Shown in pieces: positions 1-64,000 of a stretch of DNA of 64,000 nt. The notes under the pieces are model-generated. The model made no database searches and was not told where the DNA came from. It saw only the letters and a list, made by a program, of their open reading frames with translations. Numbering within the stretch: position 1 is the stretch's first letter; each line of letters begins with the position of its first letter. The DNA comes from Octopus sinensis. Its lineage: Eukaryota. The translations under genes were made by a program, and so were the position numbers. Location: contig NC_043011.1 in the NCBI RefSeq assembly GCF_006345805.1, positions 63,376,464 to 63,440,463 of the forward strand. Reading direction: 5' to 3'.

Positions 1-189
1 ATTATGCCCAACTCACAATAAACAAAATCACTTACTTCGACAACTTTCCGTTTTTGATCTTTTTTCTTTAGTTGGACAGAGCTTGTTACTCACGTCCACT
101 CTAGCTCAACAAGAAGCAACCGACTAACTGCGCATGTCTGGTTAGCGAGCTACTTACCACACAGCCACTCCTGTTATATATTATATTTA

Positions 190-220
<31 letters not shown>

Positions 221-548
221 GGCTCAGTGGTTAGAGCGTCGAGCTTACGATCGTGAGGTTGTGAGCTCGAATCCCGGACCGGGCTGCGTGTTGTGTTCTC
301 GAGCAAGGCACATTATTTCACGTTGCTCCAGTTCACTCAGCTGTAGAAATGAGTTGCGACGTCACTGGTGCCAAGCTGTATCGACCTTTGTCTTTCCCTT
401 GGATAACACTGGTGGCGTGGAGAGGGGAGGCTGGCATGCATGGGCGACTGCTGGCCTTCCATAAACAACCTTGCCCGGACTTGTATCTAGGAAGGTAACT
501 TTCTAGGTGCAATCCCATGGTCATTCATGACCGAAGGGGGTATTTACC

Positions 549-549
<1 letters not shown>
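221..549 (+). mobile_element. tRNA-derived SINE
   Basis: A box TGGCTCAGTGG, B-box-like GAGCTCGAATCCC, then GAGCAAGGCAC...CCAGTTCACTCAGCTG central domain; flanked by (TTA)n. Confidence 0.8.
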
Positions 550-550
<1 letters not shown>

Positions 551-604
<54 letters not shown>

Positions 605-657
605 CATTATTATTATTATTATCATTATTATCATTATTCTTATTATTAGTATCATCA

Positions 658-689
<32 letters not shown>

Positions 690-690
690 T
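551..690. repeat. (TTA)n microsatellite
   Basis: Direct reading. Confidence 0.95.
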
Positions 691-999
691 GTAATATTAC
701 TAAATTTATTATCTTCATTAATTGAATTAAATTTTTTCGTGTTTCTTTTTTTATTCATATTTTTAGTATCTATTCCAATATCAAATGTATTATTTACATC
801 ATCAAAATACCTATTATTATTGGGACGATTGATACCTAAACAACATTTATCATAATTCAGATAATTAGGTTTATCATTATAAAAATTATTTATATTATAC
901 TCCTTCAAATTTTAATTATGTTTACACACACACACATCCAAACATATTAGCTGCTCGCCAAATCCCGATAAACTAACTTGGTAACCCAATCTATGAAAG

Positions 1000-1122
1000 A
1001 GGCCGATAGAATAAGTAATAGGCTTACAAAAAATAAGTCCTGGGGTCGATTTCCTCGATTAAAAGCGGTGCTCCAGCATCGCCACAGTCAAATGACTGAA
1101 GCAAGTAAAAGAGTAAAATGAG
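1000..1122 (+). mobile_element. SINE 3' tail fragment
   Basis: GGGGTCGATTT...GCGGTGCTCCAGCATCGCCACAGTCAAATGACTGAA; related tails at 8525 and 49290. Confidence 0.65.
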
Positions 1123-1139
1123 TATATATATATAGTTAT

Positions 1140-1345
1140 TACAAACATGAAAACACGAGGAGAAAACACAACAACGCGTGGACGTGGAACAAGTAGAGTG
1201 TTATTGGACGCTCAGAAAGAAGGAAAGAAGGAGAGCTTAACGTTTCGAGCGGAGCTCTTTAGAAACATAGGAAAAGGAAAGATCCAAAGAAAGGAAGACG
1301 GAGGAAATTAAATCACCAACGGTACACACGCGGTCACATTTTCAA
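1140..1345 (-). mobile_element. Penelope-like 3' tail fragment with degenerate minimal hammerhead
   Basis: Minus strand GTTT-CTAAAGA-GCTCCGCTC-GAAACGTT-AAGC at 1235-1266. Confidence 0.5.
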
Positions 1346-1624
1346 ATCAATATATATATATATATATATGAAAGCATGGAGTTGAACGACTTGTTAACAA
1401 ATTTCCTTTATTTTCGACATATGTTTCGAAGGCTACCCAGGTATCAGTTATCTTTCGAATTATCCTTAATAAGATAATTCATTCGACTACTCTCATATAT
1501 ATATATATATATAATCTCGAAACGTAAAAAGAACTTTTACTATTCCTGAGTGTTATACTAATACATCTGTTTATTTTTGTACACCACCTGTCTTCGTCTT
1601 TTGTTTTTTGTCGTAAACTCTCCC

Positions 1625-1674
<50 letters not shown>

Positions 1675-2013
1675 ATATATATATGCGTATATATTTGTTT
1701 TTTCTGTAAATTTTATCTATTGTTATTCTTGTGCTTGTGCGTATATACACGTATGTATGAACTTTTACGGTTCGGGTGTGTGTGCATGAGTTTATATACA
1801 TATGCGTATAAATTTGGCGAAAAATGCGAGTGAAGATGTCTACGTTTTCATAGTGACATATAAGTACGCACGTGAGTCAGCGAGCGCATATGTTTAGCGT
1901 ATGATTAGCCATGTTTACGTGTTTATTTTTAATTTCATATACTTGCAGAATTATAACACAGTAAATTCCCTTTATATAACGGTATTCTTTCATAGCGTTT
2001 TTTCCGATGGCCA

Positions 2014-2074
2014 GATACCTGAAGAGATGGTGTTGTGGTTTTTCACTTCGGCATCTGAAACTCAGAGTTTTATC
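2014..2074 (+). ncRNA. Degenerate type I hammerhead-like motif
   Basis: GATAC-CTGAAGA-GATG...CATCT-GAAAC-TCAGA-GTT-TTATC; stem I closing pair mismatched. Confidence 0.45.
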
Positions 2075-2102
2075 TTGACTATTGAGTAATTGTAACATAT
2101 TG

Positions 2103-2149
<47 letters not shown>

Positions 2150-2259
2150 ACTTCATTTCTATGTAATCATTTAATATATGAATAAAGCTTCTGTATTTAC
2201 ACAGCAGATGTAATTATTATGAATAAAAGAAAAACAAGAAATTCAATATTGCAACTTAC

Positions 2260-2296
2260 CTACAAAGAGTAGACATACGAGGAATAAAATTTTCAT
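2260..2296 (-). CDS. Six-Cys secreted protein family, paralog P1 exon 1 (signal peptide MKILFLVCLLFV); remaining exons not found in window
   Basis: ATG at 2296, 37 nt, phase-1 donor G|GTAAGT; same length and phase as three other copies. Confidence 0.8.
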
Positions 2297-2812
2297 GTCG
2301 TTTCTATCATGCGTTTAAACAAACAAATGGTGCTATGACAATGAACACTGTTATATTGTTACATCTAATGACATTCAGTGTAACATATGCCAGGCACCAG
2401 TAAAACGAAATAGTGCAATTCAATTCAGCCTGTCATATTAAATTACAGAGCGACAATAGTTCTTTCGTCTGAATATTTATTTGTCGAATAACGATGTATA
2501 CGTGGATACAGAAATAAAAACCTACAGTTGAATATTTATTACTCTCTTTAGATAATTATATAACCTGTAGTCAATAAACTGAAGCATATCTTTCAGGAAT
2601 ACATATCCCCTATTGCTGCATTCGTGTTTTACATTGAAGTGCAACCATGCTGGGCACAATATTGAATATTTTATTAAAGAAATCGACCTCAGTACTAAAT
2701 TTTAAAAACTTGTATTGTGTTTAGTGTATCTTCAACTATATACTCTTATTACTCAAACCTCTTGCCGATCTAAAGAATCATAGCACAAATGAAGTCAAAC
2801 CCTGTTGCAACC
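2297..2812 (-). promoter_or_regulatory. Conserved upstream block of P1
   Basis: Aligns with 21410-21920, 45109-45635 and (inverted) 63478-63959; TATAAC starts 59 nt upstream of ATG. Confidence 0.65.
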
Positions 2813-2815
2813 ATT

Positions 2816-2885
<70 letters not shown>

Positions 2886-2930
2886 TTATTATTATTATTA
2901 TCATCATTATTATTATTATTATTATATTTA

Positions 2931-3022
<92 letters not shown>

Positions 3023-3039
3023 ATTATTATCATTATTGT

Positions 3040-3526
3040 TATTTTATGTTTGACGTTTGCTTTACATCTGTACAAATTCGCTCCCAGTCTCACTCAGAGA
3101 CCTCAAGAGACAACAAGTTTGAATTTCATATTCGTGTTATGCCTAGTGTGCCATATATTTGGTTTTGTACATAGTTTTGTTCTAGAGAATGTTTAAGAAA
3201 CTATAAGAATCTATGTGTTAAAACTTGAGATTACATAGAAAGTATTTTATGTCGGATATGTGCAGTTTTCATGAGTACTATATTTTGAATTTCTGCCATT
3301 TTGGGGTTTCCTGGTATCTGAGATAGGTAGCAAACTTCCCCTTTTGCTATAATTCCCAGGGAACCTATGACAACAGGTATTATTTTAGTCTTCAGGTTCC
3401 ACATTTTGCTGATTTCTATTTCAAGATCTTTATATTTGCTCAGTTTTTGGGAGGTCTTGACAGATACGTTTATATCGATTGGGACAGTCATATCAATGAG
3501 GAGGCATATTTTTGGCAGAAGTCTTT
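3040..3526 (-). mobile_element. R4/Dong-like RLE LINE, 3' fragment
   Basis: KLSKYKDLEIEISKMWNLKTKIIPVVIGSLG; (TAA)n tail at 2815-3035. Confidence 0.85.
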
Positions 3527-3583
3527 ATAATAATAATAATAATAATAATAATAATTATTATTATTATTATTATTATTATTTTT

Positions 3584-3620
<37 letters not shown>

Positions 3621-4536
3621 TTGTTTGTTATTATTATTGTTATTATTATTGGTATTCTTAAGTGCACATAGCAAATTTGCATATAGGGAACAGGCCTGCA
3701 AACAATAATCTCTAGCAATCTCCTTGTGCCTACTTCCAGATATACATGATTTAATGCCTTTCACACAAACATAGGATCTAACATGTTGAAGTTAAAGCGC
3801 TGCAAACAATAGCGTCTAGCAATCTCCTTGCATCTACTTAAGAGTAGAAATGAAAATTAAATAAATTTGTCTCGCCACAAATTTATTGGCTGATATTAAA
3901 AATATTAACATTCGATAGTTACTCATTTTGCGATACTTTCATTCTCGTACAGCTGAATTTGAGATTAAACAAGAGGAAAACATGTTACATGCTATATACT
4001 TCTTTATATATCATTACAATTATAGAATTATTTAATAATAAGGAAGTTCACTGCTCATATTCGGAATATTCGTCAGATTTCACCAGACCTGCAATGTGAC
4101 AAAAATATGTTCAATAGAGTGGTTTTAGCAGAGGTAATCTTTTATTCTTTGAAATAAACATGTAATTATAAACGTAATTTTAAGGAAAACGTATGTTTAA
4201 CTGATTTCTGTGCGTTTTCTCGTGTTTTACCCTTCAACTCTTAAAAACCGCTGTTTGTTTGATGACGTCTCCGTATCTTTCTCCAGTTGCGAAATGGCAC
4301 CAATAATATAAATACTGGTGTTGTTTTCTTGTACAGAACCCTTAAATGCGGTGCTCTAACATGACCGCAGTCCTACGAAAGAAACAAGCAATACTATGCT
4401 AAAGTTGCTGTACAGTTCTTTCTTATATATCTCTCGCATTTTATATAGTCTACTTTGTGTATATCGCACCAAGATACTATTGGGAAGTGAACGAAGACAT
4501 AAATAAATAATAAACTATAGTAAGATATATTTATTT

Positions 4537-4929
4537 ACATTAAAATTTCAATGATTACCGAATGTTAAACTGCTTCCAGCAGCTTCAGTTTTCAGGTATT
4601 CTTGCTGAAACGAAAATTTGATATATTAGGATTCATATTAATACCCCCTATTTCAAGTTCATCTTACCTCCAACAACACTATTATGTATTCGATATAAGC
4701 TGATTGTATTTATGTGTTAAATGTTTACTACATGATACATTAAATTTCAATAATTACCGAATGTTTAAACTGTTCCAGCAGCTTCAGTTTTCAGTATTCT
4801 TGCTGAAACGAAAATTGATATATTAGGATCTATAATACCCCCTATTTAAGATTCATCTTACCTCCAACAACACTATTATGTATTCGATATAAGCTGATTG
4901 TATTTATGTGTTAAATGTTTACTACATGA
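4537..4929. repeat. 200-bp tandem duplication covering the putative last-exon acceptor of P2
   Basis: 4537-4736 vs 4737-4929, differing mostly by 1-nt indels. Confidence 0.9.
4765..4802 (-). CDS. P2 putative exon 4 (P-RILKTEAAGTV*); the duplicate acceptor at 4604 gives PRIPEN*
   Basis: Acceptor TTCGTTTCAG conserved with P3 (30720); AATAAA on - strand at 4530-4535. Confidence 0.5.
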
Positions 4930-5054
4930 AATATAATGAAGAATTGATGCAGATTTTTATCTATTTTGTTATCGCTATCGTCTCACTGAATTAACTAATG
5001 TGTCTCTTAGAATTAATTATGCAGAAACAGTCTACATTAAAATAATTAACTCAC

Positions 5055-5143
5055 GTATGCATTTAGCAGTAAAGCGGTTGTGGAAATAGTGAGCACAGTC
5101 TACCCTCACTTCTAGCAGGCAATCATAATAATAAATCCAACGT
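5055..5143 (-). CDS. P2 exon 3 (RWIYYYDCLLEVRVDCAHYFHNRFTAKCI)
   Basis: Pyrimidine tract plus TTACAG acceptor, GTGAGT donor; 3 Cys conserved with P3 exon 3, with synonymous changes (tgc/tgt, ctg/cta, agg/cgt, gac/gat). Confidence 0.8.
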
Positions 5144-6139
5144 CTGTAATAGAAATAAAAGAAAACGATATTAATTTCGGTTAAAAATAAATCATTTATC
5201 AACATCATTGTCAAGAAATGGTGGAACATTACTTCTCGGACTACGAGAGCTTACCATGTATACGGTTCTGAAATCGGTTCTTGGCAGAGTGCTTACAATT
5301 TCTTGCATATAAAGCATTTACTGATTTACATTGAATCGAATTCTCTTGTAGCCCAAATGTCTTGTTTCACGTGCAGTCTTTTAATGATTAGCCTAATTTG
5401 TAAACTTGAACACTTTCTATATTTGTCAGAGCACTTTTATTGATTGTATCGGTACTGACTTTAAAAATCCAAAGAGATAACATACGGTACATGAGAGAAA
5501 GTAGTTTAGAATCATTTCTAAAGGCTATGATTTAATTGGTATTAATCATAACTATACTTATCCGCCCATAAGCTTTGGTACGTAAACAACTTTGAATATT
5601 CAAAGTCATTCGTATATTTAAACGTTCGATGATCGGAAGGATTTTTGAACCAACAGAACACATACATTTACGAACGGTATAGTTTACTTGTTTCAGTTAT
5701 TTGACTGTGAGCATGCTGGGGCAACGCCTTGTAATTGAAGGAATTGAAAATTGAAAGCCAAAGAGAAACTATCCCTTATATTCGCTAGATGAGTAAATTG
5801 GAGCTAGTTGAAATTAAATGTCCTGTTCAAACACACAACGCCCTGCCATCAATGGCATTTTGAACCTTACGATTAGGAGCCTAGTATATTAACCAGTAAG
5901 CCATGCACTTTTCTTAGTGCAATTCATACCGTAAATAAACATTCACCCAGAAAACTACGATCATAGAAAAGTACAACTTCAATATAGAGACGATTGAATT
6001 GTCCATCAACAGGTTTTGTTTTGTTCCGTATGGTATCACCAATGTGGTGATAATAAGTTATGTTATAAATAGTTAATTACAAACATCCTAGTCTTAATAG
6101 TAATATTAAAGGAAATAAGAAGCAGTTTTCTTTTTGCTG

Positions 6140-7090
6140 CTGTATAAACCACTTCCAGTTATTGGTGTTCCACCCTATCAAAACATTTCGATTGATTCAA
6201 ATTGGAAAGTGTCCAAGCCATTCCAGGTTCCTTACCAACACCCGCTATGACGTAGCGCGTGAGGTGAACTTTGTCGTGGAGAGAACTTCTTGGGTAGCAC
6301 ATGTCTGCGCGTCACTGATCAACTTACTGACAACAAATGTTAACGTCTTTGCTAATACTGGCTAACTTTATAATCTACATACAGAAGAGTTATAGGCCTA
6401 AAATTATCAATTTAGTCCCGCTTATTCGGCTCCTTCCTCAGCATCACAACCACTCCATGGCTTACAGCACTGGGAATTTTCCCGTTCTGCTGCCAGTTGT
6501 GGTAGATGTCAGCCAAGAGATTATCTAATATGTCTGGCATATGAAAATAAAACTCGAAGGCCATTCCATCTCGCCAAGGAGACTTCTCTCTTGCGCAGCC
6601 CGACATCGCGTCCCATATATCTTCGGGTGTTATCAGTACTTCTCAGAACACTGCATCCCTGGCTTAGAGGTGTGCCATGCTACTGAAATGAAATCCACTA
6701 ACTTCCCAGAACCACCACGTGCTCCATAGATTTCGGCGAAGTGCCGTTGATATTCCGCACACTTTTGTTTGGTTATCATGCACCCTACACAGTTCACCAT
6801 AGATTAAATTGTGGTTCTGTGTCTACGTAGCATCTCTGCAACCTGGGCCCATTGAACGGCTTTGTGTCCCCTCCCGTCTCAGAGAATGTGCCCTTCCTTT
6901 AACAATGTAACCTTCGTGTTTTTCACTGAAGAATTGATCAAGTTTCACTGCAAAAATCGCCGGCCGCTCTTCCTTTCCTAAGTGCATTGTTTAGATCCCG
7001 AACTAGGTCTCTCTCCATCCTCGATTCCTCTAACGCTATTACAAAAATCTACCTCCTTTTAATGCTATCTATAACCAGTTGTTGACTATT
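6140..7090 (-). mobile_element. L1/Tx1-type RT fragment, decayed, in P2 intron 2
   Basis: LLADIYHNWQQNGKIPSAVSHGVVVMLRKEPNKRD; paralogous to 32490-33050. Confidence 0.75.
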
Positions 7091-7553
7091 CTGCTCGCCA
7101 AATTCCGATAGACTAATTTGGTAACCCAGTCTATGAAAGCTTGGCGCACAGGAATTCCACCTTTAGTCTCCAGTATCCGAGGCACTGTCTATGTATCTTA
7201 TCTATGTCAACCGTACGGGTCAGACATTTATGCTCCGTGTAGCCAACGAATTTGAAATGGGGATTAATTATACTACATCTTATTTTAGACCTACAATATA
7301 CTTATTGTTAAATTTTTTTAATGTTTCACAATTTTCCTAGAAAATATTCAGACAAAAGTGGTTATTTATCCCCCAAAAGAGGACTCTTTTCAATAAAAAA
7401 AACTAGCTCTCTATTTAGGCAGTCAGGTAGTAACAAAATTAAACAATAAAACATAAGTCCGACTATTTGTGACAACGAAATTCCAAACCAATTCAGGAGC
7501 TTCAAAACGTGTAACGTACCGCGAGGAACAAAAACATCAACAACAACAAAAAC

Positions 7554-7589
<36 letters not shown>

Positions 7590-7623
7590 TAAAATAATAA
7601 TAATAATAATAATAATATTAATA

Positions 7624-7668
<45 letters not shown>

Positions 7669-7690
7669 TAATATAATAATAATAATAATG

Positions 7691-7774
<84 letters not shown>

Positions 7775-7775
<1 letters not shown>

Positions 7776-8083
7776 GGGATTCTTTGGGGTTTGAATAATT
7801 CACCTCTGGAAACATAGGTGTTTCGTTCAACATCCTAAAGCAACCCTTATTCAGGGACCTTTTGAGCAGGATGGGCTACTCAACCTGAAGAAAATTCTAA
7901 CTGGGCCCCACCTGCAAGGTCATGTGCTGTTTATCTTGATATGAGATCACTATGTCGCGCACATATGGTTGTGATGCATGTGCCTAGTGTACCTTTATCA
8001 GACGGGTAGTCATGATGGGTATATTGGGCTTCGTATATTTTACCCCAGTGTCACTTTGATGGCATGAACTGCTCTCTCACTCA
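7775..8083 (+). mobile_element. TAA-tailed ~560-bp retroposon, 3' part
   Basis: Reverse complement of seven other copies; ends CTCTCTCACTCAATAATAA. Confidence 0.85.
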
Positions 8084-8118
8084 ATAATAATAATAATAAT
8101 AATAATAGCAATACGTAC

Positions 8119-8218
8119 ACGCATAGTCTACTGACTATTGGTGATGGATAGTTTGCTCTGGCTTTATTCTTGCAATACCCATAGGCCAGATTTTCACACA
8201 TTTTTCGATTAACAGCAT
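8119..8218 (-). CDS. P2 exon 2 ((D)AVNRKMCENLAYGYCKNKARANYPSPIVSRLC(V))
   Basis: TCTTTTAG acceptor, GTACGT donor, 100 nt, phase 1 to 2; same size and phase as 36851-36950. Confidence 0.85.
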
Positions 8219-8524
8219 CTAAAAGATTTATTTATTTAATTATTAATAATTAGTGATACATATACTGGGTGTATAATCATTATATTTAAAAATGAATGCT
8301 AAATAAAAGACAAAAATACCGAAGAGTTAATATAGAGCTAAATTCGGATTCCCATGCTCTCACTAGGCAATTATAATATGTATTTCATTAATGATATCAA
8401 TATTGTTCAGCTTCCGTTATAACTTCACATGTGACGATGTGGTACAATTGTTTGGTGATTCTTCACTACAAAATATTTACAATGTGAAAATTTTGTCATA
8501 TTCTTTTATTCTTATATTCCTATA

Positions 8525-8737
8525 GTTCTTTCAGTCATTTGACAGCGGCCATGCTGGGGCACCGGGTTTAGTCGAAGAAATCGACCACAGGTCTCTTTCG
8601 CAAAACCGCTATGTTACGGGGATTTAAACACACCACCATCCGTTCTCAAGCGATAGAAGGGGACAAATACAAGCACACAAACGAACACACTCACACACAC
8701 ACATGTACACACACACAAACACAGACACACACGCACA

Positions 8738-8778
<41 letters not shown>

Positions 8779-8826
8779 TATATACAACGGGCTTGTTTCC
8801 GACTACCAAATTCCCTCACAAGGCTT
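8525..8826 (-). mobile_element. SINE fragment
   Basis: CAGTCATTTGACAGCGGCCATGCTGGGGCACC tail motif with internal (CA)/(TA) repeats. Confidence 0.6.
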
Positions 8827-9129
8827 ATATATTTATACACACATGTCCACACGCAAACATACGCATATGTTCATGAGCGGTCATAATATAAGGGTCAGTA
8901 CGAACAGGAGAATTGAGATATTTATTATAGAAGGTGAACGAAACGATAAGACTAAATATTTTACACATAATTAGACATGTCTAATATCTATCTTTGGTGA
9001 AAATATCAAATGAATGGAGTGCATATTTAATAAGTTATGGGGAAATAAACTAATAATCTCTCAAACTGCAATGGCCAAAACTTAAGTGTCACTAAGAAAA
9101 AACAAAGAAAAAGGAACAAAACAAAAATG

Positions 9130-9900
9130 AAACCTGTGCTATTCATATTTTTACCTCCCTTTACTATCAATGACCACTTGACTTCATTTACAACATGACT
9201 GAATTAATTTATTGCAAAATGATGGAGTAGTATTGTTCCCTTCATGTTGCAATAATTCCCAGAGTTTATGTTAGGTGTTTGAATTTCTCATTCGCGCCCC
9301 ATTTTCAGTAATCTTCCAAACGTATTCTATCGGATTGATAACGTGATTTTAAGGTGAATAGTCCATGAGATCAACCCCTTTATCAATCAAAAACTCATTG
9401 ACTCTCTTCAAAATATGACGGGGTGCGTTGTCCTGCACGAAAACATGAGGCTGAACAGACGAAGTTCGGAGATGTTGAAGGGAATGATGTCTAAGAATAT
9501 GCTTGTAGATTTCAGAATTGACAGTCTCTTGCCGGCGAATAAGTGAACAAGGACCAGCAACAGACATAACTTCCTAAAAAACTGTTTTGCGCGGTACGTT
9601 GGCATCGGACGTGGAGCTAAACTCACGGAATATCTCAGCTGCACTCTTAAAGCTATCATTCAGGGACATTGCATGCATAGAACGATCCTGTCTTGGTGAA
9701 CATTTATGAGGTCTTCGGACTTCGGGGTTTAGCATCTAATGATCTTGTTCACTTAAAATGAGGTACAGTTCGTTGCACAACACTTCTAGATATTCCTAAA
9801 GCAGTTTCAATCACACAATTATACTTGCCCTCTTGGTGAAAGCATGCAATATTTTGGCTTTACAATACATGACAGTGGTCGTCTCTTACATGCCGCCAAG
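9130..9900 (-). pseudogene. Tc1-type DDE transposase relic
   Basis: LGISRSVVQRTV HTH region; FVQDNAPRH and YSP*NHVINPIEYVWK motifs; stops and an internal deletion. Confidence 0.8.
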
Positions 9901-10260
9901 TTGACTGTTGAATGCTCTAAAAATGAAATTTCTTGAGCAGTAACTATTAGCCTCTTTACAGACATCTGAACAATAAATACCTGGATTAGGAGATCAGTTT
10001 TTGTAAATAGTTTTGACTCAAGACAATTGAAAAACTTGCAAGACGCAACGAAAATTTTACGAAAATAAAAATAACAAATAAGTGGAAATTTTACCGGTGA
10101 GTGTGTTACATTAAAAGGCACAAAACAAAAATGACTCTCCCCAGACATAACAGGATATGCTTCCACACACGAACTCATATAAAGAATCTTGAAAACCAAA
10201 TCCAAAAATGATATATTATTATTATTATTATTATTAATATTATTATTATTATTATTATTA

Positions 10261-10333
<73 letters not shown>

Positions 10334-10447
10334 GTTATTATTATTATTATTATGATTATTAATACTATTATTATTATTATTATTATCATTATTACTATTA
10401 TTATTATTATTAATACTATTCTTCTTCTTCTTATTATTATTATTACT

Positions 10448-10497
<50 letters not shown>

Positions 10498-10559
10498 CAT
10501 CATCATCATTATTATGATACACAACAGAGTGGACAGTGGGAAATGAAAAATTCCTCACA

Positions 10560-12560
10560 TCGGGCTACAATATGTAACCTCAAATGCAAAGAAACATCAT
10601 AAATATCCTAGCTGTCCACAATAACAATTCTCTGGTGGTGTACATAACTGGGTGTTATGCTTTTTTATTCTACTTATCATTACATATCTGTAGAGAGAGT
10701 CTCCATTGAATCTATATCTACTGGAATAATTTTACCCGCACTTTCCATAGGCTCTCTCATTGCTAGGTCTATCACTAAATCAGGCTTTTTAGCTTCTATT
10801 ATGCTGTTAGGCTAAATGTTAGACCCACAACTTCGTATATTTCCCGCTTTCTAGTGCATTCCTGCGTTCCTGTTCATACCATTTATTAGTATGTTCGAAT
10901 CTTAGCTCTTGACATTACTGCATGTGGATTACTCTTCGTAGTTTGCCGTGTCTTTCTTTGTATTAGTTCGGTGTCATCATCCTACAGTCACTTACTCTAT
11001 GAGTAACGCTTTCCTCTTTCGATTTGTATAACCTATACTGGGAATCTATTTGGTTTTGTCTATCTTGGCTTTATCCAATTAGTCCTTAATGATTCGTCTT
11101 ATGCTGCTACTAACAAAATCTCTATATCATTTTCCTACCTTCATTTCCGCATTCCAATCAGATAAATTTTGTTCTTTCTTTCGGTTTCTTACTTCGTTTG
11201 TATGTTCCTGTGTCTTGCTGTGACTCTACCAACTATTAGCAAACTTTTTCATATACCTACATGGGGGTCTTTATCTACTTTAGCTAACTACACGCAGTCT
11301 GCTATTGATATTAACACTCTTCCGCCTTCCTTTCTAGGTAAGTATAACCTTGCAAATTCTGCCCTTGGGTGGAGTATTCCATTCATATTCAATTCCTTCC
11401 TACTTCTTCATTTCAGCATTTCTAAATCTGATTTTGCCCATTCTACAAATGATGTTGGTTATCTAAGAAACGATGCTGCATAAATATTTAAAGCGTTCTT
11501 TAAATTCGAACCCTTTAGATTTGACTTCATTAGCTCCTCTAGCATTTTCATGTACTCCTTGATTTTCATTACTAAAGATTCTAATACTCCTAGATACTTA
11601 TAACTCTATCTTCCTCCAAGGATTTTAATGCCTGTCCAACCGGTGATTGGATGCCTTCCCTATTGACTAACTGTCCCCTATCTCATGACTAATATTGCAC
11701 ACATCTCTGTTCCATCTTTATAGGTTTCTTGAAAATTCTAACATGTTTCATCCCTACTAAAACATTTCGATCATCCATGTACACCAAATAGTTAATTTTT
11801 TACTTACTATTTCTGAACCCTCCCTTTGCATTTGTCAATACTAAATTGAATGGCATCAAACATAAGACAAATATTAAAAGGGATAACGAGTTTCATTGGA
11901 AAATTCCTATATTCACATTAACTTTCCCTAAGACAAATAATATCTGAGTAGAAATCTATTTTGCATTTCTTCATACTAAAGATAAATAATTCGCTCATGA
12001 TGTCTGCAATTCTCAGAATATTCTGTTACCCATGGGTGTGGGACCATACCATAAGACTTCATATAATATATCCCTGTTATTGTCACAGCTTATTTTGTAG
12101 ATTTTACTTTATTTAGAACTGGTTTATGTATGTATAATAGATCATGCATCCCTCTAGCTTCTGGCGGTAAATTCTGATTGTCAAGTTGCACGTAAAGGCC
12201 TTCTGAAAGCATTTGTATTAACATTGTCCACACCAATATTAAGCAAATTCTTGGCGCCTAATTGCTAACTATATTACTCTTACATTTATATTTCATAATG
12301 TGTATTGTTCTCCCTCCATTCATCCAGTCTTGTATTATTGCTCCATGAAGGCTATCCTGAAGTTATCCTCTCAGCCTCCGATGTAAACTACTATAATTCA
12401 TTAACCAGTAAACTTAAAGTGAATCTGGACCATGGCCCTTCCATTGCGGCATATATCGCAACTATTTATTCTTGGACCTGACTCAAAAGAAGATTGGAAC
12501 GCAGTCTTTCCCAGCATGTTAATGTAGGCCAAGTGTTTTCTCATTACTGCTTGAAACTCA
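10560..12560 (-). mobile_element. Old, heavily decayed R4-like LINE
   Basis: NIGIFQ*NSLSLLIFVLCLMP and INYLVYMDD remnants near 11750-11930; boundaries approximate. Confidence 0.55.
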
Positions 12561-12662
12561 TTTAGAATTTCTGATTTCTTCATTAAAATCAGTGAAATTG
12601 ATGGTGAATGGTGTTTCTCCCTTATTATTTCTTCCTTTAAGTTCTATTTCTCTTCTTTTCAA

Positions 12663-12716
<54 letters not shown>

Positions 12717-13120
12717 TTTTTTTTTTCTTCATTCAAATTTTCTTCCATTTCTTGCCGAGTGTCTTCCCGACTCCTAGGGCAAAGAAACTCATAGTGTATA
12801 TTGGTAGGCCATTAAACCAAACTCAGGAGTTCGTTCATTTTTTTTTTTAAAGTTAAATTAAAATACATGAGCAGCAACAGTTCTCACATCGACAATGCTC
12901 TTCTCAATACGTGTGATGTACCAGTTAAGACAATCTTTTGCACTTCTTGCAGGGATGGTAAGCCAGGGATCATTCTCAAATGAGCTTGTCAAACTCTTTC
13001 GCTGAGATATTATGATCACAGGGGATGCTCATGTCGATCAATAAGCAAACTTTATTGTTTTGGTCTTTCACAACAATATCTGGTTTATTGGCCTTGATGG
13101 TTCGGTCTGTATGTACTGGA
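12717..13120 (-). mobile_element. R4/Dong-like LINE family A, 3' fragment with internal deletion
   Basis: VHTDRTIKANKPDIVVKD...DMSIPCDHNISAKEFDKL; shared family A 3' UTR. Confidence 0.9.
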
Positions 13121-13172
<52 letters not shown>

Positions 13173-13195
13173 GCATTATTATTATTATTATTATT

Positions 13196-13224
<29 letters not shown>

Positions 13225-13226
<2 letters not shown>

Positions 13227-14585
13227 TGGTAAAGACGATAATAAACTTGAAGGCCTATTGCGCACTGTGAAAACATTCAGTGATGACATCGGGATGGAGT
13301 TTGGGCTTGAGAAGTGTGCCAAGGCCACTTTCCAGAAAGGGAAAGTGAAGACCACAAATTCAGTCGTGTTAGATGTTGACACAGTCATAACAAAGCTTGA
13401 GCAAGAACAAACATACACATATTTAGGGATAAATGAAGGCCCTGATATTCAGCATGCAAGCATGAAAGAGAAGATCAGGAAGGAATGTTATAGGAGGGTT
13501 CGTGCAGTCCTGAAATCTGAATTAAATGCACGTAACAAGGTGTTAGCTATAAATTTCTTAGTAGATCCAGTTGTTACTTATAGCTACAATGTGTTGAACT
13601 GGAATATGAGTGAAGTAAAGAATATAGATAGGAAAATACGCAACCTGCTGAGTTGTAATAGGATGCACCACCCAAAGGCCACGAAAAATCTCACGGGCAA
13701 TTGGCTGATAGGTGGGAGGAGATACCTCTGCACGGCAAATATGTGGCCCGTAGCAAACAAGCTGATTTTGACCAGATGCAATCCTATCAGTGGCTACGTA
13801 GTTCAGGGCTAAAAGCAGAGAGCGAAGGTTTCATCCTGGTTGCTCAAGATCAAAGCTTATTAACCCGGAACTACCAGGCCAATGTGATGAAAAATGGAGG
13901 AGACCCAAAATGCCGATTCTGCAACGACATGATTGAAACAGCGGACCACCTAAGCTCTGGATGTAAAGTCTTAGCACCAGTGGAGTATGAATTAAGACAT
14001 GACAGAGTTGGCCAATATCTACACTGAGACTGTAACTGAAGGAGAAAATGTAACCATTCTGTGGGACTCTCCAGTACATACAGACAGAACCATCAAAGCC
14101 AATAAACCGGATATTGCTGTGAAAGACCAAAACAATAAAGTTTGCTTATTGATTGACATGAGCATCCCCTGTGATCATAATATCTCGGCGAAAGAGTTTG
14201 ACAAGCTCAGAAAATATTAAGACCTACTCATTGAAATTGAGAAAATGTAGCATCTCAAGGCGGTTACAATACCAGTGATCGTAGGAGCACTAGGAATGAT
14301 CAAGAAGGGAACCGAAAATTATATGAGAATGAATCCTGGCTTACCATCCCTGCAAGAAGTGCAAAATATTGTCTTAACTGGTACATCACACGTATTGAGA
14401 CGAGCATTGTCGATGTGAGAAGTATTACTACCCATGTATTTTAATTTAACTTTAAAAAAAAAAATGAACGAACTCGTGAGTTTAGTTTAATGGCCTACCA
14501 ATGTATACTGAGTTTCTTTTCCCTAGGAGTCGGGAAGACACTCGGCAAGAAATGGATGCAAATTTGAAAGAAGAGGAAAAGAATA
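13225..14585 (+). mobile_element. R4/Dong-like LINE family A, 5'-truncated with deletions
   Basis: RT C-terminus (FGLEKCAK), CRFC...HLSSGC, RHDRVG, PD-D endonuclease motif, 3' UTR. Confidence 0.9.
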
Positions 14586-14624
14586 AAATAATAATAACAA
14601 CAACAACAATAATAATAATAGTAA

Positions 14625-15175
14625 TGAGACAGCTCTGCATAACATCAAAGTGACACAGGGTTAAAATATACTAGGCCCAGCATAACCATTATCGCTACTC
14701 ATCTGAGAAGTGAACACTTGGGACATGCATCACAAACATATGTGCGCGACATAGTGATCTCACATCAAGATACACAGCACGTCACTTTGTAGGAAAAGCC
14801 CTGTCAAAATATTACTTCGCCTGAGTAGCCCATACCCCTCAAAAATGTCTTTGAATAAAGGTTGTTTAAGGATGTTGAACGAAACACTAATGATTTCAGA
14901 GGTGAAATATACAAACCCGAAAGAACTCTTCTCAACATATGGCTATGATTTTCCCCCACTACATTTCCTCCTGACTAGAGTTGCACATATCGTCAGCCAT
15001 TAAGAGATATGCTCAACATGTTCAGGTAAAAAAAACTGTCAAGAATATCTGTTGTATTGAGAAGAATATTTAATATAGACCACTTTTTATAGCAAAATAA
15101 AAAAAGCTACGTGATAACACCTCCAATGAGATAAGAAGTCACGAGAGCCACTGTGTGGTATGCATCGGGTAATTT
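14625..15175 (-). mobile_element. TAA-tailed retroposon, diverged copy
   Basis: Colinear with the 33900 and 55131 copies. Confidence 0.75.
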
Positions 15176-15340
15176 CTTCTTCGTCTTCTTCTTCTTCTTC
15201 TTCTTCTTCTTCTTCTTCTTCTTCTTCTTCTTCTTCTTCTTCTTCTTCTTCTTCTTCTTCTTCTTCTTCTTCTTCTTCTTCTTCTTCTTCTTCTTCTTCT
15301 TCATCATCATCATCTTCTTCTTCTTCTTCTTCTTCTTCTT
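15176..15340. repeat. (TTC)n microsatellite
   Basis: Direct reading. Confidence 0.95.
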
Positions 15341-15406
15341 ATTATTATTATTATTGTTGTTGTTGTTATTATTATTATTATTAATAATATTATTACTATT
15401 ATTATT

Positions 15407-15882
15407 TTGAGTGAGAGAGCAGTTCATGCTATCAAAGTGACACTGGGGTAAAATATACGAAGCCCAATATACCCATCATGACTACCCGTCTGATAAGGGT
15501 ACACCAGGCACATGCATCACAACCATATGTGCGCGACATGGCGATCTCATATCAAGATAAACAGCACATGACCTTGCAGGTGGGGCCCAGTTAGAATTTT
15601 CTTCAGGTTGAGTAGCCCATCCCGCTCAAACGGTCGCTGAATAAGGGTTGTTTAAGGATGTTGAAAAAACCACCCATGTTTCCAGAGGTGAATTATTCAA
15701 ACCCCAAAGAATCCCTCTCAACACATGGCTATGATGCTCCCCCACTACTTCTGCTCGTGATCAAAGATGCAGATATCGTCAGCCACTAAGGGACATGCTC
15801 AACTGATTAAGGTCAAACAACTGACAAGCAAATCTGTGGTATTGAGCAGAATATTTGCTGTAGCCCATCTTTTATACCAAGA
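15407..15882 (-). mobile_element. TAA-tailed retroposon
   Basis: Near-identical to the 33900, 54582 and 55131 copies. Confidence 0.85.
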
Positions 15883-15920
15883 TTATTATTATTATTAATG
15901 TTATTATTATTATTATTATT

Positions 15921-17968
15921 GTCATTTACTTTTAATCTGCATGTTTGATGCAATCACTTCCCGGGGCACACCCAGCGCCCTAGGGCAAGTGAAGGTTAAG
16001 AGTTGTTGAAATATAGCTGAAAGCTTGCGGAGGGGAAGTAGAGAAATATCTCCATGTAATACAACACAAACATTTCCATTGATAGGGCTTTTCTAAGGAT
16101 GTGGGCAGTACAATCTTTTGGATTACCTTGCACAATCTTTTGGATTACCTTGAGACATGGTTCTCCAGGGATATTGTCTAGGTGTTTCTGACATTCCTTT
16201 TTTATAATACCTAGGGCACCTACAATAACAGGAACAGTTTTTGTTTTAAGATTCCACATCTTTTGTATTTCGATTTCCAGGTCCTTATATTTACTAAGTT
16301 TGTCATATTCCTTTACAGATGTATTTTTATCAGTGGGGACGCTTACTCTATTAGTCTGCAGGTATTTTCTTCCCTGTCTTTAACAATTATGTCTGGTCGA
16401 TTAGCCTTGAGCGTTCTGTCAGTGTTGACTGGAAAATCCCAGAGGATGGTGACATCCTTACCTTCAACAACTGGCTGAGGATGGTGTTCATACCAGTTAG
16501 CAGGGGTGCCAAATTTGTAGTGTTTACATATCTTCCAATGTATATACTATCCTACCCTATCGTGGCGATTTTTGTATTCGTTTGATGTCAGCACAGGACA
16601 TCTCAAAACGAAATGATCTATTGTTTCGTCAAATGTGTCGCAGAATCTGCATTTAGGGTCAGTACCGTTTCGGAGAACGTTAGCCTGGTAGTTTCTGGTA
16701 AACAAGCTTTGATCTTGTGCTGCCAGTATGAAGCCTTCAGTCTCTGCTTTTAATCCTGAACTCTTCAGCCACTGATGGGTTGTTGCTTGGTCTACATCAG
16801 CATTTTGGCTTCGTAGAATATATTGTCTATGCAGGGGCTTCTGGCTCCACCGCCTCTCAATTTGATTCTGCCTGTCCTTTTTTGCAGTCTGCTTGATTCG
16901 CTTTGCTTTCTTGGTAGCAGTGGTTTCCGTCTCTTCATCTGATTCAAGGTTAATGTCTAGTTTCCTTTCGAACTTATAAGCCTCTTTGACAATAGAATGC
17001 AGCTTTTTGCTGCTTTCGTGTTCGCACACAAGTCGCAGCATCCTGTTCTTTGTACTAGATAGATACCTGTTCATACCTACAGTAGAGGTCTTATAGCACA
17101 GCTTTATTTGCCTCATTTCTCTCCCCCCGCTGCTTCTAGGTAGGTACAGGCGGTCTACATCTGCCTTAGGGTGGTGCATGCTCTTGGATGTCAGTAATTT
17201 TCTTGTCTTCCTGTCCAAGCGTTGGAGTTCCGTAAGGTTCCAGTTAATGATGTTAAAAATGTACTGGACTACTGGAAGCGCCAGGGTGTTAATGGCCTCA
17301 ATGCAATTTTTGGAGTTGAGTTCAGTCTTCAGTACAAGCCTTATTCTCCTATAGTATGCTTTTCTTATTTTTTCCTTCATAGTAGCATGATGTATACCAT
17401 CTCCTTCGTTGATTCCTAGGTATTTGTAACTTTCTTGTGGGTCAAGTTCCTTGATGGTAGTGTCAATATATAATTTAACAGAAGCTGTTTGCCTGAGCTT
17501 GCCTCTTACAAAAGTTGCTTTAGCACACTTATCAAGGCCAAAATCCATTCCGATATCGTTGCTAAACTCTTTAACAGTTGTTAGCAGCCCTTCTAGCTCT
17601 TGGTCATTCCTGGCAAACAGCTTTAGGTTGTTCATATAGAAGAGGTGGTTTATTGACTTACTAAAAACTTTGTACCCATATCCGGTACTATCCAATTCGT
17701 TTGAGAGTGGGATCAGTGCCATGCAAAAAAAGTAATGGAGAGAGGGCGTCACATTGAAAGATGCCTCGTTTGATGTTGATGCTGTTGGACTGGCTCATCC
17801 CATTACTATGGCTTAGAAAGAGACGTGTGTTCCACATGGTCATGCTATTCTCTAAGAGTTTTGAGACGACAGGAGAGATCTTTTATATCCGAAGGGCCTT
17901 CAGTATCCATTTATGTGGGACACTGTCATAGGCTTTCATGTAGTCTATACATGCCATACTCAGGGTTT
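15921..17968 (-). mobile_element. R4/Dong-like LINE family C, 5'-truncated
   Basis: IDYMKAYDSVPH, 401-aa ORF 16547-17752, CRFC...RHDRVG, RLE region; 3' UTR shared with 54101. Confidence 0.9.
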
Positions 17969-18076
17969 TATTATTATTACTATTATTATTATTATTGCTG
18001 TCATCATCATTATTATTAATATTATTATTATTATTATTATAATTATTATTATTATTATCATTAATATTATTATTAT

Positions 18077-20167
18077 TTTTTTTTTTTCTTCTTTCAAATT
18101 TGCATCCATTTCTTGCCGAGTGTCTTCCCGACTCCTAGGGAAAAGAAACTCATAGTATACATTGGTAGGCCATTAAACCAAACTCAGTAGTTCGTTCATT
18201 TTTTTTTTCTTTTTTGTTTAAAAAGTTAAATTTAAATTAAAATACATGAGCAGCAACAGTTCTCACATCGACAATGCTCTTCTCAATACGTGTGATGAAC
18301 CAGTTAAGACAATCTGTTGCACTTCTTGCAGGGATGGTAAGCCAGGGATCATTCTCATATAATTTTCGGTTCCCTTCTTGATCGTTCCTAGTGCTCCTAC
18401 GATTACTGGTATTGTAACCGCCTTGAGATGCCACATTTTCCCAATTTCAATGAGTAGGTCTTTATATTTTCTGAGCTTGTCAAACTCTTTCGCTGAGATA
18501 TTATGATCACAGGGGATGCTCATGTCGATCAATAAGCAAACATTATTGTTTTGGTCTTTCACAACAATATCTGGTTTATTGGCCTTGATAGTTCGGTCTG
18601 TATGTACTGGAAAGTCCCACAGAATGGTTACATTTTCTCCTTCCGTTACAGCCTCAGGGTGGTGATTATACCACTTGTCGGAAGTTTTGATATTGTAATG
18701 CCGACTTATTAGCCAGTGGAGATATTGGCCAACTCTTTCATGTCTTAATTTATACTCCACTGGTGCTAAGACTTTACATCCAGAGCTTAGGTGGTCCGCT
18801 GTTTCAATCATGTCGTTGCAGAATCGGCATTTTGGGTCTCCTCCATTTTTCAGCACATTGGCCTGGTAGTTCCGGGTTAATAGGCTTGATCTTGAGCAGC
18901 CAGGATGAAACCTTCGCTCTCTGCTTTTAGCCCTGAGCTCCGTAGCCACTGATGGGTTTGCTTCTGGTCAACATCAGCTTGTTTGCTGCGGGTCACATAT
19001 TTGCCGTGCAGAGTTTTCTCCTCCCACCTATCAGCCAATTGCTCGTGCGCTTTTTTCATTGCTATTATTTTCACCTTCTTTGCAACAATAGTTGCCGTAC
19101 TTCCCTCGGGTTGTTCAGTTTGGGTATCGTGCACGAGATCAATAGCAAATTTTTTGCTTTTCTTTATGATAGAATGAAGCTTCTTTCGTCTCTCGTGATT
19201 TTCCACGAGCTTTATCATCCAGTCATTCGTTATTTCGAGATATTTGGCCAGTCCAATTGTGGTTGTTTTGTAAGCTAGTTCAAATTGGATAAGGCCTCGA
19301 CCTCCTTGGGCTCTGGGAAGGTAATGGCGATCTACGTCTGCCTTTGGGTGGTGCATCCTATTACAACTCAGCAGCTTGCGTATTTTTCTCTCTATTCTCT
19401 TTACTTCGCTCATATTCCAGTTCAACACATTGTAGCTATAAGTAACAACTGGAACTGCTAAGGAATTTATAGCTAAAACCTTGTTACGTGCATTTAGTTC
19501 AGATTTCAGGACTGCACGAACTCTCCTATAACATTCCTTCCTGATTTTCTCTTTCATGCTTGCATGCTGAATACCAGAGCCTTCATTTATCCATAAATAT
19601 TTGTATGTTTGTTCTTGCTCAAGCTTTGTTATGACTGTGTCAACATCTAATACGATTGAACTTGTGGTCTTCACTTTCCCTTTCTGGAAAGTGGCCTTGG
19701 CACACTTCTCAAGTCCAAACTCCATTCCGATGTCATCGCTGAATGCTTTCACGGTGCGCAATAGGCCTTCAAGTTCATTATTGTCTTTACCATAATGTTT
19801 TAAGTCATCCATATAAAATAGATGACTTATTTTTTAATTGGCAATTTTATACCCATACCCTGTTCTGTTTAATTCACTTGTAAGGGGTATTAGGGCTATG
19901 CAGAATATTAAAGGTGAAAGTGAGTCACCTTGAAAAATTCCACAGTTGATGTTTATATTTTCTGAGGCAAGTACTCCATTAGAGTGGTATAATTGGAGAT
20001 TCGTATTCCACAACGACATATTGTGCTTCAGGAAGTTTGAAATCACAGGGGAAATTTTGAAGATGTCCAGCGATCTCAAGATCCATGGATGCGGTACACT
20101 GTCGAAGGCCTTTTTGTAGTCAATCGATGCGGTGATGAGATTTCTGCGCTTGTGACAGTTCTCAAGG

Positions 20168-20169
<2 letters not shown>
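18077..20169 (-). mobile_element. R4/Dong-like LINE family A, 5'-truncated
   Basis: IDYKKAFDSVPH, GIFQGDSLSP, YMDDLK, CCHC, RLE; one stop (~19834) and one frameshift (~18885). Confidence 0.92.
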
Positions 20170-20238
<69 letters not shown>

Positions 20239-20809
20239 CATTATTATTATTATTGTTATCATCATCATTATTATTAATATTATTATTATTAGTAGTAGTA
20301 GTATTTATATGCATGTTGCTGTTATTTGGTGTTTTAAAGTGTGAAGGATAGCGTCAGTAGCTCTTGAAGCGACCGTAGTTGTGGATTAGTTCTTAAAGCA
20401 CTCTGGATTGCTTTTTCTTTTGGACATTTCTGTGGATGTTAACCCGGATTCACTTTACATTTAATACTCTAAGTATATTATATTAAATCACCTCGGTATA
20501 TACAATCATATCTTTTTCATATATGCGTTTATTCTTTATACACCTTTTTCCAGCATATGTGAAAATATATGTATATTAGTATAGGTTCGGGATTTGAGCG
20601 CGGTACCTTAACGTGTATTTATACGGTACGGTGTGAATGTATGGGTTCGATTTGAAGTTTTTTAAAAACTTATGTTGATTAATTGTTAACCACAAATGCA
20701 TACTTACATCCATCCATCCGTCCATCCGTCCATCCATCCGTCCATCCATCCGTCCATCCATCCATCCATACATGCATGCATGCATGCATGCATGCATACG
20801 TACATACAT

Positions 20810-20884
<75 letters not shown>

Positions 20885-20889
<5 letters not shown>

Positions 20890-21075
20890 AACAACTCCCA
20901 GACAACCGCCTCGGCAATGACACACCAGTCTCACGTCATTTCCGCTCCACCGGTCACTCCTTGCAACACCTGTCTGTGTTCGGATTGTCCTTGCACAGAG
21001 GCCATCCGGACTCCCGTTTGCGCTGTTAACAGGGATTAATCTTCTCTCTTCGCTCCTTTACGCCATTTGGGCTCA
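20885..21075 (+). mobile_element. Penelope-like GIY-YIG C-terminal fragment
   Basis: [27 protein letters not shown]...[14 protein letters not shown]; pyrimidine-rich tail to ~21320. Confidence 0.65.
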
Positions 21076-21372
21076 ACTCTCCTCCCATCTAACTTCCTCC
21101 CCGACTCCTACTTCTCTTCACTCCTACATCTTTTCACCCCTACTCCCTTTCCCTCTTCTCCCTTACTCTCTTTTTCTCTCCCCTCCTTCTCTCTTCCCTC
21201 TTTCTCTCTTCCTCTCTTCTCTCTTTCTCTCTTCTCTCTTCTCTCTTACTATCTTTCTCTCTCCTGTCTTATTCTCTTTCTCTTTTCTCTCTTACTCTTT
21301 CACCCTTTCTTTCTCTCATTTCTCTTCTGTATTTACACAACACAAAAAAATTATTTCAATATTGCAACTTAC

Positions 21373-21409
21373 CTACAAGTAGAATAGAAAGGAAGAATAA
21401 AATTTTCAT
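21373..21409 (-). CDS. P2 exon 1 (signal peptide MKILFFLSILLV)
   Basis: ATG at 21409, 37 nt, G|GTAAGT; phase 1 joins exon 8119-8218 as ...LLVDAVN. Confidence 0.8.
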
Positions 21410-21920
21410 GGCTTTTCTATGACACGTTAAAACAAACGAATGGTGGTACGGCAATCAACCATGTTGTTTTGTTACATGTAATGGCATTCAGTGTAACATA
21501 TGCGAGGCACCAGTAAAACAAAACAACGCAATTCAATTAAGTCTGTCATATTAAATTACAAAGCGGCAATATTTCTTTCACCAGAACATTTAATTGTCGA
21601 ATAACGATTCATACGTGGATACAGAAATTAAACTGACAATTGAATATTCATTTCTCCATTTAGATAATAATATGACCTATAGTCAAAAAACTGAAGCATA
21701 ATTGATTTGTGGAATGTTTATCTCTTATTCTTCCATTTGTGTTTCATATTGTTGTGCAACCATTCTGGGATACTATACTGAAGGATTTACTAAAGGAATA
21801 AACTTCTAGACCTGTACTGAGTCTATTCTACTGTCTCTTGAACTATATACTCTACTTCCCCAAATCTCCTGCCGATCAGAAGCATCATATTTTAAACGAA
21901 AAATTCAGTCACTTTTGCAA
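21410..21920 (-). promoter_or_regulatory. Conserved upstream block of P2 with the TATA position mutated
   Basis: AACAAC where the paralogs have TATAA(C/T/A). Confidence 0.6.
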
Positions 21921-21949
21921 ATATTATTATTATTATTTTCCTTCCTTTC

Positions 21950-22012
21950 TTTTCTTCTTTCAAATTTGCTTCAAGTTCATAGGCCTTCAAGTTCATTATC
22001 GTCTTTACCATA
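21950..22012 (-). mobile_element. R4 family A micro-fragment
   Basis: YGKDDNELEGL joined directly to the 3' terminus GCAAATTTGAAAGAAG. Confidence 0.7.
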
Positions 22013-22081
<69 letters not shown>

Positions 22082-22130
22082 TTTATCATTATTATTATTA
22101 TTATTATTATTATAATTATTATTATCATAA

Positions 22131-22209
<79 letters not shown>

Positions 22210-22213
<4 letters not shown>

Positions 22214-22935
22214 TAGTTTTATTTTTATGGCATGCATTCACTTCACTACCGAGCGCAACTCTGTGTGTCATGGGTATGTGCTGTGATTTGTTGTGATGCT
22301 CTGATGGTTATTTTACTGAAAGTGCTCTGCGTAGGATGTGTGCAGTGCCTAGTAGTGCAATTTTCTGTATGTTATATGTGTTTGTAAGTCCTGGTGTTTT
22401 TGTTATGTATTTGTCTGAATATTTTTTTATCATGCCTAATACACCTACTATGATAGGAATTGTTTCTGTTTTTAGATTCCACATTCTGGTTACCTTTATT
22501 TCCAGGTTTTTGTAATTTGAGAGTTTCTCCATTTCTTTTAGAGACACTTTGTCATCTGCTGGTATTGATACATCAATTAAAAAGCATTTTCTTTCTTCAT
22601 GATCTCTGACAACTATATCTGGTCTGTTTGCCTTAATTTCTCTATCTGTGTGTATCGACATATCCCAGAGTATGGTTGCTTTCTCGTTTTCTGTTACCTT
22701 TTCTGGTGTGTGCCTATACCATCCTTGTTCTGTTGTTATTCCATAATGTTGTCATAGCTTCCAATGTATGTAGTTTCCAAATCTGTCATGTCTGTGAATA
22801 TATTCCTTCTTTGCTAGGACTGGGCAGCTAGAGATAATATGATTTATTGTTTCTTGTCCATCTCCACATATTCTGCAGTTACTTGCTATGTTTTTTTGTA
22901 ATTTCTGGTGGGGAGGCTTTGGTCTTGTGCTGCTT
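22210..22935 (-). mobile_element. R4/Dong-like LINE family B, 3' fragment
   Basis: TDREIKANRPDIVVRDHEERKCFLIDVSIP; family B 3' UTR. Confidence 0.9.
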
Positions 22936-22936
22936 A

Positions 22937-23008
<72 letters not shown>

Positions 23009-23039
23009 TTAAGAATTAAGAATTATGCGCCTTAAATAG

Positions 23040-24010
23040 TGTTTGGATACTTGCATGTCAGAAACGGTTTTTATCAAAGAAATTTTAAATTCTATTATTC
23101 TGTAAAATAATATTTAGTTAGTTTAAATGTACACAAATGCATAAAAATAATTTTTAATTCCATTAGTCATTCTAAAATACCAATAAAATTCATTCAATTT
23201 AAATAAGGGTAAAATTGTGCAGAACTTTAGGATTTCATGATACATCAAACACCACAAACTTGATGCATTACAGAGAAATAAACATTTGAAACAAACATTT
23301 ACTCCGCTAAAAGCATAAACCAAAATACATAGAGAAGTTAAAAATAGAAATTCGCCAAGGCAAGCTGCTCTAACGAGGGATATTAACAGAGAGATTATAT
23401 TCTCAGGAAAGCGCCCTGAAATTGACATAAGTACTCAATACAAGAATTGAGCAATCAATTCTCCTTTAAACGAAGAAAGTAAGAGGTCTTTCCCACTTTT
23501 CCGACACTTTTCTAAACATGGGTTCACTCTAAATAGACAGTATAAATGTAAATGGACTGGTGCCATTCTGGAAGCAGGGCCATCTCTACAACGACCTGAC
23601 GTCGTTGAACATAGATGTTCTAGCCATCAACAAGTGTAGAATTTGGGAAGTACAAGCCTTCGCACTCAATTACAGCAAAGACGAGGTGTACGCATCTCCA
23701 AGATATGGAGGCTGGTTCAGTCTGTTATTTCGGAAAGAATTGGATCTCATTAGATGGACATTCTTTCTGGACGCAAAATATAAGTCCCACCAACCAGAGG
23801 AGATGGGCGCTTCACCATCTTTTCTCTCTCTTGCTTTCTACTTCCTTCTTCGCCTTATCCTCTTTTCTCTCTTCTTTATCATTCTCGTCTTTTCGCTTTC
23901 CCTTCCATTAGTCACGTGAAAGCGTTAAATTACGTTCCCGTTACCTCGCGTCATCGATGCTTCTCTCGGTATTTTCTTCTCCAATCCTGTGAAAGCGTTA
24001 CCGACGTAAT
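23040..24010 (+). mobile_element. L1/Tx1-type ORF1-end/AP endonuclease fragment
   Basis: LNIDVLAINKCRIW...GGWFSLLFRK; paralogous to 45880-46436 and 62130-63330. Confidence 0.6.
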
Positions 24011-24154
24011 AGGTAATGTAAGGGCAAACAGACTTATGAGATTTATTACAAACTTTATCTTGCTTTTTCGTTGTATTGTAATTTTTCTTACTTAATTCCT
24101 CTTTCTAATCCCAGCCATCCAACTTCATCTATTCTGTTCCATTCCTTATTAAAC

Positions 24155-24407
24155 AATTCCTAACATAGTAGGTGCATTAGGCATGATAAAAAAATATTCA
24201 GACAAATACATAACAAAAACACCAGGACTTACAAACACATATACCATATAGAAACTTGCACTACTGGGCACTGCACACATCCTACGCAGAAAACTTTCCA
24301 TACAATAACCATCAGAGCATCACAACAAATCACAGCATATACCCAAGGCACACAGAGCTGCGCTCGGTAGTGAAGTGAAAGCACGCTATAAAACATATAC
24401 TACTGAA
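24155..24407 (+). mobile_element. R4 family B 3' tail
   Basis: Reverse complement of the 22210 3' end, followed by (TAA)n. Confidence 0.85.
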
Positions 24408-24764
24408 TAATAATAATATTAATAATAATACTAATAATAATATAGAATCCAAGGACAGCAACATAAGCTAGACTGAAATAGCTTGATTAAGTGGGAATCG
24501 TACACGACGTGAATGCTCACCTTGCTCCGTACAGATCCCATAAACTCAAGTAGACAACCCATGAATGCCTGTCAAATATATATATATGTGCATTTATATA
24601 TATATGTATATATTTGTTGAAATGGAAAGATGAATTATCTTGTTAAGGATTATTCAAAAGTTTAACCGATACCTGGGTAGGAAAAATCACAGCAGAAAAA
24701 ACACGGTTGAAGATAAGCCCATATGGTGTTGCAACCGTGCGTTGGTGCGGATAATTGAAGTTTA

Positions 24765-25278
24765 ATATAATTAGTGAATGGAAGAAATGGAGTTGAACGA
24801 AGATTGTACAGAATTCCTTTTACTGCATTCTACACATGTTTCAAAGGCCACAATTTTCCAAATTCTGATTAAATAAGGATACCATATTGCAGCTTTCTCT
24901 TCAGGAAAAACCAGGAATTACGTTGTCAGAACAAAACAAAACAGAGGCGCTGCAAAGCAATTCGAACGAAGACGCTGCTTAAGAGCCCATGGGTAAAATG
25001 TTTATCAATGTACGTTGGTGGGGGCCGACAAAGGGTCCGTTGGAATAAATCCAGGTCAGGCCGCGGTCAAATCTAGTAGGTGAGGAATTAATGAGAACAA
25101 GGGGTGTGGAGATGTTCTGTGTGACCAAAACTAATGTTCTGAAAATTTTAAGAATACAGGGTGTATTTTTTAGGGGCGAGACAATACCTACCTAAAAGCA
25201 TGTATGTGTATACTAACCTATGTGTGCGCCGCCGTTTGTTGGCGAGGGGCGCTAGATAATGAGCACTGCTGAAAAAAG
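24765..25278 (-). repeat. Left inverted terminal repeat (pLTR), 514 bp
   Basis: Reverse complement of 27801-28314; about 6 mismatches counted by eye. Confidence 0.95.
24812..24919 (-). ncRNA. Type I hammerhead motif, left pLTR copy
   Basis: Mirror of 28160-28267. Confidence 0.65.
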
Positions 25279-25281
25279 AAG

Positions 25282-27559
25282 AATTATAGAACAACTAATT
25301 GGAACACACTGAGAAAAGTAAACTTGGAGATTAAGGAAATAATGTTTAAATAAGGAATTCAAATGAGAACGCAGCCGCTTAGCCCTAAACAACCTAGATT
25401 CATAGTGAAGGACCACAAACCGAATTTCTACACCAACCCAGCGTTAAGACTCATATGCCCTGCTAGTTCCGATATCGGGACCATCAGTAAGTATATTTTA
25501 GATAAATATATCCCTGGTTTAGTTAATAAGCTGAAGCTTAGCCTCTGGGCTAACTCCTCGCAGGTCATGAAGTGGTTCTCTTCCATCCCTAATAAGAACT
25601 GTACTAGGTTTATTCAGTTTGATATTGCTAGCTTCTACCCCTCGGTTAACCCTAGTGTACTAAATAAGGCCCTGTGGCATGCTCACAACAAGGCAGGCCT
25701 CACTAGAGAAGAAATTGATATTATTTTAGTTGCCAGAAAATCATTTATAAAGTTTGAAAATAAGTTGTGGATTCGTAAAGATACTCCCAACGAATTCGAT
25801 GTGCCTATGAGTAGTTCGGATAGCGCGCAGATAGCCGATTTGGTCGGAATCTATATTCTCTACGAATTATCCGACCAATTCCCGGACATCGCGGGCGGCC
25901 TGTATCGTGACGATTGTCTGTTTTACCTGCAAAACACCACGAACATAATCGTACAGAAAACTAAAAATAGGTTAGCTAGGTTCTTTAATAGAATGGGCAT
26001 GAATATAGTTTTTGATAATGAACTCACTAAGGCTAATTTCCTAGACGTCACACTAAACCTCCATAGTGATTCATACTGCCCTTACCATAAGCCTTCCACT
26101 AATTTAAAGTATGTCAGTGTCTTCTCCAATCATGCCAAAACTGTAACACAATTTGGTTAAAAACATCTCTCTAAGATTGTCTAATTTGTCCGCTAGTGTC
26201 GACATTTTTATGCAGAAAGCGGAATTTTATAACGCCGCACTATCCAAAGCCGGTTATAGGCAGAAGGTAGTATATATTGATCCAGCCCTTCCGATGCCAC
26301 CATTCGGTCATCAGGATAGGGCCGTCTATAATAACATTAATAATTTAAGTAGTGATGGGAGCGGGAGGAGTACTGGAGCAGGTACTTCTGGATTGAATTT
26401 AGGGAACATAGATAATTTACGTTTCGGGGGAGGTCATACTAAACCAAAACCTTTTATTCAACCTAGAATCACCCACCCTAATGTCAGAGCTAGCTCCCCG
26501 ACCCATCACAAAAATAGGAATAAACATATCTGGTTTGTAATTCCCTTTGGTAAGCAGATTAGAACTAATCTTCCCCTCCTGTTTCGCCAAGCCATTGCCA
26601 GTAACTTTCCCAGAAATTCCAAATATTACTCCACGGTTAATTCACATAAAGTTAGGATAGCTTTCTCCAACACAAAAAACCTTTCCCACATAATCGCCTC
26701 CCATAATAATAGGCTGCTTATTAAGACCCTATCACCATTGTCCGGAGTCGCAGCTCCGTCTAATTCCAGTTTAACGCGCAGTAGGAATAATAATAGTAGT
26801 AATAATAATAAAAGAGCCAGTACAGTGACTGGTAATCTCAGTACCAACCAGGGAGTAAATAATAGGATTAACGATAGAAGAAATGGTGATGTTAATAACG
26901 TTAGTAATGGCAATAGGGAGGAGAGCGCAGTTCGGGTCATTAATGTAGAGAGTCCTAATAGCAACTTTAGCAACGTTTCCGACAATAGTAGGTCCACGGA
27001 TACTAGCAATCACAGCGGTCTCAGTCATAGGGAATACACAGGGAATAGTCCGTTAATTAGTATTGATAATGAGGAGTATAATGTAGTAGGCGACCGCAGT
27101 TCTCACAGTCAATATAGTAACAGAAACGCAGTATTAATATCAGAAGCTAATCCCAATAGAATAATGTTCTTGTCTAGTAACTCCAAGATCAGAAATGCCA
27201 TTTACCAATGCAATGTTTACACGGATTCGGATGTCTACTCGTATGTCGGGCCCTCATCGTCAAAATTGGCCTTGAGAATATCGAACCATTTCGCAACTTT
27301 TCGCAACGTTAATAAATACCAAGCTACAGGACTTAGCAAACTTATCTGGCGTTTGAAGAACGCGAATTCAGTTTTTAGGCTGGAATGGTCGATTTTGTCG
27401 GTGGCCCTCCCGTTTGATAGGGGCAGAAGGATGTGTAATATTTGTAACTCTGAGCTTTTCCACATATTGTTCGCCAGAGGCCGTTTGGTAAACGGGCTTT
27501 TACAGACGGCTTTTCGATGTCCCCATTGGCGGCGTCATACTTATCTTACATATAAATGA
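25282..27559 (+). pseudogene. PLE RT plus GIY-YIG ORF, disrupted
   Basis: In-frame TAA at 25351-25353; frameshift near 26150 between track ORFs 25363-26160 and 26153-27559. Confidence 0.85.
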
Positions 27560-27800
27560 TACCTAAGACAATTAACACCTTGTTACCCTATTAAAATGAA
27601 AATAATTTTTGGAAAAAACTTTTTAAATAACCTCTGAATAACTCTTGCAAGGGGAAATTACTCCCATTAGGCGATTGGTCGGTTTTTTAGAAGCAAACGC
27701 TGGAATTATATACCCTCTTGATTCTTTGACGATGATAATTTTAGACAAGCAAGCCACAGACGGACACACGAACACAGAATTATTTCAGCCGCCTGACAGG

Positions 27801-28314
27801 CTTTTTTCAGCAGTGCTCATTATCTAGCGCCCCTCGCCAACAAACGGCGGCGCACACATAGGCTAGTATACACATACATGCTTTTAGGTAGGTATTGTCT
27901 CGCCCCTAAAAAATACACCCTGTATTCTTAAAATTTTCAGAACATTAGTTTTGGTCACACAGAACATCTCCACACCCCTTGTTCTCATTAATTCCTCACC
28001 TACTAGATTTGACCGCGGCCTGACCTGGATTTATTCCAACGGACCCTTTGTCGGCCCCCACCAACGTACATTGATAAACATTTTACCCATGGGCTCTTAA
28101 GTAGCGTCTTCGTTCGAATTGCTTTGCTGCGCCTCTGTTTTGTTTTGTTCTGACAACGTAATTCCTGTTTTTTCCTGAAGAGAAAGCTGCAATATGGTAT
28201 CCTTATTTAATCAGAATTTGGAAAATTGTGGCCTTTGAAACATGTGTAGAATGTAATAAAAGGAATTCTGTACAATCTTCGTTCAACTCCATTTCTTCCA
28301 TTCACTAATTATAT
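27801..28314 (+). repeat. Right terminal repeat (pLTR), 514 bp
   Basis: Pairs with 24765-25278. Confidence 0.95.
28160..28267 (+). ncRNA. Type I hammerhead ribozyme motif
   Basis: TTC-CTGAAGA (28175-81), 12-bp stem II with one mismatch, GAAA (28237-40), C-ATGT-GTA then GAA; distal AATTCCT/AGGAATT extends stem I. Confidence 0.7.
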
Positions 28315-28335
28315 ATGTATATATATATATATATA

Positions 28336-28725
28336 TACTAGCAGTATCGCCCGGCGTTGCTCAGGTTTGTAAGGGAAATAACTATAAAGCATTTTTAGAG
28401 AGTTATAGCCAAAAAATAGCAAAAAAATTGAAAAAAATTATGGTAAATTTTTTTTTGAGATTTAAAAAAGGTGGAGTTGCGTCCCCTAGACAGTTTATGG
28501 TTTGTGTTTCTAATTCTCGACCCCATGTCGAATTTATCGATTTTTTTCAGAACTGGGGGAACTTTTCAAAATTTTCGCTGCGTTAGTTTTGAATTATGAC
28601 ATTGGGCTATGTGTGTGTCAAGTTTCATCGGAATCGGTTGAAAGCCGTGGTCAGGGTGAGGCTACAAGCAAACAGACACACAGAAACACGCACAGACAAA
28701 CTGCCGTTTATATATAGATATATAT
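28336..28725 (+). mobile_element. Probable Helentron-associated non-autonomous element (HINE/DINE-like)
   Basis: TACTAGCAGTATCGCCCGGCGTTGCTC start, AAGTTTCATCGGAATCGG core, ACAGA-type microsatellite tail; family assigned from recall. Confidence 0.5.
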
Positions 28726-28858
28726 ATATATATAGGAATAAAAAATGGAGTCAACGCAGGTTTAAACAAGTATTTTTTCTTTCTACATATTGCTGCCCTG
28801 GTAACTATTCATTCATTTATCCGTGTTAATTGTTAACAAGGTAAAATACACTCATCTA

Positions 28859-28942
<84 letters not shown>

Positions 28943-28950
<8 letters not shown>

Positions 28951-29258
28951 AAACATTACGTTATATAATTAGGGTTCAGTAAAAAAATTTACGTTACCAC
29001 ACACCGAACATTTAGAAATAGCAGCCAAAAATTTTAGCTATTTCTCCTACTATAAGAAAAGTCTCCCAGACAGTGTATGTTCAAAAAAATACTTCTATAC
29101 CTACGTGAATTATTTTTTTTAGTATACATTGTCTGGGAGACTTTTCTTATAGTAGGAGAAATAGCTAAATTTTTGGCTGCTATTTCTAAATGTTCGGTGT
29201 GTGGTAACGTAAATTTTTTTACTGAACCCTAATTATATAACGTAATGTTTTATATATA
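28943..29258. repeat. Near-perfect palindrome (fold-back or MITE-like)
   Basis: Arms 28943-29078 and 29124-29258 with one substitution and one indel; 45-nt spacer; TA-repeat ends. Confidence 0.9.
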
Positions 29259-29339
29259 CCGTAAATGGTCTTTTTACATACTGAACAATACTTGGTTAGA
29301 TAATTAATTAATAATTAATTAATTTTACCCTATTATTAT

Positions 29340-29413
<74 letters not shown>

Positions 29414-30707
29414 CATATATATACATATATATATACACACATACTGGATTTTTCTTAGTTTACACTCACAAACATCTTTGGAATCGGGACCATAATTTCC
29501 ATGCAGTAGGACTGTAATTGCAACCGTGTTGTTCAAATGCATATTGTCCCTACGCAATAACATCCGCATATGTTTAAAACATTTCGTATTGCCATCATTT
29601 CATACCTTTCGAGTCTGTCACTAAAAGCCTTCCATGAAATTTTCTTCAGTTTTTCCCACTTTGGTTACATGGTAATTTGCGCCATAAGCGATTCTAGCAG
29701 TATTAATGTGTTGGGCAACATAGTCGTACAGATAGGAGATTGTGGCATTATATCATGCACACTGAAAATATATTCGTAGAATGTTACATAAATAACATCG
29801 ATTTTTTGAGCTTCATATAGAAGTAAAATTTTATGTCAGAGGAAAATATTTGTGAAAGACGTCAACATCATAAATCGGTCAACCTCCAGATATTCTTGAT
29901 TTTAATGCTTTTCACACAAACCTAGGATCTAACAAGTTCACTTTAGGGCTGCAAACAATAACGTCTAGCAATCTCCTTGCATCGACTTTGGAGAAGAAAT
30001 GAAAATTTAATGCAGTCGTTCTTGCTACAAATTTGTTGGCCAACATTTAAAAGATTAACGTTCGATTGTTACTCATTTCGTGACACTTCCACTCCCTTAC
30101 AGCTGAGATAGAATAAGAGGAAAATTTCTTTATATATCATTGATATTATTTAATAATGAGGAAGTTCAATTCTCAGGTTCAGAATATTCGTCACATTTCA
30201 CCAGACCTTGACAAAAATGTGTTGAAAAGTGTGTTTTCAGGAGAGGTATTTTTTGGTCCATTGAAACAAACCTGTAATTAGAAACGTAATATTTAAAAGA
30301 AAAGTAACTGATATCAATGAGCTTTCTCGTATTTGAACCCTCACATCTTGAATATAGTTGTTTGTTTTATTACCGCCCCATATCATTCGCCACTTGAAAA
30401 TAAATACGGGGGCTGCTTTCTTCTACAGAACCCTTAAAAGGGGGTACTTCAGCATGAACGCAGTCCTACGAACGTAACAAGCAAATATGAGAAAGGAACG
30501 CACATCTACATTAGTGTGCTAAATTTGCTGTACAGTTATTAAATATCACTCGCATTTTATATAATTTACTTAGTTTATATCGCAACAAGATTGTATTGGG
30601 AATTCAGCGATGTCATATATACATAATAATCAATGGTAAAATAGAGACATTTATGATAAAATTTCAATAATTACCGAATGTTAAACTCCTTCCATCTGCT
30701 TAATTTT

Positions 30708-30719
30708 TCAACGGACGCG
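30708..30719 (-). CDS. P3 putative exon 4 (RVR*)
   Basis: Conserved TTCGTTTCAG acceptor, phase 0; downstream sequence aligns with the P2 3' region. Confidence 0.5.
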   Translation of the reverse strand, partial: RVR

Positions 30720-31474
30720 CTGAAACGAATATTAGCATTGATATTAATACCCCCTATTCCAAGTTCATTAATTAACTCTAGAGATACTGTTATGAATTAG
30801 ATACAAGTTCATTATTCAAGTATTTACGTGCTAAGTTTCAACTGCCTGATATTATGAAGAATTAATCCAGATTCCTATCTCTATCTTTATCGCGTTTAAA
30901 TTTTGCATGATACTGTTTAGATCGAGATATAATGTAGATTTTTTTTATTGTTTGAGAAATTATAAAAATGGTACAATTGCAAGCGAAATATCGTAAAATG
31001 TGTTGCTTCGAATAGACACAGAAAATATGATCGCTGTTCCCGTATTGCCACTATATCACCGATTAGCTAACGTGTGTGTACCGAGTTAGAAACAAGAATC
31101 AGTACTATACGAGATCTAATTGACCAAACAATATAAGTGTACAGCATTTTGTTGTCGTGTGCAGTTGATTTAATGGAAGGCCAATATTTCAATGATAAAT
31201 ATTTAGGGACAACGGATAGGAATTTTAAAATTCCATGATGCCAGTGGACACTACACGTGTTACTAAGTCCATTATTTCATGGAACCTTTCTCTTGCAACA
31301 ACTAATAACCATATACATTACAAAAGATGACATGTTATGTATTTCAAATATGAACGTCAGTTGAATGAATAAGAAAAGTTAGTACGCTATCGTCTCATTG
31401 ATTTAACTAATGTAAGTGTCATTTATAATTAATTATGCAGAAACAATGTAAATTAAAATAATCAAAATAATTAC

Positions 31475-31565
31475 CAATAAGCATTGGTCAGTAAGCGTTT
31501 TGTGGAACGTGAAAGCACAATCACTACGAATGTCTCTTAGACAAAAATAATAATTAATCAAACGT
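31475..31565 (-). CDS. P3 exon 3 (RLINYYFCLRDIRSDCAFTFHKTLTDQCLL)
   Basis: TCTTTCAG acceptor, GTAATT donor, phase 2 start; Cys spacing identical to P2. Confidence 0.8.
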
Positions 31566-32489
31566 CTGAAAGATAAAGACAAGACGGTTTTCAGTTCGGA
31601 TATAAAATAATCGTTTATTAACATCATTTTCAAGAAATGGTAGAATCTTACTTCTCGGACTACGAAGCCTACCAAATATACGGTTCTTAATTCGGTGTTT
31701 GGCAGAGTGCTTACAAGTTCTTGGATATAAAGCAGTTACTGATTTACATTTAATCGAATTCTCTTGTAACGGAAAAATCATTGGTTTCCGTGCAAATATT
31801 TAATGCTTGGTTTAATGCGTGCAAAGCTGTTGATTTTAAAAAGGGAGACAACATATGGTACATTAGATGAAGTATTTTACAATAATAACTAAAGGCCGTG
31901 ATCTAATAGTAATTAATGATAACTTTACTCATCCCCCCGTAAGGTTTGGTATTTAAACAATTTCGAATGTTCAAAGCCATTACTATATTTAGACGTCCGA
32001 TGATGAGAAGGATTTTCCAACGGATGGAACATATAGATTTACGAACGGTACAGTTAAATTGTTTCACTTATTTATCTGTCAGCATGCTAGGAAAACGCCT
32101 TGTAAATGAAGGAATTGAATTCTGAAAGCCAAACAGAAACGATCGCTTATATTCGCTAGCTGAGTAGATTGGAGCAACGTGAAGATAAAAGATCTTGCTC
32201 AAGGACACCACTCTAAGTCTATGGCATTTTAAACTTTGAGATTAGGAGCCGAGTACACTAACCATTAAACCAAGATCCTTTCAGTGTACAAGTCATTTCG
32301 TAAATAATCATTCCCAATAAGAATCTGATCAAAGTAAAAATACAACCTCAATATAAGGATGATTTAATTGTCTGTCAGCACATTGTGATTTGTTCTGGTA
32401 CCATATGAGTATCAGCCATATGGTGAGAATAAATGACATTTAAAATAGTTCATTTAAAAACATAATTCTTAATAGTAATAATAAACATT

Positions 32490-33050
32490 TTATTTTTGCT
32501 GCGGTGGAAACGGTTTACAAGTAATTGTGTTCGACCCTATGGAAACATTTCGATTGCTTCAAATTAGTGAGCGCTCCCGCCATGCTAGTTTCTTTATCTA
32601 TCCTCTCTATGATGTAGCACGTGAGGCGAACTTTGTCGTGGATAGTAATATTTGGGGTGGTGCATGTCTGCGCTTCACTAACCAACTTATTGTTCATAAG
32701 TGGCAACCTCTTGGCTAACACCGTTTATACTTAGAATCTATATTCAGTAGAGTTATAGATCTAAACTTACCAAGTCTGTCCCGCTTAATCGGACCATTCT
32801 TTAACATCACCACCACTACATGGCTTATAGCACTGGGATTTCACCTATTCTGTTGCCAGTTTTGCTTGTCGTCAGCCAAGAGTATATCCATCAAGTCTGG
32901 CACATGGAAATAAACCTGGAAGGCTAGATCATCGCGCCCCAGAGGCTTCTTTGTTACCCAGCCTGTCGTCGCATCCCACAAGTCGTTATCAGCATTTCGT
33001 AGAATAGCGCATACCTAACTGAGAGGCGCGCCATGCTACTGAGATTCGAG
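32490..33050 (-). mobile_element. L1/Tx1-type RT fragment in P3 intron 2
   Basis: LAKRLPL...EAQTC...GALTNLKQSKCFHRVEH; paralog of 6140-7090. Confidence 0.75.
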
Positions 33051-33094
33051 ATGAAATTTCAAACCTGGTTTCTCATCCCTAAGGTATGATTCGA

Positions 33095-33138
<44 letters not shown>

Positions 33139-33140
<2 letters not shown>

Positions 33141-34455
33141 GAGTGAGAGAGCAGCGCATGCCATCAAAGTGAAACTGGGGTAAAATATACGAAGCCCAAT
33201 ATACCCATCATAACTACCAGTCTGATAAGGGTACACTAGGCACATGCATCACAACCATATGTGCGCGAAATGGTGATCTCATATCAAGATAAACAGCGCA
33301 TGACCTTGCGGGTGGGGCCTAGTTAGAATTTTCTTCTGGTCGAGTAGCCCACCTCGCTCAAAAGGTCACTGGATAAGGGTTGTTTAAGGATGTTGAGCAA
33401 AACACCTATGTTTCCAGAGGTGAATTATCCAAACACCAAAGAATTCCTCACAACACATGGCTATGATGCTCCCCCATTACTTCTGCTCGTGATCAGAGAT
33501 GCACGTATCGTCAGCCACTAAGGGACATGTTCAACTCGTAAAGGTTAAACAACTGACAAGCAAATCTGTGGTATTGAGCAGAATATTTGTTGTAGCCCAT
33601 CTTTTATACCAGCACAAAACAGTGTACATGGTAACACTTCCCAATCAGTAAAGATCAGAAGCCGCGAGAGCTACTGCATGATATTGCATTATTATAATTA
33701 ATATTATTATTATTATTATTATTGATAGAGAGAGCAGTTCATGCCATCAAAGTGACACTGGGGTAAAATATACAAAGCCCAATATACCCATCATGACTAC
33801 TCGTCTGATAAGGGTACACCAGGAACATGCATCACAACCATATTATTATTATTAGTATTATTAATATTCAGTAGTTTTCTTTTATTATTATTATTATTAT
33901 TGAGTGAGAGAGCAGTGCATGCCATCAAAGTGACACTGGGGTAAAATATACGAAGCCCAATATACCCATCATGACTACCCGTCTGATAAAGGTACACCAG
34001 GCACATGCATCACAACCATATGTGCGCGACATGGTGATCTCATATCAAGATAAACAGCACATGACCTTGCAGGTGGGGCCCAGTTAGAATTTTCTTCAGA
34101 TTGAGTAGCCCATCCCGCTCAAACGGTCCCTGAATAAGGGTTGTTTAAGGATGTTGAAAGAACCACCCATGTTTCCAGAGGTGAACTATTCAAACCCCAA
34201 AGAATCCCTCTCAACACATGGCTATGATGCTCCCCCACTACTTCTGCTCGTGATCAGAGATGCACATATTGTCAGCCACGAAGGGACATGCTCAACTGGT
34301 TAAGGTCAAACAACTGACAAGCAAATCTGTGGTATTGAGCAGAATATTTGCTGTAGCCCATCTTTTATACCAAGACAAAACAATGTACATGATAACACTT
34401 CCAATCAGTTAAGATCAGAAGCCATGAGAGCCACTGCCTGGTACTGCATCAGGGC

Positions 34456-34459
<4 letters not shown>
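33139..34459 (-). mobile_element. Three head-to-tail TAA-tailed retroposon copies (33139-33690, 33723-33838 partial, 33900-34459)
   Basis: Repeated TTGAGTGAGAGAGCAG...GGGCATTT unit separated by TTA tracts. Confidence 0.85.
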
Positions 34460-34526
<67 letters not shown>

Positions 34527-34545
34527 TATTATCATTATATTATTA

Positions 34546-34638
<93 letters not shown>

Positions 34639-35052
34639 TTCTGTAGTTTTATTTTTATAGCGTGCTTTCACTTCACTACCGAGCGCAGCTCTGTGTGCCT
34701 TGGGTAAGTGCTGTGATTTGTTGTGATGCTCTGATGTTTATTGTATGGAAAGTGTTCTGCTTAGGTTGTGTGCAGTGCCTAGTAGTGCAATTTTCTGTAT
34801 GTTATATGTGTTTGTAAGTCCTGGTGTTTTTGTTATGTATTTGTCTGAATAATTTTTTATCATGCCTAATGCACCTACTATGATAGGAATTGTTTCTGTT
34901 TTCAGATTCCACATTCTAGTTACCTCTATTTCCAGGTCTTTGTATTTTGAGAGTTTCTCCATTTCTTTTAGAGACACGTTGTCATCTGCCGGTATTGATA
35001 CATCAATTAGAAAGTATTTTTTTCTTCATGATCTCTGACAACTATATCTGGT
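34639..35052 (-). mobile_element. R4 family B 3' fragment
   Basis: KEMEKLSKYKDLEIEVTRMWNLK. Confidence 0.88.
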
Positions 35053-35056
35053 TACT

Positions 35057-35131
<75 letters not shown>

Positions 35132-35147
35132 GTTGTTGTTGTTATTA

Positions 35148-35230
<83 letters not shown>

Positions 35231-35232
<2 letters not shown>

Positions 35233-36640
35233 GTGGCTGCATCAATGGTTACTTCAGATATTGTTGGGTAGAAATAAAGAGAAGAAACAGGACGTAAAGA
35301 ACCATACTGGCGGAGACGAATATTTGAGAAGCAAAAACAGTTAAAAAGACATTTCGAATAAGTTGACAGATTGAGAAGAGAGGAATTGGAGTTCCAAAAT
35401 ATAAGAATAATGCTGGCAATTTCTTAGAGAACAAAAGATAAAGGTTACGATGTGATATTGGAGGAACTGAAACAGAGGATTGTTTCAATCAAGACAAAAC
35501 TGGAAATATTTGACAACAGAAATAAATCAGTCAGCGAAAAGAGTTGGACGCAAATAAGATGAAAGTCTTTGAGGAATTAGATGGGAAATGAGACGTAACA
35601 AATATACCTTTTGCAGAGGAAAGGAGGGCATTGTGGAGAAGGATGTGGGACCGAATTGTAGAAGATAAGGATGAAAGGGATTGGTTGTATGAAATGCAAG
35701 ATAGTTTAAGAAATATAGAAGTCCAAGAAGACATAAAGACAACTACAGAAATGATGAATTAACTGTTAATTAATTTCTGAAATTGGAAGATCCCAGGATC
35801 GGATGGTGCCCAAAGGTATTGGGTGAAGGAATTAAGAGGGCTGCATCAAAGATAGCACAATACCTAGATGAGTGCTTGCAGGAAGGCGCAGTACCCAGAT
35901 GAATGACAACGGGAAAGACATTGTCATGTGCTAAGGAGCCTGAAAAAAGAAACTTTGCATCGAACAGTATTCTAATAACATATTTTCCGCTAATTGGAAA
36001 GTAATTTTAGGTACTTTGGCCACATACCTGGAGGAAGTCAGGCCCTTACGCATTGAACAAAAAGAGTGCCGAAAAAATAACCAGGGAGTGAAGGATCAGC
36101 TCTTGATTGATAATCTAATTATCAGGAATTGCGAGAGAAGACATATAAACCTGAGCATGGCATAGGTTGACTATCGCAAAACATAAGATATGGTGCCACA
36201 CTCCTAGATTATAAGAACGATGGAAATGTATGGATTAGCAGAGAATATGAGAAGTCTTATATAGGATATCATGAAATATTAGAAAACTGAATTGATAGCA
36301 GAGAAGCAGTGACCAGGAGATGTGAAAATCAAGACAGGTATCTTCCAGGTGGACATTGTGTGACTTCTGATATTCAGGCCGGGAATGAGACTCTTGAGTG
36401 AAATACCACAGAAAACAATGTTGGGGTGTGATCTGGGAAGGGGTAAGGCAAAGGGAAACCTACTGTTATTCATGGACAACCTGAAGTTCTTCACTGAAGC
36501 AGATCTGGACAGTCTATTCCAGTCTGTGTGGATTTTCCCTAATTACATAAAGATAGAGTGGACTCTCAAAATCTCTTACGATGGTGATGAGATAATGTAT
36601 GCTTACCAGGACACAAGAAATATGGTTGACAATTAGTGAA
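35231..36640 (+). mobile_element. Decayed R4-like RT N-terminal region (family E)
   Basis: EPYWRRRI, EELKQRI and KDQLLID-like remnants; many stops. Confidence 0.7.
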
Positions 36641-36850
36641 ATGATGAAGGTATTTCAACCTCAATCTAGGGGCTTTTTCTGCAAAAACTAGCTCTCAATG
36701 CGGGTACCCAGCTAGTAACAAACAATTAAACAATGAGAACAAAATTTCGACAATTTGAGACTTAGAAATTTCAAAGACCTTCAGGAACTCCAAAACCTGC
36801 GATTTACCGCGAGTAACAACAACAACTACAATAATACTAATAATACGTAC

Positions 36851-36950
36851 AGGCATGTTGCACTAAGTTTTGCGTATGGCGGGATATTTCTATAATTACC
36901 CTTGCAAAAACTACCGGCCAATCTATCGCACTCGGATTGCGCAGCAGCAC
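36851..36950 (-). CDS. P3 exon 2 ((G)AAAQSECDRLAGSFCKGNYRNIPPYAKLSATC(L))
   Basis: TCTTTTAG acceptor, GTACGT donor, 100 nt, phase 1 to 2. Confidence 0.85.
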
Positions 36951-37190
36951 CTAAAAGATTTATTTAATTATTGATAATTAGTGTTACATATACTGGGTGT
37001 ATAATCATTATGTTTAAAAAAGAAAGCAAAAACAAAACAAAAATACGAAAGAGTTAATATAGAGCTAAATTAATATCCCCATGCACTTAGTAGGCAATTA
37101 TGATATGTGTTTCATGGTGGGGGACAAATACAAACCCACAATTATGCACACACCCACATATATAGTGACGACAAGCTTTGTATACACTCA

Positions 37191-37232
<42 letters not shown>

Positions 37233-38769
37233 AGTCACCCTGTATGTGCATACATGTAAACATACATACATAAACAGATGTTCTTACATAAGCATACACA
37301 CACACATTTATAATTGAAAGAGAGTTAGAGGTTGTGAATCCAACCAACAAAGGGATAGTATCTATCCAATATACTGCTGGTAAAATACCCAATTATTTAT
37401 ATACAAGTGTCGGTTATTGCGTGGCAATTACATTTGTGAGAGTAACAAATTGACGAGGGTAAAAAATGGTTTTGCCCTTAATTTATACGACAGGACGAAA
37501 AAGGAGGCTATTCAAAAAGAGCATGCGTCAACTGTTGGACACTATTTTATGTGTATTTATTTATTTTAAACAATTATGAGAAGATATATACATCTATAAA
37601 GATTATGATTTACATATATATAAGTAGCAGTAATTTCTAGAATAGAGACAGAAGAACAGTTTCTTATAGCTGTTGCTGCCGAGAGGTCGCATTACTCCAC
37701 ATGTTATTTACATCTTTTCAGGGTACTGTAGTGATCGGTAAATAAAAGTAGGGTACTTGGGTGTGCTCTAGGTTTCATCGTTATCTAAAGCCTTTTAATT
37801 CGACCCCATGAGACTTAAAATTTCTCAGGTTTCTAACAGATTCGACTATCAATGATAGCCCCTGGGAAATGGGTTCCTTAGGTTAAGGCGATTCCAGTCC
37901 TGGTGTTAGGAGCGATTCTGCATTTCAGCAACACCAAAATGTCTTTGGAAGTAGGACTGCCCAGGAGGCTGATTTCGCCTTGGCGTCTGGCGGGCTTTTC
38001 AAAAGACTTGGAATCGGAGTGGAGTAACACTGGTGAGTACAACTGCGTCTCTTATACACCTTATATATATGAGCATGTGATTGTGTAACTGTGTTATTAG
38101 ATTCATGGGTGTTTATATATGCAAGTTTTTGTTTGATCATAGAAATATGAGTGCCTTTGTTTTATACACAGGCGTCCTTGAACGTGTTTAGTGTGCATGT
38201 ATGGACATGTGTGCTGAAGTCTGTACGTTCTTGAATTTGTGCATAAACATCTGAGTGCATCTTTGTCTCCAGAAGCATATGCCTGCGTGTGTTTTGTCTT
38301 GTGTGATCATATATGTACACATAGACACACACACACACACACACACATGTATATATGGTTTCGGCAGATGAATGTTTAGTGTACATTTTATTCTTAATAT
38401 TCATGAATGTAAATTGTACATTAGGGGTCATATCGACCAAAATTATTAATTACATTTATTGATGTAATCGCCTTTGGCAATCATAATTTCTTTCTTCATT
38501 TTTGAATATATACAAAGATATAATTAAACGCATGAGATGAACTGGATTTGAAACTGGGGAGTGATATTTGAATTCTAGTCAATTATTGTGATAAAAAATT
38601 AGGAATTTTAGAATACACCTTGCTGATACAACCATGATTTCAACTTTTTTTTATTTTTAGATTCTTTTTATTCCGTACACACCATATATAAGTGTTACTT
38701 ATTTTGTTATTGTAATAATGATGGGGGGTTTCGCCGAACATTTGGTGAGATAAAGTTTTATTATTGGTT

Positions 38770-40305
38770 AAAATTACTGTTCTTTGAATTGTTGGTTGTT
38801 TTGTGCTGCGTTGCAGTGGATTTCTGGTTGTGCTTTCTCTCTGTCTTTAAGGAGAGAGCCATGGAAATGGGAAAAAAAGTATGTTTTATTCGGGCTTTAG
38901 TGGTTCCGAATTGTCCTCTTCGGAGGAGGATCTATTACTAGCAGTCGAGAGGATGGGCAATTTCCTAAAGAAGAAAAAGGAGGTAGGTCTATGAAATATT
39001 GAAAAATATGGAAAAACGGCATATAGGGTAGGCGATGACGTCAAGCTATCAGCACACTAGAAGATAATGGAAGAAAAAGACAAGAAGACCGTAGTATAAA
39101 AGTTGTATTCAGTGAAAGAAAAGAAAATAGAACGTGTGGAAACTGAAACTATAGAAAAGGCATTGTGCTTAGTCTGGCAAGACATAACATATCTGGCTAG
39201 AGGAAATAAATTCGGTACTATTATAGTCCATTTAAAGACGGAAGAGAAAGCAAAAGGAACAAGCCATAATCACAGTAAAATTTGGGAAGACAGACGTCCA
39301 GGTTTAGGGTGGAAGGAATCGCACCGAACATAGATGTGTCTTGGGTCACGGCGGCTGTTCTTTGGGGAGGTAAGGAAAAATGGCCGTCCTCCAAGCCTCA
39401 AAAACAGATAACTCGATTTGGATAGGCCAAAATATGGATTTCATTATACAGGCTAAAGTGGAAACACTGGAAAATTTGGTGGAAACGGTATCAGTCAGAG
39501 ATCTAGTGTGGAGAGTGTGGGTGGAGGTAAGAACTCCTCGTTGTTTTAAATGTGGGCCAAAAGGCCACATTAGAGCATGCTGCCATCTACAGAAGCAGAG
39601 AAATCAGGAGAAGGAACAAAAGAAAGAAAAGAAAAATGAAGAAGAGTGGACAGTAGCCAATGGAAGAAAAATGAAGAGGAAGAAGGGAGAGTGTGTAGTA
39701 GAACAGTAGTAGAACAGCCACGCCACCCATACCATCTCCGAACCCCCACCAAACACCAAACCCACCCATTCTCCTCCGACACAAAGTAAAAGGATAAAAG
39801 GAAAACCGACATATAAGGATATACAAAACTCCCCACCCATTGGTAATTGTTACGAATGTATGAATACGGAAGAGGTAGATAATGAATTACTTAACAAGAT
39901 AACAGAATGGAAAAGGGCTAAATGTGTGAATGTTGGAAGTCGGACAAATATAGTCGGATGGCAGAGAAAGCCAAAAGGAAGAAATATGGAAATTGAAGAA
40001 AGGATACAAGTGTTGGAGGGTGATTGCGGATTTAAAAACGACAGCAGACAATGTGAGATGTGGATAGAGAATAGAGAAATACAGTGTAGACATTTTGAAA
40101 GACTCGCAATTCAAAAGATAAAAGGTAGTGATGCTGCTTGAGGTGGGGCAAATGGCACATATTCCTTACCATTTTCATTGTCTCATCCGTATTAACATAC
40201 GTTTAAATTTATTTTCATTTTATTTATTGTTACGTGTTGTGTCCCCAATTTCGTTTGTATTGTCCCCTCTATTTTGACTCCCTGCAGGAAATAAAGAAGC
40301 AAATA
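38770..40305 (+). mobile_element. L1/Tx1 ORF1-like element with zinc knuckle and no ORF2
   Basis: RCFKCGPKGHIRAC (CX2CX4HX4C-like) near 39535; ends AATAAAGAAGC. Confidence 0.55.
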
Positions 40306-40864
40306 ATAATGACGGGTTACCAGAAAAGGGAACTTCACTGATGATGATATATATTTTTGACCGGAGAAATTGGCCGCAGCCGATTTGAGGTTTTAATGTG
40401 TAATGGATTGCGGCATTGACTCTTGAAAGTGCTGGAGACGTCGATTTATGCTTACACTTTTTTGGGACTTGCCAATGGATGTTATTCTGGATTCATATTA
40501 CATTTAATAGTCCGACTATATATTTCATCGCCTTGCTATATACATTCATATTGTCTTCATATATGCATCTCTTCTTCATACAAATTTCTTCATACAAACA
40601 GGTTTCACACGATTTTTTTGTATGTGAAAATATATGGATGATTGATTCTAGTTTCAGCTCACGAGCTGTGGCCATGCTGGGGCACCGACATTATATATCT
40701 TTATATCTTCGTGATTTGGGTGCAGTATCTGAACTTGTATTTATATTCTACAGCGTGACGATATGGGTTAGATTTGAAGTTGTTTCACCAATTATGTTTA
40801 TTAAGTTTAACAAAAAGTTACATATATATATATATATATAAATATATACATAAATATGCATATA

Positions 40865-41004
40865 CTTTATTTAAAGCAGCAGAAAATTCAACAAAACCTG
40901 TTACTCTGAGTTTCCCGTCGCCGTTCATCGGACAGTTTTTGCTAGAATTGAACCGATATGTCAATTCTATCCAGACTAGTATAAACGCTGCACCTTTGAA
41001 AATA
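40865..41004 (-). repeat. 140-bp repeat with hammerhead-like motif (40898-40935)
   Basis: Inverted copy at 43829-43967; CTGT-CCGATGA-ACGGCGACGG-GAAAC-TCAGA-GTA-ACAG. Confidence 0.6.
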
Positions 41005-41989
41005 TATATTGATATATATATATATATAAATTATAAAAATTATAAAATTCGAGGAAAAACCTTACATTGAATAAAATACATATTGTCATTAATGAAGGAA
41101 ATATAATTAATACATGGAAATTGAAATTAAAATGTTAAAATGCATTAAAATATTACACGGCAGTCATTATTCATATTAAACTATACATATATACATCAAC
41201 ATACACAGATAGATGCGTGCAAACCACATACATATACAGACGTATAAATATAAAGCTAAAATATACACACAAATGCATGTATACATATGCATACGCAATC
41301 TAGTTCGCACGCAAGCTAAAATCATGGATGGAGAAGTGGCGTTCTTTTTTACGATGCAAAGTTGAAGACATGAGTAAGGGGGGGGGGGCGTAAAGTTACA
41401 TGACTCGATACAAGTATCGGATAGGTAGAGAAAAAACGAAAGAAAGGAAGAGAGAGAAAAAGAAAAAGGGAGAAGGAAAAAAAGAAAAATAGGAGGGGGA
41501 AACGAAAGGAGAAAAATTATGTATACAAACAGTGTAACCACGTATACTGACATATATATATAGAGACAAGTATGCAAACACACAAGTTCAAGTGGATACA
41601 TACACATACAATCGTGTATGTGTGTGCTTAAGTACAAACATACGCTCACTTAGACATATACAGAGACGTATCCTTACAAATACATATTCGTGGCCATACA
41701 CATATTTACATCAAAATGCCTAGTTTTTGTCAACCTTACTTATTAAAAAATGGTGAGTGTAATAATAAAAATTATACGAAAGACATGTAAAATATAACAC
41801 CCCATTTCGGATCATCTATAAATTAAAAATCAAAGTAACCAATATAATATAATATAATAACATGAAATAAACTAAGCCGAAGGTTTTTCGTAAGGAATAT
41901 GTAGAAATATAAACAAAATAAACAAAATATATGCACGAGACTTTGCTATACGGAATGAAATCTGCATAGTGCGAAACAAATACATACTA

Positions 41990-43402
41990 ACCCAAGAATC
42001 AAAAATCAAAACTTCAAAAATCAAAAATACAAAAAGACAAAATATACTCTATCCATATGGTATATTTATGTTTGACATTTTAAATTCGGTTGCGTGCCTG
42101 CATAAGTTCATCAGCTCACTTCTTTGATTCAAAGAATTATTGTCTTTGAATAAAATATAAAGTTTCTGTGACAGGCAAAGATTGCATTTAAAATTATTCT
42201 TGTGTGCTCCATGTCTGTATGGTACCGCTCTGTCCAGAATGCTCCATGTCACGTTGAGAGGTGGAGTTTCCTTTTCTTTTAATTCCCAGGCATATTTTGC
42301 TAGGCTGGTCCTCTTTCTATTTTCTGGGTATCTAAATGAATTTCTATGCGAATAAAATCGCGTTTTAAATGCATTTTCTGAAGCACCTGTATATGTCTTG
42401 TATTCCGATGAGCCTTCTATTTGTATCTTGGCTCTATAAACTACCCTTTAACTAGACATTTCCCTTCCAACGGACAGGAGGATTCATTTTTGAAATTGCA
42501 TTTCTTAATGGGCTCGGCACCATGCTTAATATCAATCAGATTCCTATTATGCTGGCTAATGTAAGAGGCAAAATTTCTGCAACAAGAATAGCTAACCTTC
42601 AGAGTTCTTCTATTAAATATCCTATAGAATTTATGGTCCTGCTTAAAATGCCTAGAGACTAATTTCAAAAATTCCTTACCTATATTAGTCTTTACGGCCA
42701 AATTGAAAGCCGAGTTGAACCACAAAACTTTCCTGGTCCTAGTTCTTCGCGCAGCATTATTATCAGCATTAAGCTGGTTCTACTGGATCTTCTCAGAGAA
42801 TCCACTATTCCTTAATGCACTATCGTAATAAGGTGCAGCATTATGGAATGCTGCCTCGTCCGAAGAAATTGAAGATATTCTTCTACCTACATTGCTGACT
42901 AAGTTCCTAAGGATAACTGGCAGATGGTTCGAATATTTGCTAATAGTAATAATAAAGTTTAAACCTATCTGACCTTACATTAAAATTTACATCTAAAAAA
43001 AATCAACACTTTTCAGGTTAGTATCTATTGTAACCCGTAAGCCCATCCTTTGAAAGAAAGCAATAAGGTCCTTCCTAAGTGTATGTGATTCATGGCCGTT
43101 TAAATTATGGGTGGCTATAAGGCCGTCATCTCTATATAAAGCTGCATCTATAAATGGGAATTCTATATTTAAATTATGAAGAATCAAGGCTCCTATGAGC
43201 ATACATAACTCATCCCCATCGTATGCCCCATCGGTACATCGAAAAGAGAATCCTCACTCTTCTTAATCCAGGTTGAATCCTCGAAAAAAAGAAGTGATTT
43301 CCTCGCATGCATGATAATATCAATTTCCGAGCTATCGATGCCGACATACTGCTTGGCGAATTCCAATGCCCTTAGGAGTACCGTCCTAGATATTGACGGG
43401 TA
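41990..43402 (-). mobile_element. Penelope-like element (Naiad-like), main body, frameshifted
   Basis: YPSIS, FDVPMG, YRDDGL, WFNSAFN, CPLEGKC, CNLCLSQK...LNQRSEL...CRH. Confidence 0.9.
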
Positions 43403-43711
43403 GGAAGCAAGGGGAATATCTAACAATCTTAAGATTAGTGATAGGATTGAATATATTTCCCCACGACCAGCTTTTATTACACAAAAAGACCATAAAGCCA
43501 ATTTTAATAGAAACCCCAAATGCAGATTGATAAATCCGGCTAAAACTGAGCAAATTATTAGCAAATATATTTTGGACCGTATTTTATCTAAGTTAGATAG
43601 TGAAGTAGACTTGAGAATTTGGAGGAATAGTAAGTCAGTCATAGAGTGGTTTAAAGGTATTAGCTATAAGAATAATTGCAGTTTTACGGAATTCGATGTT
43701 ATCGACTTTTA
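43403..43711 (+). mobile_element. Inverted 5' RT segment of the same PLE
   Basis: EARGISNNLKISDRIE...QKDHK...CRLINPAK...EFDVIDFY. Confidence 0.9.
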
Positions 43712-43712
43712 T

Positions 43713-43765
<53 letters not shown>

Positions 43766-43828
43766 AGCTCATTTTTGTTTATCGCTCGAAAATTGACCGT
43801 TATTTGTAAAGGGCCAATCAAACAAGTC

Positions 43829-43967
43829 TATTTTCAAAGGTGCAGCGTTTATACTAGTCTGGAAAAATTAACATATCGGTTCAATTCAAGCAAAAACTGT
43901 CCGATGAACGGCAACGGGAACCTCAGAGTAACAGGTTTTGTTGAATTTTCTGCTGCTTTAAATAAAG
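43829..43967 (+). repeat. Second copy of the 140-bp hammerhead-like repeat
   Basis: GAAA core changed to GAAC in this copy. Confidence 0.6.
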
Positions 43968-44031
43968 CACTGGTATTTGAGTACTCATTTTTCCACCTTG
44001 TTTCACATTTATGTGTTTACATCGGTATATA

Positions 44032-44118
<87 letters not shown>

Positions 44119-44847
44119 AAACAATTGCAGCGTGGAAGGTGTTTGTAAGCCATTTAAGAAACACACAAATGCCGTTCGATTCACTTCAACATTTAAGTTT
44201 AATTTGTCAAAATATTTTCGTCGTTTTAAGACCGCGACCTGTTCACTGACAAAAATCCGTGCTCTATCTGAGAAAGTAACAGTTAGGTCGGTATATATAT
44301 TTACATATGTATGTGTGTATGTATGTATGCACGCATGTATGCATGTATGTATGTATGTACGTACGTACGCATGTGTTTATGTATGTATGTATGCATGTGT
44401 GTAGATGCACACACACACACACTGTAAACTTAAAGCTATAAACCTGCAGTGGTGGATAGGTGTAGACTGACCACTCATCACAACAATATCAAATTTGAAC
44501 CTCCCCCCGCCGAAACTAGGAAGTGATTTACGACCCTTACCCCCACAGCAAAACTCTAAATCTTATTATCAGCCACTTCTTTCTATATTTCAAAACCTTT
44601 TGTTTTAATATTACCTATCTTTTTCCACCTTACATCCAGTTAGTTCAAGTTATATATATATATACGTATGTATATGTGTGTGTTTGCATGTATGTGTGTA
44701 TACACGTACGTACGCATGTGCGTATGTATGTATATTTGTATTTGTGTGTTTCTTAAATGGCTTACAAACACCTTCCACAATGCAATTGTTTTCGTTTCAG
44801 CACACACGATCTCAGATCAAATCACTTGCTATGCAAGTACATCTCCG

Positions 44848-44943
<96 letters not shown>

Positions 44944-45071
44944 GTATGTATATATGAAACTTCAATTCTCTGTATTCATTTAATATATGGATATGGATTC
45001 TGTATTTATACAGCAGATGTAAATGTTATGAAAAACAGAAAAATATATTATCATTTGATATTGCAACTTAC

Positions 45072-45108
45072 CTGCAAAGAGAAGACAAAGGAAGAATAAA
45101 GTTTTCAT
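45072..45108 (-). CDS. P3 exon 1 (signal peptide MKTLFFLCLLFA)
   Basis: ATG at 45108, 37 nt, G|GTAAGT; joins exon 2 as ...FAGAAAQSEC. Confidence 0.82.
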
Positions 45109-45633
45109 GCCTATTCTTTTATGCATTATAATTAACGGATGGTGCTTGGGCAATCAACAATATTATATTGTTACATGTAATGATATACAGTATAACATAT
45201 GCCAGGCACCAGTAAAACAAAACAGCGCAATTCAATTAAGCCTGTCATGTCAAATTACAAAGAGGCAATATTTCTTTCGCATAAATGTGTCATAGTGGAA
45301 TAGCAATTTATAAGTGGATACATAAACAAAAACTTACAGTTGAACATTTATTTCTCTCTTTAGAACAGTATATGACCTATAGTCTATAAACTGAATCTTA
45401 AAAAACTTTGTAGAATGTTTATTCCGGATTTTTTCATTCACTTTCATATTGCTGTGCAACCATGCTGGGGAACCGTAAGGAAGGATTTACTAAACAAACC
45501 GATCGCAATACTTACATTTTAAGACTTGTACTGAGTCTATTGTCATGTCAAATATATACCATATTTTTTCAAATCTGTTGCCGATCAAAATTATAATAGT
45601 TAAAATGAAGAAGTCAATGCCTGTTAGAAACAA

Positions 45634-45635
<2 letters not shown>
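45109..45635 (-). promoter_or_regulatory. Conserved upstream block of P3
   Basis: TATAATA at 45167-45161, 59 nt upstream of ATG. Confidence 0.65.
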
Positions 45636-45711
<76 letters not shown>

Positions 45712-45879
45712 CATCAGTATTATTATTAATTGACTCTCAAAATACGTAGCAACCTCACATATAGAGGACAGGTCCCTCACCTACGTGGGACAAACGGACA
45801 TGAAATGCTGCAATGTAGGTGAGTGGAAAATCCTAAAAAAAGAAAACAGAATATATATATATATATATATACAATTCGC

Positions 45880-46436
45880 CCAGAAACACAATTCAAAAAA
45901 CACACGAGAGAAGCATTACACGAAGTACACTAAGATGAACACCTGTCTCCACTATACCATCCAATCTATCATCACCAAAGGCACCACCACCACCATGAGC
46001 AATACCCCGAAGATCAACTCTATAACCTGCGTCAACATCACAACAGACAACATGTCAAACACATCCGAACCTTCGTCTGTAAAAGCAACAAAAGCAAATA
46101 CATCAGAAAGACAGAAACTTGATGCACGACAGAGCAGTAAACGTTCAAAACAAAAATTAACTCCACTATAGGCATAATCCAAAATATATACACAAGTAAA
46201 AGATTGAATATCCCCGAGGCAATCGGATCTGCCGAGGGATTCTATCAAAGGAATATATTCTTAGGAAACCAGCCAGATCTTGAAACAAGGATTGGACACA
46301 AAAACTGAGATACTATTTCTCCTCCAAACGAAGAATGAAAGACATGTCCCACGTTTTCGACAATCAACTGAAAATGGCTTCACTCAGAATAGACAGTATA
46401 AATGTACAGGAACTCTTGTTGTTCTGGAATCATGGG
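45880..46436 (+). mobile_element. L1/Tx1 fragment upstream of P3
   Basis: KMASLRIDSINV start of an endonuclease-like region; similar to 23040 and 62130. Confidence 0.55.
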
Positions 46437-47130
46437 CAGATCTCTAGTCATAAGAACACTCAACACACACACACCGCTCCAGCACAGATACCCTTACATG
46501 TGACCACAACCGCAACCCAACCCATTCTAACGACATTGCCCGAAATGCCACAACAATCTCTACCGCTTTTACAAATACTACAATTAATAACAACAATGAC
46601 GCTAATGGTAACGTTAAGAATACTAAAAATCTAGAATTTTCTTCCCCCTTCTCTAACCTCTCCTATGAGAATATTACTTTTCCATTCCTGAACACATTCC
46701 CCAAAATTCACCTCATTACAACTGCCGTGCTGGTACCATCTGCCCTTTACAAACCCATTAGAGAAGATGTAATGTAATTTACAAATGCACTGTTCTTAAT
46801 CTATTACACACCTCTACAGCCATATACATAGGATCAACCAAAACTTTTAAGCAACGATATGCCGCTCACCTCTATTCTTTTTGATACGATAAACATAGTA
46901 AATCTACAACATTCGCCAATCACATACATAATGTCAAAAATACAAATATGCCATATACTCTATGATGGACCATACTGGATTTAGAGTTATCCTAATACCG
47001 AGGTCAACGCTCAACCTGCGAGATTTGCTTGAAGGAGGCACTTCACATATTAAAGCAAAACTCTCCAACACTGCTAAGTAAACATAACGACGCACTAAGC
47101 ACATTAAACCACCGCTTCTTTTACACATTC
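46437..47130 (+). mobile_element. Third PLE fragment: low-complexity linker plus GIY-YIG
   Basis: NCRAGTICP, VIYKC, YIGSTKTFKQRYAAH, WTILD, CEICLKE; stops and frameshifts. Confidence 0.75.
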
Positions 47131-47655
47131 AAATTCTACCACAAATTTAGATGCCTAAAGGACCATACAGTACAATAACCTTAACATTATACATTTTAAC
47201 TCCTAATCCCTTTCTAATAACTCTTTCATACAAGAATATCACAACCATTTAATTATATTCGTGTGTATATGCGTGCATACATATATGCGTCAGTGTCTAT
47301 ATGTCTGTAATACTAATTGAATTTATCATTTCCTTATTAAATTAAATTGCACACAACACACACTCACATGCATATGCACGTATGTATGTACGCATGTATT
47401 CATGTAAGTATGTATGCGAGGTATATGTACCTGCGTGTGCAGGGGGATACCACATAGAGTTACACGTACGTAAGGGTGTGCGTGTGTTCATATGCATGTG
47501 AGTGCGTGTTCTGTGGAATTTAATTTAATAATGAAATGATAAATTAAATTACAAATTCCCATTTGCTTGCCAGACGGTCAAACCGACCATAAAAATTGGT
47601 TTTGGTATTGGATAAATTTTGTTGAAAAACAAAAGTAAAAACTATGCACCAATAA

Positions 47656-48360
<705 letters not shown>

Positions 48361-48590
48361 TATATATCCTTAAATCCTTAAAAATGTTTTATCCCGAAGG
48401 CCGCGGCCATGCTGGGGCACCACCACTGAATGAGCTACACTAGTTTGTGAATCCACCTCTGATACTTGGCACTTGATCAACAAGGGAGTTCGATGTTGCT
48501 GCCCGCATCCGTGTCTCCTGTCGTGAGGTAGGTTCATCTGGGACTCCCAACAAGAAGAGATCCAGTTTAGTTTTAAAGAATTTTTAAAAA

Positions 48591-48641
<51 letters not shown>

Positions 48642-48647
48642 CATATA

Positions 48648-48711
<64 letters not shown>

Positions 48712-48756
48712 TTATGGTTTGTGAAATTTGATGTATATATATATAATAAATAAATG

Positions 48757-48995
48757 CGCCCTTTTAAAGCCTAGTCAGACTCATGGGCCCGGTTTCCCGG
48801 TTTCTATGGTGTACGCGTTCCCCAGCTAGACGAGACGCTAGTCCATCGCAGCGTTAATCATTTTTGCCAGCTGAGTGGACTGGAGCAACGTGAAATGAAG
48901 TGCTTTGCTCAAGAACACAAAGCGTCTCCCCTTCCAGGAATCGGAACTAAAATCTTACGATCATGGTGCTGACACCCTAGCCAATAAGCCACGCG
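48757..48995 (-). mobile_element. tRNA-derived SINE
   Basis: Central CAGCTGAGTGGACTGGAGCAACGTGAAAT domain shared with 221-549. Confidence 0.7.
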
Positions 48996-49094
48996 TCTCC
49001 ACACACACGCACACACACACACACATATATATATATATGTATATATTAATTATTAATAAATGCGTGTTTGTGTGAATATATATTTTATGTGAGT

Positions 49095-49378
49095 GTATTT
49101 TGGTAGACGGAAACTGAAAATAAGCCTGTGGAATATATGGGTTTGAGTGCGTCTGTATCTATGTGCATGTTTATATGTTTCTGTTTCCCCCCACACTCTC
49201 TATTACATGACAACCGATGTTGGTGTGTTTACGTCGACGTAACGTAGTGATTCTGCAAAAGAGACCGATTGGACGAGTACTAAGCTTACAAAAATAAGTC
49301 CTGCGTTCAATTTGTTCGACTAAATGTAGTGTCCAGCATTACTGATCTCAAAGGACCGAAAGAAATTAAAGAATAAAT
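49095..49378 (+). mobile_element. SINE 3' part
   Basis: GTACTAAGCTTACAAAAATAAGTCCT...TTGTTCGACTAAA tail. Confidence 0.55.
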
Positions 49379-49379
49379 G

Positions 49380-49805
49380 AATATGACAAAATTATAAACA
49401 TCTTCACCTTTCAAAACGTTTTTGGTGAAAATTAACCAAATAATTGTTCCACATCGTCACATGTGAAGTTATAAGGAAGCAGAAAGACACTCCTATCATT
49501 CATGAACACTTATTATAATTGCCTACAGAAAGCATGGGAATCCGAATGCAGTTTCGTTCTTTTTGTTTTACTTTTCGCTCTTTTTTAAACGCAACGATTG
49601 TACACACTGTACATGAATCACGAATTATTAACAAATAATTAAAAACAATTAGATACTGCTAATTTTTAAATTTTGTTACAAGCTCGCGACAATTATAGAG
49701 ACCTACGTTTTGTTGAAAATAACCCCAGTTTGGGCGCTAAATAACCTCATTTTTCTATATATTTACACTGAAATTTTTGGAAGATTAAAAAAGGTACAAC
49801 AATGA
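49380..49805 (+). pseudogene. Inverted relic P4 of the six-Cys family; exon 2 largely deleted
   Basis: 49380-49652 matches the intron 1 end of P2/P3; AG|ATACTGCTAAT at 49653 then jumps into intron-2-like sequence (cf. 7310-7445). Confidence 0.65.
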
Positions 49806-50428
49806 CGACTGACCCAGTTCGAAGAGGAATTCAGCGCTCTCACCACAACTATTGTTTCTCCGTAGGAGTAGGAGGAAGAAATACAAAAGAAAAAAAAAGA
49901 ATCACACTGATACCGCCACAACGACCACCACCAACACCAGAAACACTAACAGCAATAGATTAAGCGCCAATGGTTTCGTCTCGGCAACGAAACAAACTAT
50001 AGACATAATAAATTTAAAAACTAATGAAATAAAATATGCAGAGGAATTGTTAAGGAAGGAAGGAAACAACGTTTTCCTTAACACCCCTCAGGAATTCATA
50101 CAAGTAACCAATTGAAAAGCAGTGATCTTTAGAACTTTAAATATAAAAAAAGAAAAGGAAAAAACGAGCCACCCAATAACTGTTGGAAATGCACCTGAAA
50201 GCAATTTCGACTAACAAAACGTATGTCAGAAGGGGAAATCACTTCGGCACTATGGAAGTGTGTTTTCGATAGGACTACAAGACAAGGCAGGTGGAATTGT
50301 TACTCGCGCCGACATATTTTGTTCGGCGTGTCACAAAAGTTAAAATTGTTGAGGAGTCTCCTGAAAGATATATATGTTGACTGGAGGTGGCTATGCTCCG
50401 TCATATAGAGGACGCCATCACCATACTG

Positions 50429-50892
50429 GAGGGGTATCTTGCATTTCATACAACCAATCCCTTTCATCCTTATCTTCTACAATTCGGTCCCACATCCTTC
50501 TCCAAAATGCCCTGCTTTCCTCTGCAAATGGTATATTTGTTACGTCTCTTATCCCACCTAATTCCTGAAAGACTTTCATCTTATTTGCTTCAAACTATTT
50601 TCGCTGACTGATTAATTTCTGTTGTCAAATATTTCCAGTTTTGTCTTGATTGAAACAATCCTCTGTTTCAGTTCCTCCAATATCACATCGTAACCTTCAT
50701 CTTTTGCCAGCATTATTCTTATATTTTCGAACTACAATTCCTCTCTTCTCAATCTGTCAACTTATTCGAAATGTCTTTTTAACTGTTTTTGCTTCTCGAA
50801 TACTCGTCTCCGCCAGTATGGTTCTTTACGTTCTGATTCTTCCTTTTATTTCTTCACAAAGATATCTGAAGTAACCATTGATGCAGCCACAT
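50429..50892 (-). mobile_element. R4 family E fragment, paralog of 35231-35740
   Basis: Same junction TTATTATGTGGCTGCATC. Confidence 0.8.
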
Positions 50893-50898
50893 AATAAA

Positions 50899-50945
<47 letters not shown>

Positions 50946-51174
50946 ATGATAATAATAATAATAATAATAATAGTAAAAATAATAAATAATAATAATAATG
51001 AAAATAATAAATAATAATAACAATAAATGATAATTATGATAATAATAATAAATAATAATAATAATAATAATATAAATAACAATAAAAATAACAATAAAAA
51101 TAATAATAAAAATAATAAATAATAATAATAATAATATTAATAATTATAATAATAATAATATTAAAGAAAATATT

Positions 51175-51226
<52 letters not shown>

Positions 51227-51699
51227 TAATAATAATAATATTGATAATAATAATAATAAATAATAATAATAATAATAATAAATAATAATAATAATAATAA
51301 ATAATAATTAATAATAATAATATTAATGATAATAACAATAATAATAAAAATAATAACAAATAATACTTAAAAAAAAATAATAATAATAATAAAAAATAAT
51401 AAAAATAATAATAATAATAATAATATTAATAATAATAAATAATAATAATAATGATAATAATAATAAAAAATAATAGTAATAATAATAGTAATAAATAATA
51501 ATAAAAATCATTATAATTATAATAATAATAAAAATAATAATAATAATGTTAATAAATAATATTAAGTAATAATAATAATAATAATAATGATAGTAATAAA
51601 TAATAATAAAAAGAATAGTAATAATAATGATAATAATAAATAATAATAATAATATTAATAATAATAATAATAATAATAATAATGATAATAATAATAATA

Positions 51700-51735
<36 letters not shown>

Positions 51736-51830
51736 TAATAATAATAATAATAAAACTAATAATAATAATAATGACATTAATAACAATAATAATGAGAATA
51801 GTAATAATATAAATAATAATGATAATAATT
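50893..51830. repeat. ~940-bp imperfect (AAT)n tract
   Basis: Direct reading. Confidence 0.95.
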
Positions 51831-51879
51831 ATTATTATAATTATTATTATTGTTATATTATTATTATTTTTTTTTATTA

Positions 51880-53920
51880 TTCAGTAGTTTTTTCTTATAG
51901 TGTGCTTTCACTTTACTACCGAGCGCAGCTGTCTGTGCCTTGGGTATGTGCTGTGATTTGTTGTGATGCTCTGATGGTTATTGCACGGAAAGCGTTCTGC
52001 GTAGGATGTGTGCCGTGCGAAGTAGTGCAATTTTCTGTATGTTATATGTGTTTGTAAGTCCTCGTGTTTTTGTTATTTAATTGTCTTGATATTTTTTATC
52101 ATGCCTAATGCACCTACTATGATAGGGATTGTTTCAGTTTTTAGTTTCCACATTCGGTTAACTCCATTTCCAGGTCATTGTATTTTAAAAGTTTTTCCAT
52201 TTCTTTTAGAGACACGTTGTCATCTGCCGGTTTTGATACATGAATTAGAAAGCATTTTTTTTTCTTCGTGATCTCTGACAACTATATCTGGTCTGTTGGC
52301 CTTAATTTCTCTATCTGTTTGTATCGGCATATCCCAGAGTATGGTTGCTTTCTCGTTTTCTGTGATCTTTTCTGGTGTGTGCCTATACCATCTTTTTCTG
52401 TTATTCCATAATGTTGGCATAGCTTCCAATGTATGTAGGTTCTAACACTGTCATGTCTGTGAATATATTCCTTCTTAGACAGGACTGGGCAGCCAGAGAT
52501 AATATGATTTATTGTTTCTTGTCCATCTCCACATATTCTGCAGCTACTTGTAATATTTCTTTTCATTACATGTTTTTGGTAATTTCTGGTGGGGAGACTT
52601 TGGTCTTGTGCTGTAATTAAAAATCCCTCCGTTTCTGCTTTGAGTCCTGAGCTTCTCAACCATTGCTGGGATTTTTCTTTGTCTATTTCTTTTGCGTTTA
52701 ATTTAGTCCAGTATTTACCATGAAGGGGCTTTACTTGCCATCGTTTTATCATGTTTCGTTGCTTTTCTAGCTTTAGTTTGGATTTCATTTGTTTTAAAGC
52801 TTTTGTTGTTTCATCATCATCATCTTCTTCTTCTTCTTCTTCTTCTTCTTCTTCTTCTTCGTCATATTTGTTAGGTTGTATGATTTCTTGTTTGTATTTT
52901 TCAGCTTCCTTAAATACTGAGAACAATTTTTTTGTTTTGCTCGTGTTTTGCCGCTATTTGTATCAGTTTTCCTTCCTTCTGAAGTAGATATTTTTGTAGT
53001 CCTATGGTGGTTATTTTATAGTAGTTTTCCAGCTGTATAAGGCCTCTACCACCTTCTATACGTTGTATATATAGTCTTTCTACGTCAGATTTTGTGATGC
53101 ATCCTATATACTGTCATTATTTTTCTTGTTTTCCAATCTATTATGGTCAGTTCATTTTGTGTCCAGTTAAGGATATTGTAGCTGTAATTTATAACTGTTA
53201 CAGCTAAAGTATTAATACCTATTATCTTGTTTTTAGCATTGATCTCTGTTTTCAGTATTGATCTAACTCGCCTATAATATTCTTTTTTATTTTCTCTTTC
53301 ATGTGTGTGTGTTGTGGCTTATCTAGTTCATGGATTTCTAAGTATTTGTAAGTTTGGCTTTGGTCTAATTCTATTATTTCATTGGTTTTATCTAGTGTGA
53401 TGTTGCTACTCTTAACTAGTTTTCCTCTTTTCATGGTTACTTCGGAACATTCTTCTAATCCAGTTTTCTGGTTTTGCTGTCTCATTCGATTTGGGAATTA
53501 AAATGTTTTTTCCCTTCGTGAGCCATTTAGGCATTGTCTATGGTACTGCCCGTCTGTTGTTAAAGCTTTCAGCCAGCCTTTATGTGTATTCCTGGTAGAT
53601 ATTTCAAGCAGAAGTTGGGGATCTTGTCATGCCAAGGTGCCTTCCATTTGCTTAGTCCTTGCAGTGTCTGGGTGACCTCTTCAGTTGTTATGTGGTCCAA
53701 AGTTGCCTAGATGCTATGTTTGTTGTTTTAATATTTTTTTTTTTGGTTGTTCATTCGCTAACCATATTCCTTTCCAGAATTCTTCCGCTTCTTCTGTCGT
53801 GATGTATATTTTATTCTTCCTAATTTCGTGGAAGAACTTTTTGGATTTGGAGTTGAACTGTTTGTTTTGTTCAAAGAAACGTTGGAGTTTCTCATACCGG
53901 TGGATACTTTGTGCTTTATT
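51880..53920 (-). mobile_element. R4 family B, deleted and decayed, with internal (TTC)n
   Basis: WLRSSGLKAETEGFL...CRICGDGQETINHIISGC, RLE region, 3' UTR. Confidence 0.85.
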
Positions 53921-53946
53921 ATCATTATTATTATTATTATTATAAA

Positions 53947-53986
<40 letters not shown>

Positions 53987-54026
53987 ATTATTTTTATCAT
54001 CATCATAATCATCGTCATCATCATCG

Positions 54027-54060
<34 letters not shown>

Positions 54061-54100
54061 TATTATTATTGTAATAATAATAATAATTATTATTATTATT

Positions 54101-54557
54101 GTCATTTACTTTTAAGTTGCATGTTTGATGCAATCAGTTGCCGGGACCCACCCAGCGCCCTAGGCAAGTGAATGTTAAGAGTTTTTGAAATATAGCCGAA
54201 AGCTTGGGGAGGGGAAGTAGAGAAATGTCCCCATGTAATACAACACAAACATCTTCATTGATAGGGTTTTTCTAAGGATGTGGGCAGTACATGATATCAC
54301 AATCTTATGGATTTCCTTCAGGCATGGTTCTCCAAGGATATTGTCTAGGTGTTTCTGACATCCCTTTTTAATCATACATAGGGCACCTACAATAACAGGA
54401 ACAGGTTTTGTTTTAAGATTCCACAACATTTGTATTTCGATTTCCAGGTCCCTATATTTACTAAGTTTGTCAAATTCATTAACAGATATATTTTTATCAG
54501 TGGGGACGCTTACATCTTTTAGTCTGCAGGTATTTTCGTCCCTGTCTTTAACAATTA
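54101..54557 (-). mobile_element. R4 family C 3' fragment
   Basis: DVSVPTDKNISVNEFDKLSKYRDLEIEI; 3' UTR as at 15921. Confidence 0.88.
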
Positions 54558-54581
54558 TCATTATTATTATTATTATTATTA

Positions 54582-55691
54582 TTGAGTGAGAGAGCAGTTC
54601 ATGCCATCAAAGTGACACTGGGGTAAAATATACGAAGCCCAATATACCCATCATGACTACCCGTCTGATAAAGTTACACCAGGCACATGCATCACAACAA
54701 TATGTGCGCGACATGGTGATCTCATATCAAGATAAACAGCACATGACCTTGCAGATGGGGCCCAGTTAGAATTTTCTTCAGGTTGAGTAGCCCATCCCGC
54801 TCAAACGGTCCCTGAATAAGGGTTGTTTAAGGATGTTGAAAGAACCACCCATGTTTCCAGAGGTGAACTATTCAAACCCCAAAGAATCCCTCTCAACACA
54901 TGGATATGATGCTCCCCCACTACTTCTGATCGTGATCAGAGATGCACATATCGTCAGCCACTAAGGGACATGCTCAACTGGTTAAGGACAATCAACTGAC
55001 AAGCAAATCTGTGGTAATTAGCAGAATATTTGCTGTAGCACATCTTTTATACCAAGACAAAACAATGTACATGATAACACTTCCAATCAGTTAAGATCAG
55101 AAGCCATTATTATTATTATTATTATTATTGTTGAGTGAGAGAGCAGTGCATGCCATCAAAGTGACACTGGGGTAAAATATACGAAGCCCAGTATACCCAT
55201 CATGAATACCCGTCTAATAAAGGGTACACCAGGCACATGCATAACAACCATATGTGCGCGACATTGTGATCTCATGTCAAGGTAAACAGCACATGACCTT
55301 GCAGGTGGGGCCCAGTTAGAATTTTCTTCAGGTTGAGTAGCCCATCCCGCTCAAAAGGTCCCTGAATAAGGGTTGTTTAAGGATGTTGAAAGAACCACCC
55401 ATGTTTCCAGAGGTGAACTATTCAAACCCCAAAGAATCCCTCTCAACACATGGCTATGATGCTCCCCCACTACTTCTGCTCGTGATCAGAGATGCACATA
55501 TTGTCAGCCACGAAGGGACATGCTCAACTGGTTAAGGTCAAACAACTGACAAGCAAATCTGTGGTATTGAGCAGAATATTTGCTGTAGCCCATCTTTTAT
55601 ACCAAGACAAAACAATGTACATGATAACACTTCCAATCAGTTAAGATCAGAAGCCATGAGAGCCACTGCCTGGTACTGCATCAGGGCATTT
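54582..55691 (-). mobile_element. Two head-to-tail TAA-tailed retroposon copies (54582-55106, 55131-55691)
   Basis: Near-identical to each other and to 33900-34459. Confidence 0.88.
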
Positions 55692-55699
55692 ATTATTAA

Positions 55700-55787
<88 letters not shown>

Positions 55788-55799
55788 TTTATCATCATC

Positions 55800-55880
<81 letters not shown>

Positions 55881-55931
55881 ATTATTATTATTGTTATTAT
55901 TATCATCATCAACATCATTATTACTATTATT

Positions 55932-55962
<31 letters not shown>

Positions 55963-55965
55963 TTT

Positions 55966-56160
55966 TAAGTAGTTTTATTTTTATAGTATGCTTTCACTTC
56001 ACTACCGAGCGCTGCTCTGTGTGCCTTGGGTATGTGCTGTGTTTGTTGTGATGCTCTGATGGTTAATGTATGGAAAGTGTCTTGCGTAGGATGTGTGCAG
56101 TGCCTAGTAGTGCAATTTTCTGTATGTTATATGTGTTTGTAAGTCCTTGTGTATTTGTGA
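55966..56160 (-). mobile_element. R4 family B 3' tail
   Basis: Matches the family B 3' UTR. Confidence 0.8.
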
Positions 56161-56191
56161 AATATTTGTCTTATTGTTATTATTATTATTA

Positions 56192-59100
56192 CTTTTTTTT
56201 CTTCTTTCAAATTTGCTTCCATTTCTTGCCGGGTGTCTTCCCGTCTCCTAGGGCAAAGAAACTCATAGTATCCATTGGTAGGCCATTAAACCAAACTCAA
56301 TTGTTCGTTTTTTTTTTTTTAAGTTAAGTTAAAATACATGAGCAGCAACAGTTCTCACATCGACAATGCTCTTCTCAATACGTGTGATGTACCAGTTAAG
56401 ACAATCTTTTGCACTTCTTGCAGGGATGGTAAGCCAGGGATCATTCTCATATAATTTTCGGTTCCCTTCTTGATCGTTCCTAGTGCTCCTACGATCACTG
56501 GTATTGTAACCGCCTTGAGATGCCACATTTTCTCAACTTCAATGAGTAGGTCTGTATATTTTCTGAGCTTGTCAAACTCTTTCGCTGAGACATTATGATC
56601 GCAGGGGATGCTCATGTCGATCAATAAGCAAACTTTATTGTTTTGGTCTTCCACAACAATGTCTGGTTTATTGGCCTTGATGGTTCGGTCTGTATGTATT
56701 GGAAAGTCCCGCAGAATGGTTACATTTTCTCCTTCAGTTACAGCCTCAGGGTGGTGATTATACCACTTGTCGGCAGTTTTGATATTGTAATGCCGACTTA
56801 TTAGCCAGTGGAGATATTGGCCAACTCTGTCATGTCTTAATTTATTCTCCACTGGAGCTAAGACTTTACATCCAGAGATTAGGTGGTCCACTGTTTCAAT
56901 CATGTCGTTGCAGAATCGGCATTTTGGGTCTGCTCCATTTTTCATCACATTGGCCTGGTAGTTCCGGGTGAGTAGGCTTTGATCTTGAGCAGCCAGGATG
57001 AAACCTTCGCTCTCTGCTTTTAGCCCTGAGCTCCGTAGCCACTGATGTGTTTGCTTCTGGTCAACATCAGCTTGTTTGCTGCGGGTCATATATTTGCCGT
57101 GCAGAGGTTTCTCCTGCCACCTATCAGCCAATTGCTCGTGCGCTTTTTTCGTTGCCATTATTTTCACTTTCTTTGCAACAATAATTGCCGTACTTCCCTC
57201 GGGTTGTTCAGTTTGGGTATCCTGCACAAGATCAATAGCAAATTTTTTGCTTTCCTTTATGATAGAATGAAGCTTCTTTCGTCTCTCGTGATTTTCCACG
57301 AGCTTTAGCATCCAGTCATTCGTTATTTCAAGATATTTGGCCAGTCCAATTGTGGTTGTTTTGTAAGCTAGTTCAACTCAGCAGCTTGCGTATTTTCCTA
57401 TCTATATTTTTTACTTCACTCATATTCCAGTTCAACACATTGTAGCTATAAGTAACAACTGGAACTGCTTAGGGATTTATAGCTAACACCTTGTTACGTG
57501 CATTTAGTTCAGATTTCAGGACTGCACGAACTCTCCTATAACATTCCTTCCTGATCTTCTCTTTCATGCTTGCATGCTGAATACCAGAGCCTTCATTTAT
57601 CCCTAAATATTTCTATGTTTGTTCTTGCTCAAGCTCTCTTATGACTGTGTCAACATCTAACACGACTGAATCTGTGGTCTTCACTTTCCCTTTCTGGAAA
57701 GTGTCCTTGGCACACTTCTCAAGTCCAAACTCCATCCCGATGTCATCGCTGAATGCTTTCACAGTGCGCAATATGCCTTCAAGTTCATTATTGTCTTTAC
57801 CATAAAGTTTTAGGTCATCCATATAAAATAGATGGCTTATTTTTTTATTGGCAATTTTATACCCTTACCCTGTTCTGTTTAATTCACTTGTAAGGGGTAT
57901 TAGGGCTATGCAGAATATTAAAGGTGAAAGTGAGTCACCTTGAAAAATTCCACAGTTGATGTTTATATTTTCTGAGGCAAGTACTCCATTAGAGTGGTAT
58001 AACTGGAGATTCGTATTCCACAACGACATATTGTGCTTCATGAAGTTTGAAATCACAGGGGAAATTTTGAAGATGTCCAGCGATCTCAAGATCCATGGAT
58101 GCGGTATACTTCGAAAGCATTTTTATAGTCAATCCATGCGGTGCTGAGATATCTGCGCTTGTTGTGACAGTTCTTAAGGATCATACGATTGATTAGCAGT
58201 TGATCTTTGCTTCCGTAAGTGATTCGGCGGCACACTTTTTGTTCAATGGGGAAAATATCGTTCTTCTCCATGAATGCATATGTTTTCTCCGCCAGGATAG
58301 ATGTTAGGATTTTATACGTGGTGGATAAACAGGTTATAGGCCGATAGTTTTTTGGAAGGTTGGTTTCGTTATTCTTTGGGAGTAGGTAAGTAATGCCTCT
58401 TGCTAACCAGTCAGGTGTTTTCTTTGGGTCTCTCATAATTCCATTGAGCAGCTGAACTAGCTTACCGTGTGCGCATGGGAGCGATGCGAGCCAGAAATTC
58501 GGCACCCTATCTTTACCGGGGGATTTCCAATTATGGGCCTTCGTGAGTGCCTTTCTTAGGTCTGCTATTGTGATGTCTTCCCATGCTTGTTGTTGTAAAT
58601 TTTGGTAGGGTCCTTCAGTTTGTATAATCCAGTCTGCATTTATGTTGTACGTCCTCTTATCACTCCAAATACTTATCCAAAAGTTTTGAACTTCTTCCAT
58701 GGGAGGGGGCTCTTCAACGGTTACTTTCTCCTTCCCTAATTCTCAGTAGAATTTTTGGGCATTGGATGTGAACAGATTATTTTGCTTGTAAAACTTGTTT
58801 CTCTTCTCAAATCTTCGTATTCTTTGGGCTTTTGCTTGGACTTTTTGTTTCAGCGTTTCTTTCATTGATATCAGTTCTTCTCTTGGTGAGGATCCAAATT
58901 TTCTCTTCATCTTTCTTCCTGTTCTGGATCTTACATCATTTCCATATATTAGTTCATTTAATATTGATATTTCCCCTCTCATAAATTCAATCTCTTTTTC
59001 AATTTTACATCTCCAGGTTTGATTTGTTCCCAGGTTTGGTTTTCTTTGTTTTTTCGGGGGCATACAGCTGGTTCAATTGCCCTAGCAGAAGCGTAAATAA

Positions 59101-60030
59101 TTTCATTTAACTCAGTAAAATCAGGTTTTAATTCTCGTATTATTTCATTTGTTATATAGTTGCCAATTTCGATTTGTTTTTTATTTTGGTTTGTATTTGA
59201 GAGTTTATGAAGTGGTTCTCTATCATTCATACTTGTATGTCTTACAACTTCAAGCGTATTCAGGATTTCTGCCTGATTTCTGCCATAGACTCTCTGTGTT
59301 CTTCAGCAAATGCGAGATCTTCAGTTACTGTTGTTTTTTCGTTTTCCTGGCTATCTTTAACAGGTACAATAGAATGTCTTGTATCTTCAGGCCTTTGCGT
59401 ACTTTGGTCAGATGGCAGTCTTTCAATTAAGCCTCGTGTCGGGCTATACTGTTCATCTGATTCTTCATTTCCTTTGTGTCTTATATTTATGTCATTTTCC
59501 GTTGCGTGCTTGATCGCACTTATTTCACTGTCTGTGAGTCTGTTATTTCTAAGGATATCCCTCCTCACATTTGCTAATTTGTTCTCGTCCAAATAGGGCC
59601 TACTGTCTTGATTCCGTGTTCTCCATATACTGTAAGAGTTTGCTGTGTGTCTCTCTTGAGATGGCCTACCTAATGCATAGTAGTAAGCGTATATTACTTC
59701 TTTATACTCTTCTCGGGTCCATTTGTTCCGCTTACATATTTCTTTCTGTGGTGGTTGTGGTGGTGAACTTGGAGGGCTCGAGTTGGGGGATTTCCCGTTC
59801 AAGTGACCATCCGTGTCCGTATTCGGAGAAGAGTTTGTGCCAGTCGATGACTTTTCGATCCCAGGCTGGCTCTTCCCTGGGGGACGCGCTTCCAGATTAA
59901 CCATAGGACAAGCGATTTGGTATACTGATTTAGTTTTCCTTTTAGCTTCCAAAAACATTTTGGTGCTACGATAATATTATCATTTTTTAGCTTTGATTCG
60001 CTCGTGGGGAGACGGCCATCATTGCCTTTA
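56192..60030 (-). mobile_element. Near full-length R4/Dong-like LINE family A, multiply frameshifted
   Basis: N-terminus from 59958 (RNKWTREEYKEV...KLANVRRDIL), RT (NYRPITCL, GIFQGDS, MDDLK), CCHC, RLE, 3' UTR; 5' end approximate. Confidence 0.92.
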
Positions 60031-60804
60031 CAATTATAATCGTACCATTATAGCAGCCGTAGTCGGCTTATTATTGTTATTATCATCACCATTATTATCA
60101 CTATCATCTTTATCACCACCATTACCATCATCATTATCATCATCCCCATCACCATCACCACCATCATCATCAATGATATTGTTTTATGCGTAGTCACAGC
60201 AGTATCTTATTATTGTTATTTTTGTTTTTTTATCCTTATCAAAATCACAGTAGTGTCTGTCTGTCTCGTTGGCTGGCTGACTGTCTTCAATGCCAGAGTT
60301 CTTGCCTGTCAAATAATAGTTTCATATTTGGTTAACAATAGAGGTGAGGTTTGTGTTGGTTGAACTCTTTGAGTGTGTGTGTGTGTAGATAGATAGATTA
60401 TCAGCACTATTACTATCATTATTATCATCATCACCATCATCACCATCACCACCAGTGATATTTTTTTTTCTTTTTTAGGTGGGTCAAAAATAGTTCAGAT
60501 GTTTACTACTATTAGCCTTAAGAAAAATTAAGGAAGGGCTGTTCTGTATTGTTTGTGAATAGAGAAGTTGTGTTCAACCAGGGAGAATCTTAGCATCATA
60601 CTTTTTTATTTTTTCCATGTGCGTTTGTGTTATTGCAATAAAAAGTGTTTGTATATTTCGTGTAAGGTAATATTGTGGAGGTTGAAGTTGAATTTTCTAG
60701 AGATGTTTGAATGTCCAGTTAGAAAAACAGGTATGTTTTTGCAATAAAAAGTATATGTTTACATTTATATTTGAATATTCTGGGAGGAAGCAAAGAAAAG
60801 TCAG

Positions 60805-60854
<50 letters not shown>

Positions 60855-60862
60855 CATTATTA

Positions 60863-61904
60863 CTTTTTTTTCTTCTTTCAAATTTGCTTCCATTTCTTGC
60901 CGAGTGTCTTCCCGACTCCCAGGGCAAAGAAACTCATAGTGTATATTGGTAGGCCATTAAACCAAACTCAGTAGTTCGTTCGTTTTTTTTTTTTTTTTAA
61001 AGTTAATTTAAAATACATGAGCAGCAACAGTTCTCACATCGACAATGCTCTTCTCAATACGTGTGATGTACCAGTTAAGACAATCTTTTGCACTTCTTGC
61101 AGGGATGGTAAGCCAGGGATCATTCTCATATAATTTTCGGTTCCCATCTTGATCATTCCTAGTGCTCCTACGATCACTGGTATTGTAACCGCCTTGAGAT
61201 GCCATATTTTCTCAATTTCAATAAGTAGGTCTTTATATTTTCTGAGCTTGTCAAACTCTTTCGCTGAGATATTATGATCACAGGGGATGCTCATGTCGAT
61301 CAATAAGCAAACTTTATTGTTTTGGTCTTTCACAACAATATCTGGTTTATTGGCCTTTGATGGTTCGGTCTGTATGTACTGGAAAGTCCCACAGAATGGT
61401 TATATTTTCTCCTTCAGTTACAGCCTCAGGGTGGTGATTATACCACTTGTCGGCAGTTTTGATATTGTAATGGCGACTTATTAGCCAGTGTAGATATTGG
61501 CCAACTCTGTCATGTCTTAATTTATACTCCACTGGTGCTAAGACTTTACATCCAGAGATTAGGTGGTCCACTGTTTCAATCATGTCGTTGCAGAATCGGC
61601 ATTTTGGGTCTGCTCCATTTTTCATCACATTGGCCTGGTAGTTCCGGGTTAATAGGCTTTGGTCTTGAGCAGCCAGGATGAAACCTTCGCTCTCTGCTTT
61701 TAGCCCTGAGCTCCGCAGGCACTGATGGGTTTGCTTCTGGTCAACATCAGCTTGTTTGCTGCGGGTCACATATTTGCCGTGCAGGGGTTTCTCCTCCCAC
61801 CTATCAGCCAATTGCTCGTGCGCTTGTTTCATTGCCATCATTTTCACCTTCTTTGCAACAATAGTTGCCGTACTTCCCTCGGGTTGTTCAGTTTGGGTAT
61901 CAGT

Positions 61905-61906
<2 letters not shown>
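60863..61906 (-). mobile_element. R4 family A 3' fragment
   Basis: High identity to 18077 and 56192. Confidence 0.9.
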
Positions 61907-61977
<71 letters not shown>

Positions 61978-62129
61978 CGTTATTATTATTACTATTATTA
62001 TTATTAATACCGGTTCCCATATGCTACTCATATCGGCAGTCTGTCTCGTTAGAAGTTTGTTGTGTCCTATCATATGTGCTGCTTCATTTAGATTTCCGAT
62101 TTTCCAGTGGTGTTCTCTATTATTTTAAC

Positions 62130-63330
62130 TTATTTCCACAGGGGGAGGTCTTGTAATCAGTCTTATAATAATTCTGCTTGTCCTTACGTCGTTAATGCTT
62201 TCACGTGATTGGATAGAACAGGGTGAGAGAAGAGTCCATGACGTGAGGAAAGGAGAAGGTAATTCTAACGCCTTCACGTGATTAGTTGAAGAGAAAGCAA
62301 AACAAAAAAATAAAGTAACTGATAAAGGAAAGCGAAGAAAAGGACAAGACGAAGCGGGAGGTAGGAGGAAAGAGAAAGAGAAAGACGGAGTGAGAAAAGA
62401 CAAGCGCCAATGACATCTTGTAGGCGGCACCTAACTTCTGGCTCCAGAAAGAATGTCCGTCTTACGAGATCCAAGCCTTTCCGAAATAACAGACTGACAC
62501 CGCTTCCATATCTTGGAGATACGTACACCTTGTCATTGCTGAAAATGAGTGCGAAGAGTGGTACCTCCCAAATTCCGCACTTGTTGATGGCTAGCACATC
62601 TATGTGCAACGGCGTGAGGTCGTTGTCGAGGTGGCCCTGCTTCCAGAACTATAAAGCAGTCCATGTACACTTATACAGTCTATTCTGAGTGAAGCCATGT
62701 TGAATAAAGTGTCTCAAAACTGGGAAAGATCTCTTAACTTCGGCTTTTCGAAGAGAAGTGGTTGCTCCATTATTCTGTCAATTCCTTGTGTCAAAATCCT
62801 TGTGTCAAGTGCTGGGTGCTTTCCTGAGAATATAATCTCTATGATAGAATCCCTCGGCAGAGCCGCTTGCCTCGGGGAATTTCTATTTTTAACATGTGTA
62901 TATATTTTGGTTTATGCCTATAGTAGAGTAAATGTTTTGTTTTGAAAGTTTATTTCTCTATAATGCATGAAATTTGTGTTTTTGATGCATTTTGCTTTTT
63001 TTGTTTTTGCAGACGGATTTTCGGATGTGTTTGTCATGTAGTCTCTTATGATGTTGACGCAGATTATAGAGATGATCATGGAGGTGTTGCTGTAGCTGTT
63101 GTTGTTTGTTGGTGGTGGTGGTGTTGATGATGGTGGATTGGATATTACAGTGGAGATTGTTATTCATGCTAGTGTTTTGTGTGTTATGCTTCAGTGCAGG
63201 GCTTTAGAGTTGCCGTTGTGGACGAGATGGTTGATATTTCTTTCTGTTTTTCTTTACTATCTACAATTTTGCACTCACTTACATTGCAACATTTCGCATC
63301 CGTGTGTCCCAAGTAGCTGAGGGGTATGTC
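62130..63330 (-). mobile_element. L1/Tx1 ORF1-end/endonuclease fragment upstream of P5
   Basis: HIDVLAINKCGIWEV...GSGVSLLFRKG. Confidence 0.6.
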
Positions 63331-63368
63331 CTCTACATGTAAACTTGTTACGTTTGTTTGAAAATTGA

Positions 63369-63415
<47 letters not shown>

Positions 63416-63477
63416 TAATAATAATGATAATAATAGTAATAATAATAATAGTTGTTACGGGGATTGAATTCTTCATT

Positions 63478-63959
63478 TAAACTATTATAATTTTGATCGA
63501 CAGGAGATTTGGTGCTTTAGAGTATATGGTTGAAGAGACAATAGATACAGTAGAAGACTTAAAAGGTAAGTACTGAGGTAGATTTGTTCAATAAAGCCTT
63601 CAATACTGCGCCCCTATAATATCAAACACGAATGAAAAAAAAAGGGATAAACATTCCACAAAGGAATAATGATACCGTTTATTGACTATAGGTTATATTA
63701 TTTTCTAAAGAGAGAAATGAATATTCAACTCTAAGTTTTTATTTATGTATCCACGAATAAGTCGATATTCGGCAATTAAATATTCAGATGAAAGAACTAC
63801 TGTCGCTTTGTAATTTATTTTGCCAGTCTTGATTGAATTGCGCAGTTTTGTTCTACCGTTGCCTGGCACATGTTACACTATATGTCATCACAGGTGTCAA
63901 TATAAAATTGTTGACTGCCAAAGCTCCATTTGTTTATTATAACACACAAAAGAAAAGTC
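63478..63959 (+). promoter_or_regulatory. Conserved upstream block of P5
   Basis: TATAAAA at 63901, 59 nt before ATG; reverse complement of the other three blocks. Confidence 0.7.
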
Positions 63960-63996
63960 ATGAAAATTTTATTACTCCTTGGCCTTCTCCTTGCAA
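63960..63996 (+). CDS. P5 exon 1 (signal peptide MKILLLLGLLLA); gene continues beyond the window
   Basis: ATG at 63960, 37 nt, A|GTAA donor at the window end. Confidence 0.78.
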
Positions 63997-64000
63997 GTAA

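Follow-up and report, generated by a model that had tools for sequence, protein, structure and literature searches.

A probable split gene for a predicted secreted six-cysteine peptide and its tandem paralogs in a transposon-rich stretch of animal DNA

The window, a 64,000-nucleotide stretch of DNA to which all positions below refer, contains a candidate minus-strand gene, P2, for which the sequence strongly supports splicing of exon 1, at 21.4 kb, over an intron laden with transposable elements (TEs) to exons 2 and 3. It is probable that this exon 1-3 model is right and that the product belongs to a secreted, diversifying six-Cys peptide family, an estimate from which any specific function is excluded. 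P2 would then be a genuine multi-exon gene, or one that was functional at least until very recently, and a member of a lineage-specific family of small secreted peptides, rich in disulfides, whose genes have been duplicated in tandem in an AT-rich and TE-rich animal genome. Its splicing and expression we infer from the DNA.

As first proposed, the gene joins four minus-strand pieces (21409-21373, 8218-8119, 5143-5055 and 4802-4765; 37+100+89+38 nt), and recomputation reproduced both the join and its translation exactly: 264 nt, or 87 codons and a stop, encoding MKILFFLSILLVDAVNRKMCENLAYGYCKNKARANYPSPIVSRLCVRWIYYYDCLLEVRVDCAHYFHNRFTAKCIPRILKTEAAGTV. All three introns (13,154, 2,975 and 252 nt) run GT..AG, as the initial annotation held, and its value of about 13 kb for intron 1 (8219..21372, minus strand) agrees with the 13,154 nt measured. 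The donors are TAG/gtaagt, CGT/gtacgt and TAC/gtgagt, the acceptors ttttag/A, attacag/A and gtttcag/C, and the ATG has an in-frame TAG 9 nt upstream and a G at -3. Exon 1 (21373..21409, minus strand) bears the ATG and most of the predicted signal peptide (MKILFFLSILLV plus the first base of codon 13). A phase-1 intron comes next, and phase-1 introns are over-represented at signal-peptide cleavage regions (PMC1626468). The hypervariable exon 2 (8119..8218, minus strand, 100 nt) completes the predicted signal peptide and carries the cleavage region and Cys1-Cys3 (C-x7-C-x16-C), and exon 3 (5055..5143, minus strand, 89 nt) encodes Cys4-Cys6 (C-x7-C-x11-C) within the kept motif R-x-I-x-YY-x-CL-x3-R-x-DCA-x2-FH.

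A collinear paralog, P1, is found on the same strand as P2, 24-29 kb further upstream. Its exons measure 37/100/91 nt against 37/100/89 nt in P2, with shared exon 1-2 phases and splice signals: exon 1 (45072..45108; MKTLFFLCLLFA plus G), exon 2 (36851..36950), equal to its P2 counterpart in length and phase, exon 3 (31475..31565, 91 nt), with a donor unlike that of P2 in position and phase, and a candidate coding part of exon 4 (30708..30719; RVR and a stop), with homology to the acceptor region of P2 exon 4, all on the minus strand. The P2 blocks at 3732-6689, 8213-8770, 20415-20690 and 21339-21937 have P1 counterparts in the same order, and the two proteins are 41% identical with all six Cys at identical positions. 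It is this second copy of exons 1-3, with matching splice signals and six-Cys spacing, that places the P2 join beyond chance.

Further members are seen at the edges of the window, namely exon 1 of P3 (2260..2296, minus strand; MKILFLVCLLFV), whose downstream exons fall outside it, and exon 1 of P4 (63960..63996, plus strand; MKILLLLGLLLA), which has the opposite orientation and runs past the window end. A fifth copy is a relic (49460..49680, plus strand) in which the intron-1 end can still be made out, together with ~11 nt from the start of exon 2, after which homology stops and a stop codon follows. There are accordingly four copies of exon 1, two full genes (P1 and P2) and one relic; P1 and P2 share 84% identity in exon 1, and the donor reads GTAAGT in each of the four copies (GTAA at the window edge in P4). 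Together, P1-P4 and the exon-2 relic make up a predicted gene cluster, and a six-frame regular-expression scan of the window for additional exon-2 and exon-3 Cys patterns returned only P1, P2 and microsatellite artefacts. The initial annotation had overlooked the tandem family, and also that no part of the duplicated segment has diverged more than its coding exons.

Similarity to P1, P3 and P4 extends upstream of the P2 ATG over a conserved region (21410..21937, minus strand), a putative promoter and 5'UTR or the 3' end of a 5'-UTR intron, at 75-81% identity over 570-870 bp. In the last ~330 bp before the ATG the mean column identity of the four copies is 85%, and an AG sits 8 nt before the ATG in all four. 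A TATA-like GTATAAAT ~200 nt upstream of the ATG was set aside: it occurs in the consensus only, P1 reading TTATAAAT, and since it is not conserved across copies no transcription start site is claimed.

Intron 1 had been described as almost entirely transposons, which overstates its content: of its 13,154 nt, 8,579 (65%) can be shown to be repeated or tandem inside the window, a Tc1/mariner transposase relic (~9000-9900) comes on top of this, and ~2-3 kb are unclassified. Repeats thus occupy at least 65% of the intron, as LINE fragments, a SINE-like element, the Tc1/mariner relic and microsatellites, among them (AAT)n/(TAT)n arrays. The LINE RT and zf-RVT fragments (12665-20172) lie mostly sense to P2, and these sense-oriented copies are young, being 94-97% identical to other copies. 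A SINE-like repeat of ~330 bp with an (AAT)n tail (7775..8113, plus strand, antisense to P2) sits 6-12 nt downstream of the exon-2 donor and has further copies, 92-96% identical, at 33110-33448, 33882-34209, 54560-54891 and 55108-55441. The sequence shows that P2 intron 1 grew from a few kb to 13 kb through TE insertions that followed the duplication. Elsewhere, the ORF at 25363-26160, the first of a Penelope-like element, matched no record, and Rfam and ARAGORN scans, the former of the whole window, gave 0 matches each.

Between P1 and P2, exon 2 retains 55% nucleotide and 31% amino-acid identity, with its three Cys kept, and exon 3 retains 64% and 48%. The flanks are closer, at 92% for the last 100 nt of intron 1, 79% for the end of intron 2 and 84% for the start of intron 3, and long non-coding duplicated blocks stand at ~73%, intron identities being drawn from alignable blocks, which may underestimate neutral divergence. 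Conservation falls exactly at the predicted exon-2 acceptor and returns at the donor. Fisher tests of these identities gave 6e-9 for exon 2 versus its flank, 8e-10 for the exons versus pooled flanks and 1e-4 for the exons versus long non-coding blocks. For exon 2, dN is 0.74 versus a dS of 0.51, and omega is 1.2 in mature codons with Cys excluded, 0.5 in exon 3 and 0.89 overall, values that come from two full copies and 60 codons and are not significant on their own. Neutral simulations left the ORF and six Cys intact in a fraction of 3e-5 of the trials when run at the observed divergence, and of 1.7e-3 at intron-level divergence. Since the mature exons have changed faster than the introns on either side while the Cys scaffold has stayed frozen, the family seems to be diversifying, and the data indicate diversifying evolution of the mature exons on what would be a fixed disulfide scaffold. 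This mode of evolution is known from venom, antimicrobial or host-defence, and pheromone or reproductive proteins.

The same contrast might instead reflect constraint on intron ends, imposed by the splicing signals of long introns, or gene conversion, so that the peptide would be a loosely constrained scaffold rather than a target of positive selection. In keeping with this are the overall omega of ~0.9, an exon dS (0.5-0.8) as high as dN, intron ends at 79-92% against 72-75% for mid-intron blocks, and the conserved intron ends of conotoxin genes, which have been attributed to splicing (PMC3862624). Exons 2 and 3, however, diverge more than the long non-coding blocks too (p = 1e-4), and the exon 2 dN of 0.74 is above every non-coding estimate; we regard this explanation as unlikely, if deserving of attention. 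Less likely still is that P2 is an intact-looking but silent or dying duplicate, switched off by TE invasion, within a real family of which P1 may work. The ~8 kb of young sense LINE sequence in intron 1, absent from P1, could impair P2 expression, as could the SINE-like insertion nearly on the exon-2 donor; a broken copy already exists in the cluster; and the signal peptide is short, with Asp at -2. Yet neither a stop nor a frameshift interrupts P2, its Cys and splice sites are all intact, the keeping of its ORF and Cys since the duplication is very unlikely by drift, and long TE-rich introns are normal for genes of this sort (PMC10561478). As for the notion that the join is a chance ORF or that its exons are pieces of transposable elements, short AT-rich ORFs with GT/AG ends are easily picked by eye and TEs abound across the region, but the existence of a second copy with the same architecture and conserved Cys, the finding of exon sequences in the window at collinear positions only, without dispersed copies, and the lack of TE domains in the exons effectively refute it and leave it highly improbable.

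It is at the 3' end that the initial model fares worst. Candidate exon 4 (copy A, 4765..4802, minus strand), which supplies the tail PRILKTEAAGTV behind a good acceptor, ttcgtttcag, is weakly supported, and an identical acceptor precedes copy B (4585..4604, minus strand), which would give ...CIPRIPEN and a stop. The site is a recent tandem duplication of ~194-205 bp, 94% identical and with two identical acceptors; the tail varies in frame and length (PRILKTEAAGTV in P2 copy A, PRIPEN in P2 copy B, RVR in P1); the exon-3 donor differs in position and phase between P1 and P2; and the exon-4 region is conserved no better than the neighbouring non-coding DNA in the P1-P2 alignment, conservation downstream of exon 3 being judged from the lower part of a global alignment whose upper part is mis-aligned. 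With exon 4 unsupported, the 87-aa length and the C-terminal tail are unsupported as well, whereas exons 1-3 of the split gene are upheld by the comparison with P1. That exons 1-3 are right and the 3' end differs, giving a product other than 87 aa, is a serious contender that falls somewhat short of being probable. Exon 3 might be terminal and read through (P2 ...KCIRELIILM and a stop; P1 ...QCLLVIILIILIYIVSA and a stop), or might be spliced to copy B or to another exon. Against a revised end stand the strong P2 exon-3 donor (TAC/GTGAGT), an acceptor, TTCGTTTCAG, that is identical in all three copies, and the absence of a canonical AATAAA directly 3' of exon 3, one lying ~50 nt past the copy B stop.

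With exons 1-3 as the preferred core, both P1 and P2 encode the array C-x7-C-x16-C-x8-C-x7-C-x11-C (positions 20, 28, 45, 54, 62 and 74), its Cys split 3+3 over exons 2 and 3. The N-termini of all four copies consist of MK and 10 hydrophobic residues (mean Kyte-Doolittle 2.7-3.6), and small residues occupy -3 and -1 of the candidate cleavage sites (VDA/V; AAA/Q); the predicted P2 signal peptide is short (14 residues) and has Asp at -2. The predicted mature peptide comprises 59-73 aa, with a pI of 9.1-9.3 and a net charge of +5 to +7. Two features of secreted cysteine-rich peptides are present, a small mature peptide with an even count of invariant Cys (six), and tandem paralogs whose pre-region is conserved and whose mature region is hypervariable. 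The pre-peptide would be cleaved near Ala14 in P2 and Ala16 in P1, folding in the ER could yield a cationic, aromatic-rich, three-disulfide domain of ~7-8.5 kDa, probably helical, and the secreted peptide may act on an external or co-evolving target. Because of the net charge of +5 to +7, the single best guess, and a tentative one, is that P2 is a host-defence (antimicrobial-type) effector, with toxin and pheromone or signalling roles guessed to be close behind.

The P2 family is without a homolog in the protein, domain and structure libraries searched. Neither P2 alone nor a P1+P2 profile found a match at E<=10 among 5.8 billion proteins, including NCBI and UniRef, in a search that requires shared 5-mers and could miss very distant relatives. 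Absence from this collection is uninformative, because the abundant LINE of the source species has a single match there at ~93%; this best match of the window LINE is in an Italian sewage-metagenome contig, and named relatives (Clytia, Penaeus, Exaiptasia) reach only 59-60% identity. HMMER with a 30-residue exon-3 profile, an exhaustive search with a query of low power and hence a weak negative, gave 0 matches among 1.84 billion representatives. At E<=10 Pfam yielded only a chance FAD_binding_7 match, NCBIfam nothing meaningful, and a PDB sequence search nothing beyond chance, its best E being 0.5 (for ovotransferrin, at 8 bits per stretch). Two scans for exact patterns in metagenome contigs, one for the conserved upstream motif and one for the conserved intron-1 end, gave 0 matches. 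Helical six-Cys neuropeptides of the CHH/MIH/ITP type were rejected, there being no Pfam crustacean neurohormone match and the Cys spacing being different from that of the family; the predicted signal peptide, together with the lack of a Pfam match, ruled out CHCH (mitochondrial twin-CX9C) proteins.

If expressed, P2 would represent a family of small secreted peptides, rich in disulfides, that is new and has no known homolog, and families of this class have repeatedly been a source of antimicrobials, channel ligands and pheromones. With exons of only 37-100 nt and up to 13 kb of transposons between them, the gene would escape standard annotation. A bolder reading, which we hold tentatively and short of an even expectation, is that P1-P4 are founders of an undescribed three-disulfide secreted family, a conotoxin-like system, in an animal other, in all probability, than a cone snail, with accelerated substitution confined to exons (in the sense that dN and dS are both several-fold above the adjoining intron ends) and with a new fold or bioactive scaffold, be it antimicrobial, toxin or pheromone. 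The cluster offers a compact case for the study of diversification, with frozen intron ends and Cys codons set against fast-changing coding sequence. Orphan clusters for secreted peptides are nonetheless very numerous in genomes of the invertebrate type, of which this is one more, and it does not overturn current understanding.

In conotoxin genes the exons are short and the introns long and TE-rich, the signal exon is conserved, as are the intron ends, and the mature exon shows raised dN and dS alike (PMC3862624, PMC10561478). P2 resembles them in its ~90-100 nt exons and very long repeat- and TE-rich introns, in the phase-1 intron that comes after its signal exon, in a hypervariable mature exon that contrasts with the conserved intron ends and signal exon, in a rise of both dN and dS in the mature exon under an invariant Cys framework, and in clustering. 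It differs in having no protein-level match, and so none to the signal sequences that define conotoxin superfamilies, in lacking a pro-region, in spreading over two exons the Cys that conotoxins hold in the last coding exon, in a long-looped framework without adjacent CC, in a mature domain of ~60 aa, above most conopeptides, and in a window GC of 35% versus ~42% in Conus introns (PMC3862624). MgCRP-I of Mytilus galloprovincialis is similar as a multigene family, restricted to one lineage, of short secreted peptides in which the pre-region is conserved and the mature peptide is hypervariable around six invariant Cys. It too has four exons (the fourth being a candidate in P2), the signal peptide is split by a phase-1 intron ahead of a ~100-nt exon, and both pseudogene relics and evidence for positive selection are described (PMC4558851). 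In contrast to P2, MgCRP-I carries a dibasic site in a pro-region and confines all its Cys to the last exon, and it shows no sequence similarity to P2; its consensus, C(X3-6)C(X1-7)CC(X3-4)C(X3-5)C, does not fit the P2 array, which lacks CC, and identity with MgCRP-I was rejected. In the snake-venom multigene families of phospholipase A2 and three-finger toxin genes, protein-coding exons are reported to outdiverge introns after tandem duplication (PMC6062510, PMC2474615). Those proteins and taxa are unrelated, and the P2 signal, from two full copies only, is statistically far weaker. Small helical three-disulfide secreted peptides, such as Aplysia attractin and Euplotes pheromones, and twin-CxnC helical hairpins serve as leads only. 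The likeness lies in a length of ~40-75 aa with six Cys, in predicted helical segments that bear two Cys each, and in two C-x7-C pairs with a Pro-containing loop between them, which would suit two antiparallel helices pinned by disulfides; the Cys spacing of P2 is unlike that of these families, and there is no sequence or Pfam match. The P2 family is new, and its kind, secreted Cys-rich multigene peptides, is well known.

The four-segment minus-strand join that the initial annotation proposed for P2, a gene for a putative secreted six-cysteine peptide (21409-21373, 8218-8119, 5143-5055 and 4802-4765), was reproduced exactly. Segments of 37, 100, 89 and 38 nt sum to 264 nt and yield the proposed reading frame of 87 codons plus a stop. 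The introns, of 13,154, 2,975 and 252 nt, are GT-AG as claimed, with donors TAG/gtaagt, CGT/gtacgt and TAC/gtgagt and acceptors ttttag/A, attacag/A and gtttcag/C. The start codon is preceded by a G at -3 and, 9 nt upstream, by a TAG in the same frame. The window, at 34.6% G+C, is clearly eukaryotic in character, with spliceosomal-type signals, non-LTR retrotransposon fragments and numerous microsatellites.

Key evidence for the model comes from a paralog. A tblastn search of the window with the P2 peptide revealed further ORFs on the P2 strand, one resembling exon 3 and one resembling exon 2, together with more MKxLFF-type starts. The resulting gene, P1, has minus-strand exons at 45108-45072, 36950-36851 and 31565-31475 (37, 100 and 91 nt); the introns that follow exons 1 and 2 have the phases seen in P2, and the splice-site contexts are nearly identical (…AG/gtaagttgcaat; …ttttag/; …/gtacgtatt; …tttcag/ACGTT). 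Its translation begins MKTLFFLCLLFAGAAAQSECDRLAGSFCKGNYRNIPPYAKLSATCLRLINYYFCLRDIRSDCAFTFHKTLTDQCL…, and the two proteins are 41% identical with zero indels, sharing cysteines at positions 20, 28, 45, 54, 62 and 74. Blastn within the window places both genes in collinear duplicated segments, P2 3732-6689, 8213-8770, 20415-20690 and 21339-21937 corresponding to P1 29882-33045, 36945-37229, 40458-40811 and 45032-45646, respectively. Because these segments are collinear, P2 exon 1 at 21.4 kb pairs with exon 2 at 8.2 kb, as in P1; no other exon-1-like or exon-2-like sequence was seen between them. At the sequence level, the P1 copy validates P2 exons 1-3, for which the predicted gene model is well supported.

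The same cannot be said of the last exon, which the initial annotation had already called the least certain: a good acceptor aside, the putative exon 4 is not supported. A recent tandem duplication at 4536-4929 (two copies, period ~194-205 bp, 94% identical) has duplicated this exon along with its acceptor, so that P2 has two identical acceptors, at 4802 (copy A) and 4604 (copy B), and a 1-nt difference splits the tails into PRILKTEAAGTV and PRIPEN, each followed by a stop. The region is single copy in P1, where the homologous site would give RVR and a stop in a different phase, and it is no more conserved than its surroundings. Read-through of P2 exon 3 would end in …KCIRELIILM. The six-cysteine core is unaffected by copy A, copy B or read-through.

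Comparison of P1 with P2 revealed that, of everything alignable in the duplicated unit, the mature-peptide exons have diverged most. Nucleotide identity is 84% in exon 1, 55% in exon 2 and 64% in exon 3, versus 92% in the final 100 nt of intron 1 (next to exon 2 within 8119-8320, compared with 36851-37050), 79% at the end of intron 2, 84% at the start of intron 3 and ~73% in long non-coding blocks. In a three-way alignment, conservation drops right at the predicted exon-2 acceptor and recovers at the donor. Fisher tests gave 6e-9 for exon 2 against its own flank and 8e-10 when the exons were set against the flanks pooled together. The contrast between exons and intron ends could alternatively be accounted for by intron ends that are constrained or gene-converted; against the long non-coding blocks, the exons gave 1e-4. 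The 92%-identical intron-1 end adjoining a 55%-identical exon itself suggests either a constrained intronic element, perhaps serving long-intron splicing, or a gene-conversion tract stopping at the exon boundary.

At the observed 40% divergence, neutral-substitution simulation kept the 63-codon frame open with all six cysteines in a fraction of 3e-5 of the trials; at intron-level divergence the fraction was 1.7e-3. Such rare retention argues that the P1 and P2 exons are maintained as coding sequence. Nei-Gojobori estimates for the pair were dN 0.74 and dS 0.51 in exon 2, dN 0.42 and dS 0.81 in exon 3, and omega 1.2 for mature codons minus cysteines, ratios that alone are not significant because they rest on 60 codons and two sequences. 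The overall pattern, as read from the alignments, is that of a frozen cysteine scaffold with fast-changing loops, the signal exon and the intron ends being conserved.

Of P2 intron 1, 6,745 nt recur at non-collinear positions in the rest of the window, and the repeated total reaches 8,579 of 13,154 nt once internal repeats and tandem arrays are added. The surplus length of this intron is transposable-element sequence that entered between conserved anchors once the duplication had taken place. Reverse-transcriptase (RT) and zf-RVT domains at 12665-20172, mostly gene-sense, share 94-97% identity with copies at 56-62 kb, and these insertions are therefore recent; the young LINE copies (18021-20172, 56178-58184 and 60805-61901) show 94-97% mutual identity. 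Named relatives of this LINE are 59-60% identical; the databases gave a single close match (93% aa), to a 2-kb contig of an Italian sewage metagenome, a hint that DNA of the source animal, perhaps a food species, enters sewage. The intron also holds a degenerate minus-strand Tc1/mariner transposase at ~9000-9900 (…VFVQDNAPRH…, …NPIEYVWKI…; weak DDE_3 match, E = 0.076). A ~330-bp SINE-like repeat, (AAT)n-tailed and with copies 92-96% identical, occurs at 7775-8113, 33110-33448, 33882-34209, 54560-54891 and 55108-55441, one copy lying 6-12 nt from the P2 exon-2 donor; neither a tRNA-like head (ARAGORN) nor an Rfam match was found. Window-wide, long (AAT)n, (ATT)n and (TTC)n arrays border nearly every transposon fragment (for example 7554-7775, 10214-10515, 13121-13226, 15174-15406, 17968-18077 and 20168-20291), and these probably derive from retroelement 3' tails. 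Between P1 and P2, two abutting plus-strand ORFs of 265 and 468 aa (25363-27559) probably represent a Penelope-like retroelement: by eye, the first carries the reverse-transcriptase motifs FDIASFYPSV and LYRDDCLF, and a GIY-YIG-like IYQCNV…VYSYVGPSSSKLALRISNH closes the second. The pair has no Pfam match, and the exact protein is absent from records.

P1 and P2 belong to a larger cluster: four copies of the exon-1 region, together with 330-870 bp of sequence upstream, lie in the window. P3 has a minus-strand exon 1 at 2296-2260 (with conserved upstream region, 2260-3047), and P4 a plus-strand exon 1 at 63960-63996, at the window edge (with upstream region, 63369-64000); the later exons of both lie beyond the window. 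P4 is head-to-head with P1, ~19 kb apart. A fifth, broken copy in inverted orientation (49460-49680, plus strand) comprises an intron-1 end and ~11 nt of exon 2, near 49654. Its intron-1 end is ~75% identical to P1 and P2 as far as TTAG/ATACTGCTAAT, past which homology ends and a stop codon follows.

No relatives of the P1 and P2 peptides were found in a 5.8-billion-protein collection or in Pfam, NCBIfam and PDB sequences, and an exon-3 profile, a query of low power, retrieved zero relatives from the exhaustive protein library. The P1-P4 family would be new, without homologs in the searched libraries, yet of a familiar kind. Gene architecture, paralogy, a conserved cysteine framework and differential divergence are established for P1 and P2. 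As to the product, signal-peptide cleavage is predicted near Ala14 in P2, phase-1 introns being typical of such sites (PMC1626468), and would release a secreted, cationic peptide of ~7-8.5 kDa and pI ~9 with three disulfides, which would act on a fast-changing external target. Its domain is expected to be a three-helix or helical-hairpin one. Its charge makes host defence the single best guess; a toxin or a pheromone role is possible instead.

The closest parallels are conotoxin genes and the mussel MgCRP-I genes, which P1 and P2 resemble in their invariant cysteine scaffold, variable loops and conserved signal exon. In conotoxin genes, the same pattern of conserved signal exon and intron ends with a fast-changing mature exon has been described (PMC3862624), as have short exons and long TE-rich introns (PMC10561478). 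MgCRP-I peptides show a comparable frozen-scaffold, fast-loop pattern (PMC4558851). MgCRP-I genes have a 5'-UTR exon, and an AG 8 nt 5' of the ATG in all four upstream regions makes it possible that the P1-P4 genes carry such an additional exon too.

Follow-up and report, generated by a model that had tools for sequence, protein, structure and literature searches.

Two paralogous genes, here called P2 and P3, in a 64,000-nt stretch of Octopus sinensis DNA (the window) have coding exons that are more divergent than the non-coding DNA around them: exons 2 and 3 together are identical at 112 of 189 positions (59.3%), as compared with 2591 of 3328 (77.9%) in the non-coding alignment (Fisher p = 3.8e-8), in agreement with the original prediction that the exons diverge faster than the flanking introns. 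The explanation that we consider probable, though well short of secure, is diversifying evolution of a lineage-restricted family of secreted Cys-rich peptides, encoded in a tandem array. Selection would then be the cause of the contrast between exons and introns, but two sequences cannot prove positive selection.

Gene models and the surrounding array

P2 and P3 both lie on the minus strand; P2 exon 2 ends at position 8119, and P3 exon 2 begins at position 36950. The gene models and the other family members recognized in the window comprise the following features (in sequence motifs and Cys patterns a slash marks an exon-intron junction):

2260..2296, minus strand: exon 1 (MKILFLVCLLFV) of a further family member, placed by the four-copy alignments
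4048..4088, minus strand: P2 candidate exon 4, coding part, RLVKSDEYSEYEQ and stop; tentatively assigned, with ATTAAA at 4036
5055..5143, minus strand: P2 exon 3, 89 nt, RWIYYYDCLLEVRVDCAHYFHNRFTAKCI, three Cys; donor TAC/gtgagt, phase 1
8119..8218, minus strand: P2 exon 2, 100 nt, (D)AVNRKMCENLAYGYCKNKARANYPSPIVSRLC(V), three Cys
8219..8388, minus strand: last 170 nt of P2 intron 1, a conserved stretch adjoining the exon 2 acceptor
21373..21409, minus strand: P2 exon 1, coding part, MKILFFLSILLV plus 1 nt; donor TAG/gtaagt, phase 1
30198..30206, minus strand: P3 candidate exon 4, coding part, VW and stop; tentatively assigned from a conserved acceptor and block
31475..31565, minus strand: P3 exon 3, RLINYYFCLRDIRSDCAFTFHKTLTDQCLL, three Cys; 91 nt to the only GT donor, TTG/gtaatt, phase 0
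36851..36950, minus strand: P3 exon 2, 100 nt, phase 1 to 2, (G)AAAQSECDRLAGSFCKGNYRNIPPYAKLSATC(L), three Cys
36951..37115, minus strand: last 165 nt of P3 intron 1, a conserved stretch adjoining the exon 2 acceptor
45072..45108, minus strand: P3 exon 1, coding part, MKTLFFLCLLFA plus 1 nt, putative signal peptide; donor CAG/gtaagt, phase 1
49297..49800, plus strand: decayed inverted copy, 72-75% identical to P2
63960..63996, plus strand: exon 1 (MKILLLLGLLLA) of a family member in inverted orientation, its remainder lying past the right-hand end of the window

Exon 1 of P3 was assigned from the sequence by a scan for signal-peptide exons with a phase-1 donor, together with alignments of the four copies. 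Between P2 and P3 this exon is identical at 31 of 37 positions (84%); it has a consensus donor, its phase 1 fits exon 2, and it sits in a repeated block. A search for a shared signal-peptide exon within intron 1 of P2 and P3 returned only microsatellite artefacts. Another block (20324-20690 in P2, 40383-40811 in P3, with the motif TATAAATA) had been considered as promoter plus exon 1 and was rejected, as it encodes a signal peptide in no frame; with exon 1 located, it falls inside intron 1. An ORF at 7301-7134 (SKIRCS...) was likewise rejected as exon 3, having four Cys, no counterpart in P3 and the wrong length.

Since the signal-peptide exon was found in four copies, the window may best be read as part of a tandem array with units of ~19-23 kb, containing at least four genes and one relic. 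The member with exon 1 at 2260..2296 has its exons 2 and 3 beyond the left end of the window. The relic still has the acceptor, preceded by the 3' end of intron 1 and followed by ~13 nt of exon 2, but a deletion has taken the remaining exon 2 and the beginning of intron 2. A short last exon probably follows exon 3, and an ATTAAA is found at 30154, past the P3 candidate; the C-terminal tails are nevertheless uncertain, because the exon 3 donors differ in phase (1 in P2, 0 in P3), and the use of exons 1 and 4 in the two genes is presumed from sequence features. The introns are AT-rich and full of transposons. They include a SINE at ~8530-8830, which may resemble a cephalopod (octopus) SINE, and one retrotransposon ORF in the window has its best match, at 96% identity, in the ENA metagenome contig ERZ22666216, with other matches at 41-70% in many animals; an exact-product look-up of one transposon ORF gave no match.

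Exons 2 and 3 (100 and ~90 nt) together encode a basic domain of ~60 residues, whose Cys spacing, C-x8-C-x17-C-x8-C-x7-C-x11-C, is identical in P2 and P3; the array is split 3+3 by the intron between these exons and contains no CC pair. The joined products present plausible cleavage sites after V-D-A and A-A-A, with no obvious propeptide or propeptide exon, and each unit appears to encode a basic peptide of roughly 7-9 kDa that would be secreted. In the AlphaFold models (pLDDT 85 and 81) the two copies share one three-helix topology, and the predicted fold is a three-helix bundle with three disulfides.

Divergence of exons and introns

Our recount returned the nucleotide identities given in the original prediction, 55/100 in exon 2 (100 nt in both copies) and 57/89 in exon 3 (89 nt in P2, 91 nt in P3); of the proposed protein identity of about 24/61, the 24 identical residues stood, but the denominator is 62. 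All six Cys align without gaps, and the length of exon 2 and its splice sites (cttttag before the exon, gtacgtatt after it) are the same in both genes, as had been stated. The non-coding comparison was made over six colinear blocks with 3,328 aligned bases. The intron beside the exon 2 acceptor is identical at 146 of 165 positions (88.5%, or 85.8% by BLAST with gaps counted), within the 85-90% previously estimated by eye, and its last 21 aligned bases are all identical (21/21). When exon 2 is divided into bins of 25 nt, 13, 16, 12 and 14 positions are identical, while the next intron bin has 15/18; the identity falls exactly at the splice sites.

Exon 2 is less conserved than every one of the 553 non-coding windows of 100 nt, whose minimum is 58 identities. 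Exon 3 is a weaker case, as its 64% identity places it in the lowest 3% of the windows, with one deep-intron patch equally low. The non-coding identity is itself heterogeneous (p = 2e-4), with peaks beside the exons (88.5%, 86.6% and 84%), and conservation in the 165 nt upstream of exon 2 significantly exceeds that of the remaining introns (p = 3e-4), so that the contrast would be overstated if the exons were set against this stretch alone. RNA structure prediction for the conserved intron stretch gave no signal (z-scores -0.29 and +0.82), and an Rfam search over the whole window found nothing. The transition/transversion ratio is 0.54 in the exons versus 0.88 in the non-coding DNA (Fisher p = 0.055).

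The non-synonymous distance between P2 and P3 (dN = 0.59, 0.41-0.81) is about twice that of the introns, whose Jukes-Cantor distances range from 0.125 to 0.31, with 0.27-0.31 in deep intron and flank over >2 kb. In 99.9% of bootstraps dN exceeded the intron distance (dN <=0.31 in 0.1%, p ~0.001), which supports the accelerated evolution originally proposed. The synonymous distance (dS = 0.54, CI 0.31-0.95, from ~40 synonymous sites) is unsaturated and is also about twice the intron distance; it amounts to 0.58 in codons with a conserved amino acid and 0.53 in those with a changed one, and it was <=0.31 in only 2.4% of bootstraps. As many as 23 of the 62 codons differ at two or three positions. 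The pairwise dN/dS (omega) of 1.07, which is not far below 1, has a bootstrap interval of 0.59-2.0 that includes 1 and comes from two sequences only; it is 1.7 for exon 2 alone, 0.56 for exon 3 alone and 1.46 with the Cys codons excluded. With just these two copies of exons 2 and 3 to compare, omega does not significantly exceed 1, and a site test is impossible.

The scaffold, on the other hand, is constrained. Neutral drift would leave the frame open and all six Cys in place with p <2e-5 if the divergence is that observed, or 0.0015 if it is that of the introns; for the six Cys alone the probability is 2.4e-4. P2 and P3 are therefore not pseudogenes. Recent conversion, which could have made the introns deceptively similar, left no tract in the non-coding comparison of P2 and P3: no 100-nt window exceeds 90% identity, and uninterrupted matches extend to 27 nt at most, as chance would give (29 nt at the 95th percentile of the neutral expectation).

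Explanations of the contrast

According to the explanation that we favour, tandem duplication would yield lineage-restricted genes for small secreted Cys-rich peptides, each with a short conserved signal-peptide exon and two exons for the six-Cys domain. Purifying selection would hold the scaffold, i.e. the Cys, ~18 other residues, the exon length, the splice sites and the phases, while surface residues would turn over at about double the rate of neutral intron DNA. The driving force would be diversifying (positive) selection acting on the mature peptide, of the kind seen in venom and host-defence peptides and pheromones that face changing targets. Counting against it are the doubled dS, which selection on the protein alone does not predict, the overall omega, which does not significantly exceed 1, the omega of exon 3 alone, the differing phase of the exon 3 donors, and the heterogeneity of the non-coding identity; nor did any homologue turn up in the protein searches to back the gene models.

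In an unlikely but serious alternative, the duplication is older than the introns suggest and its real age is preserved in the exons. The non-coding DNA would have been partly homogenized by past conversion or unequal crossing-over, with converted exons purged by selection or conversion halted at the divergent exons, so that the introns would look young and the exons would not be fast. It would account for a dS twice the intron distance in conserved and changed codons alike and for an uneven non-coding identity that is highest beside the exons, and the genes are indeed tandem and in the same orientation. However, no near-identical tract is seen, the four copies of exon 1 and its 5' flank are approximately equidistant (74.6-78.5% identity, no adjacent pair being closer), the boundaries would need to match four splice sites, and selection favouring exon diversity would still be needed. 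Rather less probable is a combination of an undescribed lineage-restricted fold, a ~60-residue three-helix bundle with three disulfides, with mature exons in which synonymous and non-synonymous sites alike change about twice as fast as the introns; if true, it would imply an exon-targeted mutational or conversion-avoidance mechanism on top of positive selection.

Relaxed constraint, with all residues outside the Cys scaffold neutral (omega ~1) and the introns carrying constrained splicing or regulatory elements, is distinctly improbable. It is consistent with a pairwise omega whose interval includes 1 and with the extra conservation upstream of the exon 2 acceptor, but neutral exons should then equal the deep introns and flanks (0.27-0.31 over >2 kb) and not show double their distance; besides, constraint over kilobases of AT-rich, transposon-filled intron is hard to envisage, and the conserved stretch gave no structure signal. 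Local hypermutation, once proposed for cone-snail peptides, would raise synonymous and non-synonymous change together in the mature-peptide exons, in line with the doubled dS and with the shifted transition/transversion ratio. We regard it as very unlikely, since the significance is borderline with only ~40 synonymous sites, codons with multiple hits inflate the dS estimate, exon 1 is unaffected, and we know of no mutational mechanism that stops at splice sites. Finally, that P2 and P3 are domain modules repeated within a single larger gene, or relics without function, is scarcely credible: the P2 exon pair does form a symmetrical phase 1-1 module of 189 nt, and the gene models were drawn from sequence alone, but each copy has its own upstream signal-peptide exon with a start codon, joining the phase-0 exon 3 of P3 to exon 2 of P2 leads to a stop after 27 codons, the retained frame and Cys rule out relics, and the true relic at 49297-49800 displays how this family decays.

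Family affiliation and likeness to known systems

Neither the mature domain nor the full precursors gave a match in a word-indexed search of 5.8 billion proteins. A HMMER profile gave none against 1.84 billion representatives, a library in which a relative separated by the distance between P2 and P3 (~38 bits) would miss E = 0.001. Pfam assigned the P2 and P3 peptides to no family, its sole match (PF17858, E = 0.13, 12.8 bits versus a cut-off of 25) being noise. No match was obtained in a PDB sequence search, in a Foldseek comparison of both models with PDB folds, or among JGI metagenome contigs queried with 24-25-mers of the conserved intron and 5' flank, and the literature on these peptide strings and on cephalopod six-Cys peptides yielded nothing specific.

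Several known families were considered and rejected. For Kunitz/BPTI there is no Pfam match, the spacing differs from C-x8-C-x15-C-x7-C-x12-C-x3-C, and the model is all-helical. Beta-defensins and big defensins are represented only by the sub-threshold PF17858 match, and the models have three helices in place of a beta-sheet. CHH/ITP-type helical six-Cys hormones and toxins gave no Pfam match at E up to 10 and none among PDB sequences or folds. MgCRP-I of Mytilus was set aside because P2 and P3 lack a CC pair and have the array split by an intron. No homology to a conotoxin superfamily was found among the 5.8 billion proteins, the 1.84 billion representatives or Pfam.

P2 and P3 would belong to an evolutionary kind, the fast-evolving cluster of genes for secreted Cys-rich peptides, which is not a homology family: the signal exon is conserved (84%) compared with exons 2 and 3 (59%), the Cys framework is invariant and the loops variable (6/6 Cys, 24/62 residues), and the coding exons have diverged further than the introns beside them. 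Should the gene models prove right, this would be an unannotated, taxonomically restricted, disulfide-rich family evolving like toxins, host-defence peptides or pheromones, and such families are a usual source of new bioactive scaffolds. The locus, in which a dead copy adjoins the signal exons, introns and mature exons, is also a clean natural case for studying why exons can outrun introns. The phenomenon has been known since the 1990s and is not a new principle; what is of value here is a new family and exon boundaries of unusual sharpness.

The inverted pattern is, as originally suggested, one known from venom and immune peptides. Vertebrate beta-defensins form tandem clusters with a conserved signal exon 1 and introns and a fast-diverging exon for a cationic six-Cys mature peptide, features that P2 and P3 share; they are, however, beta-sheet peptides of 35-45 residues, whereas P2 and P3 are predicted to form three helices. 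The phospholipase A2 isozyme genes of snake venom glands, described by Nakashima and colleagues in the 1990s, are said to be the classic example of 'accelerated evolution'. There too the introns and UTRs are more conserved than the coding exons, with Ka/Ks ~1 or above, but the product is an unrelated vertebrate enzyme of ~120 residues with 14 Cys. Cone-snail conotoxins resemble P2 and P3 in the conserved signal exon, hypervariable mature exons, invariant Cys framework, long introns and many paralogues, and substitution rates in their genes are very unequal between exons (PMC3862624). Conotoxins have no sequence similarity to P2 and P3, however, and are mostly of 10-40 residues in one exon, in contrast to ~60 residues in two exons, predicted to be all-helical and with no evident propeptide exon. 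MgCRP-I of Mytilus is likewise a taxonomically restricted mollusc family, whose function is still unknown despite assays and which has expanded by tandem duplication with positive selection (PMC4558851). In common with P2 and P3 it has a conserved pre-region, six invariant Cys in an otherwise hypervariable mature peptide, and a phase-1 intron past the signal exon followed by an exon of ~100 nt. In MgCRP-I, however, the C-C-CC-C-C array lies wholly within the last exon and the propeptide carries a dibasic cleavage site (PMC4558851), where P2 and P3 have C-C-C/C-C-C.

Divergence of exons and introns

P2 and P3 are two neighbouring minus-strand copies of a gene predicted to encode a small secreted six-Cys peptide, and the region for which the original prediction proposed accelerated evolution is bounded by the outer ends of two 100-nt minus-strand exons, at 8119 (P2) and 36950 (P3). 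In both copies this exon 2 is bordered by cttttag/ before and /gtacgtatt after. Exon 3, which completes the mature six-Cys domain, was found by scanning acceptor-led open frames with at least three Cys.

Exons of the mature domain
8218-8119 (-), P2 exon 2: 100 nt, 33 residues, three Cys
5143-5055 (-), P2 exon 3: 89 nt, donor gtgagt, phase 1
36950-36851 (-), P3 exon 2: 100 nt, 33 residues, three Cys
31565-31475 (-), P3 exon 3: 91 nt, donor gtaatt, phase 0

A recount reproduced the identities originally given for exon 2 (55/100) and exon 3 (57/89), and yielded 24/62 for the protein, where about 24/61 had been reported. The six Cys are kept in register (C-x8-C-x17-C-x8-C-x7-C-x11-C), as are the length and the splice sites of exon 2, while the last 165 aligned nucleotides of intron 1, judged by eye to be 85-90% identical, are 88.5% identical. 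At exon 2, identity changes abruptly at the splice site: every one of the final 21 columns of the intron matches (21/21), the successive 25-nt bins of the exon score 13/25, 16/25, 12/25 and 14/25, and the following intron bin returns to 15/18. Exon 3 is 64% identical, against 76-87% in its flanks. Six colinear non-coding blocks (the 5' flank, the alignable ends of introns 1 to 3, and the 3' region) are identical at 2591/3328 positions (77.9%; Jukes-Cantor distances 0.125-0.31), compared with 112/189 (59.3%) for exons 2 and 3 together (Fisher p = 3.8e-8). Among 553 gap-free 100-nt windows of non-coding DNA, the lowest scores 58, still above exon 2, and 15/553 fall as low as exon 3. Statistically, the contrast is solid for exon 2 and of moderate strength for exon 3.

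According to a Nei-Gojobori analysis of 62 codons in the two sequences, dN is 0.59 (bootstrap 0.41-0.81) and dS 0.54 (0.31-0.95), so that dN/dS, at 1.07 (0.59-2.0, from two sequences only), is not well below 1. It is 1.7 for exon 2 alone, 0.56 for exon 3 and 1.46 when the Cys codons are dropped; dN fell to the intron distance in 0.1% of bootstraps. P2 and P3 are plainly also under constraint. When P2 was mutated at random in 50,000 neutral trials, the frame stayed open in 3% at the observed divergence and all six Cys were kept in 0.024%, with both in 0/50,000; at intron-level divergence, the open frame and the six Cys survived together in 0.15%. Simulation and rates together indicate that the scaffold is held fixed and that replacements elsewhere accumulate at roughly double the neutral rate, the pattern known in the literature as 'accelerated evolution'. 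To the extent that two sequences can show it, this interpretation is supported, with dN above the intron distance and the scaffold retained.

The contrast might instead have arisen because the introns of P2 and P3 were homogenised by older gene conversion, and two observations keep this explanation alive. First, the non-coding blocks differ in identity (chi-square p = 2e-4), with the peak beside exons and with the end of intron 1 more conserved than other non-coding DNA (p = 3e-4). Second, dS is roughly double the intron distance, both in codons of conserved amino acids and in those of changed ones. The dS excess is borderline (about 40 synonymous sites, with dS <= 0.31 in 2.4% of bootstraps). 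Against homogenisation, P2 and P3 share no near-identity tracts, and their longest identical run, 27 nt, lies within the expectation of a uniform model (95th percentile 29). No tracts of recent conversion, which would have accounted for the intron similarity, are visible, the best 100-nt window being 90% identical. The four blocks that carry exon 1, the predicted signal-peptide exon, are about equidistant from each other (74.6-78.5%), and no RNA structure signal was detected in the conserved stretch of intron 1 before exon 2.

Gene model and array

The sequence immediately preceding exon 2 in P2 and P3 revealed no signal peptide. A scan of the window for a Met, a hydrophobic run and a phase-1 GT donor picked 45126-45072 (donor CAG/gtaagt), which falls in a four-copy block (2104-3047, 21339-22203, 44913-46446 and 62184-64000, the last inverted). 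The start common to the aligned copies is the second ATG of the ORF, which places the coding part of P3 exon 1 at 45108-45072. Each copy comprises an ATG, 12 hydrophobic codons and one extra base, followed by GTAAGT (GTAA in the fourth, whose donor is clipped by the window edge); the encoded peptides are MKILFLVCLLFV, MKILFFLSILLV, MKTLFFLCLLFA and MKILLLLGLLLA, and the donor phase, 1, is that required by exon 2.

First and candidate last exons
21409-21373 (-), P2 exon 1, upstream of P2 exon 2
45108-45072 (-), P3 exon 1, upstream of P3 exon 2
2296-2260 (-), further exon 1; gene runs past the left edge of the window
63960-63996 (+), further exon 1, inverted; gene runs off the right edge of the window
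4088 (P2) and 30206 (P3), conserved acceptor of a candidate last exon about 1 kb downstream of exon 3, then ATTAAA

Since the exon 1 copies of P2 and P3 each lie upstream of the matching exon 2 on the minus strand, the genes form a head-to-tail array whose units measure about 19-23 kb, and transposons have enlarged their first introns (13 kb in P2, 8 kb in P3). The joined products start MKILFFLSILLVDA/VNRKMC... and MKTLFFLCLLFAGAAA/QSEC..., and their N-termini have the sequence features of standard signal peptides: the residues at -1 and -3 are small. With the candidate last exon, P2 would end in RLVKSDEYSEYEQ and P3 in VW; these tails are tentative, because the exon 3 donors differ in phase (1 and 0). 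The phase difference is associated with a 6-nt indel, TTATTG, and if both copies use this last exon, their C-terminal tails are wholly different (13 vs 2 residues). A fifth copy, inverted at 49297-49800 (+), is a relic in which the end of intron 1 survives and exon 2 is deleted except for about 13 nt. A SINE fragment higher in intron 1 is common to P2 and the relic (8530-8594 vs 49297-49330) and absent from P3, and therefore predates the duplications.

The window is animal nuclear DNA, AT-rich (GC 21-41% in 2-kb steps), with abundant microsatellites, SINE copies and reverse-transcriptase fragments.

Mobile elements and repeats
12665-20172, 56163-61901 and 52282-52926, copies of a non-LTR retrotransposon, 94-95% mutual identity
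24765-25278 and 27801-28314 (inverted), 514-bp terminal inverted repeats of a 3.5-kb element, 98.8% identical
25363-26160 (265 aa) and 26153-27559 (468 aa), two ORFs inside this element
7775-8113, 15379-15716, 33110-33448, 33882-34209, 54560-54891 and 55108-55441, young SINE-like repeat of about 330 nt, 92-96% identical
9349-9567 (-), mariner/Tc1-type transposase remnant (...VQDNAPRH...) inside P2 intron 1
4536-4735 and 4736-4929, local tandem duplication of about 200 nt, 93% identical, downstream of P2 exon 3

Copies of the retrotransposon, whose RVT_1 and zf-RVT matches are weak (at or below Pfam cut-offs), make up most of P2 intron 1. For one of its ORFs the best match, at 96% identity, is a protein on ENA metagenome contig ERZ22666216; the other matches, spread over many animals, reach only 41-70%. 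The 3.5-kb element, which sits between P2 exon 1 and the P3 3' end and whose ORFs match no Pfam family, is probably a young transposon of unclassified type. In P2, one SINE-like copy lies within an (ATT)n tract about 40 nt past the donor of exon 2, where it could affect splicing. The SINE at about 8530-8830 resembles a cephalopod SINE, a likeness that serves as a lead only. The tandem duplication is absent in P3. In the 5' flank of exon 1 (21700-21760, 45440-45480), a stretch …gtgccccagcatggttgcac… conserved in 4/4 copies resembles the core of a SINE found elsewhere in the window, and the promoter/5'UTR region may derive partly from an old SINE.

The peptide and comparison with known systems

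The predicted mature peptides have 62-74 residues, 7.2-9.0 kDa and pI 8.6-9.2. AlphaFold, given the two sequences only, predicts the same topology for both (mean pLDDT 85 and 81), with helices at 4-14, 30-42 and 47-61/62; since each helix region holds two Cys, the natural reading of the model is a helical bundle with three predicted disulfides. The peptide matched no Pfam family and no PDB entry, either by sequence or by fold (Foldseek, best E = 2.5), and a word search of 5.8 billion proteins found no homologue. Neither did a HMMER search of 1.84 billion representatives; this negative carries little weight, since in that library a relative at the P2-P3 distance, scoring about 38 bits, would miss E = 0.001. 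Cys spacing and the predicted helical model rule out the Kunitz, defensin, MgCRP-I and CHH-type families.

The evolutionary pattern of P2 and P3 is well known; the novelty is the family, which is apparently new and unannotated. The same behaviour is seen in the phospholipase A2 genes of snake venom and in clusters of beta-defensins. The pattern also fits conotoxin genes, in which a conserved signal exon is joined to hypervariable mature exons, with exon-specific substitution rates (PMC3862624). In the mussel MgCRP-I genes, too, the signal exon is followed by a phase-1 intron and then by an exon of about 100 nt; these genes encode six invariant Cys and are, like P2 and P3, taxonomically restricted and of no known function (PMC4558851). 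The likeness to conotoxins, snake toxins and antimicrobial peptides, as originally proposed, holds for the pattern and is not one of homology: in sequence, Cys array and predicted fold, the P2/P3 family differs from all of the groups compared here, MgCRP-I included.

What the first reader, a model, noticed from the sequence alone, without database searches (positions are those of the whole stretch)
30708..45108. Gene model P3: 79-aa protein, mature peptide probably starting at Gln
join(45108-45072, 36950-36851, 31565-31475, 30719-30708) gives MKTLFFLCLLFAGAAAQSECDRLAGSFCKGNYRNIPPYAKLSATCLRLINYYFCLRDIRSDCAFTFHKTLTDQCLLRVR*. The GAAA|Q site fits the A-x-A signal peptidase rule. An N-terminal Gln can cyclise to pyroglutamate, which is common in secreted bioactive peptides (inference here).
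Basis: partly seen in the sequence, partly recalled or inferred. Interest (0 to 1): 0.8.

Follow-up and report, generated by a model that had tools for sequence, protein, structure and literature searches.

The report
Secreted cysteine-rich peptide gene family
The proposed four-exon gene is really there and is one copy of a local family of small secreted, disulfide-bonded peptides whose peptide-coding exons change faster than their introns, a pattern typical of defence, venom or mating peptides, but its function and expression are untested.

Summary

It is more than chance. A paralogue 24 kb away (P2) keeps the same exon 1, the same 100-nt exon 2, the same splice sites and all six cysteines without a gap. 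Two further 5' ends (P1, P4) and one relic lie in the window.

The roughly 16-18 kb gene unit was duplicated. Non-coding DNA is 77% identical between P3 and P2. Exons 2 and 3 are only 55% and 64% identical (Fisher p = 1.5e-7, dN/dS about 0.9). So the mature-peptide exons evolve faster than the introns.

The product is an N-terminal signal peptide followed by a cationic domain of about 63 aa (pI 9.1) with the framework C-x7-C-x16-C-x8-C-x7-C-x11-C.

No homologue was found in Pfam, the PDB, 5.8 billion proteins, a 1.84-billion-protein HMMER scan of exon 3 only, or metagenomes. The source species seems absent from those collections, so "orphan" is provisional.

Cleavage before Gln17 is one of three near-equal sites. 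The Gln is not conserved in P2, so pyroglutamate is not a family feature. The short last exon is the weakest part of the model.

Verdict: a real, probably unannotated gene for a secreted cysteine-rich effector. It is a new member of a familiar kind and of moderate interest.

The parts
45109..45646 (-). P3 5' flank / putative promoter, shared by four gene copies
   Evidence: About 75-80% identical to 21410-21937, 2297-2783 and, inverted, 63481-63959. Pairwise identity is 77-84% over the 222 nt before the ATG.
45072..45108 (-). P3 exon 1: ATG plus 12 codons and 1 nt (MKTLFFLCLLFA, G split). This is the n- and h-regions of the signal peptide. Donor is CAG|GTAAGT and the intron is phase 1.
   Evidence: Homologous exon 1 copies lie at 21373-21409, 2260-2296 and 63960-63996.
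36951..45071 (-). P3 intron 1 (8.1 kb), with simple repeats and transposon fragments
   Evidence: The last 170 nt are 88.5% identical to the P2 intron.
36851..36950 (-). P3 exon 2 (100 nt): the end of the signal peptide, the cleavage region AGAAA|Q, and Cys1-Cys3 of the mature peptide. The following intron is phase 2.
   Evidence: The P2 exon 2 is also 100 nt with the same TTTTAG acceptor and GTACGT donor, but is only 55% identical. blastn homology stops at the exon start and resumes just past its end.
31566..36850 (-). P3 intron 2 (5.3 kb). It holds two copies of a ~0.5-kb interspersed repeat (33097-33611, 33841-34375).
31475..31565 (-). P3 exon 3 (91 nt): Cys4-Cys6 of the mature peptide. Donor is TTG|GTAATT and the following intron is phase 0.
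   Evidence: The P2 counterpart 5055-5143 is 64% identical in nucleotides and 48% in amino acids, with all three Cys aligned.
30708..30719 (-). P3 exon 4, coding part (RVR plus TGA). The 3' UTR continues downstream. A conserved GTAAT lies 47 nt after the stop, and the first AATAAA lies 348 nt after the exon start.
   Evidence: The TTCGTTTCAG acceptor is conserved in P2. The tail sequence and reading phase are not.
30000..30707 (-). P3 3' UTR and flank, homologous to the P2 3' flank
   Evidence: 70.6% identical to 3851-4737.
21373..21409 (-). Paralogue P2 exon 1 (MKILFFLSILLV)
8119..8218 (-). Paralogue P2 exon 2 (100 nt)
5055..5143 (-). Paralogue P2 exon 3 (89 nt, donor TAC|GTGAGT, phase 1)
4765..4802 (-). 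Paralogue P2 exon 4, coding part (tail PRILKTEAAGTV*). A second copy of the acceptor lies at 4604, because a 194-bp unit at 4536-4929 is tandemly doubled.
2260..2296 (-). Paralogue P1 exon 1 (MKILFLVCLLFV). The rest of the gene lies beyond the left end of the window.
63960..63996 (+). Paralogue P4 exon 1 (MKILLLLGLLLA), inverted relative to P3. The rest lies beyond the right end of the window.
49501..49660 (+). Relic of the end of intron 1 plus the first ~15 nt of exon 2, inverted, with no open frame after it

Best explanation
P3 is a genuine, intact gene of an animal genome, probably an invertebrate. It encodes a 79-aa precursor made of a 14-16-residue signal peptide and a cationic peptide of about 63 aa and 7.4 kDa with six cysteines. 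It belongs to a local family of at least four copies, made by duplicating a roughly 16-18 kb gene unit in both orientations.

Inferred mechanism. The precursor enters the ER. Signal peptidase cuts within AGAAA|Q. The domain folds with three disulfides. P3 has no dibasic processing site, so the whole post-signal region is the product, and it is secreted.

Exons 2 and 3 have diverged more than the surrounding introns, at replacement and silent sites alike, while the cysteines, frame and splice sites are kept. The peptide surface is therefore being diversified on a fixed disulfide scaffold. I take it to be an extracellular effector aimed at a fast-changing target, most likely host defence (antimicrobial) or a toxin-like offence or defence peptide.

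Shown here: exon structure, paralogy, the divergence contrast and the sequence features. Inferred: secretion, disulfide pairing, cleavage site and biological role.
For: Exact ORF and canonical splice sites. Paralogue P2 has the same exon sizes and sites and six aligned Cys at 41% amino-acid identity. Colinear homology runs along the whole gene unit. Four copies share the promoter and exon 1. Non-coding DNA is 2798/3631 = 77.1% identical against 112/189 = 59.3% for exons 2+3 (Fisher p = 1.5e-7). Both exons fall below 39 of 40 non-coding windows. For the mature region dN = 0.56, dS = 0.64 and the ratio is 0.87. The p-distances are pN 0.39 and pS 0.43 against 0.23 for introns. The N-terminus is hydrophobic, and mature P3 has pI 9.1 and charge +4.8, while P2 has +6.8. 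Known families show the same signature: a conserved signal and introns with a hypervariable cysteine scaffold. Examples are conotoxin genes (PMC3862624) and mussel MgCRP-I (PMC4558851).
Against: There are no expression data of any kind. No homologue of known function exists and no structure prediction was possible, because the tool refuses spliced sequences. The divergence contrast rests on a single paralogue pair and 189 coding sites. dN/dS is about 1, not above 1, so positive selection is inferred only from comparison with the introns. The C-terminal tail and the signal cleavage site differ between P3 and P2. Choosing defence or toxin over signalling is a prior, not a result.
Confidence: 0.6

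Rival explanations
1. Same gene and same secreted three-disulfide peptide, but it is an intraspecific signal: a pheromone, a gamete-recognition or seminal protein, or a peptide hormone. Reproductive proteins also evolve fast in tandem families.
For: Rapid divergence on a fixed Cys scaffold fits reproductive or pheromone proteins equally well. The size of about 60 aa with three disulfides and a possible N-terminal Gln resembles some peptide hormones and water-borne pheromones (own knowledge).
Against: Nothing specific points this way. There is no amidation signal or dibasic processing site in P3. The Cys spacing does not fit the crustacean hyperglycaemic hormone family, eclosion hormone or insulin-like peptides as I recall their patterns, and Pfam gives nothing. 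Hormones are usually conserved rather than hypervariable.
Confidence: 0.2
2. Exons 1-3 are right but the 3' end of the model is wrong. The transcript may end differently, for example by read-through of the exon 3 donor giving ...CLLVIILIILIYIVSA*. Alternatively exon 4 may be an internal exon followed by a further UTR exon, or it may be skipped.
For: The tail is not conserved: RVR* in P3 against PRILKTEAAGTV* in P2, read in a different phase. A conserved GTAAT follows 47 nt after the stop in P3 and in both P2 copies. No AATAAA occurs within 340 nt in P3. The coding part of exon 4 is only 12 nt.
Against: The TTCGTTTCAG acceptor and the TGA are aligned between P3 and P2. About 900 nt of 3' flank is colinear. 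The read-through tails are not conserved either.
Confidence: 0.25
3. P3 is a silent or decaying duplicate (pseudogene or never-expressed copy) in a repeat-rich region, and its open frame is a leftover.
For: The region is crowded with retrotransposon fragments and about 10% simple repeats. One family relic without an ORF exists at 49501-49660. No matching protein is present in large public protein sets.
Against: After about 23% neutral divergence both P3 and P2 keep the ATG, all splice sites, an open frame and six Cys. The exons have diverged more than the introns, not equally as neutrality predicts. The source species itself seems missing from the collections, so absence there says little.
Confidence: 0.1
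4. The peptide is a fragment or derivative of a transferrin-like protein.
For: phmmer against the PDB lists only ovotransferrin. The whole-sequence E-value is 0.025, with YYFCLRDIRSDCAFTFHKTLTD aligned to [22 protein letters not shown]. The two-sequence profile gives E = 0.5.
Against: Each matched stretch scores under 6 bits (i-Evalue above 200). Two of the stretches use overlapping parts of P3, so they cannot both be homologous. Only ovotransferrin entries appear, and there is no Pfam Transferrin hit.
Confidence: 0.03

Closest known systems
Conotoxin gene superfamilies of cone snails (PMC3862624)
   Same: A short precursor with a conserved signal-peptide exon. Long introns (over 3 kb) rich in simple repeats. 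Intron 1 is phase 1 and intron 2 is phase 2. Introns are conserved while the cysteine-scaffold mature region is hypervariable. The genes form multigene families (one search compared).
   Different: No sequence similarity. P3 has no pro-region or dibasic cleavage site. The mature domain is longer (~63 aa), has long inter-cysteine loops, and is split over two exons plus a tiny last exon. Window GC is 35%, against about 42% reported for Conus introns. Venom-duct expression is unknown.
MgCRP-I cysteine-rich peptides of the mussel Mytilus galloprovincialis (PMC4558851)
   Same: A lineage-restricted family of short secreted peptides. The signal is conserved and the mature part is hypervariable around six invariant Cys. 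The genes have four exons, with a phase-1 intron after the signal exon, then an exon of about 100 nt, then a phase-2 intron. The authors infer gene duplication plus positive selection.
   Different: The MgCRP-I framework is C(X3-6)C(X1-7)CC(X3-4)C(X3-5)C, with an adjacent CC pair and all Cys in the last exon, plus a pro-region ending in KR. P3 has C-x7-C-x16-C-x8-C-x7-C-x11-C with three Cys in each of two exons, and no pro-region.
Accelerated evolution of snake-venom phospholipase A2 and three-finger toxin genes (own knowledge, not checked here)
   Same: Protein-coding exons diverge faster than introns and UTRs between tandem paralogues, with dN/dS near or above 1.
   Different: Unrelated proteins and unrelated taxa. 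Those are proven venom components, and P3 has no functional data.
Taxonomically restricted antimicrobial peptide families of invertebrates, for example Hydra arminins and periculins or mussel myticins (own knowledge)
   Same: Small cationic secreted peptides, orphan sequences and tandem families.
   Different: Different cysteine patterns or no cysteines. No similarity was detected. Antimicrobial activity of P3 is untested.

Membership tests
Secretory precursor with a cleavable N-terminal signal peptide | A positively charged n-region, a hydrophobic h-region of 7-15 residues, and a c-region with small residues at -3 and -1 | tested here: met
   M-K, then TLFFLCLLF (9-residue Kyte-Doolittle mean up to 3.1), then AGAAA|Q. 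The same design is seen in P1, P2 and P4 exon 1. This is a rule-of-thumb test only, as no SignalP-type predictor was available. Three adjacent sites satisfy the -3/-1 rule.
Hypervariable cysteine-scaffold peptide gene families (conotoxin-like mode of evolution) | Signal exon and introns conserved, mature-peptide exons diverged more than the introns, cysteines invariant | tested here: met
   Exon 1 is 84% identical, introns and flanks 77%, exon 2 55% and exon 3 64%. All six Cys are aligned. Fisher p = 1.5e-7.
Conotoxin superfamilies (membership proper) | Signal sequence assignable to a named superfamily, a pro-region with a basic cleavage site, a known cysteine framework, and venom-duct expression | tested here: not met
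   No protein or profile hit anywhere. P3 has no pro-region or dibasic site. The loop lengths are far longer than framework IX as I recall it. Expression is not testable here.
MgCRP-I (Mytilus) | Cysteine array C(X3-6)C(X1-7)CC(X3-4)C(X3-5)C and a pro-region ending in KR or RR | tested here: not met
   P3 has no adjacent CC, its loops are 7, 16, 8, 7 and 11 residues, and it has no KR or RR (one search compared).
Crustacean hyperglycaemic hormone / moult-inhibiting hormone / ion-transport peptide family (Pfam Crust_neurohorm) | Six Cys at fixed spacing (about C-x15-C-x2-C-x12-C-x3-C-x8-C, from memory) and a match to the Pfam model | tested here: not met
   Pfam at E <= 10 gives no such hit for P3, mature P3 or P2. 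The spacing differs.
Transferrin-like domain | A significant match to transferrin lobe sequences or the Pfam Transferrin model | tested here: not met
   Only sub-threshold ovotransferrin stretches (under 6 bits each), which overlap one another in P3. No Pfam hit.
N-terminal pyroglutamyl peptides | The mature N-terminus is Gln or Glu and is cyclised | not testable with these tools
   Gln17 is N-terminal only if cleavage is at A16|Q17. Paralogue P2 has Arg at that column. Mass spectrometry or Edman blockage is needed.
Any structurally defined disulfide-rich fold | A confident 3-D model matching a known fold | not testable with these tools
   Structure prediction refuses spliced sequences, and I did not work around that. 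Sequence-only PDB searches gave nothing significant.

The most novel reading that the evidence does not exclude
The family defines a previously undescribed cysteine framework and fold. The framework is C-x7-C-x16-C-x8-C-x7-C-x11-C, possibly a 'twin C-x7-C' helical hairpin clamped by disulfides, with half the scaffold in each of two independently hypervariable exons. On this reading it is a lineage-specific arsenal of bioactive peptides (antimicrobial or neuroactive) evolving by exon-focused accelerated substitution, in which even silent sites outrun the introns.
Probability: 0.3. Interest if true: 0.55.

Novelty: new member of a known kind. Interest (0 to 1): 0.35.

Why it matters
If expressed, this is an unannotated, lineage-restricted family of secreted disulfide-rich peptides carrying the evolutionary signature of arms-race molecules. 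Such families are the usual source of new antimicrobials, ion-channel ligands and pheromones. Automatic annotation routinely misses them because the exons are tiny (37, 100, 91 and 12 nt) and separated by transposon-filled introns of 0.75-8 kb. The locus also gives a clean within-window example of exons diverging faster than introns. For a specialist this is a familiar pattern rather than a surprise. Its value lies in a candidate peptide scaffold and a better genome annotation, not in a new principle.

Tried and rejected
1. Homology searches, all empty or insignificant:
- Pfam.
- The 5.8-billion protein set, queried with P3 and with a P3+P2 profile.
- PDB, by profile and by single sequence. 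Only ovotransferrin noise came back, and I rejected it because each stretch scores under 6 bits and the stretches overlap.
- HMMER scan of 1.84 billion representatives with the exon 3 profile.
- JGI metagenomes, by an exact promoter/exon 1 pattern and by back-translated motifs.
- Literature full-text search for six peptide strings.

I did not circumvent this.

3. Identifying the organism:
- A retrotransposon ORF finds only relatives at 81% identity or less, in Clytia, Penaeus, corals, a killifish and metagenomes.
- The contigs of two of the closer unnamed hits are unlabelled ENA metagenome assemblies.
- Exact look-ups of four window ORFs found nothing.
- I considered a penaeid shrimp because of 35% GC and about 10% simple repeats. 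That is not supported: penaeids are dominated by (AT)n, (AC)n and (AG)n, whereas this window is dominated by (AAT)n.

4. Internal duplication of the two 3-Cys halves. Both exons start with C-x7-C, but the residues between do not match in either paralogue, so I dropped the idea.

5. Recent gene conversion as the reason introns look conserved. The four promoter copies are all only 77-84% alike and there are no near-identical tracts.

6. Extra exons in the introns. Colinear conserved intron blocks sit at the neutral level of about 75% identity, and no additional exon 2- or exon 3-like sequence was found in them.


Full report
**Observation.** On the minus strand, the four segments 45108-45072, 36950-36851, 31565-31475 and 30719-30708 join to 240 nt.
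- Every junction is canonical: CAG|GTAAGT...TTTTAG|G, CCT|GTACGT...TTTCAG|A, TTG|GTAATT...TTTCAG|C.
- Intron phases are 1, 2 and 0.
- Intron sizes are 8.1 kb, 5.3 kb and 0.75 kb.

**Setting.** The window is clearly eukaryotic and animal-like.
- It has 34.6% GC and a CpG observed/expected ratio of 0.74.
- It contains no tRNA or Rfam hits.
- It holds many fragments of non-LTR retrotransposons, matching the RVT_1 and zf-RVT models.
- By my sum of the arrays, about 10% of it is simple repeats, dominated by (AAT)n.
- A ~0.5-kb interspersed repeat occurs at least seven times.
- I could not name the organism. The best relatives of a retrotransposon ORF are 81% identical or less. The named ones are scattered over Clytia, Penaeus, corals and a killifish. 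Exact look-ups of four window ORFs found nothing.
- A penaeid shrimp origin does not fit the repeat spectrum reported for penaeids (PMC7878876).

**The gene is one of a family.**
- tblastn and blastn of P3 against the window find a second complete copy, P2. Its exons are 21409-21373, 8218-8119, 5143-5055 and 4802-4765.
- Two further promoter-plus-exon-1 copies run off the window ends: P1 at 2296-2260 (minus strand) and P4 at 63960-63996 (plus strand).
- An inverted relic of the intron 1/exon 2 boundary, without an ORF, lies at 49501-49660.
- P3 and P2 share colinear homology blocks from about 540 nt upstream of the ATG to about 700 nt past the stop. A whole gene unit of roughly 16-18 kb was therefore duplicated and later loaded with different transposon insertions.
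- P2 keeps a 37-nt exon 1, a 100-nt exon 2 with the same TTTTAG acceptor and GTACGT donor, and an 89-nt exon 3.
- P2's product is MKILFFLSILLVDAVNRKMCENLAYGYCKNKARANYPSPIVSRLCVRWIYYYDCLLEVRVDCAHYFHNRFTAKCIPRILKTEAAGTV.
- It is 41% identical to P3, with all six cysteines aligned without a gap.

**Weak point of the model.**
- The acceptor of the last exon and the aligned TGA are conserved.
- However, P2 enters that exon in phase 1 rather than phase 0 and ends with a different 12-residue tail.
- P2's last exon lies inside a 194-bp unit that is tandemly doubled.
- A conserved GTAAT 47 nt after the stop could be a further donor.
- The first AATAAA in P3 lies 348 nt after the exon start.
- So the RVR tail and the 3' end remain provisional.

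**Evolutionary signature.** All comparisons are between P3 and P2.

| Region | Identity |
|---|---|
| 300 nt upstream of the ATG | 79% |
| Exon 1 | 84% |
| Intron flanks | 75-88% |
| All aligned non-coding columns | 2798/3631 = 77.1% |
| Exon 2 | 55% |
| Exon 3 | 64% |
| Exons 2+3 | 112/189 = 59.3% |

- The coding versus non-coding contrast gives Fisher p = 1.5e-7.
- Both exons fall below 39 of 40 non-coding 90-column windows.
- blastn homology stops at the start of exon 2 and resumes just past its end.
- Nei-Gojobori estimates for the mature region are dN = 0.56 and dS = 0.64, a ratio of 0.87.
- The p-distances are pN 0.39 and pS 0.43 against 0.23 for introns (z = 3.9 and 2.5).
- The four promoter copies are all 77-84% alike, so recent gene conversion of non-coding DNA is not the cause.
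- A decaying copy would diverge like the introns. Here the mature-peptide exons diverge faster while the frame, splice sites and cysteines are preserved.
- The excess at silent sites is unexplained. It may reflect multi-nucleotide codon changes under selection, or exon-focused mutation as debated for conotoxins. It rests on only about 36 silent sites.

**The protein.**
- The N-terminus has the design of a signal peptide: MK, the hydrophobic core TLFFLCLLF, then AGAAA.
- Cleavage after A16 obeys the -3/-1 rule, but so does cleavage after A14 or A15.
- P2 has Arg at the column of Gln17, and its likely cleavage is VDA|V.
- N-terminal Gln and pyroglutamate are therefore possible for P3 but are not a family trait.
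- Mature P3 (Q17-R79) is 63 aa and 7.37 kDa, with pI 9.1 and net charge about +5. It is aromatic-rich, with no N-glycosylation sequon and no dibasic site.
- Its framework is C-x7-C-x16-C-x8-C-x7-C-x11-C. P2 has the same spacing and a charge of about +7.
- Each of exons 2 and 3 contributes three cysteines and starts with a C-x7-C pair. A helical hairpin pinned by the two C-x7-C pairs is a guess, not a result.

**Homology.** Nothing significant was found. The searches were:
- Pfam.
- The 5.8-billion protein set, with P3 and with a P3+P2 profile.
- The PDB. The only entries are ovotransferrin stretches of under 6 bits each that overlap one another in P3, which I reject.
This search has low power.
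- Two scans of JGI metagenomes.
- A full-text search for peptide strings.

Even the abundant retrotransposon ORFs of this window have no near-identical match. The source species is therefore probably absent from these collections, and "orphan" means "no relative in what could be searched".

**Interpretation.** I conclude that P3 is a real gene for a small secreted, cationic, three-disulfide peptide. It is one of at least four tandem or inverted paralogues, and their mature regions are being diversified on a fixed scaffold. The most likely role is an extracellular effector against a fast-changing target, either antimicrobial defence or a toxin-like function. An intraspecific signal, such as a pheromone or reproductive protein, is the main rival. 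My confidence is:
- about 0.8 that the gene and exons 1-3 are real
- about 0.75 that the product is secreted
- about 0.45 for the defence or toxin role
- about 0.5 for cleavage exactly before Gln17

**Comparison with known systems.**
- The mode of evolution and the gene architecture match conotoxin genes. Those also have a short signal exon, a phase-1 then a phase-2 intron, long repeat-rich introns, and conserved introns around a hypervariable cysteine scaffold (PMC3862624).
- They also match the mussel MgCRP-I family, which has four exons, a phase-1 intron, an exon of about 100 nt and then a phase-2 intron, with six invariant Cys in a hypervariable mature part (PMC4558851).
- Membership of either family fails. 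The cysteine frameworks differ, there is no pro-region, and there is no sequence similarity.
- P3 also differs in having its scaffold split across two hypervariable exons.
- I therefore file it as a new member of a familiar kind: lineage-restricted secreted cysteine-rich peptide families under accelerated evolution.

**Limits.** There are no transcript or proteome data. The selection inference rests on a single paralogue pair. The organism is unknown.

Noticed in passing
window 2260-2783 (-), 21373-21937 (-), 63481-63996 (+): Three further copies of the promoter plus signal-peptide exon of the same family. P1 and P4 continue beyond the window ends. P4 is inverted, head-to-head with P3 across 18.8 kb.
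   Followed up: partly
window 49501-49660 (+): An inverted relic of the last ~150 nt of intron 1 and the first ~15 nt of exon 2. Homology stops there and no open frame follows. It looks like a remnant of a broken family copy.
   Followed up: yes
window 4536-4929: A 194-bp unit is tandemly duplicated (2.0 copies, 94% matches). This doubles the last-exon acceptor and the 3' UTR start of paralogue P2 (acceptors at 4802 and 4604). The two copies differ by a 1-nt indel just before the aligned TGA.
   Followed up: partly
window-wide, e.g. 2813-3047, 7554-7775, 10214-10515, 47655-48367, 50891-51841, 55690-55964: About 10% of the window is simple-sequence repeat, mostly (AAT)n with some (AT)n. This is unusually high for an animal genome. 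The motif spectrum does not match that reported for penaeid shrimps.
   Followed up: partly
window 7775-8102, 14625-15095, 15349-15882, 33097-33611, 33841-34375, 54564-55057, 55113-55607: A ~0.5-kb interspersed repeat occurs in at least seven copies, 79-98% identical, often next to trinucleotide repeats. One young copy (96%) sits 16 nt downstream of the P2 exon 2 donor. It is probably a SINE- or MITE-like element.
   Followed up: partly
window 25363-27559 (+) and 43193-43642 (-): Two adjoining long ORFs (265 and 468 aa) have no Pfam match. A shorter related ORF fragment lies inside P3 intron 1. They are probably an unclassified transposable element, possibly Penelope-like, but that is a guess.
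   Followed up: no
window 13258-13812, 16547-20268, 52282-52926, 54175-54561, 56355-59958, 61347-61847: Several degraded copies of one non-LTR retrotransposon family (RVT_1 and zf-RVT) are present. The closest public relatives are only 56-81% identical and are spread over cnidarians, a shrimp and a fish.
   Followed up: partly
P3 versus P2 exons 2-3 (36851-36950 and 31475-31565 against 8119-8218 and 5055-5143): Silent-site divergence (pS 0.43) also exceeds intron divergence (0.23, z about 2.5). The excess exon divergence is therefore not explained by amino-acid selection alone.
   Followed up: partly
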